Below are positions 1 to 64,000 of a stretch of DNA of 64,000 nt, piece after piece. The notes beneath the pieces are model-generated. The model did not search any database and was not told the origin of the DNA. It saw only the letters and a list, made by a program, of their open reading frames with translations. Both the position numbers and the translations under genes were made by a program. How positions within the stretch are numbered: position 1 is the stretch's first letter; each line of letters begins with the position of its first letter. The stretch covers positions 13,125-77,124 of the forward strand of contig JANPLN010000030.1 in NCBI GenBank assembly GCA_031426555.1, written 5' to 3'. This DNA is from Bdellovibrionales bacterium. GTDB lineage: Bacteria > Bdellovibrionota > Bdellovibrionia > Bdellovibrionales > JAGQZY01.

Positions 1-2
1 AG

Positions 3-95
3 TACCAAAAGGCGTCAGCGCAAAGTCCTTTCACTTTGGTGGCCGTGATTCGCGACGAGCGCGGTGGCATCGAGTTTTTGCAATTTAGCCAGTAA
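3..95 (+). CDS. C-terminal fragment of an unidentified CDS entering from upstream of the window
   Basis: Frame 3 is open from the window edge to TAA at 93-95 (...FTLVAVIRDERGGIEFLQFSQ*). It is convergent with the next gene. Too short to name. Confidence 0.25.
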   Translation, partial: YQKASAQSPFTLVAVIRDERGGIEFLQFSQ

Positions 96-97
96 AA

Positions 98-604
98 CTA
101 TCTTTCGCCAACGGTTATTTTTTCGATCACACCTTCGGCGGTGATGTAAACATTGGTGGGCAGGTAATCCACTTCGAGCTCTGTCACGAGGGTTTTTCCG
201 CGATCGTGGTAAAATGCCTGACCCGGCAAATACTTTTCAAGCACGGCCTGTGCCTCGGCGTGGGAGGTTGCGGGATCCGTGTTGACAGGAATCAGTCGGC
301 GACTCCCAAGAGCGCCCTCTAGACCAACATCCGGTAAATTTTTAAGCTTTTCCAAACACGGAGCGCAGGTCACGGACCATAGAATAAGGACAGAAGGGGC
401 GGGCTGTGCGGCGATTTCGGCCATGCCCAAAAGCTCTGAGAGCTTTGCGGGGTCTATTTTCTGGCCGATATGGTCTTTTGAGTTTTGTATCAAATAATCC
501 GATAAGTAGTTTTGTGAATACGCAACCAAGGCGATCATTAATGCGAGACCCACAAGCAATGAAAACGGTAAAAGCAGCCACTTTGAGGTTTTTAAATCGT
601 TCAT
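98..604 (-). CDS. TlpA/ResA-like periplasmic thiol:disulfide oxidoreductase (thioredoxin fold)
   Basis: 168-aa ORF with an N-terminal membrane anchor (WLLLPFSLLVGLALMIALVAY). CxxC motif in LILWSVTCAPCLEKL is typical of the TlpA/DsbE family. Confidence 0.7.
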   Translation of the reverse strand: MNDLKTSKWLLLPFSLLVGLALMIALVAYSQNYLSDYLIQNSKDHIGQKIDPAKLSELLGMAEIAAQPAPSVLILWSVTCAPCLEKLKNLPDVGLEGALGSRRLIPVNTDPATSHAEAQAVLEKYLPGQAFYHDRGKTLVTELEVDYLPTNVYITAEGVIEKITVGER

Positions 605-615
605 GGTTGAGATCT

Positions 616-831
616 ATGCGAGCCCTTCCCGCTCGTCAATCCCCAAGATCAAAACTTCGTCATGATTCGGGGCAAATTGTTTTAGAGTACATCTTATTGC
701 TCGTGATCAGTGTAAGCGTAGCTACGTATTTAACCAAAAAACTCGTTGGCAAAGATCCCGAAGACGCCGGCATTGTAACCAGCGCCTGGGGGCAGATCAA
801 TTCGGCCATCGGCGCAGACATTATTGAATAA
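616..831 (+). CDS. Putative Flp-family (type IVb) prepilin, 71 aa
   Basis: Internal ATG at 616 of ORF 406..831; the upstream part overlaps the TlpA-like gene. Basic leader followed by the Flp motif G/xxxxEY (RHDSG-QIVLEYILLLVISVSVA) and a hydrophobic helix. Size fits Flp pilins. Confidence 0.45.
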   Translation: MRALPARQSPRSKLRHDSGQIVLEYILLLVISVSVATYLTKKLVGKDPEDAGIVTSAWGQINSAIGADIIE

Positions 832-859
832 ACGCAGACATCATTGAATTGTAACCCGA

Positions 860-1630
860 CTATAAATAAATAAAGCGGCGATTCTTAAGTTCGTTTTTAA
901 GCTCGATTTGCATGTAATCTTGAATATCTTCTGTGGTGCGACGGATGTAGTCTTCATCATCCATGGCTTCGGGGCCTCGATCCAATACAATGGCTGGCAG
1001 AATTTTTATTTTCCAGCGGGCGGGCAGAGGAATAATATTCAACGGCAAAGGAATTACCAAGCCGCGGAGATATTTTGTAAATTTCAGTTGCGCTAAATTA
1101 ATATGAGTCTCTTCGGCCCCGATGATCAGTGTTGGTACGATGGGGGAGTTGGTTTCCAGCGCCATCCGCACAAAGCCTTTTTTAAAGGTCTGTAACTGAT
1201 ACCGACGCGTCGTGGGTTTAAAGTTTCCGTACTCTCCTTCGGGAAAAAGAATGAGCAGCTGCTTTTTTTTCAAAACGGCAATACCATTTTTTTTTGTGGC
1301 TTCGATGAAACCCATTTTTTGTGCCGGGATGGCCGTGGTTTGATTTAAAAACCAAAAATGATGGGTTAAAACTCGAGGAACTCGATGCACAGCTTGATCG
1401 ACATGATGGCAAAGCAAAAATGCATCGAAACCGGAGTAGCCAGAATGATTGGGGCTGATGATGGCGGCCCCTTTGCGCGGAATATTTTCCAAGCCTTCCA
1501 CTTCGACTCGAAGATACTTGGTCATGATTTCACCTAAAAAGTGGGGGAATACGCGATACACAAGCTCCTCAGAAGTGAGATCCTTGAGACTTTTTGTTTT
1601 TTCGCTGACTTTTTTAAAAAACCATTTCAT
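860..1630 (-). CDS. Lysophospholipid (1-acyl-sn-glycerol-3-phosphate) acyltransferase family protein
   Basis: 256 aa. Has an NHSGYSGFD (HX-D type) acyltransferase block and an FPEGEYG block characteristic of the PlsC family. Confidence 0.65.
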   Translation of the reverse strand: MKWFFKKVSEKTKSLKDLTSEELVYRVFPHFLGEIMTKYLRVEVEGLENIPRKGAAIISPNHSGYSGFDAFLLCHHVDQAVHRVPRVLTHHFWFLNQTTAIPAQKMGFIEATKKNGIAVLKKKQLLILFPEGEYGNFKPTTRRYQLQTFKKGFVRMALETNSPIVPTLIIGAEETHINLAQLKFTKYLRGLVIPLPLNIIPLPARWKIKILPAIVLDRGPEAMDDEDYIRRTTEDIQDYMQIELKNELKNRRFIYL

Positions 1631-1663
1631 TTTACTAAAGAGATATCACAGTTTGGGGAGTTT

Positions 1664-3136
1664 ATGAAGTCACAATATATTTTAGCCATCGATCAGGGAA
1701 CTACCGGAAGCACCGTCTCTCTTTACAATGAGCGCGGGCACGTGGTGAAGCGAGCCGATAAGGACTTTGAGCAGATATTCCCCAAGCCAGGATGGGTGGA
1801 ACATCGCACGTCGGACATTTGGGAAACTGTGCTTTATGGAATTAGCGAAGTGGTCAGCAAAATAGATGCTCGCCAAATTGCCGCCATCGGCATCACCAAC
1901 CAGCGCGAAACCGTGGCCGCTTGGAATCGCACCACCGGCGAACCAGTGATGAATGCCATCGTTTGGCAATGTCGTCGAACCACGGAAGAATGCCGAAAAC
2001 TCAAACCCAAAGAAAAATTTGTGCGCGCGAAAACCGGGCTATTGATGGATCCCTATTTTTCGGCCAGCAAAATGGCTTGGATTTTAAAAAATAACGAAAA
2101 AGCAAAAAAACTAGCCGCCAACAACCAACTGTGTTTTGGCACCATGGATACGTTTTTGATCTGGCAACTCACAAAAGGTCAATCCTACAAAACGGATCCC
2201 TCCAATGCTTCGCGCACCATGCTGTTTCACCTCAAAAAGCAAATTTTTGATAAAGAATTATTAAAGCTTTTTAAAATTTCGCAAGACGCGCTTCCCGAGG
2301 TCGAGTTTAACAATGGCCACTTTGGAATCACGAAAGGTGTTCCCGGTCTTCCTGATGGAATCCCGATCCACGGGGTGATCGGTGATCAACAGTCAGCGCT
2401 GTTTGGCCAGGGTGGGATTCACAAAGGCGATGCAAAGATCACCTTTGGTACTGGAAGTTTTTTGTTGTTCAATACTGGAAACCAAATTGTCCCTTCCAAA
2501 AAGGGACTACTCTCAACAGTGGCCTGGGTATGGAAAGGCCACAAACCAATATATGCTCTTGAAGGCGGCGCTTTTATTTGCGGCGCAGCGGTGCAGTGGT
2601 TGCGCGATGGAATGGGGTTTATCGAAAAAAGCTCCGAAGTGGAACGCCTGGCGCGCTCTGTAGAATCCTCGGAGGGTGTGGAATTTGTTCCGGCCCTTTC
2701 GGGTCTCGGTGCCCCGTACTGGCAGCCACAAGCGCGGGGAATTATTAAAGGTCTTTCGCGCGGGACGACACGGGCCCATATCGCGCGGGCCACGCTTGAA
2801 GCCATGGCGCTGCAAAACTTAGATATTCTCGATGTGATGAAGAGCGAAGCCAAATTAAAACTCACACGAGTTCGAGTGGACGGCGGAGCTACGGAAAATG
2901 ATCTGTTGATGCAGTTGCAGTCCGATTATTTAGGTATCGATGTGGAGGTTCCACAAAATATCGAAACCACAAGCACAGGCGCTGCATTGATGGCGGGTCT
3001 GGGCGTGGGACTCTGGAGCGTTTCAGATTTACACAAAGTGAACCCCATTGCCAAAAAATTTCAGTCTCAAATTGAGAGACGCCAGCGAATAGAGCGGGTC
3101 AAAAAATGGCGCGAGGCTGTTCGGTTGAGCTACTAG
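1664..3136 (+). CDS. glpK: Glycerol kinase
   Basis: Start at ATG 1664 gives MKSQYILAIDQGTTGSTV...FPKPGWVEH...ITNQRET...GDQQSALFGQ, the canonical FGGY/GlpK signature. The upstream part of ORF 1541.. is antisense to the previous gene. Confidence 0.92.
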   Translation: MKSQYILAIDQGTTGSTVSLYNERGHVVKRADKDFEQIFPKPGWVEHRTSDIWETVLYGISEVVSKIDARQIAAIGITNQRETVAAWNRTTGEPVMNAIVWQCRRTTEECRKLKPKEKFVRAKTGLLMDPYFSASKMAWILKNNEKAKKLAANNQLCFGTMDTFLIWQLTKGQSYKTDPSNASRTMLFHLKKQIFDKELLKLFKISQDALPEVEFNNGHFGITKGVPGLPDGIPIHGVIGDQQSALFGQGGIHKGDAKITFGTGSFLLFNTGNQIVPSKKGLLSTVAWVWKGHKPIYALEGGAFICGAAVQWLRDGMGFIEKSSEVERLARSVESSEGVEFVPALSGLGAPYWQPQARGIIKGLSRGTTRAHIARATLEAMALQNLDILDVMKSEAKLKLTRVRVDGGATENDLLMQLQSDYLGIDVEVPQNIETTSTGAALMAGLGVGLWSVSDLHKVNPIAKKFQSQIERRQRIERVKKWREAVRLSY

Positions 3137-3174
3137 TATGCAAGCATAAACCCAGACTTTAGAACTCAAAAAAA

Positions 3175-3221
3175 CCTCCGATAAGCTTTGGGGCTGCAAT
3201 CGCCGCAGCCATCGTCGGAGG
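3175..3221. terminator. Two-tier hairpin between glpK and the lipoprotein gene; the 3' arm contains the downstream SD
   Basis: Outer stem CCTCCGA (3175-3181) pairs with TCGGAGG (3215-3221). Inner stem GGCTGC (3192-3197) pairs with GCAGCC (3205-3210). An A7 run precedes it, which is a T-run on the minus strand. The GGAGG in the 3' arm lies 5 nt before ATG 3226. Confidence 0.3.
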
Positions 3222-3225
3222 ATGC

Positions 3226-3879
3226 ATGAAATTAGTGGGTGTTTTTATTGTGGCCGCGTTTTTAACTGGATGCGGCTCCATCAGTTCGCAAACCCACTCC
3301 ACTCGTTCGCAACAATACCAAGTGAGTGTGATTGCAAACTCGCAGCAGCGATCCGTGGCCACGCAATCCCTGGGTAAAACAATTGTCGTCAAGAAGTGCC
3401 AAGTCAATAAAACCAACTGCGAAGCCGGCACTAAAAAACTTGAGTACGATCAATTTTCGAAAAATTTAAAAAACAAAGTAATGATTCACTCAGTAATCTC
3501 CCAGCAAATCTCACTTTTAGAACAGCAGGCGGCTTCCTTGCGCCTCGATCGTGATGTGCTCAAACAAGAAGTTGAAGAATTTGACCGCAACCTTAAAATG
3601 AATCGCATGTCGTCCCTGCGCGACGTCACTCATAACATTGAGCGCCTGCGGGTGTCTGTATCCATGGAAATTGTGGAGCTTAAACAAAAGCTTTCGTTAA
3701 CAGAAAAAGATTTGCAAGTTTTAAAAGAAAATTCACAACAGCCCAATGTCGCAATCAATGCCGACATCTCGCGAATTCTCGCCACTCTCGAAGTTCAAGA
3801 CGGATTCGGTCAATCTTTGCACTACAAAGATAACCTTATCGCGCAAGCCATCGACCAAGTCATTGCCGAAATGATTTAA
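3226..3879 (+). CDS. Hypothetical coiled-coil lipoprotein
   Basis: Signal peptide with lipobox MKLVGVFIVAAFLTGC. The rest is heptad-like and Q/L/E-rich. Confidence 0.55.
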   Translation: MKLVGVFIVAAFLTGCGSISSQTHSTRSQQYQVSVIANSQQRSVATQSLGKTIVVKKCQVNKTNCEAGTKKLEYDQFSKNLKNKVMIHSVISQQISLLEQQAASLRLDRDVLKQEVEEFDRNLKMNRMSSLRDVTHNIERLRVSVSMEIVELKQKLSLTEKDLQVLKENSQQPNVAINADISRILATLEVQDGFGQSLHYKDNLIAQAIDQVIAEMI

Positions 3880-3884
3880 TTTTT

Positions 3885-6023
3885 TTAATTCTGAGCTGGG
3901 CTCTCGTCTGTAAACTCGGGGTAAAATCTTTTCGCTTTAAGTAAACTACCCGTGGCAGTCTCTACAGAACCGTATTTTTTTTGAACGCGAATAAGCTCCC
4001 GCCAAATTACGGGCTGAAATGGGTTGAGGCGCAGGGCTTCGGTGTAGCAGTTTTGGATGTGTTCAAAGTTTTTGGCTAAATCGAGAGCCGTTAGAATCTC
4101 GGCTTTTAAAAGGTAGTAGCCAAAAGTTGTAGAATTGATTTTGAGAGCTATATCAATCCATGCTTGCGCAGAGGAAAGATCATTTAATAGATAGGAGGCC
4201 GCCGCTCGATTGTAGGCCGCACTTTGATCGCTGAGTTCTAAAAATACATGTTCGCACACGCTAACGGCTTTACGAGCCCACACCTGTCTGTTTGCATCGT
4301 TGTAGGGGAGTCCTCGTGCACTGTAAGTGAGGATAGAGCAGTACAAATTATTGAGTTTTAAATCCATTTTGTCCTCGATGCTCGCCATCAAGGTTAGGAC
4401 AGAGCTCTCTTGTCTAAATAAAGTTGACGCCACCAGGATTTGATAGATTTTTTTTATTTTTTCGATTTGTGAAAACCACGACGACGATCCTTGCCACTCG
4501 TTCACTTCTTTTTGTAAAAACGCTTTAAATGAATCAAAATTTAAATAAGGAATATCTGATCGATGGCTTTTATGGAAAAAGAAAATCATAAAATGATCTG
4601 CATAGACCGGACGCCAGTTTGGTGAACTGAGAAAGTACCTGATCGCCCCGTGATAGTTGGCCAGCGTATGATTGATGGCGACCACCGGCAGTTGATGACG
4701 GACGGTTTCCTGCTCGATCTGCACTGGGTTTAAAAATAACTGAAACATTTTTTGGAAGTGATCGCGAGGGACTACTTCGGCGTAGCGGGTGTCGATGTAG
4801 GATTCAAACCCTGGCTGACGCCACAGCATGTAGTTGCTGAACTCCGGAGTGGCAAAGATTTTGCTTTTTGTTGTGTTTTCTAAAAAATCAGCGGCCGCCG
4901 TTAAATTTTCATTTTCTGACACCTTCCAACCAAAATGAAAGTTCTCGCGCAGGCCTTCGATGTTTCCGGTCACGACAAGTGTGCACAGTAATAGCGTCAC
5001 AACAGCGACGACAGCGGTTTTGTAAGACACATATTTTTTGAATCTATCAGCCGAGAAGTGCGTCCAAAGATTTTCAAAACCAACAAGGATAAACGGAGCC
5101 GTCAGCAAAACGGAGGGAGACAAATTGCGAACCATCGTGGTGGAAAAATACACCGCAAAGCCGAGCCATAAAACATACACCCAGCCCAAAACACGAAAAC
5201 CTGGGCGAAGGGAAAATAGCAAAAGAAAAATCCAACCGCCCCACATGCCGTACCAGGCCCACGAAACCCCGGGATCAGTAAAAGACATTCCCTCTTGAAT
5301 CAGTCGGTAAACAGGATCGGCACTCACTTTTCGCAGGTAAAACGGATAGGTGGCTCCGTCCCAGCCATAGGGATTGAGCAATGTGGCAAAGATGCTAGCT
5401 ATAAAGGGAAAGAAGACCTTCCGCGGATGGCGCAAAAATACAAAGCCAAAAAGAATCAATCCTAGAATAAACATGCCATGACTGTTGGTCCACAACAGCA
5501 AGACGGGAGGCAATAGCCACAAGCTCTTTACTCTTTCTGGTTTTAAACAAAAACGAAGTAAAATTAATATTTCAAAAGTCAAAAAGAGATGCGTCCAAAC
5601 CTCGGGCCGAGGAACCCAGCGCCGTTCGATCCATAAAAATAAAACGCAATAAAGAACCCAAGTGAGTAGTGCAGGACGGCGCGAGCTCATGGCACGGTAG
5701 GAAAACCAGCCAAAAATACTGGAGACCATGTAAAGTAGCGCACAAACTGCAAGTACGCCAAAATAATCAAGCACTTCCATGCTTAAGTAGCTTGTGATTT
5801 GAAAAATCCATGTCAAATTAATCCAGCGGGCTCCTGAATAGATAAATGAAAAGCTATCTTGGGTGGGAAACTGCAGGTTTTCTAAAATCCAGCGACCGGT
5901 GGCCATGTGCCAATAGAGGTCGGTGTCCATGTCTCCCTTGATACAAAGAAGAATGGTGAATAAGGAAAAACCAAAAAGCATTACCGCTTCAGTTTTTTTC
6001 TCAAAGTTTTTCAAAGACCACAC
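3885..6023 (-). CDS. Polytopic membrane protein with C-terminal TPR domain (putative GT-C type glycosyltransferase)
   Basis: 712 aa with about 12 predicted hydrophobic helices in the N-terminal 400 aa. An acidic first loop (GDMDTDLYWH) resembles ArnT/PMT-type GT-C enzymes. The C-terminal region has TPR-like repeats (AAYNRAAASYLLNDLSSAQAWIDIALKIN...). Its start overlaps the upstream methyltransferase stop, suggesting an operon. Confidence 0.4.
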   Translation of the reverse strand: MWSLKNFEKKTEAVMLFGFSLFTILLCIKGDMDTDLYWHMATGRWILENLQFPTQDSFSFIYSGARWINLTWIFQITSYLSMEVLDYFGVLAVCALLYMVSSIFGWFSYRAMSSRRPALLTWVLYCVLFLWIERRWVPRPEVWTHLFLTFEILILLRFCLKPERVKSLWLLPPVLLLWTNSHGMFILGLILFGFVFLRHPRKVFFPFIASIFATLLNPYGWDGATYPFYLRKVSADPVYRLIQEGMSFTDPGVSWAWYGMWGGWIFLLLFSLRPGFRVLGWVYVLWLGFAVYFSTTMVRNLSPSVLLTAPFILVGFENLWTHFSADRFKKYVSYKTAVVAVVTLLLCTLVVTGNIEGLRENFHFGWKVSENENLTAAADFLENTTKSKIFATPEFSNYMLWRQPGFESYIDTRYAEVVPRDHFQKMFQLFLNPVQIEQETVRHQLPVVAINHTLANYHGAIRYFLSSPNWRPVYADHFMIFFFHKSHRSDIPYLNFDSFKAFLQKEVNEWQGSSSWFSQIEKIKKIYQILVASTLFRQESSVLTLMASIEDKMDLKLNNLYCSILTYSARGLPYNDANRQVWARKAVSVCEHVFLELSDQSAAYNRAAASYLLNDLSSAQAWIDIALKINSTTFGYYLLKAEILTALDLAKNFEHIQNCYTEALRLNPFQPVIWRELIRVQKKYGSVETATGSLLKAKRFYPEFTDESPAQN

Positions 6024-6795
6024 CCATTTCTCCTAGGCGCACCCAAACTGAAATATTTTGGGCAATGGGTTGCAGCCATTGAGCGAAGCGAATGAAGCCC
6101 GCATGTCGCAAAATCATATCTAAAGAAACTTTTTTGTGCGGACTCCACGTGTTCACACAGCGCCAGCCGTGCCGCTCCCAAAGGAGCACAAGGCCTTTAC
6201 GAGAGTAAAACACCCAGTGGTCGGGAACATTATGCGGCCAAAGAGAACCCATACAATAACGACTTATCGAGTCCGCTCGGGGCAAAACCACCAGAGCCCG
6301 TGTCCCTTTTCGCACGACTCTGTCGAGGTCTTCGAGATGTTCCTGGGGCGCTAATAGATGTTCAAACGAGTCCAAATAAAATAAAACATCAAACAGGTTC
6401 GAAAACCGAGCAATATCGGTGGCAAGACGCTGTTTGCTAAAGTTCCGCTCGGCGAGTCTTTCTACAGCGGAGCCATGGGCCTCAAGGCCGAAAACCCGAT
6501 CGTGCTGTTTTGCTAAATGCTCAAGCACAGCACCTCCGCCAAACCCGATCTCCAAGATCACTTCTTTTTTTCCGAGGGAAAGCTGACTGTCTTTTAAAAA
6601 GCGGATGAAGGTTTCGACTTTTGCTGTCTGAATGGCGCCATCGTAATGACCGCGATCCTGCTGATAGGATTCTGTATATTTGAACTCGCGACGATGGGGA
6701 ACAACCTCGGTTCCGCAGGAGAGACAGCCATAGAGGTCTAACGTTTGATTCCACTGATCTGATTGACAGGCGGGGCATAACATTTTGTTAGCCAT
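6001..6795 (-). CDS. Class I SAM-dependent methyltransferase with N-terminal zinc-ribbon
   Basis: CPAC...CLSCG zinc-ribbon motif, then SAM motif I (VILEIGFGGGAVLEHL). Confidence 0.7.
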   Translation of the reverse strand: MANKMLCPACQSDQWNQTLDLYGCLSCGTEVVPHRREFKYTESYQQDRGHYDGAIQTAKVETFIRFLKDSQLSLGKKEVILEIGFGGGAVLEHLAKQHDRVFGLEAHGSAVERLAERNFSKQRLATDIARFSNLFDVLFYLDSFEHLLAPQEHLEDLDRVVRKGTRALVVLPRADSISRYCMGSLWPHNVPDHWVFYSRKGLVLLWERHGWRCVNTWSPHKKVSLDMILRHAGFIRFAQWLQPIAQNISVWVRLGEMGVVFEKL

Positions 6796-7972
6796 TTTTA
6801 ATCTCGACCGAGGATTGCCCGCGGGGAGCTAAAATGGCCCAGCTTCGTTGTTGATGCGATATCTCAGGCGCAAATAGAGCCGAAATACAAAGATTTTTAC
6901 CTTGGCAGGGAGGGGTATCGGCAAAATGCACGCAAGGAGAGCAGCTTACTTTGTTGTAAAAAATTAAATCCTCGCCATTGTTTCGTGGCATCAACCGCGT
7001 GCCCGGGTCTGTGGGGCCCCAAAAACTCACGGTGTCTTTTCCAAGGAGTCGTGCCAGATGTAGCAGCCCGGAATCTATTCCTAAAAATCGCTTGCTTTGC
7101 CCAATTCGACGAATGGTTCCCGAAAGGGCATGGGCACCACATTCGTTTTGGCAAATCAACCCCAAGGTCTTTTCAATTTCTTTTTTGAGGACGTCTCCAG
7201 CTTCGAAATCATTGCGACTTCCCAGCAAAATGATTTTTGTATTTTCTGGCACTCCCACTTTCTGCAAAGCCGCTGTCCATTGTTGAGGAGTGAGCTGTCG
7301 CTCGCGGGCGTGGTCCGAGCACGCAAACGAAAGACTCCATTCCCCGTCGCCGGTGGTGATAGAATGCGATCTTCGAAACGCCAAGGATGCGTGATCAAAA
7401 TGTTTGGCAGGTACTCCCGGTAGCGAAATCAGCGAGCTGTAAAAATCGGCCGAGCACGAATACGTGTTGTAAAAAACCAAATGCGTATAGAGGTTCAGTC
7501 GCCAGTAAACAGTTTCTTTAAAAAAGCCCAAGCGGTTGCGGGCAAGCGTGAGCAGACTGAGAAGTGTCGTGCCACGACTGTGAATTTCGAGATCAATGCA
7601 CGTATCTATGCGAAACATGGTGGAGGCTAAAAATAGGAACGTGCTCCAAAGCAGCGTGAGCAAATTGCGATCGTTGATCACATAAATACGATCGAAAATC
7701 TTCAACTCACGGGCAAAGGGAACCACCGCAGGGGTGGTGACAATGATCAGTTGCCCGCCACCAGCGAGCTTTTCTTTCAAAGATACCAAGGCCGGGTAGG
7801 CGAGGAGCAAAGATCCACCACCAATCAGCTTCATGATTAAAATACGTCCGCGGGGCTGTAAGTCATGGGAGCGGCGAAGAATTTTGCCAATGAAAACCAC
7901 AAAGGGTTTCAAAAAAAAGATGGTGATGCCACCCAAAAATAGGTCGAGGCGTTTTTTTCGCTGAAGCTGCAC
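6788..7972 (-). CDS. Glycosyltransferase family 9 (LPS heptosyltransferase-like)
   Basis: C-terminal block LGIDSGLLHLARLLGKDTVSFWGPTDP is typical of GT9/RfaF-RfaC enzymes. The stop overlaps the methyltransferase start. Confidence 0.65.
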   Translation of the reverse strand: MQLQRKKRLDLFLGGITIFFLKPFVVFIGKILRRSHDLQPRGRILIMKLIGGGSLLLAYPALVSLKEKLAGGGQLIIVTTPAVVPFARELKIFDRIYVINDRNLLTLLWSTFLFLASTMFRIDTCIDLEIHSRGTTLLSLLTLARNRLGFFKETVYWRLNLYTHLVFYNTYSCSADFYSSLISLPGVPAKHFDHASLAFRRSHSITTGDGEWSLSFACSDHARERQLTPQQWTAALQKVGVPENTKIILLGSRNDFEAGDVLKKEIEKTLGLICQNECGAHALSGTIRRIGQSKRFLGIDSGLLHLARLLGKDTVSFWGPTDPGTRLMPRNNGEDLIFYNKVSCSPCVHFADTPPCQGKNLCISALFAPEISHQQRSWAILAPRGQSSVEIKNG

Positions 7973-8160
7973 TTAAAAATGGTAGCAACGACCTAAGGGG
8001 CTGTCACTCTGAATGAATCTAAGATTCGATCCAGCGGGGCCATCGCTCAACCGCGACCTTGGTCGAGAAGGGGCTGCCTTTGCCTTGGCAAACAAATCCT
8101 GTTTTAGACTTCAGTTTTTTCATATTTCCGGGTTAACATTGTTAGGGGCGCGACAGACTC

Positions 8161-10620
8161 TTGGGGGAGTTTAAAAACATGATGTTTCTTTTCACATTGA
8201 TTTCTCTTTTAAAAGCCGTCGAACCGCACCCCGCGGTCTCGTGGGAACAACTGCTGCAAGAGGGACGGTATGAAGAGTCGTATTCTGTGGCAAAGCAACA
8301 ACTCTCAGGATCGTACACGGATTTTTATCTCGGCTTGATTTCGCAAAAAAATAAAAAATGGGAGGTGAGTCTCGAACATCTCACCAAGGCTCAGTCGCAA
8401 AGTCCTGATGTCTTAGATTATGTGGCCATCTCGCGCGGAATTTCGCTTTTCGAAACTGGCAATTTTCAAAAAGCCTTGGACGAATTTACGTCGGCCGAAA
8501 AACAAGCCCGCACAAAATACACCGCGGATGTGGCGCGCTTCTATCAGTCCGAAACTCTTGTGGAGCTGAAGCAATGGAAAAAAGCCGAGCCCTTGTATCA
8601 AAAGAATCTCAAGCGTTTGCAGCGCACGGGTTTTTATTCGTCAGTGCTGTGGGGTTACCTTGCAACACAAGTCAAAAACCATAAAAACCAAAAGATCTGT
8701 CGCTATTCGAAAGAACTCTATCTTAAATTCCCAGCCTACGAAAAAATCGCCGACTGGGGAATCCGTCATCACGAAAACGCAGTTCTAGGTCAAAAACTCA
8801 ACTGTTTAGTGACCCTGGCCGAGCAAAAAATGCGTGTGCAGCGGTTGCTCTGGGCGGGCCTCGAAGACAAAGCCTCTAAAGAAATTCAAGATTTACAAAA
8901 ACGTGCCAGCCCTGAAGCGCGCTACGAAGTGGACCAGCTGTATGTGAGCTATCAATTGCATGAGGGGCATGTGGACGAAGCCCTCAAAACACTGTTGTCG
9001 TATCAAAAAGAAAAGGAAAACGACAACGACTACTTGATGAATTTGGGACGCGTGTATTCGCGAACAAACACTCCGCAAAAAGGCATCGAGGCCTACTACC
9101 GTGCGTACCAAGTAGCGGTGAGGCCGCAAGTGGCCGCGGCCTCCTTGTTTCAGTCGGGCTTTGCAAGCTATGTGGTGCACGATTATGAGTCCGCTTCGGC
9201 AAAATTTAAAGAGTACTCCACCAAGTATCCAGCGGGCAAAATGGCCACTGACAGTTTGTGGTATCAAGCGTGGCTTCAGTATTTACAAAAAGACTACGTA
9301 CAGGCCGAAAAATCTTTCTTTCAAATTTCAGAACATAAAAAGAGCAAGCCGCGTTTATGGCAAGATCACAAAGAAGATAAAATTAATTATTGGATGGCCA
9401 TGAGCTTGCTCCGCCAGGAAAAAAAGCGCGAGGCCTACGAAATTTTCACCCGCATGACCCATGATGAGTCTGTGGGCTATTATTCTGTGGCAGCCTATCA
9501 GCGCTCGCAACAATTGCTCAACCAAATGGGAACCAAACTTGCACAAAGAACTCCCGCAAGCGCCAGCAGTAATGCCAGTAATAATGGCAACGGCGTTTTA
9601 TTGCCAGGCATTCACGAAAACTGGTGGTTGTCGGATGCGGTGGCCACCGGCGACGGCGACAAAGATCGCGACGAGAGCGAAGAAACGCTAACGCAGTTAC
9701 CAGATCCCTTTGAACAAAAAGTGGATGCGATGTTGAGCGCCGAAGAGGTGGTCGAAGACGAATTTCCCGAGGGCGAAACTTCACCGGAGCAAAACCTTTC
9801 CCAGGACATGAAAGCTGTGTATTTTAACAATATCGAAAAGTCCCTGCAGCGCGCGCGCGTGCTGTCTCGAGTGGGGATGTGGGACTTTGCGTATCGCGAA
9901 GTTTTGGATGCCGAAGGAAAAAAACTTTCGCAGTTTCAAAAACAGTGGCTTCTGCAAGCCCATCAGTCAGTGCATTCCTACAATCGTTCGGTGATTTTAG
10001 CATCGCACTTCTTTGAAGATCAAGCGGTGAAAATGGGTTTGCACCACGGCAGTGATTATTGGACCTATTCTTATCCCAAGGCCTACGAAAAATGGGTCAC
10101 CGATCAAAGCCAAAGCCTCAAAATCCCTGCGGAGTTTGTGTGGAGTATCATGCGTGCCGAAACTATTTTCCGCGCCGACGCGATCTCGCCGGTGGGCGCT
10201 CGCGGTTTGATGCAGGTCATGCCGCGCACGGGGCGAAAATTGGCGTCGTTGATGAGTGTGAATGCTATTCAGGTAGACGATTTGTTAAAGCCCGAAGTAT
10301 CGATCCGTTTTGGCAGTTTTTATTTGCAGCGTTTGCTTAAAAAGTTTAACGGCAACATCAGTCTTGCCGCCGCCGCTTACAATGGGGGCCCGCATCGTGT
10401 GCACGCATGGATGCATTATTTTGGCGATTTGGAGCAGGATGAGTTTATCGAGCACATTCCCTATGTCGAAACCCGCAACTACGCAAAAAAAGTGACCAAG
10501 TATTTTGCGATTTATAATTTGTTGTACAAAAAGAAAACCAACGCCACGGAATTTTTAGTAAAACCCCTCGGGTTCAAAATGGAAGGCTCGGTTCCTACCA
10601 TGGAGACTTGGGAGCGCTAG
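8161..10620 (+). CDS. slt: Soluble lytic murein transglycosylase (Slt70-like: superhelical N-domain plus SLT domain)
   Basis: 819 aa. Signal-like N-terminus and a long TPR-like repeat region. C-terminal SLT catalytic block IMRAETIFRADAISPVGARGLMQVMP...AAAYNGGPHRV. The ORF starts at TTG 8161; ATG 8179 or 8182 are alternatives. Confidence 0.85.
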   Translation: MGEFKNMMFLFTLISLLKAVEPHPAVSWEQLLQEGRYEESYSVAKQQLSGSYTDFYLGLISQKNKKWEVSLEHLTKAQSQSPDVLDYVAISRGISLFETGNFQKALDEFTSAEKQARTKYTADVARFYQSETLVELKQWKKAEPLYQKNLKRLQRTGFYSSVLWGYLATQVKNHKNQKICRYSKELYLKFPAYEKIADWGIRHHENAVLGQKLNCLVTLAEQKMRVQRLLWAGLEDKASKEIQDLQKRASPEARYEVDQLYVSYQLHEGHVDEALKTLLSYQKEKENDNDYLMNLGRVYSRTNTPQKGIEAYYRAYQVAVRPQVAAASLFQSGFASYVVHDYESASAKFKEYSTKYPAGKMATDSLWYQAWLQYLQKDYVQAEKSFFQISEHKKSKPRLWQDHKEDKINYWMAMSLLRQEKKREAYEIFTRMTHDESVGYYSVAAYQRSQQLLNQMGTKLAQRTPASASSNASNNGNGVLLPGIHENWWLSDAVATGDGDKDRDESEETLTQLPDPFEQKVDAMLSAEEVVEDEFPEGETSPEQNLSQDMKAVYFNNIEKSLQRARVLSRVGMWDFAYREVLDAEGKKLSQFQKQWLLQAHQSVHSYNRSVILASHFFEDQAVKMGLHHGSDYWTYSYPKAYEKWVTDQSQSLKIPAEFVWSIMRAETIFRADAISPVGARGLMQVMPRTGRKLASLMSVNAIQVDDLLKPEVSIRFGSFYLQRLLKKFNGNISLAAAAYNGGPHRVHAWMHYFGDLEQDEFIEHIPYVETRNYAKKVTKYFAIYNLLYKKKTNATEFLVKPLGFKMEGSVPTMETWER

Positions 10621-10668
10621 GAGATGGTGATGCGTTTTTGGTTCCATTTCCTTCTTTGATTTCTGGGG

Positions 10669-10710
10669 CCCTCTCTTTTTAAGACGCGTCCATCCCTGGA
10701 CTCGCTTGCA
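10669..10710 (+). repeat. Armless (solo) copy of the giant-hairpin core motif
   Basis: CCTCTCTTTTTAAGACGCGTCCATCCCTGGACTCGCTTGCA aligns with 35477-35516 of hairpin D (CCTCCCTTTTAAGACGCGCCCATCCATGGACTCAGTTGCC). No complementary right arm was found. Confidence 0.7.
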
Positions 10711-10744
10711 AATCGACGATGTATACTAGGCAATTGATACAAAT

Positions 10745-11032
10745 ATGTATTTTATTATGAGGAAAGAAATGGTGCTTGAGGCGTATTTTCAGAAATTAAT
10801 TGACCGGGTGGAACTAGAGATTTCCAATCAGGGGAAAGATGAGAATGGATTTTTTAAGCCGACTAAAACGATTCTGGTGCGGCATTTAAGCACTCTCAAA
10901 GACTTGCACAGCAAGCCTTTGGCAAAAGATATCGTCAAAGCCTCGTGGCAGTACGTGAACGAAAATCTCCCGCCCGAGTGGTTGGTGCTCACACCCACCG
11001 AAAAAGCTGAGCTTAAAAAAATCCTGGCTTAG
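10745..11032 (+). CDS. Hypothetical protein (95 aa)
   Basis: The ORF is not overlapped by any gene call. No motif recognised. Confidence 0.4.
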   Translation: MYFIMRKEMVLEAYFQKLIDRVELEISNQGKDENGFFKPTKTILVRHLSTLKDLHSKPLAKDIVKASWQYVNENLPPEWLVLTPTEKAELKKILA

Positions 11033-11034
11033 AA

Positions 11035-11082
11035 GGTACGGCAAGGGGCAAGGCGCCTTCGGCGCTTAGCTCGCTCCGTACC
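11035..11082. terminator. Nested hairpin between convergent genes (family-2 terminator-like repeat, copy X)
   Basis: Outer stem GGTACGG (11035-11041) pairs with CCGTACC (11076-11082). Inner stem is GCGCC-TTC-GGCGC. The reverse complement aligns over about 50 nt with 60169-60233. Confidence 0.6.
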
Positions 11083-11083
11083 G

Positions 11084-12109
11084 TTAATTCATCTGCTGGG
11101 GAATGCGGCCGGCCATGATTTCGGCAAATGGCTGCGTGGCTTCGATGCGCATAAAGACGATTTTTAACACCGCGGTGATGGGCACCGCTAAAAACATTCC
11201 CGACAGTCCCCAAATTAACGCCCAAAACACCAAGCAGATGAGTACGGTGATGGGATGCAAATCCATAATTTCGCCAAGCACTCGCGGCTCAACGATATTG
11301 CCGATGATAAACTGCATGATTCCCAGCACCGTAAAAATCACAAAAAACTGCCAGCCAAAACCGTAGGAATAAAACACCACCGGAAATGGAAGAGCCACAG
11401 CAATGATGGGGCCCACCGTGGGAATAAAGTTAAGCAGAATCGCCGACAAGGTAAAAATCAAAGCGAGGTCGACCTGAAAGGAACCAAGCATAATCAAAAA
11501 CACGACTCCTGCCGCAAGCGCCAAGAATAGTTTTTTTATAGTGTACTCAAAAGTTTTGATCATAATGGTGCGAATCAACGGTGATTTGATCTGCGCATTT
11601 TGATCGCCCACGATCATAAAAGCTGTGTAAATCAACACCAGCGTAAGATTACCGATGATGTAGAACGTTTGCTGGGTAAAATCGCGCACGTACGACACCG
11701 GGTTGAATTCCTTGGCCTGCGCGAGAATAAATTCTTTATCGATTTGAATTCCCGCCGGTAGTTGTTCTTCGATAGAGGTTAAAATATTAGCGAGATAGTA
11801 TTCGTAGCCTGTGATTCCAGTGATGAGTTGTTTCAGCGCCGGAAACATTATCACGATCACACTGACGATAACTCCCATGACTCCGGCAATGGCCACACTG
11901 ATGGCAAGAGTGCGGGGCAGCCTTAAATGAACTTGAATCCAATAAATGATAGGCGCAAAAATCGCATAGGTAAAAATCGCAAACACAAACGGAACAAGAA
12001 CCGGTTTTGTGTAAGTGAGCACGGAGGCCACAGCAATAATGGTGAGGATGACGAGACAGATCTGAATGGTTTTTGTGGCAGTAGTGATCGAAGTGGCAGA
12101 TTTTAACAA
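11084..12109 (-). CDS. AI-2E family transporter (PerM/YhhT, UPF0118)
   Basis: 341 aa, about 8 TM helices. Characteristic C-terminal block NFIPTVGPIIA...GEIMDLHPITVLICLVFWALIWGLSGMFLAVP. TTG start at 12109 with AGGAGA 7 nt upstream. Confidence 0.75.
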   Translation of the reverse strand: MLKSATSITTATKTIQICLVILTIIAVASVLTYTKPVLVPFVFAIFTYAIFAPIIYWIQVHLRLPRTLAISVAIAGVMGVIVSVIVIMFPALKQLITGITGYEYYLANILTSIEEQLPAGIQIDKEFILAQAKEFNPVSYVRDFTQQTFYIIGNLTLVLIYTAFMIVGDQNAQIKSPLIRTIMIKTFEYTIKKLFLALAAGVVFLIMLGSFQVDLALIFTLSAILLNFIPTVGPIIAVALPFPVVFYSYGFGWQFFVIFTVLGIMQFIIGNIVEPRVLGEIMDLHPITVLICLVFWALIWGLSGMFLAVPITAVLKIVFMRIEATQPFAEIMAGRIPQQMN

Positions 12110-12120
12110 GGTAGGTCTCC

Positions 12121-12142
12121 TAGCAAGGGCTCCGTACCTAGA
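12121..12142 (+). repeat. Partial copy of the family-2 hairpin end (copy Z)
   Basis: TAGCAAGGGCTCCGTACCTAG shares GCTCCGTACC with 11073-11082. It shares CCGTACCTAG with the reverse complement of 59942-59951. Confidence 0.5.
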
Positions 12143-12173
12143 TCATCAGAGATCTAAAAGTTAAAATCAATAT

Positions 12174-12617
12174 TTATTGAAAAAGACCGTCGAAGAGTTG
12201 TCCAGGCTGAGTTGGAGTGATCGTCGGAGTTATTACAGAGATCTGCGATCCAAAGCTCACTGGAGTGGCTTCTGCGCTAGGTTCAAAATTTGGTTGGTTT
12301 TGTTTAACGAAGCCTGCAAATTCAACATTGTTGTCAAAGAAGCGAATTTGTCCTTCGAACTCTTCTACAAACTGATTGATCATTTTTGGAGTGGCTTTTC
12401 GCGAGAAAATTTTGAGGTCTTCGTAGCAACCAGAAACATTGCCCGCTTGCGGTGTTGGAGCCCAGTAAGGAAGGTTGTCTTTGTTGAGAACTGCAATCAT
12501 CACGTTTTCGCAGGCTTCGAACGTCGGGATTTCATGATCCATCTCATGACCTTGGATATGGTGGGCATGGGCGGTGGTGGCGAAACTTACAAACAAGAGA
12601 GTAAAAAGCGTTTTCAT
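12174..12617 (-). CDS. Secreted hypothetical protein with His-rich mature N-terminus
   Basis: Signal peptide MKTLFTLLFVSFATTAHA followed by HHIQGHEMDHE. No family recognised. Confidence 0.5.
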   Translation of the reverse strand: MKTLFTLLFVSFATTAHAHHIQGHEMDHEIPTFEACENVMIAVLNKDNLPYWAPTPQAGNVSGCYEDLKIFSRKATPKMINQFVEEFEGQIRFFDNNVEFAGFVKQNQPNFEPSAEATPVSFGSQISVITPTITPTQPGQLFDGLFQ

Positions 12618-12792
12618 GTGTACCTCGTAATATGGAACAATTGATACAGAGGTTCGCGAAGAATGAAAAATTATTCGTTGGAATCATCATTCATCAGTTT
12701 TTCTTCTGCGATAATAAATTACTCAGTATGAAAGATTTTCACTAAGTAAAGGGTGATGGTGACCTTGGAATTGTGAAAAACAGGAGTACACT

Positions 12793-13050
12793 ATGCCTAT
12801 GAGTAAAAATTTATGGTTTAAAAAGAAAACGTACGGGTGGGGATGGACACCCTGCAATTGGCAGGGCTTCGTTGTCGTTGGTTTGTACGTAGCCGCTTTA
12901 TGTTTAACAGTCTGGTTTGTAAGAATAGGCATTTTCGAATGGACTCCAACGCAGCTCACCATAGCTATTTTCGCAGAGTTCGCTGTTTTGGTCGCTATTT
13001 CCTACGCCAAAGGCGAAAAGCCTTCCTGGAGCTGGGGCCGATCAAAATAG
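12793..13050 (+). CDS. Small membrane protein (85 aa, two hydrophobic helices)
   Basis: GGAG 8 nt upstream of ATG 12793. Two TM-like segments (FVVVGLYVAALCLTVWFV, IAIFAEFAVLVAISYA). Confidence 0.45.
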   Translation: MPMSKNLWFKKKTYGWGWTPCNWQGFVVVGLYVAALCLTVWFVRIGIFEWTPTQLTIAIFAEFAVLVAISYAKGEKPSWSWGRSK

Positions 13051-13094
13051 CTTTGGGAACCAAATCACTGCCGCTACGGCATTAGGAGCTTCAT

Positions 13095-13229
13095 CAAGTT
13101 TCAATGGTTTCTTAAAAAAGGATGGATTAAAAAGGTTTTTAAAAACGAGTTCCGCAGCGAAGCGAGGACTGTCCGAGATTTTTAAAGACCTTTTTAATCC
13201 ATCCTTTTTTAAGAAACCATTGAAACTTG
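13095..13229. repeat. Giant hairpin A: 51-bp stem, 33-nt loop
   Basis: 13095-13145 pairs with 13179-13229 (position sum 26324), with a single G-T at 13137/13187. Loop is CGAGTTCCGCAGCGAAGCGAGGACTGTCCGAGA. It ends 3 nt from the ychF stop codon. Confidence 0.95.
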
Positions 13230-13232
13230 CGA

Positions 13233-14333
13233 CTAAACATTAAACCTGAAGAAAAGAACGTCGCCGTCTTTGACGATATATTCTTTGCCTTCGAGGCGGT
13301 ATTTGCCTGCGTCTTTCACGGCTTGTTCGCTTTTGAGGGTGAACAGGTCGGCGCAGTTGTAGGTTTCGGCGCGGATGAAGCCTTTTTCAAAGTCAGTGTG
13401 GATGACACCTGCCGCTTGTGGAGCCTTTGTGCCCTTGCGAATGGTCCATGCGCGCACTTCTTTTTCGCCAGCGGTGAAGTAGGTTTGCAGACCTAACAGC
13501 GCATAAGCTTCGCGGATGAGGCGGTTCAGGCCGGGCTCGGTGACGCCGAGGCTTTCTAAAAACTCTTTGCGCTCTTCGACAGGCAGCTGAGCGATTTCGG
13601 CCTCCATAGAGCTACAAATGAGAATGGCCAAATTGTTTTCTTTTTTTGCAAATTCAATCACGGACTTCGACCAGTCGTTTCCGCCCTTGGTGAAATCACT
13701 TTCGCTCACGTTGCAAACGTACAACGTGGGTTTTGATGTGAGCAGATGCATCCCTTTTACGACGGGTTCGGTTTGCTCGTCGGTTTCCACAATGCGGGCC
13801 GGTTTTCCAGCTTCGAGAGCCTGTTGGACTTTTATAATGATATCAAGCTCGGCGATCTGTTTTGGATCCTTGCTGGATTTTGCGGTTTTTTCGATGCGCT
13901 GACGGCGTTTTTCCACAGAATCAAGATCGGCGAGCATGAGTTCGGTGTTGATCACTTCGATGTCGCGAATGGGATCCACGGAGCCCGACACGTGGATCAC
14001 ATCGGGGTCGTCGAAGCAGCGTACAACCTGCACGATGGCGTCGGTTTGACGAATGTTTGCGAGGAACTGGTTACCCAAGCCTTCGCCTTTACTCGCGCCC
14101 TTAACGATCCCTGCGATGTCGACAAACTCGATGGTGGTGGGGATTACGCTCTGGGGTTTGATAAAGGTACATATTTGATCCAAGCGCACATCAGCCACAG
14201 TCACCACGCCCACGTTGGGGTCAATGGTGCAAAAGGGGTAGTTGGCTGCTTCGGCTTTGGCCGAAGTGAGCGCGTTGAAAAGCGTGCTTTTTCCGACGTT
14301 TGGTAATCCAACAATTCCGCACTGAAGACTCAT
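13233..14333 (-). CDS. ychF: Ribosome-binding ATPase YchF (Obg-like GTPase family)
   Basis: [23 protein letters not shown]... P-loop, full-length 366 aa, with the characteristic C-terminal TGS-like end [11 protein letters not shown]. Confidence 0.95.
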
Positions 14334-14932
14334 GGCGTGTCCTTTGGTTTTAGAGAATTAAAATAATTCGCTGTTTTGTCGTACCCTTGAAAGATTAAAG
14401 ATTCAACAGCGTCGAGAGCCGTGTTTAGAAAATCTGGGAGTTGCGCGCTTTCGTCTTTGCTAAAATTGCTCAGGACGTGATCAGCCACATCGATATTGGG
14501 ATTGGTGGGGCGGCCGACGCCAAGTTTGATTCGAAAATATTTGTTGTGACCTAATTTTTCGTGGATGTCCCGAATACCGTTATGGCCACCGTGGCCTCGG
14601 TCCTTTTGAATTTTAAGCTGAGCAAATGAAAAATCGATTTCGTCGTGCAAAACAATTATCTGACTGTGCTCGATTTTATAAAAGTCGCAAAGACTGCGCA
14701 CGGGATCGCCCGAAAGGTTCATAAACTCTTGCGGTTTGCAGAAGACAACTTTCTGCGACTGTTTATTGTCCTCGGAATGCAGAGTGAGGTGAGTGGTGAG
14801 GGCTTTTAGTTCTTTTTTTTCGGGGGGCGCGTTGACGGACTTCAGAAACGTATCCACAGCCATAAAGCCGATATTGTGGCGATTGAGAGCATATTTAGAG
14901 CCAGGATTGCCAAGACCGACGATAAGCCACAT
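14330..14932 (-). CDS. pth: Peptidyl-tRNA hydrolase
   Basis: MWLIVGLGNPGSKYALNRHNIGF... and ...GHGGHNGIRDI are canonical Pth motifs. There is a 4-nt overlap with the ychF start. Confidence 0.95.
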   Translation of the reverse strand: MWLIVGLGNPGSKYALNRHNIGFMAVDTFLKSVNAPPEKKELKALTTHLTLHSEDNKQSQKVVFCKPQEFMNLSGDPVRSLCDFYKIEHSQIIVLHDEIDFSFAQLKIQKDRGHGGHNGIRDIHEKLGHNKYFRIKLGVGRPTNPNIDVADHVLSNFSKDESAQLPDFLNTALDAVESLIFQGYDKTANYFNSLKPKDTP

Positions 14933-14949
14933 GTTTTCTATCCATAACG

Positions 14950-14972
14950 AAAAAAGCCCGGGTGAGCGGGCT
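14950..14972 (-). terminator. Rho-independent terminator downstream of rplY
   Basis: On the minus strand: AGCCCG-CTCACC-CGGGCT followed by TTTTTT. A second small hairpin GTCTTTTC/GAAAAGAC lies at 14990-15013. Confidence 0.6.
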
Positions 14973-15020
14973 TATGTTCAGTGAGCAAAGTCTTTTCAAA
15001 TAAATGAAAAGACAAACTAA

Positions 15021-15701
15021 TTACTTCTTTTTTGCTGGTGCAGCAGCGGCAGCGGCCGGAGCAGCTGCGCCAGCGGCAGGAGCTGCGCCTGCAGCAGGAG
15101 CTGCAGCAGCCACAGTTTCAACAGCAGCTGCTTTCTCTTCGACGTAAGCAGTTACTGTTGCAAGTGTGCGTTCGCCAGGTGTTACAGCGCGAACGCCATC
15201 TGGAAGTTTAAGATCGGACACGTGGAGAGAGTTGTTCAAACGAATTTCTGTAATATCCACTTTTAAAGTTGCAGGAATTGCTGAAGGCAAGCACTCGATT
15301 TCCATATCATGCATAATAACCTGGAAAATCCCGCCCTCTTCTTTTACGCCAGCAGCAACGCCAACGTATTCGAGAACCACTTTTACGCGCACTTTGCGAG
15401 TCATATCGAGAGCGTAGAGATCAAGGTGCACGGGGCGGTCAGAAACCGGGTGCATCTGAATGTTTTTAATAAGAACTTTTACGTCATTCAATGCACTCTC
15501 TTTGCTTTTCAAAGAGAAAATCGCTGATTCAAAGCGTGCGCTCAAATATTTTTTAATTACGTTCTCTTCAACGAAAATCGTTTGATTTTTAAATTTTGGA
15601 CCGTAAATCACAGTCGGAACTTTGTTTGATTTACGAGCGGAGCGAGAAAAGTGTTTTCCCACTGTGCGAGGTTCTGCATTTAAAACTAATTCTGTACTCA
15701 T
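15021..15701 (-). CDS. rplY: 50S ribosomal protein L25/general stress protein Ctc, with Ala/Pro-rich C-terminal tail
   Basis: N-terminal L25 fold signature (LNAEPRTVGKHFSRSARKSNKVPTVIYG) and Ctc-type C-domain. The tail is AAAVETVAAAAPAAGAAPAAGAAAPAAAAAAPAKKK. Confidence 0.9.
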   Translation of the reverse strand: MSTELVLNAEPRTVGKHFSRSARKSNKVPTVIYGPKFKNQTIFVEENVIKKYLSARFESAIFSLKSKESALNDVKVLIKNIQMHPVSDRPVHLDLYALDMTRKVRVKVVLEYVGVAAGVKEEGGIFQVIMHDMEIECLPSAIPATLKVDITEIRLNNSLHVSDLKLPDGVRAVTPGERTLATVTAYVEEKAAAVETVAAAAPAAGAAPAAGAAAPAAAAAAPAKKK

Positions 15702-15729
15702 AGGTCCACCTTTTTATATTTAAAATTCA

Positions 15730-16674
15730 TCAATCAAAAAGAGAACTGACGGAGGCATTTCCATAAATTCTCTGAATCGCTTCTGCAACTACCGGAGCCA
15801 TTGACGTGACGACAACTTTTCCGCACGCACGACTTGTTTCGCTCGAAGGAATTGTGTCGGTCACAATCACTTTTTCGAGACCAGATTCCGTAATTCTTTG
15901 AATCGCGGGACCGGAAAACAAAGCATGGGTCGCAACAGCGAACACCCTTTTTGCACCATTGTTAAGCAGGCTGTCAACACCTTGTGTGAGGGTGCCTGCC
16001 GTGTCGATCATGTCGTCCAGAATAATGGCCTCCTTGTCGCGAACGTCACCTATTAAGTGAAGTGCTTTCGCAACGTTAGGACCCGAGCGGCGCTTATCAA
16101 TAATGGCCATGGAGCAATCGATTCTTTTGGCGAAAGCGCGGGCTCTTTCAACCCCACCGGCATCGGGGCTCACAACCACATAGTCTTTGCCCATTCCGTA
16201 ATTATCTTTCCAGTATTGGGCGAGGGTAGGAATGGCAAACAGGTGATCCACTGGGCAGTTAAAGAATCCCTGAATTTGAGCCGCGTGGAGATCCACACAA
16301 AGGACGCGCGAGGCTCCAGCGGTGGTAAGCAGGTCGGCCATGCATTTTGCCGTGATTGGGGCCCGCGGAGCCACTTTGCGATCCTGGCGTGCGTAGCCGT
16401 AATAGGGAATCACAGCGACGATATTCTTTGCCGAAGCGCGCTTTAGCGCATCCAGTGTTACAAAAAGTTCCATGTAGTTTTCGTTCACAGGAGGGCAGGT
16501 GCTCTGAATCAGGTAAACACTGGCGCCGCGAACACTCTCTTGAATTTCAACCTGGATCTCGCCATCGGCGAACCGTGAGATGGTGGACTGACCCAAACGC
16601 ATGCCCGCGTGTTCGGCAACTTTTTCGGCGAAGGCTTTGTTGGAATTGCAGGTAAAAATTCGCAGGTCGTTCAT
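15730..16674 (-). CDS. prs: Ribose-phosphate pyrophosphokinase
   Basis: 314 aa. GYARQDRK and the PRPP-binding loop ILDDMIDTAGT are canonical Prs motifs. Confidence 0.95.
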   Translation of the reverse strand: MNDLRIFTCNSNKAFAEKVAEHAGMRLGQSTISRFADGEIQVEIQESVRGASVYLIQSTCPPVNENYMELFVTLDALKRASAKNIVAVIPYYGYARQDRKVAPRAPITAKCMADLLTTAGASRVLCVDLHAAQIQGFFNCPVDHLFAIPTLAQYWKDNYGMGKDYVVVSPDAGGVERARAFAKRIDCSMAIIDKRRSGPNVAKALHLIGDVRDKEAIILDDMIDTAGTLTQGVDSLLNNGAKRVFAVATHALFSGPAIQRITESGLEKVIVTDTIPSSETSRACGKVVVTSMAPVVAEAIQRIYGNASVSSLFD

Positions 16675-16798
16675 GGGTGGAAAGGAGTTAACACTGCGAG
16701 GCGATATTGTCCAGATTTAGAGGATAAAATCAGAGAGAATTTGGCAAATCGCCTCATTCTGCCAGTCTTTTTTGCAGAGGCGATCGTAAATCGAGCTT

Positions 16799-17401
16799 TT
16801 AGAGACTTTTTAAAAACTCAGTGATTTTTTTGCAGGCTTGCGCTCGGTGTGAAAGTGCGTTTTTAACGGCGTCAGTGAGTTCGCCAAAAGTTTGCGTGTG
16901 GCCTTCGGGAATAAAGGCGGGATCGTAACCGAAGCCCTTTGTTCCTGTGGCTTTTGTTGAGATTTGCCCGTGGCATTGGCCGGTAAAAACCTGCTCTGCC
17001 CGTTGCGGACTGATCAAAACCAAAGAGCATTCAAAGTAAGCTTTGCGATTCGACGACGAGCGAATCTGCATCATCTTTAAAAGTTTTGCGACATTTTCGG
17101 CATCGCTGGCTTTTTCCCCTGCGTAGCGCGCCGAGTGAACACCGGGCAAACCACCAAGTCCATCCACGCACAAACCGGAATCGTCGGCCAAAACCCAATC
17201 CGCGTCATCGACTACGCTTTTTAATGAGCGGGCTTTGATTTGCGCATTTTCTAAAAATGTTTTTCCAGTTTCGGGAGGTGAAGAGTAAACAGGGAGTTCA
17301 TTTTGTGAATGAACAGTAAACGCGGGATTGGCCAGCATCATTTTAAACTCAGCCAATTTTCCTTTGTTGCCTGTGGCAATCCATAACTTCATGGGCGTCA
17401 A
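16799..17401 (-). CDS. rdgB: dITP/XTP pyrophosphatase (non-canonical purine NTP pyrophosphatase)
   Basis: LWIATGNKGKLAEF..., GFGYDPAFIP and SHRAQA are HAM1/RdgB signatures. Confidence 0.9.
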   Translation of the reverse strand: MTPMKLWIATGNKGKLAEFKMMLANPAFTVHSQNELPVYSSPPETGKTFLENAQIKARSLKSVVDDADWVLADDSGLCVDGLGGLPGVHSARYAGEKASDAENVAKLLKMMQIRSSSNRKAYFECSLVLISPQRAEQVFTGQCHGQISTKATGTKGFGYDPAFIPEGHTQTFGELTDAVKNALSHRAQACKKITEFLKSL

Positions 17402-18138
17402 AATGGGCTCATCAGATTTGTATAATTAAAAACTTCGAGAACTCTTTTTTGCTCTTCAAATAACTGTGCACAGCCTTTTTGCGCGAGGTCGATCATCGCT
17501 TGCAATTGCGCTTGGGTGAATGGTTTTTCCTCGGCCGTGCCTTGAATTTCGACAAAATCACCATTCGAGTTCATCACAAAGTTGGCGTCGGTATCGGCGG
17601 TGGAATCCTCTTGGTAACAAAGGTCTAACGTGGGTTCGTTGGCAATCATGCCCACGCTGATGGCGCTGACAAAACTGCGAATGGGCGCCTGCATATTCGG
17701 CTCTTTTTTCTTCATGTAACTCAACGCCTGCACAAGAGCTACAAAACCACCGGTAATGGCGGCCGTGCGAGTGCCGCCGTCGGCTTGCAAAACATCACAG
17801 TCGATATTGATTTGTTTTTCTCCGAGTTTGTAAAGATCCACGGAGCTTCGCAAGCTTCGGGCAACGAGACGAGAGATTTCTTGAGTGCGTCCGCTGGAGG
17901 CTGCTTTTTCGCGGTTCATGCGCTCGTGGGTGGAGCGCGGAAGCATTCCGTATTCGGCCGTCACCCAACCTTTCCCTTGGTTTTGCAGCCATTTGGGTAC
18001 GGTGGGCTCAAGACTGGCGGTGCAGAGAACATGGGTGTGGCCGATTTTGATAAGGGCGCTGCCCTCGGCATAACGGTTCACTCCCACTTCGATGGAAAGT
18101 GGACGAAGATCTGAAAGTTTTCTTTGGTCGATGCGCAT
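17398..18138 (-). CDS. rph: Ribonuclease PH
   Basis: Start at ATG 18138 gives MRIDQRKLSDLRPLSIEVGVNRYAEGSALIKIGHTHVLCTASL...DCDVLQADGGTRTAAITG. The longer ORF to 18381 overlaps the amidase gene and is not credible. Confidence 0.9.
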   Translation of the reverse strand: MRIDQRKLSDLRPLSIEVGVNRYAEGSALIKIGHTHVLCTASLEPTVPKWLQNQGKGWVTAEYGMLPRSTHERMNREKAASSGRTQEISRLVARSLRSSVDLYKLGEKQINIDCDVLQADGGTRTAAITGGFVALVQALSYMKKKEPNMQAPIRSFVSAISVGMIANEPTLDLCYQEDSTADTDANFVMNSNGDFVEIQGTAEEKPFTQAQLQAMIDLAQKGCAQLFEEQKRVLEVFNYTNLMSPF

Positions 18139-18143
18139 GGGGG

Positions 18144-18905
18144 CTACTTTAGTGCTTTGGAGTGGCCCTTGTCGAGAGTTTCTTTGTAGTCTTTGAGGCC
18201 TTGGTAGATGGCCTGAGCGATTTCTTTTTGGTAGGAGGGGGTGTTGAGCCGTTTGGCTTCTTTTTCGTTCGTCAAAAATCCAATTTCGATCAAAATAGAT
18301 GGAATGGTGTCTTGCTGGATCACATAAAAGGGACCTTGCTTCACAGTGTCGACCCGTTTTTTCGAAAATGGAACTTTCCAATGATCCACGATGTGCCAGC
18401 TGAGCTCGTAGCTTTTCAAGGTGTTCATGGATTTTTGCATATCGTGGAGGATGGATGTCACATCACCCTTGGCGCGCTTTTTTTTGAGAGTTTCATTTTG
18501 GTTTTCATGGTGAGCTAAACGCAAGCTGTCTTCATTGGGCGCTAGTTCATTGCGAAAATAAATTTCCATGCCTTGCGTGTGGGAATCCGGAGACGAATTG
18601 GCATGGATGCTCACAAAAAGTTGTGCATTGTTTTTTTGTGCTTTTTTAACTCGGTGCTGAAGCTCTAGTACGGAATTGTCGGGGCGAGTGAGGAAAGCGC
18701 TATATTCGGGATCCGCGTTGAGAATTTTTTCGAGGTTTTGCGAAATTCCTAAAACCACTGTCGATTCGCGAATTCCACCGCGCGTGGCGCCGGCATCGGT
18801 TCCGCCATGACCCGCATCAATGGCAATTGTTAAGGGCCCTTCTAGTGGAACAGCTAGGGCAACGACCGACTGAAAAAAAAGAGTCAGCGCCCACACAAAC
18901 CACAT
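18144..18905 (-). CDS. N-acetylmuramoyl-L-alanine amidase (Amidase_3, AmiC-like)
   Basis: Signal peptide, then IAIDAGHGGTDAGA ... FVSIHANS ... LIEIGFLTN zinc-amidase blocks. Confidence 0.88.
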   Translation of the reverse strand: MWFVWALTLFFQSVVALAVPLEGPLTIAIDAGHGGTDAGATRGGIRESTVVLGISQNLEKILNADPEYSAFLTRPDNSVLELQHRVKKAQKNNAQLFVSIHANSSPDSHTQGMEIYFRNELAPNEDSLRLAHHENQNETLKKKRAKGDVTSILHDMQKSMNTLKSYELSWHIVDHWKVPFSKKRVDTVKQGPFYVIQQDTIPSILIEIGFLTNEKEAKRLNTPSYQKEIAQAIYQGLKDYKETLDKGHSKALK

Positions 18906-19801
18906 TAGAACAGGAGTCCAAGTTTAAGAGAAATGACATTGGTGGTGACATCGCCCGACGGAAAATAATAATAGGCGATTTCGAAGGGAAGCGTGTAGCC
19001 ATTCAAATGAAACTCCATACCACCGCCAAATTCACCAATGGCTAAACTGTCGATAGAACCTTCAATAATAATGTCCGACGACTTTGACATTGGATAAAGA
19101 ATTCCCAGGCCACCAATTAAATAAAAGCTGGAGGATTTGCTTTTTGAAAACGACCAGTGAAAAAGAGCGTCCATTGTGAGGTAAGTGATATCGGTGCCGG
19201 TGGCGGTGACAACCGAAAGGTTTGAAAGAGGGCGACCGTCACCGGTGACCGAGAAAAATTCCGCACCCAGCATTCCACGAAAGTAGACAGACTGAAAAAG
19301 TGGATAATCGTAGAGACCGCGAAGAGCAATACTGCTTCCGCTTTGCGAAGATTGTCCAAGGGTTCCTTGGTCCACATCTTGGCTCGCCATTCCGTACCCG
19401 GCTAGAACGCCGACGCGAGACTGGGGGTACTGGGAAGAGCTGTCGTCCTCGTCAGCGCTTTGGTCTTCGGCCACCACAGATGGGGCCTTCTTCGCTTTTT
19501 TGCCAGCCGCTTTAAAAGTTGTTGTGTAACCTTTGTCGGCTTTGCCTTTTTTAAGGAGTCCGATGGCTTTTCGACCTTTAAACTTTTTGATTTGTACGAG
19601 GCCTAACTTTTTACCCTCGGCATTGTTCAATATAAAGTAGTCGTTGGTTGTGAACGGCTCTTCTTGGTCAAACATGATGTAAACTTTGGAGCCTTTTACC
19701 TTCATGACTTTTCCCGCGTGGGCAGTAAAAGAAAAACTGAACAATAACAAAGAGATCAAGATGCTAAAATATTTCATAGACGTCCTCTTTTGGGTTCTCA
19801 A
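18905..19801 (-). CDS. Putative outer-membrane beta-barrel protein
   Basis: Signal peptide (FSFSFTAHA), a Lys-rich N-domain, and an acidic/Ser linker. The C-terminal half has alternating hydrophobic residues and ends in ...LKLGLLF (terminal Phe). Confidence 0.5.
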   Translation of the reverse strand: MRTQKRTSMKYFSILISLLLFSFSFTAHAGKVMKVKGSKVYIMFDQEEPFTTNDYFILNNAEGKKLGLVQIKKFKGRKAIGLLKKGKADKGYTTTFKAAGKKAKKAPSVVAEDQSADEDDSSSQYPQSRVGVLAGYGMASQDVDQGTLGQSSQSGSSIALRGLYDYPLFQSVYFRGMLGAEFFSVTGDGRPLSNLSVVTATGTDITYLTMDALFHWSFSKSKSSSFYLIGGLGILYPMSKSSDIIIEGSIDSLAIGEFGGGMEFHLNGYTLPFEIAYYYFPSGDVTTNVISLKLGLLF

Positions 19802-19850
19802 TGAACTCCCTATTATTTTAGAAGACGTCGGTGGAAATAACTATGAGATT

Positions 19851-19883
19851 GTCTTTGCGGCCCCACTTAGGGCCAGGCAAAGA
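19851..19883. terminator. Hairpin downstream of ssb
   Basis: Stem GTCTTTGC...GCAAAGAC with an inner GGCCC/GGGCC. T7 follows on the plus strand. No T-run follows the stem on the minus strand (the ssb-sense side), so it does not look like a canonical terminator for ssb. Confidence 0.45.
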
Positions 19884-19914
19884 CTGAGAGTTTTTTTAAT
19901 ATAATTCGAAATGC

Positions 19915-20340
19915 TTAGAAAGGAATTTCTTCGTGGGAATCAAAGCTCGGTTCAGGAGAGAAGTCCGCTGCTGGAGCCGACGAACCCATGCCCGCGCCCA
20001 TGCCTCTTTCATTCGGGGCACCAAGAAACTGAACAGTGGTCGCTACAACCTCTGTTGTGTAGCGTTTTTGTCCCTGTTGATCTTCCCAGTTGCGAGTTTG
20101 CAATTTGCCTTCAACGTACACTTGGCGACCTTTGCTTAAGTGCTGGCGACAAACTTCGGCCAATTTTGCCCAAACAACAATGCGGTGCCATTCTGTGCGT
20201 TCTTGTTTTTGTCCATCGCGATCCACCCAGTTTTCACTGGTGGCGATGTTAAAATTGGCCACACTTTGTCCTGAAGACAGTGTTTTAAGTTCAGGATCTG
20301 CGCCCAAGCGACCGACGAGAATGACTTTGTTTACTGACAT
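19915..20340 (-). CDS. ssb: Single-stranded DNA-binding protein
   Basis: [19 protein letters not shown]... OB fold, a Gly-rich linker, and the acidic C-terminal tip EEIPF. Confidence 0.95.
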
Positions 20341-20392
20341 AATTCCCCCATTTGTTGGTGATCAATCGTTATACTGAGGATGCTGCGCGGAA

Positions 20393-20409
20393 TGCAAACG
20401 GAGTTTGCA
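20393..20409. promoter_or_regulatory. Perfect 7-3-7 palindrome in the ssb upstream region (candidate operator)
   Basis: TGCAAAC-GGA-GTTTGCA. On the ssb strand it overlaps a TTGCAT-N18-TATAAC promoter-like pair. Confidence 0.3.
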
Positions 20410-20451
20410 AAAGGTGCAGATGGTCGACTGGCACATGACGACATGCCCAAC

Positions 20452-20616
20452 TTTACAGCACTTTAAGTTTCTGAATTCTTCCAAAAACTCAAATTGTAAG
20501 GAAAAAGACCTCTCGCCAACAGGATGTTGGATCTGCGAGTTGAGCCCACGACGGGCGCGTCTTTTTTCTTACAATTTGAGTTTTTGTAAGAATTCAGAAA
20601 CTTAAAGTGCTGTAAA
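20452..20616. repeat. Giant hairpin B: 58-bp stem, 49-nt loop
   Basis: 20452-20509 pairs with 20559-20616 (position sum 41068), with one mismatch (20481/20587) and one G-T (20501/20567). The right arm covers the last 5 codons and the stop of the gspN-like gene. The loop contains the core motif on the minus strand. Confidence 0.95.
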
Positions 20617-21591
20617 ATTAGGCATTGGGTCGCTAAATCCGTTCGCCTGGACGCGAAATGCGTAGCGCAGGCCTTCGCTGGTGGTTGTACTGTATTTGCC
20701 GAGATATCCTTGAATGGCATCAGCGGCACTGCCGAGCTTGGCTTGCATGGATTTTTTTAAATTTAAATCCACAGCCAAGCTGTAGAAGCCAACGGTGGGA
20801 GTTCCTCCGGGGAATACACGGATGTCCATTTCACCGGAAATTTTTAAAATCATCTCGTCAGAGCCACTGCCGAGCTGAGTCTCTTTGAGCAAAAGCTTTC
20901 CATTCTTTAACGTGCCTTTGAGAACGACTTTTTGAAAACTCATGGCGGGAAGAGCCATGGGGCCAAAACCCGTTGCGATTTCGAACTGCGGAATGATCAA
21001 TTTTGCCAGGCTCATTTCAATCACGCCCTCGGGCTGGGTTTTCATCGATGGATCCAAATCCATCTTCGCGGTCAGTTGCCCGAGCGCAGACGGGGATACC
21101 GGCCAGTTGGGGCCCAAACTTTTTGCGAGAATTTTAACATCAAAATCAGAGTAGTTCAGATCGAGCTCGATCGCCTGCGGATCTTTGATTTTTGAACTCG
21201 CACTGGTTGAGGCCTCGAGCGTTCCGCCAAAAAGACCTTCAGCATCGATGTTGACGTGGGGCTTTAGAACTTTGGTAAAAGCAAATTGAATACAAGCGAG
21301 CACTGATGGTGCCACCTTCAAGTACTTCACTTCGACCTGCTCGATCATAGGACTTTCCACCAGCGCTTGCTTCATGATGACGGCTGGACGGGGAAAAAAC
21401 GACAGGTCCATGCTCTCAAATTCTAGATAAATAAGGCCACTGGCGTTGGTTTCGGCGACGATCTTTTCGCCAAGCTCAGTCAGTGGAAAAAACACCACGG
21501 AAAAAACCAAACAGCACAACAAAAACATGACGATCTTCATTTTGTGAAACAAAAAAATCGTCTTTATAAAATCAATCACTGTTCGTAGCAT
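20602..21591 (-). CDS. gspN: Type II secretion system protein N-like
   Basis: 329 aa with a single N-terminal TM. It is the last gene of the gsp operon, directly after gspM. Assignment is by position and topology only. Confidence 0.5.
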   Translation of the reverse strand: MLRTVIDFIKTIFLFHKMKIVMFLLCCLVFSVVFFPLTELGEKIVAETNASGLIYLEFESMDLSFFPRPAVIMKQALVESPMIEQVEVKYLKVAPSVLACIQFAFTKVLKPHVNIDAEGLFGGTLEASTSASSKIKDPQAIELDLNYSDFDVKILAKSLGPNWPVSPSALGQLTAKMDLDPSMKTQPEGVIEMSLAKLIIPQFEIATGFGPMALPAMSFQKVVLKGTLKNGKLLLKETQLGSGSDEMILKISGEMDIRVFPGGTPTVGFYSLAVDLNLKKSMQAKLGSAADAIQGYLGKYSTTTSEGLRYAFRVQANGFSDPMPNFTAL

Positions 21592-21592
21592 C

Positions 21593-22243
21593 TTATCTCT
21601 TCTTTTTACCCGGGGTGGGCTCGTCTTTCATCGGGAGTGAAAGGGAACTCATGGTGAATTTGACTTGAAAGTAATGGGGATCTTCTTTGTCCGCTTGAAT
21701 ATCAACGCCTGCGAGTTTGGTGTTGGGATGCATGGCCGAGAGTTTTTGGCTGAGCTGAACAATTTGCGTGAGGTTCAATTTTTTAAGCTCAATGGAAAGG
21801 CCTTCTTGTTGGATAGGTCCGGAAACCATTTTGCTGGGAAGGGGTTTATTAACCGGCACATAAGCGCCTTTTTGCGATTCAATGATCTGTGTGCTGGTGA
21901 TCTGTGCATCAATCAATGAGCGCATTTCATCGAAGCTCAGCCCTTTGAATTGATCTGTGCGAATCACCGGGTTGCGAGCTGTGCGAAACAAATCGCGAAT
22001 CAACCGGCGGTTGACCTGAAAACTTTCTTCATAGGTTTTTGACGACGACACGAAGGACTCAGGAATGAGATAAATTGCAAAACCAAGAAAAAAAACCCCA
22101 CCGAAAATCAAAAGGTTTTGCACCACCGGATTAAAATTTCGGTAGCGCTCCATCAGCTGGATATAGAGGGAGTTTTCCTGGACGCGGGCAAGCAGCTGCT
22201 GAAGGGCTTCTACAATCTTTTCTTTTAGATCCGAAAAATTCAC
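21593..22243 (-). CDS. gspM: Type II secretion system protein M-like
   Basis: 216 aa, bitopic (LLIFGGVFFLGFAIYLI). It lies between the gspL-like and gspN-like genes and is translationally coupled to both. Confidence 0.55.
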   Translation of the reverse strand: MNFSDLKEKIVEALQQLLARVQENSLYIQLMERYRNFNPVVQNLLIFGGVFFLGFAIYLIPESFVSSSKTYEESFQVNRRLIRDLFRTARNPVIRTDQFKGLSFDEMRSLIDAQITSTQIIESQKGAYVPVNKPLPSKMVSGPIQQEGLSIELKKLNLTQIVQLSQKLSAMHPNTKLAGVDIQADKEDPHYFQVKFTMSSLSLPMKDEPTPGKKKR

Positions 22244-23871
22244 AATGTTCCCTTCATCGTAAAGCTAAAAGCAAACGCGACGCCTTTGTCCTCTGTGAGC
22301 GTGGTTTTTTCGGTGCGAACCTTGTTATTGATCGACATGGGTTCGAGTTTCTTGCGAATCAGATCCACAGTGTTTCTTTGCTCGGCGATACCTTCCAGGG
22401 AAACCTGTGCGTTATTCACACTGACCTTGCGGATGTCGTAGGTTGTTTGCTTATTAGAGGGCAAGGTTGAACTCAGAAGATTGACCACCTTCATCGAAGG
22501 TTCAATGTCTTGAATCTTCGAAAAGATTTTGGCATTTTTCACTTTATCTTGCTCTTGCAGGATGAAGCGCTCAATCCCTTCGGGAGTGGCCTGCGCCCCG
22601 CGAAGGTTTGCGATGGTACCAGCGTGTTTTTGCAGTTCTTGAAATGTGGCATCGTCCAAGCCAACCGCCACCTTTTCGCGCACAAACCCGTAGCCCGTGT
22701 AGAGGACATAAGCAACGGCCGCGAGAGTGAGTGCGTGGCCCCACTTACTCCACGTTTTTTCCCAAAACAGATTGCGCTTGATACTCTCACCTTGGCGCAG
22801 GTTGATTGCAGGATTTTTAGGTCGTTTTAGACCTTCCACCGCAAGACCGATAGCAATGGGAAGTTGTTCTGCCATGTGGGAAACGGCTTGCACTTGGCGC
22901 GGTTGCAAAAGATCGCCGATGACGCTTTCGCTGTTAAAAGGAATACCCACATTTTTAGTGAGGTGAGCATTGATATTTTCGATGCGACTGAGGGGGCCTG
23001 ATAATTGCGCAAAGCCGATGGTTCCACGAAAGCGATCTTGGCAATCCAGAATCGTCATTCGCAACTGTTGAGTAAAATCCAGCATGGATTTTTCGATGGT
23101 CTCTGAAAGTCGCAGCTCTTGAGCGGAGGCCCCGGCCATCATCATCAATAACCGCATTTGATCGGGAATCAGAGTTGCCGCTTGATCGTAGGGATAGTTA
23201 AAGGTTTTCATGAGTTCGAGGATCAAATTCTTTTCACCCCAAGAAATGGTTCGGGTCCAAACGAGTTGGCGCTGTTGATAGAGCGAAACCAACGTGTGGT
23301 CGTGGCGCACAAACAAGCGCATCATCATGGGAGTTGGAATGGTTTCTGGAGCACTCTGTAAGTACGACCCATTCTGCCAGTCTTCGACCAGGTTTGCAAA
23401 AGCCGCGCCCTCGGCACTAATGAGATCTGGATCGATCTGTACGCGCGCTAAAAGATCAACCAATTGAAGGACTTCTTTTTGTGGGGTCGCAAAAACCAGG
23501 ACGGCGGTTTCGTTGGCGTTTTGCGAAACTGTTTTGGCATCAAAAAAGCTGTAGTCGCTGCCAAAGGGAAGCTCTTCATCGAGTTCGAAAGGTAAACTTC
23601 GCAAAATATCGAGACGGCGAGAGAAGGGAAAGGAAAGATTGCGGGTGCTCACCAGACGCTGAGGAAGTCCAACGACCACAACTTTTTTATCCAGTTCGAA
23701 ATTCTCTTTGAGAAATTTGAGGCCCTGTAAAAGATCAAGTTCCCAGTTGTCGAGATCGTTGGGATTGAGTGGATAAAATTCGGCACGATTCACTTCGTAC
23801 CCGGCGCGATCGACCGTGATCTCTGCCAGCGCGATTCCATTATTGCTTATATCGATACCTATGGCCTTCAT
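22240..23871 (-). CDS. gspL: Type II secretion system protein L-like (PilM-type actin-like N-domain)
   Basis: MKAIGIDISNNGIALAEI... actin/PilM-like start, a central TM (HALTLAAVAYVLYTGYGF) and a periplasmic C-domain. Confidence 0.6.
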   Translation of the reverse strand: MKAIGIDISNNGIALAEITVDRAGYEVNRAEFYPLNPNDLDNWELDLLQGLKFLKENFELDKKVVVVGLPQRLVSTRNLSFPFSRRLDILRSLPFELDEELPFGSDYSFFDAKTVSQNANETAVLVFATPQKEVLQLVDLLARVQIDPDLISAEGAAFANLVEDWQNGSYLQSAPETIPTPMMMRLFVRHDHTLVSLYQQRQLVWTRTISWGEKNLILELMKTFNYPYDQAATLIPDQMRLLMMMAGASAQELRLSETIEKSMLDFTQQLRMTILDCQDRFRGTIGFAQLSGPLSRIENINAHLTKNVGIPFNSESVIGDLLQPRQVQAVSHMAEQLPIAIGLAVEGLKRPKNPAINLRQGESIKRNLFWEKTWSKWGHALTLAAVAYVLYTGYGFVREKVAVGLDDATFQELQKHAGTIANLRGAQATPEGIERFILQEQDKVKNAKIFSKIQDIEPSMKVVNLLSSTLPSNKQTTYDIRKVSVNNAQVSLEGIAEQRNTVDLIRKKLEPMSINNKVRTEKTTLTEDKGVAFAFSFTMKGTL

Positions 23872-23923
23872 ATGTCACAATTTTACTGGAACAAGAGCTG
23901 GGGTTCAAAGCTTATTTGTCGGC

Positions 23924-25231
23924 CTACTTAACGTCCTGGAAAATAACATAAGGAGGTCCCGGTGGCGCAGGCGCTTCTGCACTTTGGTCGGTATTTTGTT
24001 TCTCGAGCTTCCGTTGCTCCTCGATACACTTCTTCTGTTCGTCGCCCGCGGTGGGTTTGTCTTGGCAGATGCACTTGAATTTTTCTTCTCCGGCCACATC
24101 CGCGCATCTCTCGTCGACCGACGTGCTGGATAAACTTTTGCGAAGTCGAGACTGAACTTTTGCAAAATCAAAGACAATGGAAGTGATCTCGCGATTCAGG
24201 TTTCCCACATTTCCTATACAACTGATGCGGAAGTTGATTTCGGGATCAAAATACAGGGGAATTTTATCTTTATTAAAATTTGTCGTATTCACCCCAAAAC
24301 CGCCGATAAAACCAAAAAAATCTTTTTCGTCTTTAAACGGGCCGCCCAAGTTGACATCATTTCGGCGTTTCATAATTTCTGTGACCACTTGTTCGGTGAT
24401 TCCGGGGTCGAGAGCCATGAGCATGGTTTTGTCGGCGTAGTTCACGTTAATGCCCTTACCGCCAAAGACGGTGATGTTGGGAGCAAGAATCTCGTAGAGC
24501 TCGTCTTCCATCATTTTCACCATGTGCAGCTCGTCGATGATTTTGAAGGGTTGGTTGGGGGGGATGTACTGGCTTTGCATATCGCGGTAGTGCGATCCCT
24601 CATCGCCACCCATCAAACTGTTTTTATCGGCATCAATCCAATCGGTGACATGATTGAGCAGATCCTCAAACTTGAAGTTATAATATTTTTTCGAAAAATC
24701 GCCTTGCTCGCGAACTTTTGCCTGGAAGATATCAAGGATTTGCGCCCGTGTTTTTTCGCGGATCACTTTGGATGGAGACGCCAAATCATTGATATCGATT
24801 TTTCCACTTTCACTGGAAATCTGTGAGCTAAAGCGGTGTTTAAAGGTGCTTTGTTTGTTGGCCTTTTTAATTTCGTCTTGATTTGCCATGGACATATCGT
24901 TGTCGGTGGGCAAAGCAAGCGGCCAGGACAAAGGAAACTGCCAAATAATATCCAACATCGACGTGTCGATCATCTGCGGCTGACCGGGCTGCGCGCCACC
25001 GAGGCTGCGCGTGGCCTGCTGATAGGTTTTGATGCGCAAAAGGCTGAGCTCTGTACAGGCTTTTGCAGCGTAATAAGCTTGCACTCGCTTAACCGTGTTG
25101 AGCGAGCCTTGATATTCAACGACCGTGTCTTTTGATATTTCCAAAGCAATAAACATCAGTAAGCTCATAAAAAATACCGAAAATAAAATCGCCGAGCCTT
25201 TTTGATTGCGTAAAAGTTGAAACGACATCAT
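23924..25231 (-). CDS. gspK: Type II secretion minor pseudopilin GspK
   Basis: N-terminus QKGSAILFSVFFMSLLMFIALE lacks Phe+1, which is typical of GspK. Size is 435 aa. The C-terminal tail is Cys-rich. Confidence 0.7.
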   Translation of the reverse strand: MMSFQLLRNQKGSAILFSVFFMSLLMFIALEISKDTVVEYQGSLNTVKRVQAYYAAKACTELSLLRIKTYQQATRSLGGAQPGQPQMIDTSMLDIIWQFPLSWPLALPTDNDMSMANQDEIKKANKQSTFKHRFSSQISSESGKIDINDLASPSKVIREKTRAQILDIFQAKVREQGDFSKKYYNFKFEDLLNHVTDWIDADKNSLMGGDEGSHYRDMQSQYIPPNQPFKIIDELHMVKMMEDELYEILAPNITVFGGKGINVNYADKTMLMALDPGITEQVVTEIMKRRNDVNLGGPFKDEKDFFGFIGGFGVNTTNFNKDKIPLYFDPEINFRISCIGNVGNLNREITSIVFDFAKVQSRLRKSLSSTSVDERCADVAGEEKFKCICQDKPTAGDEQKKCIEEQRKLEKQNTDQSAEAPAPPGPPYVIFQDVK

Positions 25232-26139
25232 TGCGTAAGTCCCGGTGGGGGAGTGGTGGTAGGCGTGCCCTGTTGCCCGGCTGTGCCTGCGGGAGCAAAG
25301 CGCTTGGCTGGATCCGTATTGTTGGGAAAGCGAATGGTGGCGATGATTGTTTGGCGAAATTTGCCAATCTCTTTATTGTCTTTGTCGTGCACCTCTAAAA
25401 CCACGCGTACCATGTTTGGAAATATATTTTGCGTTTGCGGGGAGCCGTTGTTGTCGGTGAGCCAACTCTTTTTCCATTCCTTGTCATTTTGATCTTCGCT
25501 GAGGTATTCAAAATGAAAATCACTCACATTTTCCACAAGCGGTGTGGCCATGCCGCCGCGAGTGACGTCGTTATCAATGAGGGTTGAGGCTCGTCGCCAC
25601 AAACATCGGCTCGTTTTGTCGGTGACGCGGGATTTGCAATCGGCAAGGTAGTAGCCCACTTCGCTCTGGTTGCTTTCCTGCGCATTGAATGTGGTGCGCT
25701 GGTGGTTGAGCGTTGTGAAATGCAATTGGTCGTCCTTGCCGATAAATTGTGTGAGTCGTTCGGGTGGTGGAGGCAAAGTGAGGTCTTCCCCATCGGCGGT
25801 TGTTGCCACCTGGGGGGGTGGTTGGCCGGGAACGGTTCCTTGCTGCGACTGAATTTGTTGCGCGATCACCTGGCGATCGAGTTCGTAAAGAGCGTACTGG
25901 TAATGAAACGCGCGTTCCACGTCTGTGGCTACGATGCGAAGGGCATCAAACACCACGGTTTCGGTTTTGAGTCGCGCATCGATTTTATTTTTATTTAAGA
26001 GAGCGCCTTTAATCGCTCGCGAGGCAATGAGGGCCATGACCGCCAAGATCCCAAGCACAATCAAAGTTTCGAGAAGGGAAAAGCCTTGGGATTTAATTCG
26101 TTTCGCCGGTCGTACCGTTGTTTCCGCCTGAACCATCAT
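25228..26139 (-). CDS. gspJ: Type II secretion minor pseudopilin GspJ-like
   Basis: Prepilin signal KSQGFSLLETLIVLGILAVMALIA. Start taken at ATG 26139. This overlaps the previous gene's Gly-rich tail by about 47 nt. Confidence 0.6.
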   Translation of the reverse strand: MMVQAETTVRPAKRIKSQGFSLLETLIVLGILAVMALIASRAIKGALLNKNKIDARLKTETVVFDALRIVATDVERAFHYQYALYELDRQVIAQQIQSQQGTVPGQPPPQVATTADGEDLTLPPPPERLTQFIGKDDQLHFTTLNHQRTTFNAQESNQSEVGYYLADCKSRVTDKTSRCLWRRASTLIDNDVTRGGMATPLVENVSDFHFEYLSEDQNDKEWKKSWLTDNNGSPQTQNIFPNMVRVVLEVHDKDNKEIGKFRQTIIATIRFPNNTDPAKRFAPAGTAGQQGTPTTTPPPGLTQ

Positions 26140-26722
26140 TCCCTCCTCCCCCGGTGACTCCACCGCCGTTTGCTCCGCCGCCGCCAAGACTTGGTAAGGG
26201 CAGTGTTTGCGAATAATCGATTAAAAATGTCGAAGCCGAATATTGCACCGTATTTTTTTTGTACTTGTAAATGATGGTGACGGTGAGCTCCCGCACCGAC
26301 TGATTAAAAAAATCCGTCATTTGCTGGATGATCATAGTAAACATGGGATTTTGTGCATCGCCACCGCTTTGCTGCGAAAGGAGGGGGCCGAGATCTGGCA
26401 TTTCAAATTTTTTCGAGACCATTTTCCAAGCGTAGTCTTTGTAAGTGGTGTCGAGATCGGCAAAGTCGCCCTCGTCGTCTTCAGGTAAAAGTGAAATTTC
26501 GTTGCGGTACCGTCGGTCCAGTTCGGCCACCTTCAGATCAAGTAGATAGGCCACTTGATGATTCACTTTCATTTTTTTAAGACGCAAATTACTTGTCGAC
26601 CACGCCATGGACACAACAATCAAAGCACCTGCGATCACCGACAGTGCCACCAGCACTTCGATCAAGGAGAATCCTCTTTGGGTTTTCAAAGGAGTCATCG
26701 GTCGAATCGATACCAGACTCAT
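26093..26722 (-). CDS. gspI: Type II secretion minor pseudopilin GspI-like with Gly-rich C-terminal tail
   Basis: Prepilin signal TQRGFSLIEVLVALSVIAGALIV. The tail is GGGGANGGGVTGGGGNDGSGGNNGTTGETN. Confidence 0.55.
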   Translation of the reverse strand: MSLVSIRPMTPLKTQRGFSLIEVLVALSVIAGALIVVSMAWSTSNLRLKKMKVNHQVAYLLDLKVAELDRRYRNEISLLPEDDEGDFADLDTTYKDYAWKMVSKKFEMPDLGPLLSQQSGGDAQNPMFTMIIQQMTDFFNQSVRELTVTIIYKYKKNTVQYSASTFLIDYSQTLPLPSLGGGGANGGGVTGGGGNDGSGGNNGTTGETN

Positions 26723-27330
26723 TGGAAGTCCTTTAATTTTTTTTCTTTATTGATCAAATCCACTCGCCCGGTGAGAGGGTGAATCGCCAGGGACCAGTTG
26801 AGTTTATCGCCGTCAGAAATATGAACGACGGCTTCTTCCACGCGACCTTCGGGAAAAAAATGAATATAAACCCGACCGGCGGTGTATTCTTTTTTTTGCG
26901 CGGCAATTTCCACACTTTTAAAAATCAAGCCGTTCGAAAGGGGTTGCGGACCGCCTTTGGAAAGTTCTTTGTCTGCCTCGAAGCCCGAGGGATCTTTGTC
27001 CTTGTCTTCTTCGCGCAAGTTTTCCCGGCGTCGTTTGAGCTCGTCTTGATCGTAGGTGATCAACGCGTTCCTGCTCGAAGACTCCACCCAGTAGGATTGC
27101 TTCTCTTTCGTATCCTCGGGCATGTTGATGACTAAACGGAACGTGGCATTGCGCATGCGCGCTTTGTTGCGCAAATCGCGAATCTGCGCCGCAAAGATGC
27201 GAACATCTCGGCGCATTTCCCGGCCTTCGTTTTTTCCGATTCTTTGGCTTAACAAAGCCACTGTAAGACCTACGATGGCGAGAACAATGAGGATCTCGAT
27301 AAGACTAAAGCCTTTTGAGTTTTTTCGCAC
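26719..27330 (-). CDS. gspH: Type II secretion minor pseudopilin GspH-like
   Basis: Prepilin signal SKGFSLIEILIVLAIVGLTVALLS. 203 aa, immediately downstream of gspG. Confidence 0.6.
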   Translation of the reverse strand: MRKNSKGFSLIEILIVLAIVGLTVALLSQRIGKNEGREMRRDVRIFAAQIRDLRNKARMRNATFRLVINMPEDTKEKQSYWVESSSRNALITYDQDELKRRRENLREEDKDKDPSGFEADKELSKGGPQPLSNGLIFKSVEIAAQKKEYTAGRVYIHFFPEGRVEEAVVHISDGDKLNWSLAIHPLTGRVDLINKEKKLKDFQ

Positions 27331-27346
27331 GAGACCTCAAGGTGAA

Positions 27347-27778
27347 TTAGCGTAATTTTTTGCTGGAGATATCTTCGCCGGCCGCTTCGCCCCCGGGACG
27401 CTTGTTTTTGCCGTAGCTGGTGATCTCAAAATCAGTTCCATCGGATTCATAATTCATTTTGTTCTTCCAAGCGTCTTTTGGTTCTTCTTTTGCGTAGGGA
27501 GCTGGACCCCAGGATTCACAAGCCTCGCCCGGTTTTTTTACTAGAGCGATCAAACCTTGCTCTGTGGTTGGGTAAGAGCCGCAGTCATTGTTGTAGAGCT
27601 CGAGCTGATCGATCACCTGACGCATGATAATTTCAGTTTGCTTGCGATTGGCGTTATCCTGAGCGCCGCCAACGCGAGTGGCGATCAAGGCGACGATTCC
27701 GCCGACAAGGGCAAGAACGATCAAAATTTCAATTAACGAAAAACCTTTGTTTGATAATTTAAAATTATTTTTTCTCAC
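27347..27778 (-). CDS. gspG: Type II secretion major pseudopilin GspG
   Basis: NKGFSLIEILIVLALVGGIVALIA... 143 aa with the conserved GspG body (DxWGxxxxY-type: DAWKNKMNYESDG). Confidence 0.85.
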   Translation of the reverse strand: MRKNNFKLSNKGFSLIEILIVLALVGGIVALIATRVGGAQDNANRKQTEIIMRQVIDQLELYNNDCGSYPTTEQGLIALVKKPGEACESWGPAPYAKEEPKDAWKNKMNYESDGTDFEITSYGKNKRPGGEAAGEDISSKKLR

Positions 27779-27821
27779 AATTTCTCCTCATTTATTTACA
27801 ATGACTTAACAAGTTTTCGCT

Positions 27822-29039
27822 CTACTGTACAGTATTCAGCATGTCCATCATAGGAACAAGAACTGAGATAACGATAAATCCAATGACACCCCCCATTAGG
27901 ACCGTCATGATTGGATTTAGTACAGAGGTGAGACCGTCTACTTTATTTTTCACCTGAAAATCATAGGTTTCAGCCACTTGATTAAGCATTCTTTCCAGTT
28001 CGCCAGTTTTTTCGCCGATGGCCACCATGTGAATAACAATCGGCGGAAACTGTTCCGATTTTTTTAATGGGCCGGCGATGGATTCACCCTCGCGAATATT
28101 GTCGCGAGCATCATCAATCGCTCTTGCCAGTACTGCATTATCCACCACATTGCGCACAATATCCATGGCATTGAGCATGGGAACTCCGCCAGACAGTAAA
28201 GTAGAAAGAGTGCGTGTGAAGCGCGAAACCGCGATCATGCGCGCAAGTTTTCCGACGATGGGGAGATTTAAAAGGATTCTATCCCAAATGGGGCGACCCG
28301 TGGCGGATCTTTTCCAAACCATAAAAAACGAAAAGCCGCCCACCATGCTGATGATGATTAAATACCAATAGCTCACCATAAAATCACTCATGTCGATCAC
28401 AGCCTGCGTATACCAAGGAATTTCCACGCCTTGATCAATAAGAATTGTTGTGATCGTGGGAAGAATGTAAACAAACATTCCCATCAAAATACCTATCATC
28501 GCAATAATCGTGATCACCGGTTGCATCATGGCCGATTGAACCTTAGAGCGAAGCTCGGATCGTGCCTCGGTGAATTCCGCAAGGCGAAGGAGAATCACGT
28601 CGAGAGAGCCCGACATCTCGCCGGCGCCCACCATAGAGACAAACACATTATCAAACGCCTTGGGATATTTGAGCATGGCTTTTTGCAGCGTACTTCCCTC
28701 GTTCACTTGGTTGCGGCAGTCGGCCAGCACTTCCTTCAGGTAAGGATTTTCGGATTGATCAGAAACCGCGCTTAAACAATCCACCAAGGGAATGTTGGCT
28801 TTGACCAGCGACGACAGCTGGCGAGTCATGTTGGAAATCTCGTCCACACTCACTCGGCCTGAGGTGACGCCCGAGGAGGCTTTCTTTTTTTGCTGAGCCT
28901 TCATTTTGTCGGCCAGGGTCATCACATAAACGCCGTCTTTTTTTAATTTTAAGCGGGCGTTGCGCTGGTTATCGGCATCGATGATACCTTTAACTTTAGT
29001 GCCAGCGCGGTTGACGCCCTTGTACTCGTAGACAGGCAT
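27822..29039 (-). CDS. gspF: Type II secretion inner-membrane platform protein GspF
   Basis: 405 aa. MPVYEYKGVNRAGTKVKGIIDADN... start, duplicated T2SF domains and three TM segments. Confidence 0.9.
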   Translation of the reverse strand: MPVYEYKGVNRAGTKVKGIIDADNQRNARLKLKKDGVYVMTLADKMKAQQKKKASSGVTSGRVSVDEISNMTRQLSSLVKANIPLVDCLSAVSDQSENPYLKEVLADCRNQVNEGSTLQKAMLKYPKAFDNVFVSMVGAGEMSGSLDVILLRLAEFTEARSELRSKVQSAMMQPVITIIAMIGILMGMFVYILPTITTILIDQGVEIPWYTQAVIDMSDFMVSYWYLIIISMVGGFSFFMVWKRSATGRPIWDRILLNLPIVGKLARMIAVSRFTRTLSTLLSGGVPMLNAMDIVRNVVDNAVLARAIDDARDNIREGESIAGPLKKSEQFPPIVIHMVAIGEKTGELERMLNQVAETYDFQVKNKVDGLTSVLNPIMTVLMGGVIGFIVISVLVPMMDMLNTVQ

Positions 29040-29057
29040 AAATAAACCTCAAAGTTT

Positions 29058-30749
29058 TTACAAATCCGTTTGCGTATTTGAGAGAACTTCCTCAATCGTT
29101 GTAATCCCATTGAGAACTTTTTCGATTCCATGATCGCGGAAGGTTCGCATTCCCTGTTCCACGGCCATTTTTTTAATGGCACCAGAATCTTTTCTCTGCA
29201 TCACCAGTGTACGGATCTCTTCGCTGACGATCAAGAGTTCTTGAATCAAAGTTCGGCCCAGATAGCCCTTGTAGTTGCACTTGTCGCAACCCACAGCTTT
29301 GTGGATGCGGGCGCGTTTGGCAGTTTCAAGTGGCATATCTAAATTGGCGGCATCGGCCTCACTTGGAACATGGGGCTGTTTGCAGTGGGGGCAGAGTACA
29401 CGTACGAGGCGCTGCGAGATCACGCCCAAAAGGGAGGTGGCAATCAAAAAAGGCTCGCAGCCAATGTCGGTCATGCGCGGGAAGGCTCCGGCCGCATCGT
29501 TAGTGTGAATCGTGGAGAGCACTAAGTGACCTGTGAGCGAGGAGTTGATGGCAATTTCCGCGGTTTCTAAATCGCGAATCTCCCCAATCATAATAATGTC
29601 TGGATCTTGTCGGAGAATGGCCCGCAGACCGCTTCCGAAAGTGAGGCCAATTTTAGAATTCACCTGAATCTGACCAATGCCGGGAATTCGCTGCTCCACA
29701 GGGTCTTCCACCGTGATAATGTTGGATTCGATGGAGTTGAGTTTTTGCAAACACGCATACAGCGTAGTTGATTTACCACTTCCGGTGGGGCCGGTGACAA
29801 GAATAATTCCATAGGTGCGCTGAATAAGTTCTTCGATCCGGCGCAGGTTGGCTTCGGCAAAGCCCAGTTGTTCGAGGGATAAAATCACATTGGAGCGATC
29901 TTGCAAACGCATCACCAGGCGTTCGCCAAAAGACGTAGGCACGGCGTTCAATCGGACGTCGATGTCTTTACCACCAATGCGTAACGGAATGCGACCATCC
30001 TGCGGCAATCGTTTTTCGGCGATGTTGAGGTTGCCCATCACTTTGATTCGCGAAGTGATGGCGTTTTGTAATTTTTTAGGTGGTTTATAGATGTCGTACA
30101 AAAGACCATCAATGCGAAAGCGAACGACCATTTCTTTTTCGTAAGGCTCGATGTGAATATCAGACGCTTTTTCTTTCACCGCGCGCGATAATAACGTGTT
30201 TACGAGTTTAATCACCGGCGCTTCATCGTCGGATTCTAAAAGATCGACGATAGAATCATCAAGGTCATCGCCGCCATCTTCGATTTCTTCCAGGCCATCG
30301 AGAGCCGCCGTGCCTTTCTCGTACAAGCGATTGATCGCATCGAGCAAGCGCGTTTTTGTTGTCACTAGAGGAATCACTTCTTTTTTAAACAACGTGCGAA
30401 TGTCATCAAAGGCAATAAAATTGAGGGGATTCGTAGTGTACACAAAAACCGAGTTTTTGTCTTCCTTGGCAGGGAGAATTTCTTTGTTCTTGGCGTAATT
30501 GATCGGGATGTTGCGAATCATATCCATGGGGATATCGTTAAATGGAATATCCTTTACAAATTGAAAGCCGAGTTTTTTACAAAAGTGCGCAAGGATCTCT
30601 TCACCCGTGGTCTCTTTGGTGAGCGAAAGATAAGCCTCTAAATTCACTGCGCCATCCACCGGAGAGTCGAGGAGAGCGCGAATCTGCTGTTCGCTCAGCG
30701 AAGTGACTTTTCCTAAAATACTTTCGTAATTAACATCGGTGACGGCCAT
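29058..30749 (-). CDS. gspE: Type II secretion ATPase GspE
   Basis: Walker A (LVTGPTGSGKSTT), Asp/His boxes, and the tetracysteine motif CPHC...CDKC. Confidence 0.92.
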   Translation of the reverse strand: MAVTDVNYESILGKVTSLSEQQIRALLDSPVDGAVNLEAYLSLTKETTGEEILAHFCKKLGFQFVKDIPFNDIPMDMIRNIPINYAKNKEILPAKEDKNSVFVYTTNPLNFIAFDDIRTLFKKEVIPLVTTKTRLLDAINRLYEKGTAALDGLEEIEDGGDDLDDSIVDLLESDDEAPVIKLVNTLLSRAVKEKASDIHIEPYEKEMVVRFRIDGLLYDIYKPPKKLQNAITSRIKVMGNLNIAEKRLPQDGRIPLRIGGKDIDVRLNAVPTSFGERLVMRLQDRSNVILSLEQLGFAEANLRRIEELIQRTYGIILVTGPTGSGKSTTLYACLQKLNSIESNIITVEDPVEQRIPGIGQIQVNSKIGLTFGSGLRAILRQDPDIIMIGEIRDLETAEIAINSSLTGHLVLSTIHTNDAAGAFPRMTDIGCEPFLIATSLLGVISQRLVRVLCPHCKQPHVPSEADAANLDMPLETAKRARIHKAVGCDKCNYKGYLGRTLIQELLIVSEEIRTLVMQRKDSGAIKKMAVEQGMRTFRDHGIEKVLNGITTIEEVLSNTQTDL

Positions 30750-33247
30750 TAGTTTTCGCTCTCATCTTCCAGAGGCAGAGCCCCTTCCAGTTCGTCGATA
30801 GAAATATCTTCATCTTGGCGGGGCGCTGGCGACTCCGCTGGTGGGAGATCTTGGTCTTCCAATTTAAATTCGTCAACGGCGTTGGCAAATTTGCCGACCG
30901 GTTCCAGATTTTCACCAAAGGGATCACGGCCGTTGAGATTGCGCTTCACCCAGTTGATACGCTCATCGTATTTGTTCTTGGTCAGTTTGCGATGATCTTC
31001 TGAGTTGCGAATAATTCGCGGCGATAAAAAGACCATGAGGTTGGTTTTAAAACGACTGGCTTTTCGGCCCTTAAATAACCAACCTAGCACGGGAATGTCG
31101 CCAAGAAAAGGGACCTTCTTTTCATCGAGCCTATCAGTGTCTTGAATTAAACCTCCGAGAACGGCGACATCGCCGCTTTTGAGGGTGAGATTGGTTTTTA
31201 AAGTTCTCTTTTTAATTCCCTGGGTTGCATCTCTTAACTGCTGCGCCGATGGAATTTTTGTACTTACATCAAATGCCTTTTGCTCGATGTTCAATGTGAC
31301 TATATCGGAGTCAGGGCTAATAAAGGGTTTAATCTTTAGTAGAATTGTTGCGTCTGCGAACTGCACTTGCTGCTGGGCCACGCCAGCGGCGGTGGGAGCT
31401 GCGTTGATCGCCAACGGAATTTGATCCCCCACTTCAATGTAAGATTCTTCATTGTCCATGGCCATAATCTGCGGTGTCGAAAGTACGTTGGTATTGAGGT
31501 TGGTTTTTAAAAACTGAATAAAACCCAAAAGGTTCGGGATGGTTGCCACCGTACCGCCGATGTTTACGGATACTTTGTCTCCGCTTCCAAAACCGAGAAT
31601 TCCACCAGAAGCGCCAATATCCTGAAGGCTGCTAATCTCACCTGTAATATATCCCGCGCGTGCCACCGAGTTCGCACCGGCATTGGCCGTGTTGGTATCG
31701 GATTCGCTAAACTTTAAGACGTTCATGCTCCACGTGTCGGACTTTTGCGCATCCATTTCTACGATATACGCTTCGACATAGACTTGATCTTTTGGAATGT
31801 CGATTTTCTCAAGCAATGAGGTCACCGTGCTGTAATCCTGCTTGTTGGCCGTGATGATCAAGCTGTTGGTGTTTTCGTCAGCCTTGATAATCACATCGCC
31901 GCCAAAAAGATTTTGTTTGGCTTTGGGAGCTTGGAACGTGGCAGGGTTGTTGGCATCGGATGCTGGCGTCGACGTGGAGGCTTTCTTTTCCTGCTCCTGG
32001 GCAATGCCATTGAGTGTATCAGCAATTTTTTTCGCTTCACCGTGTTTGACGTAATAAACATAAATACCACCGGCATCGGCTGGATCCAGCGGATAATCGA
32101 GTTGCTTCACCAGTTTCAGAATTCGCTCAATACCTTCGCTGTTGCCAACAACGATGATGGAATTGGTGCGTTCGTCGGGAGTCACCAAGGAAAGTGACTC
32201 GTTCTTTTCCTGAGCTCCAAAGCGCGAAGCGGGACGAAACGTGTTTTTCTTTTTGTCTTCGCCTTTGTTAATAATCTTATCAACGAGCTCGGCAACGTCT
32301 TTCGCCTTGGCGTGTTTAATGGGAATCAATTGCAAACGCTCTTCAAAGCCAGGCTTGTCCAGCTCTTCGAGAACCTGAGTGATTTTACTCACGTTGGATC
32401 CAAGATCAGTAACAATCAACGAGTTGGTTTTTTCGTAAGGAATCACTTGGCCGGCTTTGGATTTAATAATCTTCTCAAAAGTCTTCGATGCGTCGTCTGC
32501 GCTTAAAAATTTCAAACGAATGATCTTGGTGATCAACTGATCGCCGTCTGGATAGTAGGCGCCGCTGTAAATATCAAGGGCTCCGGTTTTGGCTTCGTCG
32601 AGTTTTTGAATTTTCAAAAACTTTCCCGACGGCACCACAGTGAGTCCGTTCATCGATAGCGATGACAAAAATGTCTGCCATGCTTCGGCCACGGTGATGG
32701 GGCCTGGAGAAATAATGGTGATTTTTCCGTTGAGATTCTGTTCAAAGATAAAACGTTTTCCAGTGAGGCGAGCAATGGCATTCACCACATCGGCAATCGG
32801 AGCATCTTTGTAATCGAAGCTCGCGACGGTGTCGGGAAAGTTTTCGTTGTGGATGTCTTCGGGCTGAGCATCCATAAATGGCATTTTGCCTTTGACTCCT
32901 GTCGTGGGAATGTTTGTTGGTGCCACAGGCGCACCAGCAGAATTGGTGTTGTTGGAAAAGTCGCCGGAATTTGCGGCCTTGTTGTTAAACCTTGAAGGGG
33001 CGGTGTTGCCGCCATTAAAACGGCCACCAGAGCGGAATCGCGAGGGACCAGGGCCCGGAGGGGGAGGCGTGTTATTAAAATTATTATCTCCTTCAAACCC
33101 TTCATCTCCTGGCGGAGGCGGGGCGGGAATTTCCTCGGCTTCTTCGAGAAGTTCGGTATCGTCTTCGAACTCTCCCTGTGCTTGAATCTTTTGCACGGAC
33201 AGGGTCGTGAAGAACAAAACAAAAACGACCAAAAACTTCTGTATCAT
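30749..33247 (-). CDS. gspD: Type II secretion secretin GspD
   Basis: Start at ATG 33247 (AGAGG upstream) gives signal peptide MIQKFLVVFVLFFTTLSVQKIQA. A long P/G/N-rich linker precedes the N0-N3 domains. Secretin block NVLSTPQIMAMDNEES...VPFLGDIPVLGWLFK. The ORF extension to 33343 runs into hairpin C. Confidence 0.9.
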   Translation of the reverse strand: MIQKFLVVFVLFFTTLSVQKIQAQGEFEDDTELLEEAEEIPAPPPPGDEGFEGDNNFNNTPPPPGPGPSRFRSGGRFNGGNTAPSRFNNKAANSGDFSNNTNSAGAPVAPTNIPTTGVKGKMPFMDAQPEDIHNENFPDTVASFDYKDAPIADVVNAIARLTGKRFIFEQNLNGKITIISPGPITVAEAWQTFLSSLSMNGLTVVPSGKFLKIQKLDEAKTGALDIYSGAYYPDGDQLITKIIRLKFLSADDASKTFEKIIKSKAGQVIPYEKTNSLIVTDLGSNVSKITQVLEELDKPGFEERLQLIPIKHAKAKDVAELVDKIINKGEDKKKNTFRPASRFGAQEKNESLSLVTPDERTNSIIVVGNSEGIERILKLVKQLDYPLDPADAGGIYVYYVKHGEAKKIADTLNGIAQEQEKKASTSTPASDANNPATFQAPKAKQNLFGGDVIIKADENTNSLIITANKQDYSTVTSLLEKIDIPKDQVYVEAYIVEMDAQKSDTWSMNVLKFSESDTNTANAGANSVARAGYITGEISSLQDIGASGGILGFGSGDKVSVNIGGTVATIPNLLGFIQFLKTNLNTNVLSTPQIMAMDNEESYIEVGDQIPLAINAAPTAAGVAQQQVQFADATILLKIKPFISPDSDIVTLNIEQKAFDVSTKIPSAQQLRDATQGIKKRTLKTNLTLKSGDVAVLGGLIQDTDRLDEKKVPFLGDIPVLGWLFKGRKASRFKTNLMVFLSPRIIRNSEDHRKLTKNKYDERINWVKRNLNGRDPFGENLEPVGKFANAVDEFKLEDQDLPPAESPAPRQDEDISIDELEGALPLEDESEN

Positions 33248-33272
33248 GAAGGTACCTCTCTGTTGGACTCTC

Positions 33273-33431
33273 GGGTGTATCCTCAATTTGGCAAGTCCAT
33301 AGAACGAATGATTTCGAGCTGACTCTTCGTTACTTCTCCTCACGTTAGCGTTTCACTACCGTTTCGTCGTCGCGCCTCGATTCAGCTCGAAATCATTCGT
33401 TCTATGGACTTGCCAAATTAAGGATACACCC
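33273..33431. repeat. Giant hairpin C: 50-bp stem, 59-nt loop
   Basis: 33273-33322 pairs with 33382-33431 (position sum 66704), with one mismatch (33284/33420). It begins 26 nt upstream of the gspD ATG, in the gspD/gspC divergent intergenic region. Confidence 0.95.
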
Positions 33432-33498
33432 TATTAAACCTTAAAAAAATAGAGAGCTTAAGCACGAACTCACCGAATGACCTTTAGCGGGGCCTAGG

Positions 33499-33569
33499 TC
33501 GAGTCCAATAAGACTCGACCCCAAAAAGACGCGAGTCCAATAGGACTCGACCCCAAAAAGACGCGAGTC
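33499..33569 (+). repeat. Tandem 32-bp repeat (2.2 units) of the hairpin-core motif
   Basis: GAGTCCAATA[A/G]GACTCGACCCCAAAAAGACGC occurs at 33501-33532 and 33533-33564, then GAGTC. Each unit holds a 7-bp mini-hairpin (CGAGTCC...GGACTCG) and the AAGACGCG motif. Confidence 0.9.
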
Positions 33570-33670
33570 AAAAAAACTAACACAGCAATTCAGTGCGAAT
33601 TTTCTCGCACAAGGTCGAGATGACAAAAGGGGAGGTCCTCTTTTGCTAAACATTTGTTACTCTGTTCCTT

Positions 33671-34579
33671 ATGAGAATTCCTTTGCTGTCCGCATTGATC
33701 GAAAAAATACGCGCTAACGAACGCCCCCCTTTCGAAAAATTCTATATTCTCGTGTTTATCGTATTTGTAGGCTTTCTCGTCGGCGATCTGGTCACTCTTT
33801 ACGTGCGGCAGTATCTGTTGCCAACAACCGTGCCTCCCAAAAAAATAACCAGCATGCAAAACCGCGCCGCCCGCTCCTACAACTATCCCGACATCATCAC
33901 TTACAATATTTTTAATTCGGATCACAAGATACCTCCGTCACTGGCCCAGCTGGAGGGCGGAATGACTCCCGACGGTGCGCCTCGCCTGAGTCAGTTGCCG
34001 CTGGATTTGATCGGCACCATTGTTCATGCCAACTCCAAGCGCTCTCTTGCCACCATCGTTCAACGGGGGCAAAACCTCGTAGAACCCTATTCGGTGGGTC
34101 AGACCATTGCTGGTCTGGCCGAAGTGAAAGAGATTTTGCGCGAGAAAGTGATTTTTCGAAATCTGCAGACTCAGGGTCTCGAATACATCGAAATCCCCCA
34201 CGAAGATAAAATTTTGTTATCCACCGAAAAGGGCCCCACCGTGGCCGCTCCGCAAACCCAGGACAAGACAGAGTTCAAATTAAAGCGCGAGGAGATCAAT
34301 GGAGCCCTCGAGCGTTTGCCAGAACTCCTTCAACAAGCTCGTGTCGTTCCTGAAATGGGGCCCGATGGCCAGGTGAAGGGCTATTGCATGGTCGAAATGC
34401 AGCCTGGCAGTTTGTACGAAAAATTAGGTCTGCGCATCGGCGATTGCATTCGCACGGTGAATGGCGAGCCAATCAATAGTCCGCAAAAAGGGATGCAGAT
34501 GTTTCAGGAGTTGCGCAACGCTCCTCGAGTGGAAATCGGCACTGATCGTGCGCAGTTGAAGTACGACATCGAAAATTGA
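33671..34579 (+). CDS. gspC: Type II secretion protein GspC (PDZ-containing)
   Basis: N-terminal TM (FYILVFIVFVGFLVGDLV), an HR-like middle region, and a C-terminal PDZ-like block (LGLRIGDCIRTVNGEPINSPQKGMQMF). Divergent from gspD. Confidence 0.7.
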   Translation: MRIPLLSALIEKIRANERPPFEKFYILVFIVFVGFLVGDLVTLYVRQYLLPTTVPPKKITSMQNRAARSYNYPDIITYNIFNSDHKIPPSLAQLEGGMTPDGAPRLSQLPLDLIGTIVHANSKRSLATIVQRGQNLVEPYSVGQTIAGLAEVKEILREKVIFRNLQTQGLEYIEIPHEDKILLSTEKGPTVAAPQTQDKTEFKLKREEINGALERLPELLQQARVVPEMGPDGQVKGYCMVEMQPGSLYEKLGLRIGDCIRTVNGEPINSPQKGMQMFQELRNAPRVEIGTDRAQLKYDIEN

Positions 34580-34748
34580 AGTACGAAATCGGATAAGGCT
34601 GCGGGATTTAGCAGCAATGCTGCACCCAAGTCTAAAAAGATTACCTAGCCGTTTGTAAATTATCGGGATTCCCAATTGGAACCACCTCAGCTATCACTTC
34701 AGTCGGGGTTACGAGACAATTAGGGTTAGGGTTAGTTTACAGAGGGGA

Positions 34749-35438
34749 ATGGGGATGAGCACTGTATTAATGTTTACAGGTCGCAGTGGGGTAGATCAGT
34801 TAGAGTTTCGTCAGCAGTTGTTGCGGGTTCCAGAAGTGTCGATCACTCTGAAAACGGCGCAAGCAATTCTCGAAGCCAGCCAGCACAAAGAAGCAAAAGA
34901 GCTTATGAGCTTGGCGCACTACGAAACAAACGAATATTTATCTGCCGGTCTTTGGCGAGATTTCTTAGCGCAATTGATGCAAATCGGTCTTTATCGTCGT
35001 TACGAAAAATTATCAGCCCGACCACAATATATAATCGGCGACTCTGGCGAATGCTCAGCTTCAGCTGTGTGTTTAGGAGCCATGACTCTCGAAGAGTACG
35101 TGGGGCGCTTTTTGGAGCAGCTCGAAAAACGAAACGCCGAAGAACAATCCAAGGAATTTTTAGTTGGTCACCGTTTAGAAAGTGCAAAAATTTACGAGCG
35201 CACGTTTGAAGGCTACGTCGTTAAATCCGAAGGCAAAGATCTCTGGAGTTTGTTTGATGATCTTCGCAAAGATCATTTGATCGACCAGATAGTCACCCTG
35301 GGCACAGCACCAAGTAACAACTGGCACATCGAGCAGGATCTCGGCATGGTGGAATCGGTTGTGATGGATCCTTTGCTCAGCTGGATGCTACCTTACTTGC
35401 GTTCTAGCACTGTGCCGCTGAATGTGGCTTACGGATAG
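34749..35438 (+). CDS. Hypothetical protein with remote resemblance to the N-terminal half of malonyl-CoA:ACP transacylase (FabD/AT fold)
   Basis: By eye: VLMFTGRSGVDQ matches FabD FVFPGQGSQ, and YIIGDSGECSASAVCLGAMTLEEYV matches FabD MAGHSLGEYSALVCAGVIDFADAV. It is only 229 aa and the GHSxG nucleophile elbow is altered (GDSGE). Confidence 0.3.
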   Translation: MGMSTVLMFTGRSGVDQLEFRQQLLRVPEVSITLKTAQAILEASQHKEAKELMSLAHYETNEYLSAGLWRDFLAQLMQIGLYRRYEKLSARPQYIIGDSGECSASAVCLGAMTLEEYVGRFLEQLEKRNAEEQSKEFLVGHRLESAKIYERTFEGYVVKSEGKDLWSLFDDLRKDHLIDQIVTLGTAPSNNWHIEQDLGMVESVVMDPLLSWMLPYLRSSTVPLNVAYG

Positions 35439-35444
35439 ACTGCG

Positions 35445-35581
35445 ATTTTTAACTTTTAGATACAATTTTTTTAGAACCTCCCTTTTAAGACGCGCCCATC
35501 CATGGACTCAGTTGCCCCCGTCCGGGTCGCAAAGGTCTTAAAAGGGAGGTTCTAAAAAAATTGTATCTAAAAGTTAAAAAT
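35445..35581. repeat. Giant hairpin D: perfect 47-bp stem, 43-nt loop, flanked by 7-bp direct repeat
   Basis: 35445-35491 pairs with 35535-35581 (position sum 71026) with no mismatch. The loop carries AAGACGCGCCCATCCATGGACTCAG. GACTGCG occurs at 35438-35444 and again at 35582-35588. Confidence 0.95.
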
Positions 35582-35725
35582 GACTGCGTTTGCTTAGCAA
35601 ACTTAGACTACTGCCGAAGCGGAAGTACTTGCGCGTTGGAAATTATTTCGAATCTTCCAATTCTGCCAAGAGACTTCATGGAAGTTCCAAATGTCCAATG
35701 ACTCACGTCCACGAATGTATCCTAA

Positions 35726-36844
35726 TTATAGATGCACAAAATTAAAATCAGGGGCTGTCGACATCGGGTTTGGTTTTAAAAACGATGGCAGATCTTCTTC
35801 GGGGGCCAGGACCGAGTAGAAGCCGTAGGGCACTTTGGTGGAAAGAAACGTCAATGGGGCGCGGGTGGTGTAGTCGCCAAAATAATTGGTGTGGGCGAGG
35901 AGTTCGCCGCGAGCGGATTCTTCGTAGGCTTGGCACAACAACGAGTAAAACACTTCGTGGTTATCGGCTGCACAGTGAGTTAAAAAACTCAGCGAAAAAG
36001 TTTGATCCACAGCAGGCAACGGCTGCGAAAAGCCTAGCAGCGATGAAAGTTTGCTGGATTGATAAAGCAGTAAGCCTTCGGAGTGGTATTTTTTGGCGAT
36101 GACTTGTTGAGTGCTGCCACTATTCCAGGGAGCCACACAACCCACAATTTGTTCTTTTGAATTTCGCGCAATTAAAAAATTGTTTAAACTGAAGTCGGGC
36201 CAGGTTTTAAATTTTTGCTCCAATTGCTCGGGAGTGATATTAAAGTACAGCCGACTGCCGATCTTTTTTTGCATCATGTAGTTGCACAGCTCTTCCATAT
36301 CTTTTGGCAGAGCGTGACGAATGCGAATGGTGGGCATGGGGGCGGGCGACCACGGCCAGCGACCCAAAAAATAAATCATATTCACTTTGCGATAAAGATA
36401 GTAGTGCGGTAGTTGGCGACGAATTTTTCGCGGGCGTAAAAGCGCATTGTAAGCCTGGTTTTCAAACTGCTCGATGGCGGTAAAAACATAGCGACAGTTT
36501 TTTTCGGCAATTTTTTGATACAGATACGGAACAAAATGTTGAGCCCATTGGAGAACGGCAATCCGTTGGGGAGCAATTCGTAGATCACACAGATAGCCCA
36601 CAGTTTGCTCTTGGCGATTGAAGTAAGCGCGCTGAAAGCAGATGGTGGCTGCGCCAAGAAGAGTTTCGCTGTCGTCCATCAGTAGAACAGTGGTGAAGTC
36701 GTCGCTGAAGGTGCGATAGTGATTAAAAAAATTCCCCACGCGGTGAATAGAAAAATCAACGTGTCCATGGACGATCTGTTCTTCGTAAAATCTTTGCAGG
36801 AGAAGGGAGTGCTTCTCTTCGGCCTCGACCAGCTTGAGTTGCAT
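35726..36844 (-). CDS. Hypothetical protein, possibly tandem GNAT-like acyltransferase fold
   Basis: 372 aa. Two halves each show beta-alpha patterns reminiscent of GNAT/FemX-like folds (LLGAATICFQRAYFNRQEQTVGYLCDLRI... and IVGCVAPWNSGSTQQVIAKKY...). No catalytic motif was confidently identified. Confidence 0.3.
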   Translation of the reverse strand: MQLKLVEAEEKHSLLLQRFYEEQIVHGHVDFSIHRVGNFFNHYRTFSDDFTTVLLMDDSETLLGAATICFQRAYFNRQEQTVGYLCDLRIAPQRIAVLQWAQHFVPYLYQKIAEKNCRYVFTAIEQFENQAYNALLRPRKIRRQLPHYYLYRKVNMIYFLGRWPWSPAPMPTIRIRHALPKDMEELCNYMMQKKIGSRLYFNITPEQLEQKFKTWPDFSLNNFLIARNSKEQIVGCVAPWNSGSTQQVIAKKYHSEGLLLYQSSKLSSLLGFSQPLPAVDQTFSLSFLTHCAADNHEVFYSLLCQAYEESARGELLAHTNYFGDYTTRAPLTFLSTKVPYGFYSVLAPEEDLPSFLKPNPMSTAPDFNFVHL

Positions 36845-37408
36845 CTAATCTTTTTTCCAAACAACTTCGGCCACACCCAACTGGTGATTAAACGACCGCG
36901 CAAGCACAAAAAAGTAATCGTTCAGTCGGTTCAAGTAAGGGATGAGTTGCTCGGGTAGAGTTTCGGTTTCGGCCAAGGTACAGCACAGTCTTTCGGCGCG
37001 CCGGCAGATCGTGCGGGCCATGTGCGTTTGACTTGATAAAAGATGCCCGCCGGGAAGGATAAATTGTTTTAAGGGAGGAAGATCCTTCATCAGGGTGTCG
37101 ATTTCATGTTCGATGGCAAGGATGGTTTCGGCTTTGATGGTGGGAAGTTGCGCCGCGAGCTTTGGATCAGGGCATGCCAGCTGGCTTCCCAAGTTGAAGA
37201 GTTGATTTTGTGTTTTCGTGAGAAATGCATTTACACCCTCAAAGCCATAGGCTTGAAGTTCACTCAGCAGCACCCCAAGTGTGGAATTGAGTTCGTCGAC
37301 GGTGCCATAGCAGTCCAGTCGCACATGAGTTTTGCTCACACGCTCGCCATTGACCAGGCTGGTTGTTCCTTGATCGCCTGTTTTTGTGTAAATTTTCGGT
37401 GTACTCAC
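36845..37408 (-). CDS. ATP:cob(I)alamin adenosyltransferase, PduO type
   Basis: GTG start at 37408 with AAGGAG 7 nt upstream gives VSTPKIYTKTGDQGTTSLVNGERVSK...YGTVDELNS, the PduO/MMAB signature. The long N-terminal ORF extension to 38209 is antisense to the next gene. Confidence 0.85.
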   Translation of the reverse strand: MSTPKIYTKTGDQGTTSLVNGERVSKTHVRLDCYGTVDELNSTLGVLLSELQAYGFEGVNAFLTKTQNQLFNLGSQLACPDPKLAAQLPTIKAETILAIEHEIDTLMKDLPPLKQFILPGGHLLSSQTHMARTICRRAERLCCTLAETETLPEQLIPYLNRLNDYFFVLARSFNHQLGVAEVVWKKD

Positions 37409-37423
37409 GACAACTCCTTTGAG

Positions 37424-38245
37424 ATGATTATGAATGAAAATCACATAGGGAGGAAGCACAAAGTGCGAGCTTTTTTTGTTACCGTTCCGCACTCGGGCGA
37501 GATCATTCCGCCAGGCGCCGACTGGCTTCGGGGATTGCCCGAAGCTGTGGTGATGCGCGACGTGGATCGATTTGTGGATCAACTGTATCAACCAGTCATC
37601 ACGAAGTTGAAATTGCCCAATATTGTAGCGAAGTGCCATCGCTATGTGATCGACCTCAACCGCAAGCCCGATGAATTCGACACAGACTCTGTGGAAGGAG
37701 CTCCTCATATTGCGGGAACTCATCCCAAAGGTCTGCACTGGTCGGTGACAACCTTTGGCGAAAAGCTCATCACGAAACCAATGTCGAAAGATTTGCATGA
37801 GCTTTTTGTGCAACAGCATTATTTGCCATTTCATGAGTCTGTTGCGGAGATGGCGAAGGGTTTTAGCGCCCGGCCAGTTTATCACTTGGACTTGCACAGT
37901 ATGCCCTCCCAGGGAACGGTCCTGCACAACGATCCGGGAGCCCAGCGCGCCGATGTCGTGGTGAGTGATTTTCATGGAAAGAGCGCGCGCAAGGACTTTG
38001 TGGATATGATCATCGAGGCTTACCGAAGCACTGGATTGCAAGTGGCTTACAACTGGCCCTACTTTGGGGGCGGTATCACTCAGATGTACGGGCGACCTGA
38101 TCTGGGGCATCACACCGTGCAAGTCGAACTCAATCGACGCCTTTACATGGACGAAGCCACAAAACAAAAGAGCTCGCAGTTTGTTGAAACACAAAATAAA
38201 CTGACCCACGCCATGGAATTGATTTTCGCAAGCCTGCCAACTTAA
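37424..38245 (+). CDS. N-formylglutamate amidohydrolase family protein
   Basis: FFVTVPHSGEIIP ... HRYVIDLNRKP ... HLDLHSMP ... NWPYFGGGIT are FGase-family blocks. Start is ATG 37424 or 37430. Confidence 0.7.
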   Translation: MIMNENHIGRKHKVRAFFVTVPHSGEIIPPGADWLRGLPEAVVMRDVDRFVDQLYQPVITKLKLPNIVAKCHRYVIDLNRKPDEFDTDSVEGAPHIAGTHPKGLHWSVTTFGEKLITKPMSKDLHELFVQQHYLPFHESVAEMAKGFSARPVYHLDLHSMPSQGTVLHNDPGAQRADVVVSDFHGKSARKDFVDMIIEAYRSTGLQVAYNWPYFGGGITQMYGRPDLGHHTVQVELNRRLYMDEATKQKSSQFVETQNKLTHAMELIFASLPT

Positions 38246-38305
38246 GTCCTACAACACAGTGCGAATGCTGATGCTTTTTGTGACATTTGGCATTAGATTT
38301 TAAAC

Positions 38306-39676
38306 ATGACGTTTCGTAAAATTGTTCGCACCCTTGCGTCGCTGAAGTTCGCCGTGGCTGTCATTTTAGCAATCGCAACGTTGGTTGCCTGGGGAACCAT
38401 CGTTGAAGCCCAGTACATGGATGCCAAAATGGCTCAAGAGACCGTTTACCATGGATTGCTGTCTTATCTTATATTTGGATTATTTGCCGTCAATCTGACC
38501 TCTGTGATCATCGATCGCTATCCTTGGAAGCAACATCACATCGGTTTTATCTCGGCCCACATAGGAATTTTAATTCTTTTAGCCGGTTCGTTGGTGACGC
38601 GCTATTTGGGCATCGACGGAAGCATGACCATTGATCTCGGTGGAAAAAGTAAAATGATCACGGTTCCAGAAACCGACCTTGTGCTTTACACGTCTTTTGG
38701 AATGGACAGTTTTCAAAAGTTTCACGAGCAAAAAGTTAATTTTTTTTCCACTCCACCAACGGCCAAGAAGCCACTTAAAATTCCCTTGGCTTCGGGAGAC
38801 GTGATTTTTGACGATTTCTATCACTATGCGCTGGTGGACAGCAAAATCGTCCCCTCCGAGGAAAAAACCGACCCAGCGGGTGTGCGTTTGCAAATTAGCA
38901 ACGACCGCGTGAATCAAACTCAGTGGTTGTTGGGGAAAAAAAATCAGCCCAGCATACTGGCCTTGGGGCCGGCGACGATTGTTTTAACAACTCAACCGTA
39001 TGTCTATCTCGGCGGCAACGTCTTGGTGTTAATGCCGGTGGATGACGATCGAATCAGGTACCAAGTTTACAGCGATCGCTTACAAAAAAAAATAAACGAG
39101 GGCGAAGTCAAAGCGGGTAGCCAATTTGATCTGGGCTGGATGAATCTGCAGTTTCGCTTGTTAAAGTACATTCCACGGGCAAGGCAAGACATCACTTACA
39201 TGAAGCGAGAGCAAGCCTCCCCCGAAGCTGTGTCGGCCGTGCGTTTTACCTACAATGGCAAAACACAGTGGCTGGGTCTCAATTCGATGGTTCGCCTCTT
39301 TGGAGCTTCGGAAATGTACGTGCTCACTTACGGCAATCGCCAGCTTCCGTTGTCTTTTGAAATGGAATTGAAAAACTTTGATGTGGGTCGGTACCAGGGA
39401 ACCATGCGCGCGGCGAGCTATCAGAGCCTTGTTTACCTTTCTGATGAAGACCGCGAGGTTGTGATTTCGATGAACGAACCTCTTCAGCACAAGGGTTTTA
39501 CGTTTTATCAGGCGAGCTTTCAAGAAGACGCCATGGGAAAACCCACTGCCACCGTTTTGTCGGTGAACTATGATCCCGGTCGGTGGATTAAATACTTAGG
39601 TTCTTTACTTATTGTTTTTGGTGCAGTCCATTTATTTTATCGTCGCTGGAAAAAAGCGAGAGGTGCCTATGCGTAG
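38306..39676 (+). CDS. resB: Cytochrome c biogenesis protein ResB/Ccs1 (system II)
   Basis: LASLKFAVAVILAIATLVAWGTIVE... N-terminus, a large periplasmic domain, and a C-terminal block GFTFYQASF. The stop overlaps the ccsA start. Confidence 0.8.
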   Translation: MTFRKIVRTLASLKFAVAVILAIATLVAWGTIVEAQYMDAKMAQETVYHGLLSYLIFGLFAVNLTSVIIDRYPWKQHHIGFISAHIGILILLAGSLVTRYLGIDGSMTIDLGGKSKMITVPETDLVLYTSFGMDSFQKFHEQKVNFFSTPPTAKKPLKIPLASGDVIFDDFYHYALVDSKIVPSEEKTDPAGVRLQISNDRVNQTQWLLGKKNQPSILALGPATIVLTTQPYVYLGGNVLVLMPVDDDRIRYQVYSDRLQKKINEGEVKAGSQFDLGWMNLQFRLLKYIPRARQDITYMKREQASPEAVSAVRFTYNGKTQWLGLNSMVRLFGASEMYVLTYGNRQLPLSFEMELKNFDVGRYQGTMRAASYQSLVYLSDEDREVVISMNEPLQHKGFTFYQASFQEDAMGKPTATVLSVNYDPGRWIKYLGSLLIVFGAVHLFYRRWKKARGAYA

Positions 39677-41303
39677 TCGCAATTTATTGCTGGCTCTGTT
39701 CTTTTGTGTTTTTGCGTCGACCGCAGTACAAGCCGAAGAGTTTTCTATGGAAACCCTGCCAGTACAAAACGGGGGGCGCTTAAAACCTTTTGATACCTAC
39801 GCTCGCGAAACTCTCACTTTGATGTACGGTCGAAGTACGTATCGCCCCGCCGAGGACAAACCGGCCCATGATGCGAGCAAAATTGTATCAACCTGGATGA
39901 TGGTCCCTGAGGCGTGGGTGGCAAAGCCGTTTGTGCGTGTCGATCATTTTGGACTTAAAAAAGCTTTGGGCTTTCAAGAAGAGCAAAAATTTTTTAGCCC
40001 GGAGGAGATTTTAAAAAGTACGCGCTTCGGGGTGATTTTGAGTGAGCTCAATTCAAAACGACAACTCAAAGAAAAACTAAACCCCTTTGATCAAGCCGTG
40101 CAAAAACTCGAATCGCAAATGGGATTTTTTCACGAAGTCCGCATGGGAGCGCTTCGCATAGCGCCGAGCAAAGATCCCGCAGCCACGACATGGTTGAGTG
40201 TCGCCGAGCTCGATGCGACTCAAAAAGAACTGTTTTTTAACGTTCTCAAAGACTATTCGGCCACCTTCACTTTAGAGAGTGTTCCGCCCGAAGTTGTGCA
40301 AAAATCCAACGCGTCTGTGGCAGCATTTGTGGCGAGCATTCGCGCCAACAATCCAGTGCTCTATCCCGATGTTAAAAAAATGGCCACCGAGTTGCACTAC
40401 AATCAGTTTGCGCCATTTTTAAAAGCGGCCATGCTCTATGGAGTTGCCGTGCTACTTATGTTCTTTGGTCTTCTTTTTAATCGGCAATATTTTGCCACCG
40501 CAGCATGGGTATCCACTGGTTTGGCGTTTGTTCTTCACACCTATGGTTTTGCCCTTCGAGTGTATCTCACGGAACGGCCGCCGGTTTCGAATATGTTTGA
40601 AACCGTGATCTGGGTGGCGTGGGGCACGATCGTGTTCACCGCGTGGTTGAGCTTCGTTAAAAAGAAAAAATATATTTTATTATCTGGAACCCTCGTTGCC
40701 ACCTTAGCGATGATCGTGGCTAACAGCGCCCCTGCGATTTTGGATTCTACTCTGCAACCGCTCGAACCTGTTTTGCGCAGCAATCTGTGGCTCATCATCC
40801 ATGTGATGACGATCACGCTGAGCTACGCGGCTTTCTTTTTAGCTCTTGGAATTGGCAACGTGGCGCTGTTTCATGTAATCCGTGGAGCAAAAGTGCAATC
40901 CCAGGAAATCAACGACTACGTAGATACATGTTACAAAAGTTTACAAGTGGGTGTTGTGCTGCTGGCGGCAGGAACCATCCTCGGTGGCGTTTGGGCTGAC
41001 TATTCTTGGGGACGTTTTTGGGGCTGGGATCCTAAGGAAACGTGGGCGCTGATCGCGCTTCTCGGTTACCTGGCGCTGCTGCATGCGCGTCTTGGCGGGC
41101 TGATTAAAAATTTTGGAATGCTTGCGGGTGCCATTATCGCCTTCAACCTTGTTGTGATGGCTTGGTACGGTGTGAACTTTGTTCTCGGCGCGGGTCTGCA
41201 TACATATGGTTTTGGCGCCGGCGGGATTGAATATGTTGCAGCCTTTGTCGGCTTGCAATTGTTGTATGTAGTTTACGCCGGGTTGATGGTCAGACGATCT
41301 TAG
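39669..41303 (+). CDS. ccsA: Cytochrome c biogenesis protein CcsA/ResC (system II heme exporter/lyase)
   Basis: Start at ATG 39669 (signal-like MRSRNLLLALFFCVFASTAVQA). WWD heme-handling motif WGRFWGWDPKETWAL and conserved His residues in the flanking TM helices. Confidence 0.85.
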   Translation: MRSRNLLLALFFCVFASTAVQAEEFSMETLPVQNGGRLKPFDTYARETLTLMYGRSTYRPAEDKPAHDASKIVSTWMMVPEAWVAKPFVRVDHFGLKKALGFQEEQKFFSPEEILKSTRFGVILSELNSKRQLKEKLNPFDQAVQKLESQMGFFHEVRMGALRIAPSKDPAATTWLSVAELDATQKELFFNVLKDYSATFTLESVPPEVVQKSNASVAAFVASIRANNPVLYPDVKKMATELHYNQFAPFLKAAMLYGVAVLLMFFGLLFNRQYFATAAWVSTGLAFVLHTYGFALRVYLTERPPVSNMFETVIWVAWGTIVFTAWLSFVKKKKYILLSGTLVATLAMIVANSAPAILDSTLQPLEPVLRSNLWLIIHVMTITLSYAAFFLALGIGNVALFHVIRGAKVQSQEINDYVDTCYKSLQVGVVLLAAGTILGGVWADYSWGRFWGWDPKETWALIALLGYLALLHARLGGLIKNFGMLAGAIIAFNLVVMAWYGVNFVLGAGLHTYGFGAGGIEYVAAFVGLQLLYVVYAGLMVRRS

Positions 41304-41409
41304 GGCGTGCGAAGAGGCAGCGCCCGACGTTCTGAAAGTTTTTCTTTTCGAAAATATTCTGCATCTCAATCGCGCGTGCGGAAGATAGGGATGCTGAACA
41401 TTTATGAGC

Positions 41410-42258
41410 TTAGCGAACTTCGCAGATACGAACCTGACAGCGACCCAAGTTATTGCGCTTTTTAAGCTGATTTGTTTCGCTTTCGCTTAAACCTTCTCCA
41501 AGGACGTAACCGCTGCTATCAATAAGAATACGCGAGTACTGAGCACTTTTCTGCCAACCGACAATACACTGGTTGTTTTTTACGGATTCGTCCGCAAGGT
41601 ACCCATAGAAGTTGCTGGCGTCGATGGTGCCAAGAACTCTTCCTGTCGAATTTGTGACTTCACAGGTATCACGCACAGGAACGGGGATAGAAGCGATTGG
41701 CGGAAGTGGCCTGATAACAATTTGACCCTGGCCTGTAGATCTACCGAAATCAGTCAAACACTGTAACTTCTGACTTTCAGAATACAGTTGAGTACAGGCG
41801 CTGGTTTCAGCGGTGACATACTCTTTATTCGTAACAACCTTTAAACACTCTAATTTTTTAGATTCAGAATAAAAAGAAGTACAGACATTTAAGGCATTGG
41901 TGTCATAATATTTTTCAAGAACATTTGAAATACAGTCTATTTTTTTTCTTTCAGAGTAGAAACTTGAACACACAGCCATAGCCTCATTAGAAACGTACTG
42001 TGTGTTTGTGGCCAGCTTATGGCAGGCTTGAATATTGCTACTTGAGTAGAGCGACGAGCAAACTTGCATAACAGCAGTATTCGGTCCTGTGTGAGCAGAG
42101 AACTCATTCATGCAGGCTCTCTGGTCGTTGGGTGACAGCAGTCCACACACGAGTTGCATGACAATGTCGATGTCTGATTGGGCCTTAGCTGGTTGCGCGA
42201 TGGTCGCCATGGTTGAAAAGATCAGCCCGGCAATAGTGAGCTGTAAAAGACGCTTCAT
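41410..42258 (-). CDS. Secreted Cys-rich repeat protein (five ~30-aa C-x11-C modules plus C-terminal domain)
   Basis: Start at ATG 42258 gives signal peptide MKRLLQLTIAGLIFSTMATIAQPAKA. Repeats include VCSSLYSSSNIQAC, VCSSFYSERKKIDC, VCTSFYSESKKLEC and CTQLYSESQKLQC. No known family recognised. Confidence 0.6.
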   Translation of the reverse strand: MKRLLQLTIAGLIFSTMATIAQPAKAQSDIDIVMQLVCGLLSPNDQRACMNEFSAHTGPNTAVMQVCSSLYSSSNIQACHKLATNTQYVSNEAMAVCSSFYSERKKIDCISNVLEKYYDTNALNVCTSFYSESKKLECLKVVTNKEYVTAETSACTQLYSESQKLQCLTDFGRSTGQGQIVIRPLPPIASIPVPVRDTCEVTNSTGRVLGTIDASNFYGYLADESVKNNQCIVGWQKSAQYSRILIDSSGYVLGEGLSESETNQLKKRNNLGRCQVRICEVR

Positions 42259-42621
42259 AAAAACTCCTCTGGTTAATTGGTTCAAGGGCCTTTGAGCAAA
42301 AGTAGTACCAAAAGGAAACCAGCATATTGGATCTGATGAGTCGGAGGGCGCAAATCTGGGCAATAATGAGAGGAGTGTACTTATTTGTGTCACCGGTCAG
42401 TTGTTGGGTGGTGGTCAATAAGCTGTCGGTCGAAAGCCTATTTTTTAAGCGCAAGAGATGATTTCGCAGTGTGGCTTTGGTCGGCAAATTTCAATTCGTT
42501 TTCAAAAAAATATTTCCATTTTTCAGATATTTAGATAAGAATGCTTCACATATAAGTTAAAAAAATTTCGACTCGATGACTGAGAGCGTTCTGAATGCTT
42601 CAGCACGAGAGAGGAGAGCGA

Positions 42622-43188
42622 ATGTCGTTTCGACACCAAGCGAGGCTGGGGCAACTTCTAGCGGTCACTGTGGCACTGATTGTTGGGCTGACAAGTTGTA
42701 ACTGGAAACAATTCACGTGGGGACATATCGGCTACAATACGGGCTATGCTCCCAAGCAACCCATTCCATTTTCGCACAAGCTGCATGCGGGCGATAACAA
42801 GATTCAATGTTTGTACTGTCACACTAACGTTGAGTACGCAAAACATTCTGCCATACCAAGCTTAAACATCTGCATGAATTGTCACTTGCTTGTGGCCACC
42901 GACAAACCGGCGATTCAAGAGCTACAAAAAAAATATTTCGCCGGTGAATCTATTAACTGGGTGAAAGTACACATGCTGCCAGATCATGTAAAATTTAATC
43001 ATAAAAGACACGTGCATCGTTTTAGTCAGCCCGAAGATCGCTACGTGGCTTGCCAAAAGTGTCACGGCGAAGTTGCAAAAATGGATGTGATCGAGCAGAT
43101 CTCTAGCCTTTCAATGGGTTGGTGTATCGACTGCCATCGCAGCTCTGAGCCTAAAGGTCCTTTAAACTGTTCGACGTGCCACCACTAA
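42622..43188 (+). CDS. actA: Alternative Complex III subunit ActA (pentaheme cytochrome c)
   Basis: Five CxxCH motifs (CLYCH, CMNCH, CQKCH, CIDCH, CSTCH) and an N-terminal anchor. Start at ATG 42622 with GAGGAG upstream. Confidence 0.8.
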   Translation: MSFRHQARLGQLLAVTVALIVGLTSCNWKQFTWGHIGYNTGYAPKQPIPFSHKLHAGDNKIQCLYCHTNVEYAKHSAIPSLNICMNCHLLVATDKPAIQELQKKYFAGESINWVKVHMLPDHVKFNHKRHVHRFSQPEDRYVACQKCHGEVAKMDVIEQISSLSMGWCIDCHRSSEPKGPLNCSTCHH

Positions 43189-43195
43189 GGAGCGG

Positions 43196-46100
43196 ATGAT
43201 GGAAAATACACCTGTTGATACCCCAAATCAGTATTGGAAAAGTCTCGACGAAAAATATCAGACACCCGAGTTTTTAAAAACTCTGGAAAATGAGTTTGCG
43301 TCTTCACCACTAAAATCAGAAGACGGCCAAGACGGACTCGCCCGGCGCCAATTTATGAAACTGATGGGAGCCAGCGTGGCCCTTTCGGCTGCCGCCTGTG
43401 TTCGCCGACCCGTACAAAAAATCATTCCCTATAACAAGCGCCCCGCGGAGATCATTCCCGATCTTCCAAACTACTATGCATCGTCGTGGTTTGATGGAAC
43501 ACAGGGTTTAGGCCTGGTGGTCAAAACCCGCGAAGGTCGTCCGTTGTTTGTTTCGGGAAATGCAGAGCATCCATTAAATGGCCGTGGTCTCAGCGCCCGC
43601 GCCAGTGCGCATATATTAAGTCTTTACGATCCAGATCGTCTGAAGGGCCCCATCTTTAACTCAGTAAATCCCAAAAAGCGTCGCAACTCTTTGCGGGCCG
43701 ATGCAAAGTGGGAGCAGATCGATGCCAAAGTGGCAGCTCAGTTAAAAAAAGGCGACGTGGCTTTGCTGACTGCAAGTTACCCTTCTGAGCACACACAGAA
43801 TTTAATTTCTTCGTTCCTGGGAAAATTTTCCGGCAAAAAATATGTGTGGGACACAATGACCACGGAGAGTTTGCGTGAGGCGCAAAAGATTTCTTACGGT
43901 TCAGCCGTGGTTCCAAGCTATCATTTTGATAAATCACTTTTGACAGTGTCGTTAGATGCGGACTTTTTGGGAACTTATCTATCGCCTGTCCATTTTACAC
44001 GAAACTTTAATCTATCGCGAAACCCCGAAGGTAAAAAGATGGCAAAGCTCATCTCTTTCCATTCGGTGCCGTCGCTTACAGCTCTGAATGCCGATGATGG
44101 TTATCAAGTGGCCGCAAGCCAACAATTGGGCTTGGCCTTAGGACTTCTACAGCGCGTTCTCGCAGGCAAAGGCAGTGGGTTGACCGCCGAACTTAAAAAG
44201 TTTGCCCTCACCGACGAACAGCTCGGCTTCGAAAACGGAACATTGACCACGGTTGCAAAACAACTCCTCGAAAATTCGGGGGAGAGTTTAGTGATGGCCG
44301 GCGGAATCCAGTGCGAAACTGCCAACGCTATCAATCTTCAGTTGGTCGTGAACTGGCTCAACTCGGCTCTCGGCAACGAAGGCAAAACCATCACCGCGCA
44401 AAGTTCCTATCAAAGCCTCGAAGGTAAAACTGCGGACATCTTTGAGCTCATGAAGCAGATTGACGATGGAAAAGTAAAAACGTTGATCATTCACGATCTC
44501 AATCCCGTCTACAGTTTGCCAACCTCTTTAGGTTTTGAAAAGCGCCTCGACAAAGTGGAAATGGTTATTACGACTAGCAACTGGATGGACGAAACGTCTT
44601 ATTTAGCCAATGTTGTGGCGCCCGCCGGGCACCCCATGGAAAACTGGAACGAGTTTGAATTTGCAAAGGGCGTGCACACCATTCAGCAGCCAACAGTTCG
44701 TCCTCTAGGTGACACGCGAAGTTTTGAGGACAGCCTCCTCATGTGGGCGCAAGCCGCAGGTTCTGAAATCACTCCAGAAAAAACATTTTTCGAACTGCTC
44801 AAGAAAAAAGTTTCGGGCACCGTTGGCTCCGAAGCCGAATGGTTTGAGTATTTGCAAAAAGGTTTTCGCGGTCAGGTGGCTGAGGGTGGATCTGCCCGAG
44901 GCTTAAGCTCGGCAGCGGCCAGTCAAATTCAGCCGGTGGAATCTAAGGTCGAAGGTCTCGAACTCGTGATCTTTCCAACGGTGCACATGACCGATGGTTC
45001 ATTGGCCAACGTGTCATGGTTGCAGGAGCTTCCAGATCCCGTGAGCAAGATTGTTTGGGATAACGTATTAACCTTGTCGCCAAAAACTGCCAAAGACATG
45101 GGCATCAAAGATGGCACCGTTGTCACCGTCGAAGTGAATGGCGCCAGCTTAAAAGTTCCCGCATATATTCAGCCAGGGCAGTCGAACAAAGTCGCCGGTA
45201 TTGCCCTTGGTTATGGCCGCCAAGCGGGAATGGAGCTTGCAAAAAATGTGGGCGTGAATGCTGCGCAATTGATTCAAGCCATTGATGGAAAATTCCAGTA
45301 CGCTGGCCAATCTGTAAAGGTGACAAAGACGTCTGAAAAAATCGAACTTGCGATCACGCAAGGGCACAATTCCATGGAAGGCCGTCAGATTGTCGCTGAA
45401 TCCACATTCAAAGGCTACAAAGACGGCAAAACGGGAATTCATCGCCATCAAATCTTTAGTATCTGGGGCCAGCATAAGTATGATGGTCACAAATGGGGAA
45501 TGTCGATTGATCTCAACACCTGCACAGGCTGCTCAGCTTGTATGGTGGCCTGTCAGTCGGAAAATAACATTCCAGTCGTTGGTAAAAAGTATGTTCTGCA
45601 AGGTCGCGAAATGCATTGGATCCGCATCGATCGTTATTACAGCGGCAGCGAGGCCTCACCCGATGCGGTATTTCAACCGGTCTTGTGCCAACACTGCGAA
45701 AACGCTCCGTGCGAAACAGTCTGTCCAGTTTTAGCCACTGTCCATAGCGATGAAGGCCTGAACGACATGGTGTACAACCGTTGCGTGGGAACTCGTTACT
45801 GCTCTAACAACTGTCCTTATAAAGTCCGTCGCTTTAACTGGTTTTACTACGATGGACACCACCGCAAAGAAAATCTACATATGGCCCTCAACCCAGAAGT
45901 GACCGTGCGCACTCGTGGGGTCATGGAAAAATGTACGTTTTGCGTTCAAAGAATCAAAGACAGCAAAAACACAGCAAGGGATGAAAACCGCTCTCTGAAA
46001 GACGGCGACATCAAAACGGCCTGTGAAGAGGTTTGTCCAACAAGCGCCATCACGTTTGGTGATTTGAACGACAAAGACAGCAAAGTGAGTCAAATGTTTG

Positions 46101-46270
46101 CATCGCAGAGACAGTACACGCTACTCGAAGAAGTCAACGCAGCTCCGCGAGTGCGCTACATGGCAAAAATTCGCAACACGGATCGCGCCATGTCCAATGG
46201 TCACCACGGCGACGAAAAACATGCGCCTTCCCATGACGCTAAAGATTCAAATAAGGAAACACACACATGA
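43196..46270 (+). CDS. actB: Alternative Complex III subunit ActB (molybdopterin-oxidoreductase-like domain fused to 4Fe-4S ferredoxin domain)
   Basis: Tat signal [19 protein letters not shown]. The C-terminal part has multiple Cys clusters ([39 protein letters not shown]). Confidence 0.85.
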
Positions 46271-47643
46271 TCGAGCGTAAACAACTCATTTTAGGGAACA
46301 AGACGTACAAGGAAATCACCGACGATATCTGTGAACCCGTCGAAAGCTCTCCGGGGCGCGGCTGGATCACACTTTTTTTCAGCGCAAAAGCGTTGTTCCT
46401 ATTTTACATCGTCAGCATTGGAATCATTGTTTGCACGGGTATGGGTCTTTTGGGTGTGAACCATCCGGTGGGCTGGGGAACGATGATTGTGACCTTCGTT
46501 TTTTGGATTGGTATCGGTCACGCGGGCACGCTGATCTCTGCGGTTCTGTTTTTGTTTCGCCAAAAGTGGCGCACCTCAGTGGCGCGTTCTGCCGAAGCCA
46601 TGACCGTGTTTGCGGTGATGACGGCGGGAATTTTTCCACTGATTCACACCGGTCGACCGTGGCTTGATTTTTGGCTGATTCCTTATCCCAACCAGCGCGG
46701 TCCATTGTGGGTGAATTTTCGCTCGCCGCTCTTATGGGATGTTTTTGCGGTTTCGACGTATGCGACTGTTTCCATCGTTTTTTGGTATGTGGGGCTCGTC
46801 CCAGATTTTGCGACCATTCGCGATCGGGCGAAAACCAATTTGCGCAAAAAGATTTATGGTATTTTATCCTTAGGCTGGCGCGGAACAGGCCGTAATTGGA
46901 GTCACTACGAGATGGTGTATATGCTCCTCGCGGGCCTCTCAACGCCGCTCGTCTTATCAGTGCATACCATCGTATCCTTCGACTTCGCGGTTTCCTCGCT
47001 CCCGGGTTGGCACACCACGATTTTTCCTCCGTACTTTGTTGCGGGCGCTATTTTTTCGGGTTTCGGAATGGTGGTCACGCTTTTGACATTGGTCAGAATC
47101 GGTTTTCCAAAATTTAAAGACTACATCACCATCGATCATATGGAAGTGATGAACAAAATCATCATGGCCACCGGGATGATGGTGGGTTACGCCTACGGAT
47201 CTGAATTCTTTATTGCTTGGTACTCGGGTGTTCCCTACGAAAAGTACGCCTTCGTCAACCGCGCTGTGGGGCCGTACTGGTGGGCTTACTGGACAATGGT
47301 GACTTGCAACGTAATTATTCCGCAGATTTTTTGGGCTAAATGGGCGCGTCGAAGCATTCCAATCATGTTTGTGGTGTCGATCTTCGTGAACATCGGAATG
47401 TGGTTTGAGCGTTTCGTAATTACAGTGACTTCGCTTCACCGCGATTATCTACCGTCCAACTGGGGAATGTACGCTTGGTCGCGCTGGGATGCTGCGATTC
47501 TGTTTGGAAGTTTTGGAATGTTCCTGACCATTTTTCTGCTCTATCTCAGATTCTTCCCAGCCATCTCGATTGCTGAAGTGAAACCTATGCTCTATGTAGG
47601 CAGAAAAACAAAAGATGCAAAGGGAGGGCACGGTGGCCACTAA
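46267..47643 (+). CDS. actC: Alternative Complex III subunit ActC (NrfD/PsrC-like quinol-interacting membrane subunit)
   Basis: 458 aa and polytopic. NrfD-like pattern ([24 protein letters not shown]). Overlaps the actB stop. Confidence 0.8.
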
Positions 47644-48166
47644 GAAAAAGTTTTTATCTGGCGTTGTTGGGTTTTGGAGCGATGATCACGAACTCGTCGA
47701 AGCCGCGATAAAAATGCGCGAGGCGGGTTACACGCACTTTGATTCCATCACTCCGTTTCCGGTGCACGGGATGGAAGAGGCCGTGGGCATTAAGCGCAGT
47801 TTTATTCCCTACGTCACTTTCGTTGCGGGACTCATTGGCGCAAGCTTAGGAATGCTGCTGCAATATTGGATCTCCGCAGTCGACTGGCCAATCATTGTTG
47901 GGGGTAAACCGCATTTTTCAGCTCCGGCATTTATCCCAATTACGTTTGAAATAACAATTCTTTTTGCGGCGTTGAGTTCCGTGGTGACGATGTTTGCGGT
48001 GAATCGACTTCCCAAAATCAATCCTCCCATCATCGATCCCGATCTCACATCACACAAATTTGCGCTGTGGATCCCCGAGACTGAGCCAGGATACAGCCCT
48101 GAAAAAGTAGAAGCGTTCTTGAAACAATTAGGTGCCGAAGACGTGCGCCGAGTGGCGGAGTTTTAA
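47615..48166 (+). CDS. actD: Alternative Complex III subunit ActD
   Basis: 183 aa with two central TM helices, in the position expected within the operon. Start is uncertain; GTG 47633 is an alternative. Confidence 0.65.
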
Positions 48167-48167
48167 A

Positions 48168-48746
48168 ATGATGAGTGATCGTACATTAAGTTGGGCGTTC
48201 TTTTTATGTGTGAGCCTTTTTGCCTCTGTGTTTGTATTTGGTTTAACGGGTTGCGGACCCAGCGACGGAAAACCAAACGTTGAGCTCATTCAAGATATGA
48301 TGGTTCAACCTGCCAACAAGGCGCAGGATTTTTTAGCTTCCAATCCCGAAAAAAGCAGTCAGCTTGTTCCGCCCGAAGGGACAGCGGCCGTCAATCGTGA
48401 GGTTTACTTGTACAAGGGAAACCCAGAGGGTGCTGAAGCTAATTTGAAGATGCCCGAGGTGACTGCAGACATGGTTAAGCTTGGAGAAAAACACTTCAAG
48501 AATTACTGCTTAGTCTGCCACGGCGAAAAGGGCGCAGGCGACGGACCAGTGGCCAGCAAATTTCAAGGCGTAAAACCACCATCGCTCCTGAGCGATAAAG
48601 TTCGTGGAATGAAAGACGGTGGGATTTATCACATCATCACTGACGGACAGGGTGTTATGGGAACGTACATTAATCACATGCCGTGGAGCAAAGATCGTTG
48701 GGCTGTAGTGTCCTATGTTCGTAAACTGCAGAGCGACAGTAAATAG
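48168..48746 (+). CDS. actE: Alternative Complex III subunit ActE (monoheme cytochrome c lipoprotein)
   Basis: Lipobox FGLTGC and a single CLVCHGEKG heme site with a distal Met region (GQGVMGTY). Confidence 0.8.
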   Translation: MMSDRTLSWAFFLCVSLFASVFVFGLTGCGPSDGKPNVELIQDMMVQPANKAQDFLASNPEKSSQLVPPEGTAAVNREVYLYKGNPEGAEANLKMPEVTADMVKLGEKHFKNYCLVCHGEKGAGDGPVASKFQGVKPPSLLSDKVRGMKDGGIYHIITDGQGVMGTYINHMPWSKDRWAVVSYVRKLQSDSK

Positions 48747-48783
48747 GTCCGACAAATAGGTCGACAAATAATTAGGAGAGAAC

Positions 48784-49986
48784 ATGTCAGGTTTAGATTT
48801 AGAAAATGTGAGTCCACAAAAATTTCAACTCGAGCCTAAGTTAAAAACCGCCATGGCGGCTCTCGCTTGCGGCGGTGGGGCTCTGTTGGCCTTAGGGTTT
48901 ATGGTGGACCACGAGCGTGCATGGCATGCCTACTTGGTGAGTTTTTTCTACTTCACGTGTTTAGCAATGGGCGGCCTGTTTTTTACCGCCCTTCAACATA
49001 TGGCAGCTGCCGGCTGGAGTGTAAACATTCGCCGTTTGGCGGAGGCTCTTACAGCTTTTATTCCCTATCTTCTTGTTCTTGGACTTCCCCTTGTGTTTTT
49101 TGCGGGGAAAGATCTTTATCTTTGGCTCGACGCCGATGTAGTTGCTGCCGATCCAATTCTGACGGGCAAAGCGGCCTACTTAAATAAAACGTTCTTTGCC
49201 ATTCGTTTTGTTTTGTTCGCTGGAGCTTGGGCTTTCTTCGCTAAAAAAATCGTCGGTTTTTCACTTCAGCAAGACAACGATGGCAAAGACGAATGGACCA
49301 CGCTGGCCTTAAAGTGGTCGGTGATTTTTGTTCTCGTGTTTGCGCTGAGTTTTTCTTTCTTCAGTGTCGATTTTTTGATGAGCCTCGAGCCGCACTGGTT
49401 TAGTACTATTTTTGGTGTTTACTGCTTTGCGGGAATGTTTCAGTCCACCTTAGCGCTTCTCTGTTTGATCACAATGTATGTGATTCATAAAGGTTGGGCC
49501 CGCGGCCTTATCACCATTGAGCATGTTCATGATCTCGCTAAATACACAAAAGCGTTCACTGTTTTTTGGGCGTACATTGCGTTTAGCCAATTTATGCTGA
49601 TTTGGTACGCCAATCTTCCCGAAGAGACTATTTTTTACCTCCATCGCTCGCACGGTGGTTGGTTGTACATTTCGGTGGGTTTGATTGTGTTTCGTTTTGT
49701 GGTTCCCTTTTTGGCGCTTTTGCCTCGCTGGGCAAAGCGGACGCCGTCGCATTTAGCCGCTGTTTGCGTATTGATTTTAGTTATGCAGTATGTGGATTTG
49801 TACTGGTTAGTTTACCCCAACTACAGCAATGAGTTCGTAGCATTTTCGTGGATGGAAATCGGCGCCTTCGTTGGATTCCTGGGCGGCTTTGGCCTCGTGG
49901 TGACGCAGTTTTTGGCGAAGTACAATTTACTTCCCATCAAAGATCCCCGCAAATCCGAGTCCACCAACCACCACGTGGTGTACTAA
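48784..49986 (+). CDS. actF: Alternative Complex III subunit ActF (second NrfD-like membrane subunit)
   Basis: 400 aa and polytopic. It is the last gene of the operon and resembles ActC-type helices. Confidence 0.7.
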   Translation: MSGLDLENVSPQKFQLEPKLKTAMAALACGGGALLALGFMVDHERAWHAYLVSFFYFTCLAMGGLFFTALQHMAAAGWSVNIRRLAEALTAFIPYLLVLGLPLVFFAGKDLYLWLDADVVAADPILTGKAAYLNKTFFAIRFVLFAGAWAFFAKKIVGFSLQQDNDGKDEWTTLALKWSVIFVLVFALSFSFFSVDFLMSLEPHWFSTIFGVYCFAGMFQSTLALLCLITMYVIHKGWARGLITIEHVHDLAKYTKAFTVFWAYIAFSQFMLIWYANLPEETIFYLHRSHGGWLYISVGLIVFRFVVPFLALLPRWAKRTPSHLAAVCVLILVMQYVDLYWLVYPNYSNEFVAFSWMEIGAFVGFLGGFGLVVTQFLAKYNLLPIKDPRKSESTNHHVVY

Positions 49987-50008
49987 AGTACGTGGGTCCT
50001 TTTGCGAC

Positions 50009-50041
50009 CAAGGGCGTCTCGATCTGACGCAGATGCCCTTT
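50009..50041 (+). terminator. Putative terminator after actF
   Basis: AAGGGCGTC...GACGC...GCCCTTTT: stem AAGGGC/GCCCTT with an inner GCGTC/GACGC, followed by a short T run. Confidence 0.35.
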
Positions 50042-50178
50042 TAAGTATCATCGGGGAGAATATATTTGATCTTTGGCGTCATTTTCATTAGTCTGTCGTC
50101 AGTGAAATATTGCATATCTGTTAAAATTAATTCGACGATCCATTGTCTGACAAATTCTTTGATGACCACTCTCTCATA

Positions 50179-52147
50179 ATGGCATCCGTTCGCATCACTC
50201 TCCCAGATAATTCCATCAAAAGCTTCGATCAATCTCCGACTATTTTACAAGTGGCTGAAAGCATCGGACCCGGCCTCGCAAAAAACTGCGTGGGTGGTTG
50301 TATCAATGGCAGTAAAGAAATTATTGATCTTCGCACCCCCTTGAGTGATGGCGATCGCCTCGAAATCGTGACTTCTAATTCTGAAAAGGGACGAGAGGTT
50401 CTACGTCACTCGGCTGCCCACATTATGGCGCATGCGGTGCAGGAATTATTTAAAAATGTAAAGGTGACCATCGGGCCCGTCGTGGATGATGGTTTCTACT
50501 ACGACTTCGACCCTGAAACTCCGCTCACTTTGGCTGATCTGCAAAAAATTGAAGATCGCATGTACGAAATCATCCAGCGCAATGTTCCGCTGGTGCGTGA
50601 AGTGTGGCCCTCCGACAAAGCGGTCCAAGTTTTTGCCGACATGGGCGAGAGTTACAAAGCCGAAATCATCAGCGATCTAAAAACATCCGAAGTCTCCATT
50701 TATAAACAAGGCACATGGTTTGATTTGTGCCGTGGGCCCCATGTGCAAAGTACTGGGCAAGTGAAAGCCGTGAAAGTGATGTCCATCGCCGGCGCCTACT
50801 GGCGGGGAGATCAAAAAAATAAACAACTTCAGCGCGTTTATGCGACGGCTTTCAACGACAAAAAAGAACTCAAAGAGCACCTAAATAATCTCGAAGTCCA
50901 AAAAACGCGATCACCGAAAAATCGGCAAAGAGCAGGGACTGTTTATGTTCCACGACTGGGCGCCAGGCATGCCGTTTTTTACTGCCAAGGGCACGGTGAT
51001 TTACAACGAACTTGCCAATTACATTCGCGAGCTCTATCGCAAGTACGATTACAAAGAAGTGATCACTCCCCAGTTGTACGACTCGAATCTGTTTATCACC
51101 TCTGGTCACTACGGCCATTACAAAGACAATATGTACTTTAGCGAAGTGGGCGACAACAAAACAGAAGTGGGCGTCAAACCCATGAATTGCCCTGGCCACT
51201 GTTTGCTTTTTGATTCTGAAAAACACTCGTATCGCGATCTTCCTTATCGAATGGCTGATTTTGGCAGGCTCCACCGCTATGAGGCGAGCGGCGCGCTGGC
51301 GGGTCTCACTCGCGTGCGTTCCATGTCGCAAGATGATGCCCATATTTTTTGCACCGACGAGCAACTGCAAAGCGAGATGGAAGGTTTCATGACTTTCCTC
51401 AAGGAAGTTTACTCGGCCCTCGGTATGTACGAGTACAAAGTCTACATTGCTACACGCCCAGCCAGCCGCATGGGGTCCGATGATTTATGGGATCGCGCTG
51501 AAGGTGCTCTCACAGGCGCCATGGATAAATTGGGCGTACCTTACCAAATCAATCCCGGCGACGGCGCCTTTTACGGTCCCAAGATCGAAGTGCATTTTGT
51601 CGATGCCATGAAAAGAACCTGGCAGCTCGGAACTATCCAGGTGGATTACAATTTACCTAAAAATTTCAATCTCACCTATACTGGCGACGACAATACAGAG
51701 CATATGCCAGTTGTACTTCACCGCGCGATTTTAGGAACGCTTGAGCGCTTTATCGGAATTTACATCGAGCAGTGTGCTGGCAAATTCCCTCTCTGGTTAT
51801 CACCAACACAAGCGGTGATTCTGAATGTGACGGACCGACAAACGGAGTATTGCCTCGAACTCAAAAAGAAACTCGTCGCTCAGGGTGTGCGCGTTGAGTA
51901 TGACAGCCGCAACGAAAAGTTGGGTTACAAAATCCGCGAAGCCCAATTACAGCAAATGCCTTACATGTTGATCATCGGCGATAAAGAAATGGAACAGGGC
52001 TGTGTTTCTGTTCGTTTGCGCTCAGGTGAGATGATCAATTTTATTCCTACCGATGAATTTATTAATAAAGTTGTGGGTGAGATCAAAACTCGTCAGCTCA
52101 CTTCTGTTTTTGAAAATGCGAACTCAACAAAGGAGATAAGCCATTAA
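50179..52147 (+). pseudogene. thrS: Threonine--tRNA ligase, reading frame interrupted by a +1 shift in an A6 run (50900-50905)
   Basis: ORF 50143..51141 carries the TGS and editing domains up to ...KELKEHLNNLEVQK. ORF 50945..52147 (frame +1) carries the class II core and anticodon domain. Frame 2 already reads RDHRKIGKEQGLFMFHDWAPGMPFF from 50906. Deleting one A restores LEVQKRDHRKIGK, which matches the conserved ThrRS junction. Confidence 0.85.
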
Positions 52148-52148
52148 T

Positions 52149-52880
52149 ATGCCATTCAAAAAACCATTTGGTGGACCCCCACGCCCTGCCGGAGCTGGTG
52201 GACCTGGTGGAAATAAATTTCGTAAAGACGGCCCAGGCGGAAATTTTCGCGATCGCAAAGGCGAAAAAGATGCCTTCAACGTGAACGAAGCCATTCGCGC
52301 CCGTGAAGTGCGTGTTGTCGGACCCGATGGGAAAATGCTCGGCGTCTATCCCACAGCTCAAGCCCTTGGCTTGGCTCGTGATTTTGGTTTGGATTTGATT
52401 GAAGTGTCTCCAGAAGCTTCGCCGCCCACATGTAAAATTATGGATTACGGCAAATGGAAGTACGAAAACAAAAAGAAAACTCAGGCGAATAAAAAGAAGC
52501 AAATCATCGTGACGGTGAAAGAGCTGCAGATTCGTCCACGCACCGACGAGCACGATCTCGAAGTAAAAATGCGCCACGCGCGCCGCTTTTTACTCGAGGG
52601 TGATAAAGTGAAGGTGAACATGCGCTTCCAAGGTCGCGAGATGGCTTATCAAGAAATGGGCCGAGCCACCATGATGAAGGTGTCACAATCCCTTTTGGAT
52701 TTAGCCATGATCGAATTGGAACCCAAGAGCGAAGGTAAACAGTTGTTTATGATTCTTGCTCCGGATCCAGTGAAAATTAAAGACTACAGAGTAAAGCATC
52801 CTGATCTTAAAGCCGTCGCTAAAAAAGACGAAAAAGATGAAGATCCAGCTGATGGCGGAGACGAGTCTGCAGAGGATTGA
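52149..52880 (+). CDS. infC: Translation initiation factor IF-3 with Gly/Pro-rich N-terminal and acidic C-terminal extensions
   Basis: Core NEAIRAREVRVVGPDGKMLGV...DLIEVSPEASPPTCKIMDYGKWKYE...VKELQIRPRTDEHDL...RFQGREM is canonical IF-3. ATG 52149 lies 1 nt after the thrS stop. The true start is uncertain because infC often uses a non-ATG start. Confidence 0.9.
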   Translation: MPFKKPFGGPPRPAGAGGPGGNKFRKDGPGGNFRDRKGEKDAFNVNEAIRAREVRVVGPDGKMLGVYPTAQALGLARDFGLDLIEVSPEASPPTCKIMDYGKWKYENKKKTQANKKKQIIVTVKELQIRPRTDEHDLEVKMRHARRFLLEGDKVKVNMRFQGREMAYQEMGRATMMKVSQSLLDLAMIELEPKSEGKQLFMILAPDPVKIKDYRVKHPDLKAVAKKDEKDEDPADGGDESAED

Positions 52881-52885
52881 TTCCA

Positions 52886-52907
52886 ATGACGAGCGTAAGC
52901 TCGTCAT
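52886..52907. terminator. 9-bp stem/GTAA-loop hairpin between convergent infC and a small secreted-protein gene
   Basis: ATGACGAGC-GTAA-GCTCGTCAT. There is no clear T-run. Confidence 0.35.
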
Positions 52908-53000
52908 CCTACCTTGGAAAACACAGTTATTAAAACCCGCCGATTCAAATTATCGCCGCCGGGAAGCTCAATCAGCCTGCGTTCCCCAGATTGCTCCGCT

Positions 53001-53402
53001 TTAAAACTGTTGATCCCAGACGTTGCATCGGCTGATGGAATAGTCCAGCGAACCAAAATTGTAGGTGATAAAACCTGGAAGTGATGTGGTCTGGCCGTTC
53101 TCGAGAGCGTCGAGAAGATTTTGGCTGACTGTAACCAAATCAAAACTCCCTGAGAAAATTCCTTCAACATAATAGACTCTTTTTTCAGCTGTAGAGAGGT
53201 CTTTAGATACTTCAGCTTTATCGATTTCTGTGTAAGACATCGGTGCCTCTTTGCAATCGTCCTCAGAGAAGTCGTAGCGGCAAATCGATACAGTTGTGGC
53301 ACTAAGTTTTACCAAACTTTTGCGTTCACACTTCAAAAAATAACTTTTAGCAAAGGCCTGATGGGTCATCGCAGTAACAAGTAAAAAAAATAATAATTTC
53401 AT
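53001..53402 (-). CDS. Small secreted hypothetical protein (133 aa)
   Basis: Signal peptide MKLLFFLLVTAMTHQAFA, with GGAGG upstream. No family recognised. Confidence 0.5.
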   Translation of the reverse strand: MKLLFFLLVTAMTHQAFAKSYFLKCERKSLVKLSATTVSICRYDFSEDDCKEAPMSYTEIDKAEVSKDLSTAEKRVYYVEGIFSGSFDLVTVSQNLLDALENGQTTSLPGFITYNFGSLDYSISRCNVWDQQF

Positions 53403-53514
53403 AAAACCTCCGAGTTACACTCATAGTACTGATGCTAACCGGAAAATATTAAGTATTGAAAGACTCTATGTAAAAGTAACAGTGTTATGAGACAAACCTA
53501 ACAGGTTCGTAAAT

Positions 53515-53931
53515 CTATTCTTTGCTCGCAGGAAGTCGAACGTCGACAGGCTTTGCGCTGATTTTTAATTCGATGGGATTGGCACCATCTGTCGGCGGTA
53601 AAAAGCGAACAGACGAGGTTTCGTACGATGATGTTTCCAGATTGGCACGCAGGGGATCTTGTCCTTCGCCATCTTTCATTTCGGTATATTCCAGTGCAAT
53701 TTTATAAGCGCGATCCGAGTAGCCGGTGGTTCTTGGCGAGAGGGAAAGTTTGAAACTTAAACCATCTGATGATTGCGAAATAAAAGCGCTTTCACCATCA
53801 GTGGCGACAATGTGAGATGTTGAATCCAACTCTCCATTTTTCCAAATTTCCACTTCGATTTGCACTTTTTGCTTAGGGGATGCAGACGCAGTTAAGGTCG
53901 TAAATAAGATCAAAATAACAGATGCGCGCAT
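53515..53931 (-). CDS. Small secreted hypothetical protein (138 aa)
   Basis: Signal peptide MRASVILILFTTLTASASP, with GGGGGAG upstream. The body looks beta-rich. Confidence 0.5.
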   Translation of the reverse strand: MRASVILILFTTLTASASPKQKVQIEVEIWKNGELDSTSHIVATDGESAFISQSSDGLSFKLSLSPRTTGYSDRAYKIALEYTEMKDGEGQDPLRANLETSSYETSSVRFLPPTDGANPIELKISAKPVDVRLPASKE

Positions 53932-54060
53932 TAAAACTCCCCCATAACCACATTACAAAGCAAAACCTGTGTTCTTGCAAGCTCAGAGAGAAAAGCCTGC
54001 CTCCCAAAGGTCCTTTTGAGAGGAGCGGGAAACGGGGTGAGTATTTTTTAGAATATCTTC

Positions 54061-54088
54061 TTGTATCTATATGAATTTATTGCATAAT
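54061..54088 (+). promoter_or_regulatory. Sigma-70-like promoter candidate for rpmI-rplT
   Basis: TTGTAT (54061-54066), a 16-nt spacer, then CATAAT (54083-54088). This would give a leader of about 175 nt with a GGGGC/GCCCC hairpin before rpmI. Confidence 0.3.
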
Positions 54089-54269
54089 TTCGATGTCTTT
54101 TTGCCGCCTTTAGGGGCTCGTCGGGTTCCGCCCCAAGCCTGCTCCGACAATGCACCAAAATTGCAACTTTTATTGGACAATGAGTCCGTGGTTGGATAAA
54201 AGAAACAACGCTTTATCTATTATAGGCCCACAAAGTAAGCACTGCTTCGCCTGTAAGGAAGGAAAAAAT

Positions 54270-54461
54270 ATGAAAGCAAAAACCCATTCCGGGGCCAAGA
54301 AACGACTTCGCGTCCTCAGCCGAGATAAGATCAAAAGAAAACAAGCACGCCTTCGTCACTTGATGAAGAACAAAAGTTCTAAACGCAAAAGACAATTGGG
54401 CGATGTAATTTACGTGGATGCTGCGAATCTTCCAAACACTCGCAGATGTTTTAATATTTAA
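54270..54461 (+). CDS. rpmI: 50S ribosomal protein L35
   Basis: ATG 54270 with AAGGAAGGA upstream gives MKAKTHSGAKKRLRVLSRDKIKRKQARLRHLM..., 63 aa. Confidence 0.92.
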   Translation: MKAKTHSGAKKRLRVLSRDKIKRKQARLRHLMKNKSSKRKRQLGDVIYVDAANLPNTRRCFNI

Positions 54462-54475
54462 GAAGGCGGATTGAG

Positions 54476-54823
54476 ATGAGAGTAAAAGGCGGAGTCGTCA
54501 GCCGTAGACGACGTAATAAAGTTTTAAAAAGAGCAAAAGGTTATTATTCTTCTGGAAGTCGCTTATATATTTACGCGAAAGAAAGAAACGATCGTGCGTT
54601 AGCGTATGCGTATCGCGATCGTAAACAAAAAAAGAGACATTTCAGAAAACTATGGATCATCCGTATTTCTGCTGCAACCAAACTGAATGGCGTAAGCTAT
54701 TCAAAATTTATGGGTGCACTTTTGAAAACAGACATCCAACTCGATCGCAAATTGCTGGCTGATATGGCGATTTTTGATCCAAAAGGGTTCTCTGCTCTCG
54801 TGCAAAAAGTAATGCCGAAGTAG
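54476..54823 (+). CDS. rplT: 50S ribosomal protein L20
   Basis: MRVKGGVVSRRRRNKVLKRAKGYYSSGSRLY...AYRDRKQKKRHFRKLWI is canonical L20. Confidence 0.95.
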   Translation: MRVKGGVVSRRRRNKVLKRAKGYYSSGSRLYIYAKERNDRALAYAYRDRKQKKRHFRKLWIIRISAATKLNGVSYSKFMGALLKTDIQLDRKLLADMAIFDPKGFSALVQKVMPK

Positions 54824-54862
54824 ACTGTTAGTTTTTTGAAACTAAATCTTTAGGGATTAATT

Positions 54863-55888
54863 ATGGTGAGCTTTGAAGAAAGAAAGAGAGATCATATTGA
54901 AATTTCTCTTTCTTCGCAAAGCCAGTCGCAAGTGGTCGACGGGCTCAATCGCATTGAGCTCATACACGAAGCCCTCCCAAATCTTAATTTCTCAGACATA
55001 TCTCTAAAAACAGAAACTCTTGGTTTAGACGTAGACACTCCGTTGTTTGTGTCGTCCATGACTTTGGGGCACTCGGCATCATTTGCCGTGAACGAAGTTT
55101 TAGCTCTCGTTTGCCAAGAAAAAAACATGCTCATGGGCGTGGGTTCGCAGCGCCGACAGTTGGAAGATAGCGAAGCCAAAAACGAGTGTTTGCGACTGCG
55201 AAAAAAATTTCCAAAACTGAAAGTGATGGGCAACTTGGGCCTTGCTCAGGTGATCGAAACTCCTATCGCGCAAATTCAAGGTCTGGTTGATTCGCTGGAA
55301 GCTCAGGCCATGATCGTTCATACCAATCCACTTCAAGAGTGCATACAACCTGAAGGAACGCCACGCTTTCGCGGCGGTTTAGTAGCCCTCGAAAAACTTT
55401 GCGCTCAGTTATCTGTGCCTGTGATTTTAAAAGAGACGGGCTGCGGGTTTTCTTTAAAAACGTTAGCGCGCCTCCAAGAGACGGGTCTCGCGGCGATTGA
55501 TGTGAGTGGCCGTGGTGGAACTCACTGGGGCCGTGTTGAGTCACAACGTCTTTCTGCTGAACAGATTCAATTCTCGGCCGGCCAAACTTTTGCCGACTGG
55601 GGCATTTCTACGGTGGAATCTCTGCTAGCGGCAAAAAGCTTGCAGCTGACGGCTGAAGTGTGGGCCTCGGGTGGCGTGCGCACAGGTTTGGATACTGCAA
55701 AACTCTTGGCCATGGGTGCAAGCATGGTTGGCTTAGCACAGCCTTTGTTGGCCGCGGCTCTCGAAGGCGAAGAAAAGCTTGTGCAGCAGATTGATCAAAT
55801 AAATTACGAGTTGATGGTGGCGATGTTTTGTTCGGGAACAGAATCTGTGTTGGAGCTGCGAAGAGGTGATGTGTGGAAAATGAAATAA
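54863..55888 (+). CDS. fni: Isopentenyl-diphosphate delta-isomerase, type 2 (FMN-dependent)
   Basis: FEERKRDHIEISL start, TIM-barrel FMN blocks (ILKETGCGFS, DVSGRGGTHWG, ASGGVRTGLD). Confidence 0.88.
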   Translation: MVSFEERKRDHIEISLSSQSQSQVVDGLNRIELIHEALPNLNFSDISLKTETLGLDVDTPLFVSSMTLGHSASFAVNEVLALVCQEKNMLMGVGSQRRQLEDSEAKNECLRLRKKFPKLKVMGNLGLAQVIETPIAQIQGLVDSLEAQAMIVHTNPLQECIQPEGTPRFRGGLVALEKLCAQLSVPVILKETGCGFSLKTLARLQETGLAAIDVSGRGGTHWGRVESQRLSAEQIQFSAGQTFADWGISTVESLLAAKSLQLTAEVWASGGVRTGLDTAKLLAMGASMVGLAQPLLAAALEGEEKLVQQIDQINYELMVAMFCSGTESVLELRRGDVWKMK

Positions 55889-57210
55889 AATCTCTGTTCA
55901 AAGGATTTTCGAAACTCAAGCGCTCAGAGCGCTTTCAAAAGCTTGTAGAAATTGGCGCTTTGGATTCGTCGGATGTTTCGTTTCTTAAAAATGGCGGAAT
56001 CAAAGACTTCGACATGGCCGATAACTTTATCGAAAACTCCATCGGCTATTTTCAGCTTCCGCTGGGCGTGGCTACCAATTTTCGCATTGATGGCGTTGAG
56101 TATGTGATTCCCATGGCGGTGGAAGAAACCTCCATCATTGCAGCTGCTAGTAAGACCGCGCGCTGGATTAGCGAACGTGGCGTGATCACCACCGAAGTGA
56201 TTGGCGAAAATATTATCGGGCAGGTACAAATTGCCCGCGTGAAAGATTTTTTAAAACTTCAGACGGTTCTCGAAGCAAAAAAACAACATTGGATCGATGA
56301 ACTGAACCAAGTTGTAGCGCAGGGAATGTACGCGCGCGGCGGTGGCGTCCGCGATATCGTCGCTCGACAAATCACCAGACCCGATGGCGATGTGATGGCC
56401 ATTTTACATATTCATTTAAATCCGTGCGACGCCATGGGCGCCAATATTATCAATCAGGTTTGTGAGTACATCACCGGCCCCATCGAAGAAGCCACTGGCG
56501 AAGCCGTCACCATGCGCATTCTCTCAAACTTAGTGGATACAAAACTTACGAAAGCGCGTGTTGAGATGCGCGGGATCGACAGCAAAATTGGCGAGGCCAT
56601 TCAAGAGGCGTCGCTGTTTGGCGAAATTGACTCCTATCGTGCGGCCACCAACAACAAGGGTGTTCTCAATGGCATTGATCCCATTCTTATCGCCACAGGC
56701 AACGACTGGCGCGCGGTTGAGGCGGGCATACATGCGTTTGCGGCGCGTGATGGTCAGTACCGCTCGATCACCAAGTGGCGCTTTGAAAATAACATTCTCA
56801 CGGGCGAGTTTTTAGCGCCGCTCATCGTCGGCACGGTGGGTGGTGTGACGACCCTTCACCCAACAGCAAAGATGGCCATGAAAATGATGAAGATCGAAAG
56901 CGCCAATCAGCTTTCGCGCGTTTGCGCCAGTGTAGGCTTGGTACAAAATTTGGGAGCTCTCCGGGCTCTGACTTCCGAGGGCATTATCGAAGGTCATATG
57001 AAGCTGCATATCAAAAACCTGGCCATGGGCGCAGGTGCCAGCGAGCAGGAATCGCCGACGCTGCATAATCTCCTTGAACAGGTTCTTAAGGCTAAAAAAA
57101 GAATTTCACTTTCGGATGCGATTCAAATGCTAAAAAATATTCGTTCGGTGAAAGACTCGGTGAAAGATCCGATGAGAGAGACAGCTAAGCATGTCACAAC
57201 TCCGTCTTAG
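55873..57210 (+). CDS. mvaA: Hydroxymethylglutaryl-CoA reductase, class II
   Basis: ENSIGYFQLPLGVATNFRIDG..., PMAVEETSIIAAAS, DAMGANIINQ and TVGGVT are class II HMGR blocks. 445 aa. Confidence 0.9.
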   Translation: MENEIKSLFKGFSKLKRSERFQKLVEIGALDSSDVSFLKNGGIKDFDMADNFIENSIGYFQLPLGVATNFRIDGVEYVIPMAVEETSIIAAASKTARWISERGVITTEVIGENIIGQVQIARVKDFLKLQTVLEAKKQHWIDELNQVVAQGMYARGGGVRDIVARQITRPDGDVMAILHIHLNPCDAMGANIINQVCEYITGPIEEATGEAVTMRILSNLVDTKLTKARVEMRGIDSKIGEAIQEASLFGEIDSYRAATNNKGVLNGIDPILIATGNDWRAVEAGIHAFAARDGQYRSITKWRFENNILTGEFLAPLIVGTVGGVTTLHPTAKMAMKMMKIESANQLSRVCASVGLVQNLGALRALTSEGIIEGHMKLHIKNLAMGAGASEQESPTLHNLLEQVLKAKKRISLSDAIQMLKNIRSVKDSVKDPMRETAKHVTTPS

Positions 57211-58075
57211 CCTTCCCAGTAAAACCTTTCTACTTGGCGAATATTTAGCCCTTTCCACTGGTCCCTCTTTCGTGGTTGCCACAGAACCTCGATTTGAATT
57301 CAAATTTTGTGTGGGCGATTTTTTAAAAACAGTTCATCCACAAAGTCCAGCTGGTCTTTTTTATAAAAAATGTCAAAAAGATGTTGGCCCGATGCAAATC
57401 GAAATGACCAAGCCCACAAAAAGTATTGGCGGTTTTGGAGAATCAACGGCGCAGTATTTGGCTTTGTGGCATTATGCAAAAGCCGTTAAAAAAAAACAGC
57501 CAATGGATGTGAATGCCCAGTTTGTCGAAGAGTGCTGGCAGGATTATCGCGATTTATTTCCCCAGGCACCGCCCAGCGGTGCAGATCTTATCAATCAACT
57601 TTGCGGCGGCCTGACGGTTTGGGATCCCATTAAAAAAGATGTGCAAAAGTATGAGTGGCCCTTTCCCGATCTGAAACTTTATTTGCTAAAAACATCCCAT
57701 AAAATCAAGACCCACGAGCACCTGGCATCCATGGACCCCGAGTCCATTCCGACGGCGGCGTTGAGCGAAATTATGCAAAATGCTTTAGTGGCCTTAAAGG
57801 AAAAAAATTCCGTTGGTTTTCTGCGCCAATCCATCATGTACACAGAAGAGCTTTATCGCGCGGGTCTGCAATCTCCAGACACGATGGTGCTGATTGGTAA
57901 GATCGCCACGCGGGCCAATGTTCTCTGCGCACGGGGCTGTGGAGCCCTGGGGGCCGATGTGATTGCCGTATATGGTTCACCCGGTGCCGAAATTGATTTT
58001 TCGGATCTTTCACTCACACCTGTTGCCACCCTGCCAGAGAGTATAAGTTCGGGACCCGTTTGGCGGTGGTCGTGA
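57191..58075 (+). CDS. GHMP-family kinase, probable phosphomevalonate kinase
   Basis: SKTFLLGEYLALSTGPSFVVA resembles the PMK N-terminus GKLxLxGEYAVL. The GHMP motif is degenerate (GGFGESTAQYLAL). It lies between mvaA and mvaD. Confidence 0.65.
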   Translation: MSQLRLSLPSKTFLLGEYLALSTGPSFVVATEPRFEFKFCVGDFLKTVHPQSPAGLFYKKCQKDVGPMQIEMTKPTKSIGGFGESTAQYLALWHYAKAVKKKQPMDVNAQFVEECWQDYRDLFPQAPPSGADLINQLCGGLTVWDPIKKDVQKYEWPFPDLKLYLLKTSHKIKTHEHLASMDPESIPTAALSEIMQNALVALKEKNSVGFLRQSIMYTEELYRAGLQSPDTMVLIGKIATRANVLCARGCGALGADVIAVYGSPGAEIDFSDLSLTPVATLPESISSGPVWRWS

Positions 58076-59055
58076 TGTGGGAAGCATCGGCACCTGCAAA
58101 TATCGCCCTTATTAAATATATGGGGAAGCGCAGTTTCAGCTCTGCAAACACCACTCAAGCGAACGTCAACGTCGCGATAAATCCTTCGGTCTCTTGGACC
58201 TTGGATCACCTGCGAAGTTTTGTGCAGCTAGAGCTTGTTGACGCCAACGAAGGCCAGAGCGACCTGTGGCAGCCACATCCCCAATGGGCGTTAGAAATGA
58301 GTGAAGTGGGGCTACAGAAATATCTTGCCCATCTTCAACGCGTAAAAAAAATGTTTTCCGCCGAAAACTATTTTTTTAAAGTGCGATCGGGAAATAATTT
58401 TCCAGCAGATTGCGGAATCGCCAGCTCGGCTTCGAGTTTTGCAGCGTTGACTCTCGTGTCGTCGCAAGCTCTGGCGCACTTGACCAAAAAGCCTCTTCCA
58501 GCGATGGAGACCCTTGCAGATTTGAGTCGACAAGGCTCCGGCTCGTCGTGCCGCTCGTTTTTTTCGGGTTTTGTAGTTTGGGAAGAGCAGGGCGTGCGAA
58601 AACTGCCAACAACTACTACGCTTCACCACCAAGTCGTCATCGTGAGTGGCGATAAAAAACAAGTGTCTTCGTCACAGGCCCATCAACGAGTTCAGTCGAG
58701 TTTACTAATGAAGCAACGGGAAGAGCGTGTTCAGGTGCGTTTTACGTCGCTGTGTGAGCAACTACTCAGTGGCACCCCCGATTGGAAAAAGTTATATGAA
58801 CTCACGTGGTCGGAATTTTGGGACATGCATGCTCTCTTCGAAACCAGTGACCCCTCCTTTGGCTATATGACATCAAAATCGCTGGAGGTTCTGAATATCG
58901 TGCGCGAATATTGGCTGCAAAAACAGGACGGCCCTCTCGTGACCATGGACGCAGGCCCCAATGTGCATTTGTTATGGCGACACGATCAAAGGACCATGGC
59001 CCAGGAGTTTGCAAAAGCAAACCCGCAATGGAAGTGGATTGAGGACGCCCGATGA
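58060..59055 (+). CDS. mvaD: Diphosphomevalonate decarboxylase
   Basis: ASAPANIALIKYMGKR, GIASSASSFAALT and GSGSSCRS are MVD signatures. Confidence 0.88.
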   Translation: MAVVVMWEASAPANIALIKYMGKRSFSSANTTQANVNVAINPSVSWTLDHLRSFVQLELVDANEGQSDLWQPHPQWALEMSEVGLQKYLAHLQRVKKMFSAENYFFKVRSGNNFPADCGIASSASSFAALTLVSSQALAHLTKKPLPAMETLADLSRQGSGSSCRSFFSGFVVWEEQGVRKLPTTTTLHHQVVIVSGDKKQVSSSQAHQRVQSSLLMKQREERVQVRFTSLCEQLLSGTPDWKKLYELTWSEFWDMHALFETSDPSFGYMTSKSLEVLNIVREYWLQKQDGPLVTMDAGPNVHLLWRHDQRTMAQEFAKANPQWKWIEDAR

Positions 59056-59945
59056 GGTCGCCAATTGAGGAAACCATGAGTTTTAAGCATCGAGTTTTTG
59101 GCAAATGGATTTTAGCCGGCGAGCACGCTGTGCTTCGCGGTCACACGGCCATGGTGTTTCCAGTGACGTCTTGTTACTTCGAAATTGAATACAAACCATC
59201 TTCCAATAAAATCAATCTCACTTGTGATTCAGATCAGGGTGAGCAAATGAAAATGGTTTTTATGGGTTTGCTGAACAAAGCACTTTCGGATCTCGGCAAA
59301 GAAACCACGGAGCTCACTGGCGAGCTGAGTATTTTCAATCGCATCCCCTTGGTCGGTGGGATGGGCGCGAGTGCCGCTATCTGCGTATCCGTCGTAAAAT
59401 TTTTAAATTATTTAGGATTTGTGGAAGAGGATAAAGTTTTTTCATTCGCCAAGTCCTTGGAAGATTTGTTTCACGGTGAGAGCAGCGGCGTGGATGTGGC
59501 CATTGCACTTCAAGCTCGTCCTTTGCTTTATAAGATTGGCGAATTTATTCCCTTTGATCCCCAGTGGAAACCCTATTTGTATTTATCCCATTGTGGAAAA
59601 CGTGGAGTCACAGCCGATTGCATTCGGCGGGTTAAAAAATTATGGCAAACCAATGAAAGTTTGGGCCAGATGATTGATCTCGATATGCAACGCAGCTTTG
59701 AACTGGCGCAAAAAGCCCTGAGCAGACCCGATTCGATGCATGAACTCCAGCAATCCATTTTGCTCGCGCGATCCTGTTTTGAGCGCTGGGGCTTGGTGAG
59801 TGTGGAGTTGAGCGAGCACATGAACGAGCTTCACAAGCTGGGCGCCATTGCCACCAAGCCCACCGGCAGCGGCGATGGCGGTTTTGTTTTAAGCCTCTGG
59901 GACCAGAAGCCCACTACCACATCGATCGACCTCCTCGAGTGCTAG
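59052..59945 (+). CDS. mvk: Mevalonate kinase
   Basis: GKWILAGEHAVLRG (MK N-terminal motif), GHMP motif PLVGGMGASAAICVS, and C-terminal KPTGSGDGG. Confidence 0.8.
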   Translation: MRSPIEETMSFKHRVFGKWILAGEHAVLRGHTAMVFPVTSCYFEIEYKPSSNKINLTCDSDQGEQMKMVFMGLLNKALSDLGKETTELTGELSIFNRIPLVGGMGASAAICVSVVKFLNYLGFVEEDKVFSFAKSLEDLFHGESSGVDVAIALQARPLLYKIGEFIPFDPQWKPYLYLSHCGKRGVTADCIRRVKKLWQTNESLGQMIDLDMQRSFELAQKALSRPDSMHELQQSILLARSCFERWGLVSVELSEHMNELHKLGAIATKPTGSGDGGFVLSLWDQKPTTTSIDLLEC

Positions 59946-59951
59946 GTACGG

Positions 59952-60168
59952 ACACACTTTTTGGGACTCATTGCATAAAATTTCTTGCACGAGAATTCCT
60001 TAAACCTTTTATTTATTTCGCAGCACTCGCGGACACGGGCTCGTCTTCGTAGGTCGTCATTGCATGACGCCCCACGGATACGCCCCGTTCGCACGTGAGC
60101 TCGTAAATAAAAAGTTTAAGGAATTCTCGTGCAAGAAATTTTATGCAATGAGTCCCAAAAAGTGTGTG
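59952..60168. repeat. Giant hairpin E: 65-bp stem, 86-nt loop, inserted in a family-2 hairpin
   Basis: 59952-60016 pairs with 60103-60167 (position sum 120119), with one mismatch (60006/60113) and a terminal G-T. Flanked by GGTACGG (59945-59951) and GGCACGG (60169-60175). The loop carries the core motif on the minus strand. Confidence 0.95.
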
Positions 60169-60233
60169 GGCACGGAGCGAGCTCTCCTCGCGAACGAGCG
60201 CCGAAAGCGCTTTTGTCCATTGCCTTACCTAGC
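60169..60233. terminator. Family-2 terminator-like hairpin, copy Y
   Basis: GGCACGGAGCGAGCT...AGCGCCGAAAGCGCTTTTGTCCATTGCCTTACCTAG aligns with the reverse complement of 11035-11084. The inner AGCGC-CGAAA-GCGCT is followed by TTTT. It lies between the convergent mvk and coiled-coil genes. Confidence 0.6.
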
Positions 60234-60241
60234 TACGTAAC

Positions 60242-62989
60242 CTACTGGCAGATTTGGGTGAAAATGTTTGTCTGCGGTGCTAACGGCTCTTGGGGTGTGG
60301 GGATGTTGAGGGTGGTTCTTAGCTGTTCGTCAATTTGGGCGACTTGGTTGTTTAAATTTAAGATTTGCGGACAGGTGTCGGCGACGACGGATTTGAGTTC
60401 TATGCTTTTTAAAGAAAGCAGAGAGACTTTTGCCATCAAAAGGGATTCTTCGGCGAGAAGGTCTTCCTTTTGTTTTTGTAGGACCAAGAGGGCGGCCTCA
60501 CTTTGAACTAACAAAGTATTATAGTTTTTTATCGTGGCTTCAATGTCCGTTATTTTCTGCAGGGCCGCTGTCTTGTTTACGAGCAATTCATTAATATTGT
60601 TTTGGTTAGCGTACTCAGTTGCGGCGAGTTGTGAGGCAGTCAGTTCGCCAGCAAGCCTACTGCTTTCGCTGTTCTGAACGTCTATTGTTTGCAAAAGTTG
60701 AGACTGAATTTGCAAAACGGCATCTTCAAACTGGGCCTTTCCGATAAAAATCTGCTGGAACGAATTTTCGCATTGAGCGGGATTTATGGAAGGAACGAGA
60801 CACTGTGTAAACATCGTCTCGAGGAAGGTCGAGGCTTCGGTGCTCTCTTGCAATTTGGAAACCTGCAGGCGAAAATTTTGTACTAATGCATTGAATTCGC
60901 TTTCTTTGGAGCGAAAACCAGCCTGTGATTCTTCAATTTTGGCAGACACTTCTTGGATGTGGACTTGCAGGTTGGTCGTCTGGATATCTAAGTTGTTCAA
61001 CTGCTGCTTTTCACATGCAAACACGTTCGTATAAAAGTCTGAATTGTAAATCGTATTTTCACCGATATTGTTAAGCTCTGGATTGTTGCAATTCGAAAAT
61101 TCGTCGCTGGTTCGTTGTTGGGAAGACCAACGCCAAACAATGAGACGGAGCAGGGTCCAATTTTGTAACATGACTTCGAGTTCAGAGTCCGAAGCACCCA
61201 GTTCTTGGGAAAGCCGTTCAGAGACAATTTCGACCTTACTTTTTTCTTCGTCCCAGGGTTGGGGCACACCACTCAAAAGAGTGTCGATGGTTGTAGGAGG
61301 CAAAGAGTTTAATAGTTGAGTTCGCAAAGAGGTGTTTAAAAGTTCGTTGGGATTGAGACAGGGACTTTTCTCAAGCTGAGGGTCAAGAATGATATTTGGA
61401 TCGCAAACTAAGTGCATAAAAATCAGAGCTCTTGATTCGATATTTCGTTTTATAAACGAATTCAATTCCTGACTCAGCTGTTGGAATTTATTTTGGTGAT
61501 AGGCGAACTCATTGTCAAAAGTTCTCTCTCCTTTGATAGAGATGGTATCTTCGATTCTCGTGTTTAAAATGATAAACGAAATATCGTCGAGATCTGCATA
61601 ATAGGGGATTTGATTAAACTGGCGTTTTGCTCGTTCGATTCCTTGAAGTTCTGTCTCAGCTTTTGTCTTCTCGGAAACAAACTCAAGATAGTGAGTAAAC
61701 GCTGTGTCTTGCTGGCGAGCGGCGTCTACTAACGTCTTTGAGCCATCGTGAAAAAGTTTTAAGGATTCAATCTGTCGGTTGATCCGATTGTACTCCTGGG
61801 TGCGCGACCCTATTTCGGCATTTTTTTGCTCGATGGTTTCCAAGTTCCAAGGAGGAGAGCTTTGAGGGATACTTTCTTTTGGCGGTACCAGCAAAGTTTT
61901 TTCCTCGAGCATTTCTGTTAAATGTTCGATCATTGCCATGACCTCGTTCGACTTGGCTCGAAGCTCCTGTTCTCGCTGACTGAACTCATTAATTTTAGGT
62001 AAAAATGGCGCGAGTGATTGATTGATGACTGCAATTTCGACGGTTGCCGTGGCACTATTTTGCGATTCCTGCGAAATATTACTTTTTGTCGAGGACAGTG
62101 TCGCCTGAAGATCTTTGATTTGTTGATTTATTTGCGGGATGAGACCACTTTGTTGTTCTAGACCGCCTGATATTGCTTGGAGTCGGCTCTGAATTTCCTG
62201 TTGTTGAGTAGAAAAGTCTTTGAATGAATTCACAGCATTTGAAAGAGACTCCGATTGGAATGCGGCAAATTGCGCAATGAGAGTTTCTTTTTGTTGAAGA
62301 AGCGGCAGTGCAGAATTATAGCTGTCTAATGTGATAGGCAACGACTTATCAACTCCTTGGATTTCACTCAGCTGTTGAGCGTAATCGAGAAGACCAAACC
62401 CTGTGGATACGGCGTCTTCCGGTAAATATTCAAAAGACTTTTCGGCCATGCATGCGATCGCCAATTTTTTGTAAGCATTCGTAGTTCCACTGAGACTTAA
62501 ATTGGCTGACCACAAATTACCAGTTTCGCTTTCGACTACAACGTTTGCTCGTATTTGCGATAGGAAAAGAGCCACCATTGCCTGGATTTCTCGTACGTCC
62601 AAATCCTTAGTTTCAAACGTCATGGTATTATTGACTGTGGTGGTTGTGCCTGTTAGCTCGATGAGCTTGCTTTCCAAAGTCTGCAGGGTGTCAGTAAGAG
62701 AGGGATTAAAAATGGCGTTATCGCCAATGCCATCGATGTCTTTCCACTGAAGGTATACTTTTTTAGGCTTATGAGAAAAGAACTCAATTTTAAAGGACGG
62801 AGTTATGTTCTGTTTGAAGTTGAATGAAACGCGTACTTCGGACTCAAATTCATTCTCGTCGATTTTAAAGAATAAATTATCAGATTGCTCGACGGAACAA
62901 GCAGCCTCTACAAAATCAAAACCTAGGGCTTGTTGAAAGCCTCCGAAAAGTGTTCCTATAAAAATTGAAAAAAGAATATAATATTTCAT
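60242..62989 (-). CDS. Large secreted coiled-coil protein (915 aa)
   Basis: Start at ATG 62989 (GAGGA upstream) gives signal peptide MKYYILFSIFIGTLFGGFQQALG. Most of the protein is Q/E/L/S/N-rich heptad-like sequence. The ORF extension to 63130 overlaps the PBP gene. Confidence 0.6.
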   Translation of the reverse strand: MKYYILFSIFIGTLFGGFQQALGFDFVEAACSVEQSDNLFFKIDENEFESEVRVSFNFKQNITPSFKIEFFSHKPKKVYLQWKDIDGIGDNAIFNPSLTDTLQTLESKLIELTGTTTTVNNTMTFETKDLDVREIQAMVALFLSQIRANVVVESETGNLWSANLSLSGTTNAYKKLAIACMAEKSFEYLPEDAVSTGFGLLDYAQQLSEIQGVDKSLPITLDSYNSALPLLQQKETLIAQFAAFQSESLSNAVNSFKDFSTQQQEIQSRLQAISGGLEQQSGLIPQINQQIKDLQATLSSTKSNISQESQNSATATVEIAVINQSLAPFLPKINEFSQREQELRAKSNEVMAMIEHLTEMLEEKTLLVPPKESIPQSSPPWNLETIEQKNAEIGSRTQEYNRINRQIESLKLFHDGSKTLVDAARQQDTAFTHYLEFVSEKTKAETELQGIERAKRQFNQIPYYADLDDISFIILNTRIEDTISIKGERTFDNEFAYHQNKFQQLSQELNSFIKRNIESRALIFMHLVCDPNIILDPQLEKSPCLNPNELLNTSLRTQLLNSLPPTTIDTLLSGVPQPWDEEKSKVEIVSERLSQELGASDSELEVMLQNWTLLRLIVWRWSSQQRTSDEFSNCNNPELNNIGENTIYNSDFYTNVFACEKQQLNNLDIQTTNLQVHIQEVSAKIEESQAGFRSKESEFNALVQNFRLQVSKLQESTEASTFLETMFTQCLVPSINPAQCENSFQQIFIGKAQFEDAVLQIQSQLLQTIDVQNSESSRLAGELTASQLAATEYANQNNINELLVNKTAALQKITDIEATIKNYNTLLVQSEAALLVLQKQKEDLLAEESLLMAKVSLLSLKSIELKSVVADTCPQILNLNNQVAQIDEQLRTTLNIPTPQEPLAPQTNIFTQICQ

Positions 62990-62999
62990 AAATCCTCGA

Positions 63000-64000
63000 T
63001 TAAAAAATGGGTTCCACCGGTGGCAGAAGTGGAAGTCCTTCTTTGACAATGTCCATAAAAATTGGCAGAGCGAGAGCGCCTCCTGTGGAGCCTGTTGAGG
63101 CGGGACTGTCGTAGCCAACCCAAACTGCAATCACAAAATTCCGGCTAAAACCGATAAACCAATTATCGTGAGAATTCGAACTGGTTCCGGTTTTTCCACC
63201 AAAACAAATTTGACCCGAGATTCCCATGGCAGTGCCGTCACAAAAATTAAGACCAAGGGAATTTACTGGAAAGTCCCGCAAGCTTTGCGCGGTTCCGACG
63301 TTGGCAACCTGAACTAAAATTCGCTGTATATCAAAAACGACTTGTCTGTTATCGGAGTAAGGCACGTTTGTCGATTCGAAGAGATTTGGGGGGGTTATGT
63401 CTTCGCCACGACCGTTTCTAAAAGTTTTAAAATAAACAGGCTTCACAATTTTTTGACCATTGGAAAAGAAGCTAAAAGAGGACGCAAGTTTCTCCACAGT
63501 CAGCTCTTGCGCTCCCAAAACAATAGACGGTCGATATTGGACACTCGAACTACTATAAAGATCTATCTCCACGAGAAAATCGACGAACTCCCGCAAATTT
63601 TCGAAACGGTCGGTCCCGAATCCAGAGTTTGTCAGTAGTCCCACGGCCGGCTTGTTAATAGATTTTGTGAGTGCTTGCTCAATGGTGACTTGCGAAGATC
63701 CTGCACTACCGTCGAAGTTGTCTGGGACGTAGTTTGAGTTGTCGTCAATCCTAAAATTAACGCCGGAGTTTTGAATGAGACTGTCGGGACGAAATCCTTT
63801 CGTTAGTGCGAGATAATAGATCCACGGTTTTAAAGTGGAGCCCACAGGGCGCCTTGAAATATTTGATCGGTCAAAAAAGCGCGACGTTTGTGGGTTGTAT
63901 CCACCAAACTGGGCCAGCACTTCGCCGGTGTTACTGTTCATTACGATGGCGGCGGCCTGAAGCTTTGGGGATTGCAGGGTGAACGACTGCGAGTTTTCCG
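63000..64000 (-). CDS. Penicillin-binding protein, transpeptidase domain (3' part; gene continues beyond the window)
   Basis: SxxK (VGSTLKPW) and KTGT (GGKTGTSSNSHDNWFIGF). The frame stays open upstream of Met 63941 to the window edge (...LQAAAIVMNSNTGEVLA). Confidence 0.85.
   Translation of the reverse strand, partial: ENSQSFTLQSPKLQAAAIVMNSNTGEVLAQFGGYNPQTSRFFDRSNISRRPVGSTLKPWIYYLALTKGFRPDSLIQNSGVNFRIDDNSNYVPDNFDGSAGSSQVTIEQALTKSINKPAVGLLTNSGFGTDRFENLREFVDFLVEIDLYSSSSVQYRPSIVLGAQELTVEKLASSFSFFSNGQKIVKPVYFKTFRNGRGEDITPPNLFESTNVPYSDNRQVVFDIQRILVQVANVGTAQSLRDFPVNSLGLNFCDGTAMGISGQICFGGKTGTSSNSHDNWFIGFSRNFVIAVWVGYDSPASTGSTGGALALPIFMDIVKEGLPLLPPVEPIF

Follow-up and report, generated by a model that had tools for sequence, protein, structure and literature searches.

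Giant hairpins parked at gene ends in a Bdellovibrionales chromosome probably belong to a known kind of bacterial repeat

Five giant hairpins lie in a 64,000-nucleotide stretch of the core chromosome of an uncultured Bdellovibrionales bacterium (the window), which raises the question of whether they form a new architecture, a conserved centre with a stem that is free to vary, as the initial annotation proposed, or belong to a class of repeat already described. The analysis places them in a known kind of bacterial repeat. We consider it fairly probable (about 60%) that they belong to several related families of small palindromic repeats that are non-coding, MITE/REPIN-like and specific to a Bdellovibrionales lineage, with arm pairing kept by copying at the DNA level.

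Five inverted repeats and their setting

A repeat search of the window recovered exactly the five near-perfect inverted repeats described before, with hairpin B extended 9 nt further outward on each side. On a common scoring scheme the five hairpins scored 46–60, whereas the best of the other inverted repeats in the window reached 12 and dinucleotide shuffles (n = 20) at most 11–14, and RNA folding yielded −77 to −169 kcal/mol (z = −14 to −17). All five are genuine and far beyond chance. The arms contained 19–45% GC and no T-runs followed them; 96.2% of the 1144 arm pairs were Watson–Crick, and G·T (9) and A·C (10) mismatches were balanced, with no wobble bias. The reported position at gene boundaries was borne out: four of the five hairpins were placed at the 3′ end of a gene, in three cases between a convergent pair, with A, B, D and E at or near stop codons and C in a divergent intergenic region.

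Hairpin A (13095–13229, no strand assigned; arms 13095–13145 and 13179–13229, 51 nt, 98% matched with one mismatch, loop 33 nt) lay between convergent ychF, with its stop codon (13233–13235) 3 nt away, and a small plus-strand ORF. In hairpin B (20443–20625, minus strand; arms 20443–20509 and 20559–20625, 67 nt, 94%, four mismatches, loop 49 nt), the proximal arm held the last seven codons and stop (20602–20604) of a 329-aa T2SS-N-like gene, and the distal arm (20443–20467) repeated the final 25 nt of this gene in inverted orientation. Hairpin C (33273–33431, no strand assigned; arms 33273–33325 and 33379–33431, 53 nt, 96%, two mismatches, loop 53 nt) occupied the divergent promoter region between gspD-like and gspC-like genes. 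Hairpin D (35445–35581, plus strand; arms 35445–35491 and 35535–35581, 47 nt, 100%, loop 43 nt) lay 6 nt after a stop codon and was flanked by a 7-bp direct repeat, GACTGCG (35438–35444 and 35582–35588; 35438–35588 overall). Element E (59939–60237, no strand assigned) was composite, comprising a base stem (GCTAGGTAC.. / ..TTACCTAGC), a giant hairpin (59941–60178; arms 59941–60015 and 60104–60178, 75 nt, 92%, GC-rich loop of 86–88 nt) with the stop of an ispE-like gene in its left arm, and a GC-rich side module of 53 nt (60179–60231). This side module also occurred in L082, L085, L069 and L029; 4/4 copies had the same orientation, and loop inversion is therefore infrequent.

The window also contained a truncated, armless core (10674–10745, plus strand) downstream of an SLT-domain gene, and two tandem 32-nt units (CGAGTCCAATAGGACTCGACCCCAAAAAGACG; 33500–33563, minus strand) that were an insertion relative to L039; on the minus strand one unit reads as a terminator-like hairpin of canonical form with a T-run behind it.

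Core modules and the likeness to TwoAYGGAY

Searched with a covariance model of 22 related cores, the window matched only at B (minus strand, 20510–20558; 68 bits), D (plus strand, 35492–35534; 63 bits) and the truncated 10674 copy (29 bits). These three shared a homologous GC-rich core, as the earlier alignment of centres had indicated, but the "six cores" of that alignment did not hold together as a single family: in the window the loops of E and C and the units at 33501–33569 were unmatched, the loop of A was matched only at E = 1, and the tandem units were ruled out as a type-1 core. The tandem units and the loops of A, C and E are modules different from the type-1 core. The GC-rich loop of A (13146–13178; CGAGTTCCGCAGCGAAGCGAGGACTGTCCGAG) was a "type-2" core that recurred with unrelated arms in L001 (2458–2609). 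The loop of C was unrelated to the other cores, and no second copy of C was found among the window and the compared relatives' sequences.

The type-1 module (B, D, 10674), the commonest, was a two-hairpin core of ~50 nt closed by AAGAC/GTCTT; seen from the complementary strand, A(N)GGA stands in each of the two apical loops. The fold paired in 93% of cells, compared with 34–52% in slid controls, and 11 pairs had changed on both sides versus 4.3 in shuffles (0/500), with covariation in both small hairpins and the closing stem. Copies dispersed at gene boundaries were found in the window, in line with the initial description, and in related genomes. The relatives' sequence (218 kb) gave 25 core-model matches, nearly all at the apex of 27–78-bp hairpins with a 50-nt loop, and matches to the core pattern were confined to three related Bdellovibrionales MAGs, besides chance matches in high-GC genomes. 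All comparison sequences were metagenome assemblies, in which chimeric joins at repeats are possible (L070 and L094 are suspect). Relative to the abutting gene, the UCC strand was in mRNA sense at 13 loci versus 3 under a nearest-gene rule, and at 7 versus 3 in unambiguous tandem contexts only; this bias is non-random and hints at transcription-linked selection.

Such cores could belong primarily to structured RNAs related to TwoAYGGAY (Rfam RF01731, PMC2864571), in which a two-hairpin core with A(N)GGA loops on a long P1 would be selected for its fold and act as a regulatory or sponge RNA or a 3′-UTR element, a reading we regard as possible but rather unlikely. No Rfam family attained its gathering score on the hairpins. 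TwoAYGGAY was the sole bacterial family to match repeatedly, always on the strand complementary to AAGACGCG (L024, 32.7 bits; L069, 33.7 bits; L084, 32.4 bits). In TwoAYGGAY too, two small hairpins carry a GGA-containing hexamer in their terminal loops, and the closing P1, near-perfect and poorly conserved in sequence, is "often very large (24 bp with only 2 mismatches)" and tiny in some representatives (Weinberg et al. 2010; PMC2864571 supplement); at least one genome (Psychromonas ingrahamii) carries the motif in several copies. An architecture of this kind, with a conserved two-hairpin core on a very large and poorly conserved stem, had thus already been described, which counts against the initial interpretation (PMC2864571 supplement, PMC4333381). 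Short colinear blocks comprised UUUA, GCAA, AAACA(U)GGAUGUUU, CAUGGAUG and GCGU-UAAAAAG, the aligned blocks including CCAUGGAUGG and GCGUC, and Psychromonas copies with AAACAUGGAUGUUU corresponded to the Bdellovibrionales family with AAACAGGAUGUUU. In this comparison the complementary-strand core profile outscored 1000/1000 shuffles and the other strand found nothing. The A(N)GGA loops have a predicted CsrA/RsmA-type binding design; for TwoAYGGAY itself, CsrA binding is only a proposal (PMC4333381). The covariation in both small hairpins and closing stem, the module-specific conservation and the biased core orientation also fit an RNA.

However, the TwoAYGGAY model was matched at only 28–34 bits, below the 43-bit gathering threshold. 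Only the type-1 copies resemble TwoAYGGAY, A, C and E having other cores; hairpin E nevertheless scored 27.9 bits, so the score derives mostly from a generic long AT-rich stem. The second loop here is CAGGAU rather than AYGGAY, one third of the loops are CGA, and GGA stands in both loops in only 13/24 cores, with CGA as the alternative (partly a hand count). P1 reaches 78 bp here versus ~24 bp, and the host is a member of the Bdellovibrionota, whereas TwoAYGGAY is hosted by Clostridia, Gammaproteobacteria and gut metagenomes. Most often the GGA strand runs antisense to the gene that the element abuts. A perfect dsRNA helix of 50–78 bp would be an RNase III substrate. RNA-level compensatory evolution would not lead one to expect transversions and an 11-nt indel mirrored in both arms, or arms with no G·U excess.

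Arm conservation, insertion and copying between arms

Across ~25 copies in related genomes the arms were modular, with conserved termini, a conserved inner 13 bp and a variable middle. Among E-type copies (n = 8, two MAGs) identity was 0.91 in the outer arm (~27–37 bp in the E subfamily), 0.62 in the middle (shuffled, 0.49), 0.98 in the inner arm (TTCTTTTTAAGAC; 98% conserved) and 0.92 in the core. Arm termini were common across loci and species: E-type termini occurred in at least nine copies in related MAGs, those of E (TAGGTACGGACACACTTTTTGGGACTCATTGCATAAA) showed 100% identity over 37 nt with non-orthologous copies of another species, and the B terminus was common to L007 and L042. The orthologue of E in L024 had the same outer arms, different inner arms and a type-1 core. 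Within the window the arms look dissimilar by eye, as reported, except for a weak similarity between the outer arm of A and the B-type terminus (z = 2.9, p = 0.015), but this dissimilarity did not extend to related genomes. Arm sharing there had been named beforehand as evidence against a free-to-vary stem, and it was largely found (E termini, inner arms and B terminus); the picture of a conserved core with unrelated arms largely reflects which copies were sampled.

Selfish decay alone leaves the contrast between 91–98% conservation in termini, inner arms and core and 62% in the middle unexplained, and this pattern suggests host-level or RNA-level function. In hairpin D, 0/29 positions of the outer and inner arms had changed, with four-fold sites diverged by 23–35% (P = 5e-4 to 4e-6); the arm middle (10/18 changed) evolved faster than four-fold sites (P = 0.003–0.06), which neutral drift with conversion does not predict.

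Empty orthologous sites, proposed as a check, were found for C (L039, L089 and L090, all clean), for B (L093, the closest relative, with the same T2SS-N-like gene end) and for A (L002/L003). Compared with these sites, C is a complete palindrome inserted specifically in the window lineage, with arms unrelated to the local flank, and A was probably inserted likewise. Target-site duplications were absent, C included, except for the direct repeat at D, which suggests complete-palindrome insertion; L089, which at this locus has the core with only 9-bp arms, would allow flank copying at D, and L088 has no element there. The sequence examined, which covered less than the whole source genome, yielded no transposase, no RAYT and no other mobilising gene.

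Orthologous hairpins had 14 positions changed on both arms versus 3 on one arm only. The D orthologues (L039, L086) contributed 10 + 2 double-arm changes versus 1 on a single arm, with 5 transitions and 5 transversions among the double-arm changes in D. In the B orthologue (L096/L002), substitutions and an 11-nt indel were mirrored between the arms, and the core was inverted. The gene end captured by B is ancestral, being identical in hairpin-free L093, and its distal copy follows lineage-specific synonymous codons. From the mirrored substitutions and indel, the inverted loop and the captured gene end we infer arm-to-arm DNA copying by template switching, a process that creates and maintains perfect hairpins (PMC8794818, PMC5941160). 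The near-perfect arms are best explained by such copying rather than by a new architecture.

A broader form of copying, in which the GC-rich core nucleates fold-back replication of one flank and all arms are locally derived and hence unique, seems improbable. It accounts for the distal arm of B, for inverted repeats that run 4–18 nt past the conserved termini into unique flanks (L015, L024, B), for L089, where a left-arm homologue of D is present and the right arm is missing, and for L019, whose right arm repeats, in reverse complement, a flank that is homologous to the left flank of armless L001/L034; the direction of change at L019 and L089 is, however, not polarisable. The arms of C, and probably A, have no counterpart in the empty sites, the direct repeat at D points the same way, and E-type and B-type termini and inner arms are common to unlinked copies. 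The armless 10674 copy is a deletion derivative rather than a precursor: its conserved sequence ends on the right at ~10716, its orthologues have a full core with arms of 45–51 bp (L019) or without arms (L001/L034), and it lost the right core half and right arm through deletion between CGA microhomologies. Inverted copying of an arm or flank, an alternative offered by the initial annotation, thus stands for the gene end of B, the mirrored changes and the right arm of L019, but not as a general origin, given the whole-palindrome insertions of C and probably A.

That the hairpins are ordinary, if long, bidirectional intrinsic terminators is very hard to credit: their frequent position at gene 3′ ends and the resemblance of the E-type base (AAAGGTACGG / CCGTACCTTT) to small terminator-like hairpins of these genomes would fit, but no GC-rich stem with a T-run was called at B, D or E, near C only the tandem unit (33532–33549) was called, the arms are AT-rich and lack T-runs, C sits in a divergent promoter region, and close relatives lack hairpins at the same sites.

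Place among bacterial palindromic repeats

The hairpins resemble several described systems in part. REPINs, or REP doublets (Bertels & Rainey 2011, PMC3116915), are likewise non-coding extragenic hairpins near gene 3′ ends with highly conserved ends, a less conserved spacer apparently constrained by length and pairing only, common compensatory changes, no target-site duplication, and decay to singlets or armless remnants; unlike them, the elements here have AT-rich arms of 47–78 bp instead of two GC-rich REPs, a conserved GC-rich apical module and no GTAG head. REP dimers in long palindromes (Anabaena variabilis GTAG-15, Halothiobacillus neapolitanus CGTC-1; Di Nocera et al. 2013, PMC3733652) also centre a longer palindrome on small GC-rich palindromes, the composite being repeated in the genome, but their outer palindromes fit one consensus throughout, whereas the arm middle varies here, and their central units are bona fide GTAG or CGTC REPs. 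The Correia/NEMIS, ERIC and RUP MITEs share the 100–300 bp size, terminal inverted repeats, intergenic position, co-transcription with neighbours, presence or absence between strains and, in one copy (D), direct repeats at the ends; they differ in that target-site duplications are generally absent here, the whole element is one near-perfect hairpin, and no cognate insertion sequence is known for the Bdellovibrionales hairpins. Template-switch (quasipalindrome) mutagenesis (PMC8794818, PMC5941160, PMC8604942) explains multi-base compensatory changes, arm homogenisation, flank expansion and spacer inversion, all four of which are present here; it is a mutational mechanism rather than an element family, and comparative patterns point to it in this case.

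In each element, AT-rich arms close a GC-rich module of small hairpins. The elements sit at gene ends, where many of them supply the stop codon or overlap it, and the arm termini and inner 13 bp stay conserved between copies as the middle drifts. Pairing would be kept by copying one arm from the other, through intramolecular template switching at replication or arm-to-arm gene conversion, and such copying would mirror substitutions and indels and could invert the loop or extend the palindrome outward into the flank.

Giant hairpins and their gene setting

A repeat search of the window recovered the five giant inverted repeats where the initial annotation had placed them, namely hairpins A (13095-13229), B (20443-20625), C (33273-33431), D (35445-35581) and E (59941-60178). 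Their arms of 47-75 nt, with 92-100% complementarity, enclosed loops of 33-88 nt. The five repeats scored 46-60 under a single scheme, compared with 12 for the next-best inverted repeat of the window; the best inverted repeats in 20 dinucleotide shuffles of the window scored only 11-14, and the predicted folds of A-E gave z = -14 to -17. The repeat finder also returned a weak overlapping palindrome in coding sequence (52026-52101; 42-nt arms, 71% complementary), which is probably not significant.

All five hairpins abutted a gene boundary, as first claimed. The window genes were housekeeping genes (ychF, pth, prs, ssb, a type II secretion operon, the mevalonate pathway, L20/IF3 and others), and YchF of the window matched proteins of Bdellovibrionales/Bdellovibrionaceae MAGs at 76-96% identity; the window belongs to the core chromosome of an uncultured member of the Bdellovibrionales. 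No transposase or RAYT (Y1 transposase) was present among the Pfam families listed for 60 window genes, the tRNA/tmRNA scan gave no match, and no ORF was found within the elements.

Syntenic contigs were recovered from at least four related lineages, including G (GFS_9251; L019, L039), J (GCA_013565735.1, ERZ27268117, L002), K (GL114, L001) and VAR_79, with four-fold-site divergences from the window of 0.23-0.53. L086, a separate MAG (GCA_043720855.1), was near G at the D locus. L070 and L094, with non-complementary flanks at contig ends within a multi-copy repeat, were left out as possible assembly chimeras. Viral-contig scans with the core of A and the arm of C gave no match, nor did BLAST of elements with E termini (E-type) against plasmids and phages, and a metagenome scan with the E terminus returned only two matches, both chance, in coding sequence. 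A literature search on Bdellovibrio repeats found nothing specific.

Cores, arms and termini among copies

The type-1 core, a GC-rich core of two small hairpins, was defined from 22 copies in the relatives. It consists of AAGAC-GCG, hairpin 1 (GYCCA-TCCN-TGGRC), CTC, hairpin 2 (CTCGCA..AAACA-TCC-TGTTT-GCGAG), AG and GTCTT. Its pairing held in 93% of cells compared with 34-52% when partners were slid, and 11 pairs had changed on both sides compared with 4.3 ± 1.4 in shuffles (0/500). Enrichment of the core motif AAGACGCG in the window was weak by itself (7 vs 2.7 expected, 3/100 shuffles), so a covariance model was used in its place. In the window this model matched only B (68 bits), D (63 bits) and a truncated, armless copy at 10674-10745 (29 bits); the E loop, the C loop and the tandem 32-nt units at 33500 were unmatched, and A was reported only at E = 1. 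Thus the six-member core alignment proposed initially holds for three members (B, D and the 10674 copy). The loop of A is a second core (type 2), common only to an L001 hairpin that lies elsewhere in the B intergenic region. The type-1 model gave 25 matches in 218 kb of related genomes, where the core was almost always at the apex of a near-perfect 27-78-bp hairpin with a 50-nt loop.

By a nearest-gene rule, the AAGACGCG strand of the core had the mRNA sense of the adjoining gene at 13 loci vs 3; in unambiguous tandem contexts the same orientation was seen at only 7 vs 3, which is not significant. At L007 6361-6692 and L055 1388-1719, two back-to-back hairpins per intergenic region carried cores of opposite orientation, and in the L007 pair the AAGACGCG strand of each core matched the nearer of two convergent genes.

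The initial annotation saw no relation between the arms of different copies, and the related genomes contradict this. Across eight E-type copies from two MAGs, identity was 0.91 in the outer termini, 0.62 in the arm middle (0.49 when shuffled), 0.98 in the inner 13 bp and 0.92 in the core; 37 nt of the window E terminus were 100% identical to non-orthologous copies at other loci in another species, and the window and two MAGs together held E-type copies at at least 10 loci. The B terminus TTTAAGTTTCT..GAATT also occurred in L007 and L042, and the D arm was similar to that of one of the two L055 hairpins (L055a). The arms of A and B showed weak mutual similarity. Shared termini were assessed for the E- and B-types only, A and C being single copies in the sequence compared. 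Element termini held stop codons in both directions (CTAGGTACGG...CCGTACCTAG, CTTTAAG...CTTAAAG), and several genes terminated within them.

Beside E, a GC-rich side module of 53 nt (60179-60231), with two small hairpins in a GGGCA/TGTCC stem, was inserted between the giant hairpin and the E base stem. Side modules of 53-57 nt were present in L082, L085, L069 and L029 and missing from L015 and L024. The E orthologue in L024 was followed by eight tandem 11-nt units (330-420; TACTGCCTAGC) that repeat the terminal CCTAGC of that element. Small AAAAGGTAC-loop-GTACCTTTT hairpins at L001 15380-15400 and L041 1544-1593 were recurrent terminator-like sites in these genomes; their GGTACGG/CCGTACC pairing is also the base of E-type elements.

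Divergence was distributed unevenly along the arms. None of 29 outer and inner positions of the D arms had changed where four-fold sites had diverged 23-35% (P = 5e-4 to 4e-6), compared with 10/18 positions of the arm middle, and the L042 and L055b arms were 89% identical at a four-fold divergence of 55%. These results suggest that more than selfish decay acts on the element termini and core.

Turnover of elements and probable copying between arms

Empty sites, sought in orthologous intergenic regions, were found for C, B and A. C was missing from three lineages, in which the junction was clean and free of duplication, B from the closest relative (L093) and A from J. D was missing from J, and K retained only the core with 9-bp arms. 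The armless copy at 10674 derives by deletion, between CGA microhomologies, from an element whose orthologue in G has 45-51-bp arms.

Small GC-rich modules were gained and lost independently, among them the side module, the pair of 32-nt units at 33500 and, in L039, an insert of 34 nt. The latter, a mini-hairpin at L039 1955-1988 (TCCGTCATCCTGAGTGGCGCAGCGAAGGATCTCG) beside the left end of D, was found in neither the window nor L086 and carried a GCGAAG motif like that of the A loop. At 33431-33503, a 73-nt intergenic block upstream of a gspC-like gene showed 96-99% identity in L039, L089 and L090, compared with only 76-89% for the flanking genes. The block, which gave no Rfam match, may be a conserved leader or a small RNA. 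Directly 3' of it, after GGT|CGAG, lay a hypervariable tandem-repeat site (33500-33563), with two 32-nt units in the window, none in G, unrelated sequence in L090 and at least five 28-nt units in K (L089 1411-1540; CGAGCCATAAAGCGAGACGGGTATTGAT). The A (13095-13229) and D (35445-35726) loci coincided with gene-content differences among relatives, namely DUF2306 and peptidase M90 genes at A (L001 11094-12751) and, at D, GNAT acetyltransferase and HNH/DUF222 genes (L086 1008-2866), a 132-aa ORF (L089 3817-4215) or Rce1-like, GNAT and transpeptidase genes (L090 2942-5061).

Orthologous hairpins changed symmetrically. Between the window and L039, D differed at 10 of 47 positions (5 transitions, 5 transversions), every change being present on both arms, and the hairpin was 47/47 paired in both. 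L039 and L086 differed by two mirrored changes and one single-arm change, and L042 and L055b by two of each. The B orthologue in J was 59/60 paired, with arms homologous to those of the window; they differed from these by approximately 13 substitutions and by an 11-nt indel found in both arms, and its core, 84% identical to that of the window, was inverted. The distal arm of B repeats, in inverted orientation, the final 25 nt of the neighbouring gene, a gene end that is unchanged in L093, where the hairpin is absent. In J the distal copy matched the J gene end at 23/23 positions, including a J-specific CCC codon, and the window copy carried the TTT codon common to the window and its close relative L093.

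In 21 hairpins, 96.2% of 1144 pairs were Watson-Crick, and mismatches in type-1 copies were balanced between G·T (9) and A·C (10). Compensatory evolution of the arms acting on RNA alone is disfavoured by this balance, by the transversions and by the mirrored indel. Since there are mirrored transversions and indels, a coding donor and an inverted spacer, with no wobble excess, we infer that the arms are probably kept paired by arm-to-arm copying at the DNA level. Template switching has been found to give rise to inverted repeats and to perfect, expand and invert them (PMC8794818, PMC5941160, PMC8604942, PMC13100816). Here it would copy one arm from the other and so keep pairing near-perfect, and fold-back copying would extend the palindrome into its flank and could invert the loop. 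The early proposal, in which one arm serves as template for the other, gains support for maintenance and extension but not as a general origin of the arms.

Relation to described families and significance

Among described families, the TwoAYGGAY RNA motif (RF01731) is the closest; it has two AYGGAY terminal loops and a closing stem, P1, that is "often very large (24 bp with only 2 mismatches)" and in some copies small (PMC2864571 supplement). The elements share the large closing stem, with a variable P1 of 27-78 bp, 96% paired, and some short-armed copies (L089, L001, L006/L072/L073). Rfam gave no match to the window at gathering thresholds; permissive thresholds returned generic long-hairpin matches to miRNA precursors, well under threshold, and TwoAYGGAY. 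Scores for the latter (L024, 32.7; L069, 33.7; L084, 32.4; window E, 27.9 bits) did not reach its gathering threshold of 43 bits, and B and D in the window were unreported at E up to 5. The matches in L024, L069 and L084 were always on the complement of AAGACGCG (the GGA strand), with CCAUGGAUGG and GCGUC aligned. On this strand the hairpin-1 loop was AUGGAU (or AGGAU, AGGGAU) in 21/24 cores; the hairpin-2 loop was CAGGAU in 15/24, that is A(N)GGA rather than AYGGAY. Psychromonas TwoAYGGAY copies have AAACAUGGAUGUUU where the elements have AAACAGGAUGUUU; a profile of the complementary-strand core scored the Psychromonas copies above 1000/1000 shuffles, but at only 5-6 bits. Because E, with an unrelated loop, still obtained 27.9 bits, GGA occurred in both loops of only 13/24 cores (a partly hand-corrected count) and the GGA strand was usually antisense to the neighbouring gene, the likeness is a resemblance in design, not membership.

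Like MITEs, the elements are small, non-coding, multi-copy and dispersed, with terminal inverted repeats common to copies (E-type, B-type). Target-site duplication is unlikely to be a general feature: D was flanked by a 7-bp direct repeat (GACTGCG) in three lineages, and none was found at A, C, L007a/b, L055a/b or L042. The E-type flanks are themselves inverted (CTAG.. / ..CTAG, AAAG.. / ..CTTT), so that a TA duplication is indistinguishable from palindrome extension. REPINs have conserved ends and a variable middle kept paired by compensatory changes (PMC3116915), and the elements follow the same logic; the claim that their architecture is the inverse of MITE/REP is not borne out. REP/REPIN sequences are GC-rich imperfect palindromes of 20-40 nt with a GTAG or CGTC head in an inverted pair, whereas the arms here were AT-rich (19-45% GC) and the core lacked GTAG. 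CGCGTC adjoins hairpin 1, but on stems of 4-6 bp, compared with 8-9 bp and AT first pairs in CGTC REP families, and REP membership is rejected on termini and composition. GC-rich palindromic units central to longer palindromes are described in Anabaena and Halothiobacillus (PMC3733652). A canonical intrinsic terminator is rejected, no GC-rich stem-loop with a T-run being called at B, D or E; only the tandem unit at 33532-33549 qualified. An integron attC site, which has RYYYAAC / GTTRRRY end sites and a nearby integron integrase, is rejected on the termini (CAAGTTTC, CTTTAAGTTTC, GGGTGTAT, ATTTTTAAC, GGTACGGACAC), and the flanking genes are housekeeping genes, not cassettes.

These results place the elements in a known class, the intergenic palindromic repeats of bacteria, the main family having a TwoAYGGAY-like core; they do not reveal a new kind of genetic element. 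They document an undescribed repeat family in a poorly known lineage of predatory bacteria, whose copies mark hot spots of intergenic turnover and provide stop codons to adjoining genes. Probable arm-to-arm copying is illustrated with unusual clarity by this natural series of orthologues, which runs through an empty site, an armed copy, an armed copy with inverted loop and a deletion remnant; substitutions and an 11-nt indel are mirrored, the loop is inverted, and a captured coding 3' end tracks synonymous changes.

The comparison suggests that TwoAYGGAY may itself be a dispersed palindromic element rather than a conventional sRNA gene, which would give a testable handle (CsrA binding, transcribed strand) on a motif that has been an orphan since 2010. 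CsrA binding by TwoAYGGAY is a proposal (PMC4333381). It is unlikely, at roughly one chance in seven, that type-1 elements are a mobile TwoAYGGAY-like RNA, that is, a putative CsrA-type protein-binding module, with two A(N)GGA loops approximately 25 nt apart, at the tip of a self-perfecting palindrome that disperses to gene ends and recruits local flank, even coding 3' ends, by fold-back template switching. If true, an orphan Rfam motif would be tied to a mobile element, the copies would form a genome-wide post-transcriptional network, and the elements would represent natural palindrome growth by inverted, not direct, target duplication.

Follow-up and report, generated by a model that had tools for sequence, protein, structure and literature searches.

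A previously undescribed palindromic repeat family in uncultured Bdellovibrio-like bacteria, with a direct repeat around one old copy

Hairpin D, which lies directly behind a 227-aa gene in the Bdellovibrionales DNA analysed here (the window, the whole stretch of 64,000 nucleotides), is a copy of a previously undescribed palindromic repeat family that is still spreading in uncultured Bdellovibrio-like bacteria. The copy is old, and its two arms evolve together. The 7-bp direct repeat GACTGCG around it is real but probably a one-off, the by-product of one insertion rather than a signature of the family. On balance, the family seems to be propagated by template switching, independently of any transposase, with GACTGCG as a by-product of the single event that would have placed D.

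The hairpin, its neighbours and the other hairpins of the window are listed in Table 1. Re-measurement of coordinates and complementarity bore out the original prediction of a perfect 47-nt stem directly bracketed by GACTGCG. The ends of the hairpin read ATTTTTAAC ... GTTAAAAAT (D-type termini ATTTTTAACTTTTAG), and, folded as RNA, the hairpin reaches -79.5 kcal/mol (z = -13.7 relative to shuffles). In the apical module, an inner stem (CCTTTTAAGAC/GTCTTAAAAGG) surrounds a GC-rich core with two small hairpins, GYCCAT-CC-ATGGRC and, in the D type, TTGC...GCAA. The loop resembles the reverse complement of that of hairpin B (z about 6.7). A Rho-independent terminator has a short GC-rich stem and a T-run; hairpin D fails this description, its stem being AT-rich, 47 bp long and followed by GACTGCG, and no terminator-like site occurs in 35200-35900. 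The small hairpin just downstream had been taken to mark the intact, pre-insertion end of the gene. It also lacks a T-run and is not conserved, orthologs reading GTTTGCTCATCAACG (L013), GTTTACTGTTAACCC (L026) and GTTTGCTTGGTAACA (L044) at this site, so it is no evidence for such an end. A Pfam/NCBIfam search assigned no family to either of the genes flanking hairpin D, the 227-aa gene included. A sigma-54 promoter reading of TGGACTCAGTTGC was discarded, the GG-GC spacing being two bases short of the established consensus.

Table 1. Hairpin D, its surroundings and the other hairpins of the window (positions within the window).
Feature	Position	Strand	Description
Truncated family member	10635..10712	+	Left arm and 5' half of core; right half deleted
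Hairpin A	13095..13229		D-like architecture (51-nt AT-rich arms, 33-nt GC-rich loop); set beside the family by architecture alone
Hairpin B	20443..20625	-	Family member with the same core; recent insertion, no target-site duplication (TSD)
Hairpin C	33273..33431		D-like architecture, unrelated apex; recent insertion without TSD
Upstream 227-aa gene	34755..35438	+	TAG stop at 35436-35438; hairpin D begins 6 nt past the stop
Left copy of GACTGCG	35438..35444		Abuts the left arm; overlaps the final base of the upstream TAG stop
Hairpin D, left arm	35445..35491	+	47 nt, 23% GC
Hairpin D, variable middle block of left arm	35460..35477	+	Arm positions 16-33, unconstrained; counterpart in right arm 35549-35566
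Hairpin D, conserved apical module	35481..35546	+	nhmmer core model E = 1.4e-13; family alignment
Hairpin D, loop	35492..35534	+	43 nt, 67% GC; asymmetric core setting element orientation
Hairpin D, right arm	35535..35581	+	47 nt, 100% complementary to left arm
Right copy of GACTGCG	35582..35588		Abuts the right arm; GACTGCGTTT kept in all intact orthologs
Small hairpin GTTTGC-TTA-GCAAAC	35588..35602	+	Outside the element; not conserved
Hairpin E	59942..60232		Outer arms CTAGGTACGGACACACTTTTTGGGACTCATTGCATAAA, common to about 12 core-bearing MAG copies; different apex

Members of the family combine a GC-rich apical module of two hairpins with an inner stem (CYTTTTAAGAC/GTCTTAAAARG) and long AT-rich arms of variable sequence. 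When three Bdellovibrionales MAGs were scanned with the core motif, 19 loci came up, compared with 4 chance matches in GC-rich genomes, and the nhmmer core model recovered 26 copies in the window and related loci, including D, B and the truncated copy. The core shows clear covariation: 94% of cells are paired, 10 of the 22 pairs have changed on both sides, and none of 500 shuffles scored as high. The arms (36-78 nt) differ between copies, yet they are about 98% complementary. The original prediction had stated that the termini of D match no other copy. This stands for the whole arms, the D-type outer arms being different from those of all other copies, and it fails for the inner stem and core, which match B (minus strand) and the copy at 10681. 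No second D-type copy was found in the three MAGs or related loci, and D-type arms are confined to one locus as sampled, while 15/15 nt of the D outer arm are found again at 12152-12166. E-type outer arms occur at about 12 loci, and their termini carry a stop triplet on each arm, overlapping host stop codons. Hairpin E itself has a nested GC-rich insert at 60168-60221; a 7-bp repeat around it, CTCCTCG, proved invalid, as it sits within this insert, which is common to several copies.

Copies decay through half-deletion (window 10635-10712, L029, L012); the ortholog of the truncated window copy, L007, is complete. The pair L010 and L021 shows a possible loop flip. Contigs of these MAGs and of the Logan assemblies break at family elements. 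An Rfam 15 scan of the window, the D region and two family loci gave no gathering-level match, and the sub-threshold matches were of generic long hairpins to miRNA-precursor models, far below threshold. The literature on Bdellovibrio palindromic repeats or MITEs yielded nothing relevant. A link between orientation and replication was rejected, as cores face both ways under a GC skew that is positive throughout the window.

The GACTGCG match exceeds chance, as originally predicted. In an empirical null of 200,000 random boundary pairs from this window, exact direct repeats of 7 nt or more flank the boundaries with P = 1.4e-4 per locus, or roughly 2e-3 after allowing for the ~17 loci tested. The same prediction read the repeat as the trace of a staggered cut, suggested examining the flanks of all copies for 7-bp duplications, and named their absence elsewhere as evidence against itself. 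None was found: the flanks of about 16 other independent copies lack any direct repeat of 5 nt or longer, leaving D alone among about 17 loci. Recent insertions give the same picture. Hairpin B is missing from five relatives (L032, L033, L034, L036 and L037) and hairpin C from six (L029, L030, L044, L045, L046 and L047); both filled/empty comparisons are clean and neither reveals a duplicated target. The L016a copy, absent in L015, likewise has no TSD. Insertion with a TSD is therefore not a property of the class. The left flanks (..CTTTAAG, ..GGACTCTC, ..GACTGCG, ..GGTAACG and ..GCTTCAT) have no motif in common, and no shared target motif is visible at the junctions of A, B, C, D and L016a.

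These junctions bear directly on the possibility that D is a classical MITE, derived by deletion from a DDE-type insertion sequence and mobilised in trans by a transposase with a 7-bp staggered cut, GACTGCG being its TSD; the other hairpins would then belong to other MITE families or have lost their TSDs. The exact repeat does abut perfect terminal inverted repeats, D is absent from three relatives, in one of which (L028) GACTG is present only once, and its outer arms, which resemble those of no other copy, could conceivably be served by a separate mobilising enzyme. However, the inner stem and core of D are common to elements that demonstrably insert without a TSD, D has no second copy of its type, and no clean empty site for it was found. 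The 52 ORFs of 110 aa or more in the window include no transposase, integrase or reverse transcriptase, and about 250 kb of related loci hold no solo terminal repeats around a gene. A MITE origin of D thus appears unlikely.

The history of D can be followed in related genomes. The hairpin and both GACTGCG copies are kept at the same site in L026, L039-L042 and L044, and also in L013/L045, where the repeat is interrupted: in L013, L045 and L046, a 34-nt GC-rich mini-insert, a later insertion, breaks up the left GACTGCG. The carriers of an intact D form one clade (199/200 bootstrap support) in which the flanking gene differs by 10-13% at the nucleotide level. Since D predates this clade, its perfect stem is no sign of a recent event. 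The hairpin is absent from three relatives (L028, L047 and L030), which upholds that part of the original prediction that saw D as a discrete inserted element, here of a repeat family, if not the staggered cut. There is no clean empty site because the junctions of the hairpin-less genomes are rearranged; in L028 there is a 9-nt spacer with a single GACTG, and in L047 the gene overlaps the next one. The flank of D is a hot spot of gene flux, with several independent rearrangements. The predicted empty site, TAGACTGCGTTTGC... (GTNGCNTAYGGNTAGACTGCGTTT), was not found in JGI metagenome contigs, which is weak evidence given an incomplete collection. A search of the same contigs with the D-type core also gave nothing; the collection evidently misses JGI sample 3300071567, whose contig L044 fits the pattern.

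Comparison of D orthologs shows how the two arms change together. Between the window and L013 there are 10 compensated and 0 uncompensated differences, all 10 within the middle block, while the corresponding numbers are 8 and 1 for the window vs L026 and 2 and 1 for L013 vs L026. Confinement of the ten compensated differences to an 18-nt block has P about 1e-3. The orthologs retain positions 1-15 of the outer arm, the inner 12 bp, the core and both copies of GACTGCG, but have diverged in the central 18-20 bp of each arm and in the spacer downstream. A compensated TT/AA change is also seen between L015 and L016b. Across the family, about 900 arm pairs contain no more than 18 mismatches, 6 of the G.U type and 6 of the A.C type. 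As these show no strand bias, they point to a DNA-level process. No special mechanism is needed for the middle block of D, where a divergence of 10/18-20 is compatible with a raw synonymous divergence of roughly 34% for the flanking gene, and a hypervariable, 'spacer-like' middle arm was rejected for the family, as E-type middle segments retain a recognisable consensus. The variable block, the core and the E-type outer arm had no matches among viral contigs, and nothing there suggests that the family came from a phage or that the variable block serves as a phage-matching 'guide'.

The conserved parts of D also raise the question of a host function. D might act as a hairpin RNA in the 3'-UTR of the 227-aa gene, stabilising or processing its mRNA, or as a DNA cruciform that binds a protein, with the GACTGCG copies as part of the unit. 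Retention of the outer arm, inner stem, core and both repeats, while the middle arm and spacer diverge, would fit such a role, as would the covariation of the core hairpins. Elements usually start 0-12 nt past a stop codon, and in 9 of the 11 fully resolved loci the core points the same way as the upstream gene next to it. However, this bias is not significant (9 vs 2, p about 0.07; 11 vs 5 overall), and with 3' intergenic spacers that shrink to as little as 9 nt in these genomes, elements would abut stop codons in any case. Selection on the arms at the RNA level is unsupported, with no preference for G.U over A.C on the sense strand. Three relatives (L028, L047 and L030) do without the hairpin, copies decay by half-deletion, and neither an Rfam family at threshold nor a terminator signature was found. 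A host function of this kind is therefore improbable. Least credible of all is a repeat that arose by coincidence or local slippage, unrelated to the arrival of the hairpin: of about 17 loci, D alone has one, and its flank is prone to rearrangement, but the match is rare even family-wise and abuts each end of the palindrome exactly.

This leaves spread by template switching during replication or repair as the preferred reading. The family would most likely move through copy-choice and fold-back synthesis, and would probably need no transposase with a fixed staggered cut. D would have inserted once, directly past the stop codon of the 227-aa gene, in an ancestor of the related-genome clade; GACTGCG most likely came from that single event, through re-use of microhomology or fill-in of a staggered break, and would have been retained since. 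Switching of the template from one inverted repeat to the other is described as making the arms homogeneous, lengthening the stretch over which they are identical and inverting the spacer (PMC8604942, PMC3820800, PMC8794818). Such a process would explain the heterogeneous insertion junctions, the growth of palindromes into host flanking sequence and the near-perfect complementarity of arms during drift. The growth is illustrated by hairpin B, and also by the E-type termini, whose stop triplets overlap host stop codons. The outer 25 nt of one arm of B (ATGCCTAATTTTACAGCACTTTAAG) are the native 3' end of the gene at 20602-21591, present in all empty alleles, and the other arm carries this gene end in inverted form over at least 25 nt. 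Clustered multi-base changes that restore or extend complementarity, the mark of template switching in quasipalindromes, are found in both the 18-nt block of D and the 25-nt inverted copy of B.

Three observations fit template switching less well. The exact 7-bp repeat at both boundaries of D (P about 1e-4) is what a staggered cut would leave, and template switching explains it only ad hoc. The conserved outer arm positions 1-15, inner stem and both repeats, set amid a diverged middle and spacer, suggest selection in place and some function, which would not be expected if the family were purely selfish or shaped by mechanism alone. Finally, at another locus in another genome, L004a has GCACTTT(T)AAGTTTCT.GAATT in common with B across the supposed junction of host and element. 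Part of the 'host-derived' arm of B may therefore belong to the element, and its insertion may have been guided by homology. The analysis covered fragments of the genomes, and a transposase encoded elsewhere, or further D-type copies with 7-bp repeats of their own, may exist.

A more far-reaching version, unlikely as it stands, would make the family a self-propagating 'foldback' repeat that colonises sites without a dedicated enzyme, by copy-choice in replication or repair, its arms continually rewritten and extended into host DNA; the two-hairpin apex would perhaps act as a module for fork stalling or strand switching, or as a site for a host protein. If true, this would be a natural case of template switching as a mechanism of transposition besides a mutational process, and palindromes would recruit the ends of genes, stop codons included, into their arms. 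How small bacterial palindromic repeats (REP, ERIC, Correia-like) spread and persist is only partly understood. The present lineage is useful in this respect, as B and C are recent insertions whose empty sites are clean in close relatives, and D is an old copy that can be traced over a clade. It also shows that a perfect stem does not prove a recent event, that the arms evolve as one unit, and that a palindrome is able to take up the 3' end of an adjacent gene. The elements also matter in practice for annotating and assembling genomes, MAG and Logan contigs being broken at them.

Among known systems, MITEs resemble the family in having terminal inverted repeats (47 nt and perfect in D, 36-78 nt in the family) and in presence/absence polymorphism (B, C, L016a and D). 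A TSD of fixed length at each copy is lacking, the 7 bp of D being the only case. Core and inner stem are multi-copy and E-type arms occupy ~12 loci, while D-type termini, in these incomplete genomes, are found at one locus plus the 15-nt match in the window. No autonomous partner was present among the window ORFs or flanked by solo repeats in the related loci, which are genome fragments. ERIC/IRU and the Correia elements of Neisseria (CREE/NEMIS) are palindromic intergenic repeats of proteobacteria, 100-160 bp long; in Correia and ERIC the terminal repeats are common to all copies, and a TA target is duplicated. The present family is similarly small, non-coding, high-copy and intergenic, lies near gene ends, would form long hairpins if transcribed, and varies in presence among relatives. 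Unlike ERIC and Correia, however, it conserves its apex while the arms vary between copies, these arms are near-perfect over 36-78 nt, B and C inserted without duplication, and there is no similarity to any Rfam model.

PATEs (palindrome-associated elements) derived from IS200/IS605, and REP/RAYT, have subterminal imperfect hairpins and insert beside a fixed tetra- or pentanucleotide. The absence of a TSD (B and C), the DNA hairpins and a non-autonomous, high-copy nature are shared with them; a fixed 5' target motif is not, as the A, B, C, D and L016a junctions have none in common, and the window holds no TnpA, TnpB or RAYT gene. The attC sites of integrons, imperfect palindromes 57-141 bp long, lie where genes end (3') and have conserved outer R''/R' boxes (RYYYAAC ... 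GTTRRRY) and extrahelical bases. D is also palindromic, located at a gene 3' end and conserved in structure more than in sequence, but its ends are a near miss that fails both consensus boxes, its stem is perfect, and no integrase domain is encoded within the window. Quasipalindrome template-switch mutagenesis (the Ripley model; PMC8604942, PMC3820800, PMC8794818) is known to act on existing inverted repeats, and colonisation of new loci by a repeat family through this process, as proposed here, would be a hitherto undescribed extension of it. With that process the family has in common the simultaneous multi-nucleotide changes on both arms of D, the extension of arm identity into flanking DNA at B and the possible flipping of a loop between L010 and L021.

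Five long hairpins (A–E) occur in the window, all with AT-rich arms and GC-rich loops, and their arms bear no relation to one another. Hairpin D lies just 3' of a gene for a 227-aa protein, the TAG stop codon of which has its last base at 35438. The original prediction had read the GACTGCG on both sides of D as the signature of an insertion, suggestive of a staggered cut. The anatomy is as described, including the coordinates and the repeat abutting both arms (see table); folded as RNA, D has an energy of -79.5 kcal/mol (z = -13.7). For 200,000 random boundary pairs drawn within this window, the empirical probability of being flanked by an exact direct repeat of 7 nt or more is 1.4e-4, so the GACTGCG repeat is beyond chance at the level of a single locus. 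The earlier interpretation is partly supported. D is an inserted repeat element with a genuine direct repeat. This repeat is no family signature, the perfect stem gives no date for the insertion, and the small downstream hairpin does not represent a conserved gene end.

Locations of hairpins and associated features (window positions unless a locus is named; L numbers are loci or contigs fetched from relatives, MAGs or metagenome assemblies, a and b being separate copies)
Feature	Location	Length	Remarks
Hairpin A	13095-13229		
Hairpin B	20443-20625		
Hairpin C	33273-33431	159 nt	
Hairpin D	35445-35581		
D left arm	35445-35491	47 nt	23% GC
D loop	between arms	43 nt	67% GC
D right arm	35535-35581	47 nt	23% GC; 100% complementary to left arm
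GACTGCG, left copy	35438-35444		abuts left arm
GACTGCG, right copy	35582-35588		abuts right arm
Hairpin E	59942-60232		
E-type stop-triplet termini	59942-59945 and 60230-60232; L005, L008, L011, L014, L018, L025		
Nested GC-rich insert	60168-60221; L018, L021, L023, L025; L010 6620-6700	~54 nt	solo half-element in L010
Mini-insert	L013 1954-1987; also L045, L046	34 nt	GC-rich; GTCCGTCATCCTGAGTGGCGCAGCGAAGGATCTC; one sub-lineage
Half-element remnants	10635-10712; L012; L029 3560-3680		

The inner stem and loop of D resemble the reverse complement of those of B (z about 6.7), and also the window remnant, which consists of one arm and half a core. A scan for the shared motif, AAGACGCGYCCRTC-N1-2-TGGRCTC, in one genome per species gave 23 matches, 19 of them in three Bdellovibrionales MAGs (stream or glacier metagenomes), with the remaining four being chance matches in high-GC genomes; the core profile finds 26 copies in the window and the fetched loci. 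Each member combines a conserved core of ~57 nt with a pair of small hairpins, an inner stem that is likewise conserved (CYTTTTAAGAC/GTCTTAAAARG) and long arms of 36-78 nt, which differ from copy to copy and sort into subfamilies by their outer ends, the E-type end being (T/A)AGGTACGGACACACTTTTTGGGACTCATTGCATAAA. The three apical helices are 94% paired over 23 copies, and 10 of their 22 pairs are altered on both sides, a value as high being reached in 0 of 500 column shuffles.

At about 16 other independent copies there is no direct repeat of 5 nt or longer at or near the palindrome boundary, and for two hairpins of the window, B and C, close relatives have clean empty alleles. The divergent promoter region that separates the secretin gene from gspC holds hairpin C, which has as its only carriers the window's lineage and a Logan contig of the same sample. 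Six relatives (L029, L030, L044, L045, L046 and L047) lack it, and there the site reads GGACTC(AT)TC|TATTAAACC uninterrupted; the filled site is GGACTCTC|159 nt|TATTAAACC, with no duplication. C is therefore a recent 159-nt insertion without target duplication. B is absent from five contigs (among L032-L037) encoding an SSB protein identical to that of the window. In the orientation that puts the genes on the plus strand, the empty allele reads ...ATGCCTAATTTTACAGCACTTTAAG-(TC/GC)-[A/G]TCGACC..., and the filled allele retains the same 25 nt, the last codons and TAA stop of a 329-aa gene (20602-21591), now forming the outer part of one arm. These are followed by the element proper, an inverted copy of the 25 nt, a short filler and GTCGACC.... 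The inverted copy has two mismatches over 25 nt (it possibly extends to ~30 nt with a 3-nt gap), both at synonymous third-codon positions (CCT/CCC, AAT/AAC). B thus has no target duplication, and its palindrome has been extended into coding sequence of the host. L004a, a copy from a different genome, shares GCACTTT(T)AAGTTTCT.GAATT across B's host/element junction, so that the innermost 10 nt of the 25-nt stretch may belong to the element, homology there having guided the insertion; the outer 15 nt come from the host either way. L016a and L015 form another presence/absence pair, likewise without duplication. Junction types are heterogeneous: none in C, an inverted flank copy plus filler in B, and a 7-bp direct repeat in D.

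For D itself, the predicted empty site has no match in the JGI contig collection, which misses at least one relevant JGI sample, and the three relatives lacking the hairpin provide no clean junction. In L028 (protein 89% identical) TAGACTGTAATT is followed directly by the stop of the convergent gene, with GACTG present once and the whole 287-nt spacer missing; in L047 (93%) the gene's TGA overlaps the start of an acetyltransferase gene, and L030 (80%) has another neighbor gene. L029 carries a decayed copy with a D-type core, another left arm, a deleted right arm and no GACTGCG. The tree of the upstream gene gives no firm order for L028, L029 and L047 relative to the carriers. Gene flux has a hot spot at this junction (window, L013, L026, L039-L044, L047, L028, L029, L030), which is occupied in different genomes by an acetyltransferase gene, by that gene plus one for a DUF222/HNH endonuclease, by a 132-aa ORF, by a 137-nt non-coding spacer (window and L013), or by only 9 nt (L028). 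JGI contig L044 matches the D-type core pattern, yet the pattern scan of metagenome contigs returned none; the DNA collection therefore does not cover all samples underlying the protein index, and negatives from the scan are to be read with care. The data are compatible with a single gain of D, and the pre-insertion sequence of the locus is not among them.

Among contigs fetched because they encode close homologs of the 227-aa protein, D occupies the same site and is flanked on either side by GACTGCG in L026, L039-L042 and L044, and it is also present in L013, L045 and L046, where the mini-insert sits inside the left GACTGCG copy. The mini-insert may represent a second class of tiny GC-rich insertions; the loop of hairpin A (13146-13178) has a similar motif, CGCAGCGAAGCGAGGA. 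Intact carriers form a clade (bootstrap 199/200) with 10-13% nucleotide divergence in the gene, and the perfect stem is therefore no evidence of a recent event: D is old. Its orthologs do not differ in the outermost 15 or the innermost 12 nt of each arm, all differences falling in arm positions 16-33 and nearly all being mirrored in the opposite arm (compensated/uncompensated: window vs L013, 10/0; window vs L026, 8/1; L013 vs L026, 2/1). L015 and L016b show the same pattern at another locus. All copies together have 18 mismatches in ~900 arm pairs, equally divided on the core-sense strand into six G.U-type, six A.C-type and six others, and this lack of strand bias favors a DNA-level homogenizing process over selection on one RNA strand. 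Published work documents homogenization of arms, extension of their identity and inversion of spacers by polymerase template switching between inverted repeats (PMC8604942, PMC3820800, PMC8794818). A function of D for the host has some support from the conservation in place of the outer arm, inner stem, core and both GACTGCG copies, but strand-specific signatures are lacking, and core orientation relative to upstream genes is not significantly biased (9 vs 2 at fully resolved loci, 11 vs 5 overall).

Copies are also modular: the orthologous E and L008 loci have the same outer arms with different apices, and D and L029 the same core with different arms. L010 13-190 and L021 3749-3879, two contig ends of one MAG, have identical arms around an asymmetric core that, with respect to the nested insert, faces opposite ways; they represent either two loci or a flip polymorphism of the loop. 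The nested insert (GCACGGAGCGAGCTCT..GCGCCGAAGGCGC..), in the right outer arm of E-type elements, is common to copies at different loci and therefore marks a subfamily that multiplied after acquiring it. E-type termini have a pattern related to that of B: a stop triplet (TAG, TAA or TGA) opens both arms, co-varies between them and overlaps flanking genes at their stop codons. Gene 59052-59945 of the window has its stop codon in the TAG at 59943-59945. Tandem copies of an 11-nt unit (GCTACTGCCTA) begin exactly at the right terminus of the L008 element (330-400), the orthologous place in the window having a single GCTACG. At L004 6358-6695 and L016 1388-1714, a single intergenic region holds two adjacent complete elements that face opposite ways, each of the L004 pair being co-oriented with the adjoining convergent gene.

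Copies decay by loss of one half. Compared with the complete ortholog (L007 1979-2130), the window remnant lacks its right half, deleted at a microhomology of CAAA(A), and L012 and L029 have lost right arms too. Intergenic motifs at 12130-12168, namely CTCCGTACCTAG, resembling an E-type terminus, and ATCTAAAAGTTAAAA, identical at 15/15 nt to the outer end of the right arm of D, may derive from decayed elements. Assemblies break at these elements: in each arm of D the Logan contigs (L001, L002) stop after ~30 nt, and many contigs of MAGs (L003, L010, L019, L020, L021) end within an element. L019 and L011, with mismatched arms, may be assembly chimeras between copies. L043 ends in an Illumina adapter (AGATCGGAAGAGCGTCGTGTAGGGAAAGAG, about 2040-2061) directly past the hairpin, and its arms combine two strain variants in a hybrid, hence an assembly artifact in a public metagenome.

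The window is a housekeeping region (T2SS operon, alternative complex III, mevalonate pathway, ribosomal proteins), and its 52 ORFs of at least 110 aa include no transposase, integrase or reverse transcriptase. Given this, together with the heterogeneous junctions, co-evolving arms, modular copies and cores in opposite orientations, the family is best explained as a palindromic repeat that would be altered and spread by template-switch events (copy-choice, fold-back), which fits better than an enzyme with a fixed staggered cut. The GACTGCG of D would be a by-product of one insertion, through microhomology re-use or staggered-break fill-in. Since the outer termini of D are unique, a classical MITE with target-site duplication is conceivable for D specifically, but we consider it unlikely.

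No Rfam family reached threshold in the window, the D region or the family loci scanned, and literature searches found no account of elements of this kind in Bdellovibrio-like bacteria; the family appears to be undescribed. It belongs to the known class of palindromic intergenic repeats, from which it is set apart by a conserved apex with variable, co-evolving arms, by insertion without target-site duplication, and by palindromes that have been extended into the ends of host genes.

Follow-up and report, generated by a model that had tools for sequence, protein, structure and literature searches.

A giant hairpin downstream of a mevalonate kinase gene in uncultured Bdellovibrionales may descend from an ancient insertion into a small gene-end repeat

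We analyzed a 64,000-nucleotide stretch of Bdellovibrionales DNA (the window) in which the mevalonate kinase gene (mvk; positions 59052 to 59945 of the plus strand in the open reading frame list, with a TAG stop codon at 59943 to 59945) is the last gene of a mevalonate-pathway operon. Its operon neighbours carry HMG-CoA reductase and MVD-like Pfam families; the mvk homologs contain PF00288, and mevalonate kinase is the name given to them by the sources. Directly 3' of mvk lies hairpin E, a near-perfect inverted repeat of 216 bases (59952 to 60167). The AT-rich left arm (59952 to 60015, about 35% GC) is complementary to the right arm (60104 to 60167) at 63 of 64 positions, with a single C/A mismatch, and the 88-nt centre between them (60016 to 60103) is a GC-rich, imperfect palindrome around GTCATTGCATGAC. 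The left flank of E reads TGC TAG|GTACGG, and the right flank reads G GGCACGG AGCGAGCT.... When positions 59940 to 60240 were folded as DNA, the predicted energy was -107.6 kcal/mol (z = -16.4 versus shuffles). Further to the right, an unstable short-repeat zone, TAGCTAC GTAAC CTA (60230 to 60244), ends in the stop codon (60242 to 60244) of a convergent, minus-strand gene of 962 amino acids. At this zone the relatives have TAGCTAC directly before TGGCAG, and one relative has (TACCTAGCTAC)x7.

The sequences on either side of E resemble a second, smaller repeat, called family 2 in the original prediction. To the left is GGTACGG (59945 to 59951, plus strand), a family-2 terminal repeat whose first base is the G of the mvk stop codon. 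To the right, in plus orientation, G + GGCACGG (60168 to 60175) is the left terminal repeat of a family-2 copy, followed by an interior (60176 to 60222) with the mini-hairpins CTCG-CGAA-CGAG and GCGCC-GAAA-GCGC and by the right terminal repeat CCTTACC (60223 to 60229), which is CCGTACC in relatives and in the other copy in the window. That copy is uninterrupted (11035 to 11082) and fills the gap between a short plus-strand open reading frame (stop codon 11031 to 11033) and a minus-strand AI-2E transporter gene (stop codon at 11084); its RNA fold has an energy of -30 kcal/mol (z = -4.0). The two copies align at z = 10, with an interior 12 to 13 nt longer at mvk, and there was no further independent copy in approximately 355 kb of the clade. 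The motif GGTACGG occurs nine times in the window versus 2.5 expected. In the predicted folds, E and the family-2 interior are together enclosed by pairing of the left GGTACGG with CCTTACC. A consensus scan of 59000 to 61000 called no intrinsic terminator in E or family 2; GCGCC-GAAA-GCGC at 60198 to 60210 is followed by TTTTGT only, and the 11035 copy has no T run. As RNA, E would be cotranscribed with the upstream gene as a very stable 3' stem-loop, which could terminate or stabilize transcripts between the convergent genes.

The original prediction was that E had inserted into a preexisting family-2 hairpin with a 7-bp target duplication. The flanking GGTACGG and G + GGCACGG do form the proposed 6/7 direct repeat, with a 1-nt offset (equivalently, GG-T-ACGG versus GG-GC-ACGG), and they would be the left and right copies of the putative duplication. 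Deleting E in silico was said to rebuild a sequence like the 11035 copy. An uninterrupted family 2 at the mvk stop codon would read TGCTAGGTACGGAGCGAGCT. We joined 59930 to 59951 to 60176 to 60240 and aligned the product to the reverse complement of 11025 to 11095. The local score was 48, a value reached by none of 2,000 shuffles (mean, 13.2; standard deviation, 2.3; maximum, 27). The alignment is identical at 15/15 positions at GGTACGGAGCGAGCT and continues downstream, as had been proposed, through AGCGCCGAA(A/G)GCGC and TTG.CC.TTGCC.TACCT, with the extra segment of 12 to 13 nt in the copy that starts at 60169. That copy is already complete by itself (60169 to 60229, GGCACGG...CCTTACC, 14/15 at the left end), so the deletion is unnecessary to recreate family 2, and the only surplus is the left GGTACGG. 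The ends of family 2 and a target duplication are not definable at the 11035 site, because its adjacent DNA is nonhomologous in species B (see below) and JBGSUL01, with no alignable ortholog or empty site in either.

We compared the mvk downstream region among relatives, labeling the window species A, GFS_9251 species C, and their sister species B, on the tree ((A,C),B). JGI 3300048583 (species F) and SRR28493908 (species G) were included for the left side of the hairpin, within which their contigs end. The left junction TAG-GTACGG-ACACACTTTT(T)GGGACT is common to at least three other species, with mvk nucleotide identities of 0.89, 0.84, and 0.82. Species B, F, and G have the identical GGTACGG at this junction and an identical outer arm of 17 nt, which is also the same in the orthologous hairpins E' and E''. 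In species B, E' (assembled in L016 and L021, with arms that are 97 to 99% complementary) is flanked directly by GGTACGG and CCGTACC, and the family-2 interior is missing. The right flank is thus the inverted partner, flush with the arm, and makes an inverted pair rather than a direct repeat; the palindrome (GCTAG...CTAGC) reaches into the stop codon of mvk. In GFS_9251, E is absent and a remnant of family 2 retains the right part of the interior. Among the species compared, only the sisters A and C have any of the interior at mvk. Four further contigs have neither E nor family 2, with sites that read TGCTAR|CTACTGGCAG (L023 and L031, empty), TAGGTA|GCTAC (L002), and TAGGTAC|CTAG (L029), while YUYA23 has a 40-nt spacer containing ACACACAGTTTTTT. 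GL114 and JGI L004 have hairpins within a few bases of the stop codon, like E, with arms unrelated to those of E. Counting species and strains of the clade together, we distinguished at least seven allelic states of this 300-bp site. Alleles without E exist, as the suggested comparison with relatives brought out, and no relative showed a split family-2 arrangement without the hairpin. We found no second copy of E in approximately 250 kb of clade DNA and no match to E or family 2 in phage, plasmid, and viral collections. A homolog search with the C-terminal part of the 962-amino-acid gene, for the far side of the broken contigs, returned the same organism only, and a metagenome scan for the conserved mvk 3' end TCGACCTCCTCGAGTGCTAG returned one chance match on an unrelated high-GC contig (L015).

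The window contains four other giant hairpins and the relic of another. Most giant hairpins have conserved GC-rich cores, which we call alpha and beta, inside unrelated AT-rich arms. The alpha core reads AAGAC-GCG-[GTCCAT CC ATGGAC]-TC-[CTYGCA N15-17 TGCRAG]-AG-GTCTT inside the long stem (in the MAFFT alignment, groups of sites are out of register by one column at the right basal stem) and occurs at four unlinked sites. Hairpin I5 (35445 to 35581, plus orientation) has an alpha core between perfect arms of 47 nt and is common to the window, GFS_9251, and species B. Hairpin I2 (20443 to 20625) has the alpha core in minus orientation; the outer 25 nt of its right arm belong to the gene at 20602 to 21591, as that gene's native 3' end including the stop codon, and the outer 25 nt of its left arm are an inverted copy of that gene end. 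The I2 site is empty in GFS_9251, and recurrent insertion at this one site is proven. Hairpin I4 (13095 to 13229), 3 nt from the ychF stop codon, has a beta core homologous to the loop of a different GL114 hairpin (z = 13). Hairpin I3 (33273 to 33431) has cleanly entered a divergent promoter region, and species B and GL114 both show the empty site GGACTC(A/T)TTC|TATTAAACC. The half-hairpin relic (10655 to 10709, plus orientation) consists of a left arm and the first half of an alpha core and derives by deletion from a full giant hairpin that some species B strains retain. At mvk, the L004 hairpin is alpha-like by modest alignment scores only (z = 3.6 and 4.2), and the GL114 hairpin is alpha-like by eye only, with alignment scores against other cores at background.

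E' and E'' match the alpha core strongly (nhmmer E = 4e-19 and 5e-15). The centre of E occupies the place of this core, and a global alignment pairs the two, but nhmmer gives no match between them and the local score lies within the shuffled range (242 of 2,000 shuffles score as high); statistically, the E centre is not recognizably alpha. The putative membership of E in the alpha-core family rests instead on the orthology of its position, junction, and outer arm. We interpret E as a divergent representative of the long foldback elements, with a GC-rich core inside long, near-perfect, AT-rich arms, that this uncultured Bdellovibrionales clade carries in its 3' intergenic DNA. In one contig, L019, the left arm leads into a centre of reversed orientation, as it would if the centre flipped between the long inverted repeats as a DNA switch. 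We think such an inverton very improbable. The L019 path is expected from de Bruijn-graph ambiguity in a perfect palindrome, and other contigs stop exactly at the arm mismatch; moreover, centres of 43 to 88 nt are very short for a switch, and the orientation of the alpha core relative to the upstream gene is constant at all four sites.

Could the hairpins be an assembly artifact, for example, a chimeric inverted duplication? Short-read assemblies do break at them (L001, L007, and L017 to L027). However, orthologous hairpins were assembled independently across samples and species, E' in two contigs and I5 in three species, and the differences between orthologs look evolutionary and are mirrored in both arms, so we give this explanation almost no credence. 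The mirroring is clearest at I5, whose arms are 100% complementary in three species yet only 79 to 83% identical between the window and two relatives, with every arm difference mirrored in the opposite arm. As the simplest explanation, we infer intramolecular template switching or arm-to-arm conversion; template switching is known to create and maintain perfect stems (PMC8794818). The whole E arm is 64 to 68% identical to its orthologs (0.68 and 0.64, against identities of 0.60 and 0.52 at 4-fold sites). By this comparison, the E arms have diverged at about the neutral rate yet stay complementary. Comparison of the alleles likewise shows that arms can grow outward by inverted copying of the native sequence beside them, as at I2 and E', and that the structure or its parts were repeatedly lost by deletion between short repeats (CTAG, GTAC, and TA) at the stem base. 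Deletions dominate the dynamics, examples being the 10655 to 10709 relic and the right arm of I4 in species B. E itself is old, vertically inherited, and often deleted, rather than freshly inserted.

The claim of a target duplication fared less evenly. A match of at least 6/7 at offsets 0 to 1 is found at 0.64% of random positions, and such a flanking repeat occurs at 2 of 10 giant hairpins versus approximately 0.06 expected: at E and at I5, where GACTGCG is repeated perfectly at 35438 to 35444 and 35582 to 35588. No duplication was found at I2, I3 (checked against two empty sites), I4, or the GL114 hairpins, so a 7-bp duplication is not a hallmark of the family. At E, we only infer the duplication, because the direct repeat is present only in the window and the species B flank is inverted; the second copy is also imperfect, with T replaced by GC. 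The window repeat and the perfect I5 repeat speak for the duplication and the species B flanks against it, leaving it plausible but unproven, with a later deletion needed in species B. A duplication of TA, TAG, or CTAG at mvk is also compatible with the empty alleles, although it is inseparable from the native GCTAGC palindrome. The further proposal, that giant hairpins target gene-end hairpins, did not hold: I2, I3, I4, and I5 interrupt no family-2 copy.

The history that we consider to have about an even chance of being correct is that an ancestor of E inserted into a family-2 copy, with duplication of the terminal repeat, and was then inherited, remodeled, and deleted. Family 2 would have occupied the space between mvk and the convergent gene, whose stop codons abut, and the E ancestor would have entered a few bases inside the left end of family 2 before species A, B, F, and G diverged, duplicating the 7- to 8-bp terminal repeat GGTACGG. 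Species B would later have lost the family-2 interior, leaving a perfect palindrome, and GFS_9251 would have lost E and the adjoining part of family 2. The modules are separable and empty sites exist in relatives, which supports a nested-insertion history, as do the arrangements GGTACGG...CCTTACC around E and the interior in the window and GGTACGG[E']CCGTACC in species B. Other alpha-type hairpins lack GGTACGG-type ends, which argues that these ends belong to family 2 and not to the hairpin. A 33-nt stretch of the family-2 interior is also identical at 27/33 positions, in reverse orientation, to the GL114 hairpin loop at the same locus (z = 7.7), which argues for the antiquity of family-2-like sequence at mvk. 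The nested topology of the original prediction is thus retained, but the event is ancient, not a fresh insertion.

The order of arrival could also have been the reverse, a reading that we hold possible though rather doubtful. The ancestral state would then be the perfect palindrome GCTAG-GTACGG[E]CCGTAC-CTAGC, and a family-2 copy, or its interior with the left end, would have reached the base of the E right arm only afterward, in the common ancestor of A and C; the "direct repeat" would be the outer arm of E plus the newcomer's own terminal repeat. The flush palindrome in species B fits this order, as does the restriction of the family-2 interior to A and C; on the tree ((A,C),B), a gain in their ancestor would be as parsimonious as a loss in B. 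Small GC-rich elements also arrive at existing giant hairpins. One that we call gamma lies 2 nt outside I5 in GFS_9251 only, where, as judged from the alleles compared, it demonstrably inserted beside a preexisting giant hairpin; in species B, the allele of gamma is a giant alpha hairpin, and the loop of the GL114 hairpin holds extra GC-rich palindromes. The reverse order must nevertheless account for an alpha hairpin whose ends equal the family-2 terminal repeats. A complete family-2 insertion would give two copies of CCGTACC where one is present, so that an extra deletion or microhomology-guided copying is needed, and family-2-like sequence is found at mvk even in the more distant GL114.

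A third possibility, which we judge improbable, is that E never inserted as a unit. A small gene-end hairpin would instead have enlarged on the spot through successive template switches, each copying adjacent sequence in inverted form, with GGTACGG/GGCACGG as a by-product. Several observations favor such growth: the outer arms of I2 derive from the native gene end, the I5 left arm is alignable in GL114 with a stem there of only 9 bp, species B has the full left arm of I4 with only the outer 16 nt of the right arm and none of the inner part, and YUYA23 has its 40-nt spacer at mvk; the template-switch precedent adds to this (PMC8794818). Template switching, however, yields inverted flanks, not direct ones. 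I3, a 159-nt palindrome, is missing from two outgroups with an identical empty site, which indicates that whole hairpins can arrive as units; the same alpha core at four unlinked sites implies dispersal; and the "empty" mvk sites have no spacer as a source for 64-nt arms.

The mvk locus offers a natural time series of the birth, upkeep, extension, and deletion of very long palindromes in a bacterial chromosome, in which conserved-core dispersal and local stem remodeling, usually studied apart, are visible together. The alpha core keeps one orientation, contains covarying mini-hairpins, and matches no Rfam family; should it prove functional, it would be a new motif in an uncultured lineage of predatory bacteria. 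As a long shot, hairpins with alpha and beta cores may be an undescribed bacterial element that disperses a conserved, oriented, structured core to gene 3' ends and continually rebuilds long stems from adjacent sequence by transposase-independent template switching, or the core may be a new structured RNA that needs a stem of 50 to 75 bp. In practice, giant hairpins are a systematic cause of breaks in short-read metagenome assemblies, located exactly at gene ends.

Among known systems, the bacterial MITE-like and long palindromic repeats include the Correia/NEMIS elements of Neisseria, the ERIC/IRU elements of enterobacteria, and the Rickettsia palindromic elements, whose copies are alike along their whole length and have terminal repeats in common. 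The giant hairpins resemble these in being noncoding, 130 to 240 nt long, and folded as one long hairpin; in being intergenic by stop codons and present or absent between close relatives; and in sometimes having short direct repeats and nested or adjacent insertions. They are unlike them in that the common part is only a GC-rich core of approximately 60 nt with approximately 12 to 20 nt of inner stem, the 45- to 75-nt arms are unrelated, with no second arm copy in approximately 480 kb, and target duplication is inconsistent (2/10). A recoverable empty site, as for a MITE, is seen at mvk (L023/L031), I3, and I2, whereas the duplication varies from 7/7 at I5 and 6/7 with an offset at E to none at I3, I2, I4, and GL114. 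We rejected a simple multicopy MITE family, because an all-against-all comparison found no shared arms; all five window hairpins and those of relatives have unrelated arms and ends. We know of no transposase link or mobilizing enzyme for the giant hairpins. Family 2 and gamma have their nearest analogue in small elements of the REP/BIME type. Both kinds are imperfect GC-rich palindromes of 30 to 50 nt that lie near other repeats at the ends of convergent genes. Family 2 differs in that only two copies were seen, and to our knowledge its sequence is unrelated to the Escherichia coli REP consensus.

A search of the whole window against Rfam gave no gathering-level match to any family. TwoAYGGAY RNA (RF01731) was rejected as a candidate at 27.9 bits in the window and 32.7 bits in L016, against a gathering score of 43; the matches lie on opposite strands in the two sequences, and this DNA gives higher scores with plant microRNA precursor models, so the matches are driven by hairpin shape. 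The likeness to TwoAYGGAY lies in a long basal stem enclosing two small hairpins and in the sequence CCAUGGAUGGAC, which the alpha core reads at one small-hairpin tip on the strand antisense to the upstream gene; the TwoAYGGAY taxa differ, being human gut, gammaproteobacteria, and Clostridiales (Weinberg et al. 2010, PMC2864571). The repetitive hairpin elements of organelle genomes, such as those reported from sponge mitochondria (PMC2800124), are also hairpin-forming intergenic insertions with repeated invasion and variation between close relatives, but they are organellar, much shorter, and form sequence-similar families. In the documented template-switch cases (Monttinen and Loytynoja 2022, PMC8794818), the stems belong to RNA genes and measure a few to approximately 10 bp, whereas the giant hairpins are intergenic palindromes of 50 to 75 bp, and template switching leaves unexplained the same core at several loci and the flanking direct repeats. 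Quasipalindrome mutagenesis (the Ripley model; PMC8794818) nonetheless shares with the giant hairpins the perfect mirroring of multibase differences between arms, the lengthening of stems by inverted copying of flanks, as in I2 and E', and the asymmetric forms found in relatives at I4 and I5.

The mevalonate kinase gene mvk ends at 59945 (stop codon TAG, 59943-59945) and converges on an opposite-strand gene of 962 aa that ends at 60242. From the stop codon rightward, the site consists of a left GGTACGG (59945-59951), the giant hairpin E (59952-60167; 64-nt arms, 63/64 complementary, around a GC-rich centre of 88 nt), a single G (60168), GGCACGG (60169-60175), a 47-nt GC-rich family-2 interior (60176-60222), CCTTACC (60223-60229), and TAGCTACGTAAC with the stop codon of the downstream gene (60230-60244). 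Family 2 is a small GC-rich palindromic element with GGTACGG/CCGTACC ends and an uninterrupted copy at 11035-11082. The window, from an uncultured Bdellovibrionales bacterium, has a GC content of ~47%. The mvk 3' stretch including E folds as DNA at -107.6 kcal/mol (z = -16.4), and the predicted structure joins the left GCTAGGTA to the far-right TACCTAGC as a paired stem that encloses both E and the GC-rich interior. Elsewhere in the window, 52026-52101 holds an overlapping 42-nt imperfect palindrome (71% complementary) that is also present in contig L001.

The original prediction was that E had inserted into a family-2 hairpin with a 7-bp target duplication. When 59952-60175 was removed, the remaining sequence aligned to the reverse complement of 11025-11095 with a score of 48, which was reached by 0 of 2,000 shuffles (13.2 ± 2.3, maximum 27), confirming the underlying observation. 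The right-hand copy is, however, already complete without the deletion, with 14/15 matches at its left end, and the sole true surplus at the site is the left GGTACGG. Flanking direct repeats of at least 6/7 (offsets 0 to 1) occur at 0.64% of random positions and 7/7 repeats at 0.03%; they were present in 2 of the 10 giant hairpins examined (~0.06 expected), namely, E and I5 (35445..35581), which has a perfect GACTGCG. In both cases, the repeat 7-mer starts at the G of a TAG stop codon. The GGTACGG/CCGTACC heptamer occurs nine times in the window versus 2.5 expected, and the six occurrences outside both family-2 copies (5248, 12132, 17996, 19392, 31549, and 41164) have no paired partner nearby.

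We obtained orthologous loci by a chimeric-protein-query search and exact-protein look-ups; the names on the mvk homologs and related loci were those of Bdellovibrionales, Bdellovibrionaceae, or Pseudobdellovibrionaceae MAGs. By mvk nucleotide identity, the window species (A) groups with GFS_9251 (C) at 0.91 and then with the sister species B at 0.89, with species F (0.84), species G (0.82), and more distant lineages (0.75 to 0.81) outside. VAR_79 belongs to species B because its statistics match those of L016 exactly. The window allele reads GGTACGG-E-G-GGCACGG-interior-CCTTACC. In species B (L016, L021, L030, and many contigs broken within the hairpin), the orthologous hairpin E' lies flush between GGTACGG and CCGTACC, and the site is a perfect palindrome from GCTAG to CTAGC with 75-nt arms. 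Other species-B alleles read TAGGTA/GCTAC (L002), TAG/CTAC (L023), and TAGGTAC/CTAG... (L029). GFS_9251 (L008) carries TAG-CTACG-CAC-TTTTGCCCCTTG-CCGTACC, the family-2 right part without E. In species F (L026), GGTACGG is followed by the orthologous hairpin E'' up to the contig end; species G has GGTACGG followed by ACACACTTTTTGGGACTT up to the contig end (L027) and TAA/CTACTGGCAG (L031). Other hairpins lie a few bases from the mvk stop codon in the relatives GL114 (L010, giant) and JGI L004 (partial). Species A, B, F, and G share E as an ortholog, which makes it old. These states show E, family 2, and the empty site to be separable modules and deletion at the mvk site to be frequent, proceeding via short repeats at the stem base, where CTAG and GTAC each serve as a direct and an inverted repeat. 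A split family-2 arrangement without the hairpin, which would have contradicted insertion, is present in none of the relatives.

Short-read contigs (MEGAHIT and Logan) stop 1 to 100 nt into the giant hairpin 3' of mvk (L001, L007, L017-L020, L022, L024-L027, and L030), and giant palindromes systematically break assemblies at gene ends. Contig L019 runs into the hairpin centre in the opposite orientation. One species-B sample has a tandem expansion, (TACCTAGCTAC)x7, at the right base of E' (L021 4459-4540), with a 9-nt partial echo in the window (GTAACCTAC, 60237-60245). The loop of the GL114 hairpin 3' of mvk contains a 49-nt near-perfect GC-rich palindrome (GCGCGAACCCCTAAGCGAGAGCTCGCGCTCTCGGGTAAGGGGTTCGCGC, L010 5083-5131) adjoining a family-2-like stretch. 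In the more distant YUYA23, the 40-nt spacer between mvk and the convergent gene (L028 1943-1982) includes ACACACAGTTTTTT, which resembles the first bases of the E arm and may be a deletion remnant or ancestral spacer.

The predicted order, E into family 2 with a 7-bp duplication, has about an even chance of being correct. It is favored by the nested topology in A and B, by GGTACGG/CCGTACC ends that are those of family 2 (the 11035 copy) and not of other alpha-core hairpins, by the statistically unusual direct repeat with its I5 parallel, by the presence of family-2-like sequence at the orthologous position in GL114, a more distant lineage (27/33, z = 7.7), and by the dominance here of deletion, the process required to derive the species-B state. 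Against it, the second repeat copy is found only in A and is imperfect, and it is just as parsimonious for the A+C ancestor to have gained the interior as for species B to have lost it. The reverse order is a less probable reading. A precedent for it is gamma, a small GC-rich hairpin element (GTCATCCTGAG(TGG)CGCAGCGAAGGATCTC; L011 1955-1990, L032 about 6240-6275 on the reverse strand, and L035), which in GFS_9251 only has inserted beside an older giant hairpin, 2 nt outside I5, and in species B is allelic with a giant alpha hairpin located 3' of the 809/819-aa gene. The remaining probability is shared by growth in place and other readings. Insertion of E into family 2 is partly supported as an interpretation, and its proposed extension, a rule whereby giant hairpins insert at the 5' edge of gene-end hairpins, fails in that no other hairpin touches a family-2 copy.

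The hairpin centres are not random, and most of the giant hairpins share conserved GC-rich cores. The alpha core, AAGAC-GCG-[GTCCAT CC ATGGAC]-TC-[CTYGCA N15-17 TGCRAG]-AG-GTCTT, occurs at four unlinked sites (nhmmer E values of 1e-11 to 1e-19): the mvk site (E' and E''), the 34749..35438 site (I5), 3' of the 819-aa gene (a relic at 10655-10709 and a full hairpin in L033), and the 20602..21591 site (I2, 20443..20625). Its orientation is always that of the upstream gene, and both mini-hairpins show compensated changes (GTCCAT/ATGGAC versus GTACAT/ATGTAC and CTCGCA/TGCGAG versus CTTGCA/TGCAAG). A second core, beta, connects I4 (13095..13229) with the hairpin that GL114 carries at the I2 site (z = 13). 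The centre of E has no recognisable alpha core, despite its global alignment to E', and has either diverged or been partly replaced.

The E arm is 68% identical to that of E' and 64% to that of E''; the corresponding figures for four-fold degenerate sites in the operon are 60% and 52%, which puts arm drift at about the neutral rate. Complementarity within each hairpin is nonetheless 97 to 100%, and GGTACGG plus the outer 17 nt of the arm is invariant. Similarly, the I5 arms are 100% complementary in three species, and the window arms are only 79 to 83% identical to those of two relatives. The outer 25 nt of the I2 right arm consist of the final codons and the stop codon of gene 20602..21591, a sequence that relatives have only once, and the left outer arm is an inverted copy of it, so stems can take up native flanking DNA. 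Asymmetric forms include I4 in species B (full left arm, right arm of only 16 nt), I5 in GL114 (a 9-bp stem next to an alignable left arm), and the half-hairpin at 10655-10709, whose complete form (55-nt arms) persists in some species-B strains. Mirrored drift, flank uptake, and asymmetric intermediates are consistent with intramolecular template switching, a process shown to create and maintain stems (PMC8794818); palindrome-stimulated deletion would be required in addition to account for the losses. A hairpin can also arrive whole, as a single unit: the 159-nt I3 (33273..33431) is absent in species B and GL114, which share one empty site; there is no duplication, and 2 nt have been lost at the junction. 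Different hairpin types can occupy one site in different lineages, as at the I2 site, which is alpha type in the window, beta type in GL114, a beta-type remnant in species B, and unoccupied in GFS_9251.

Other differences lie beside or between hairpin sites. A tandem array of 16/32-nt units (CGAGTCCAATAAGACTCGACCCCAAAAAGACG) adjoins I3 in a divergent promoter region (33500-33579), where GL114 has a different, longer array with a unit of about GATCGAGCCATAAAGCGAGACGGGTATT (L014 about 1400-1700). The segments 10620-11084 and 12742-13085 are non-homologous to species B, which instead carries ORFs of 187 aa and 199 aa and a Peptidase_M90-like gene, a small gene-content difference beside hairpin sites. 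GL114 has another hairpin, 163 nt long (L009 2293-2455), with 25-nt arms around a 113-nt centre, in the interval separating two same-strand genes; the counterpart of this interval in the window is only 18 nt (29040-29057).

In the empty mvk alleles, the stop codons of the two convergent genes abut (TAGCTA) with no terminator, and the insertion would supply a very stable stem-loop readable from either strand. Neither E nor family 2 matches the simple intrinsic-terminator consensus. That the alpha core keeps one orientation with respect to the upstream gene points to co-transcription and to a role at the RNA level, which may be termination, 3'-end protection, or long-duplex processing. The hairpin element is dispensable, because deletion alleles are frequent. 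The family lends itself to testing through complete genomes and mapped transcripts. No Rfam family covers the hairpins or cores (only TwoAYGGAY and generic hairpin models give scores, and these fall below threshold), and our literature search found no description of such elements in Bdellovibrio-like bacteria. To the palindromic intergenic elements already known from bacteria, these giant hairpins of uncultured Bdellovibrionales add a family with a conserved core, variable arms, and rapid structural turnover.
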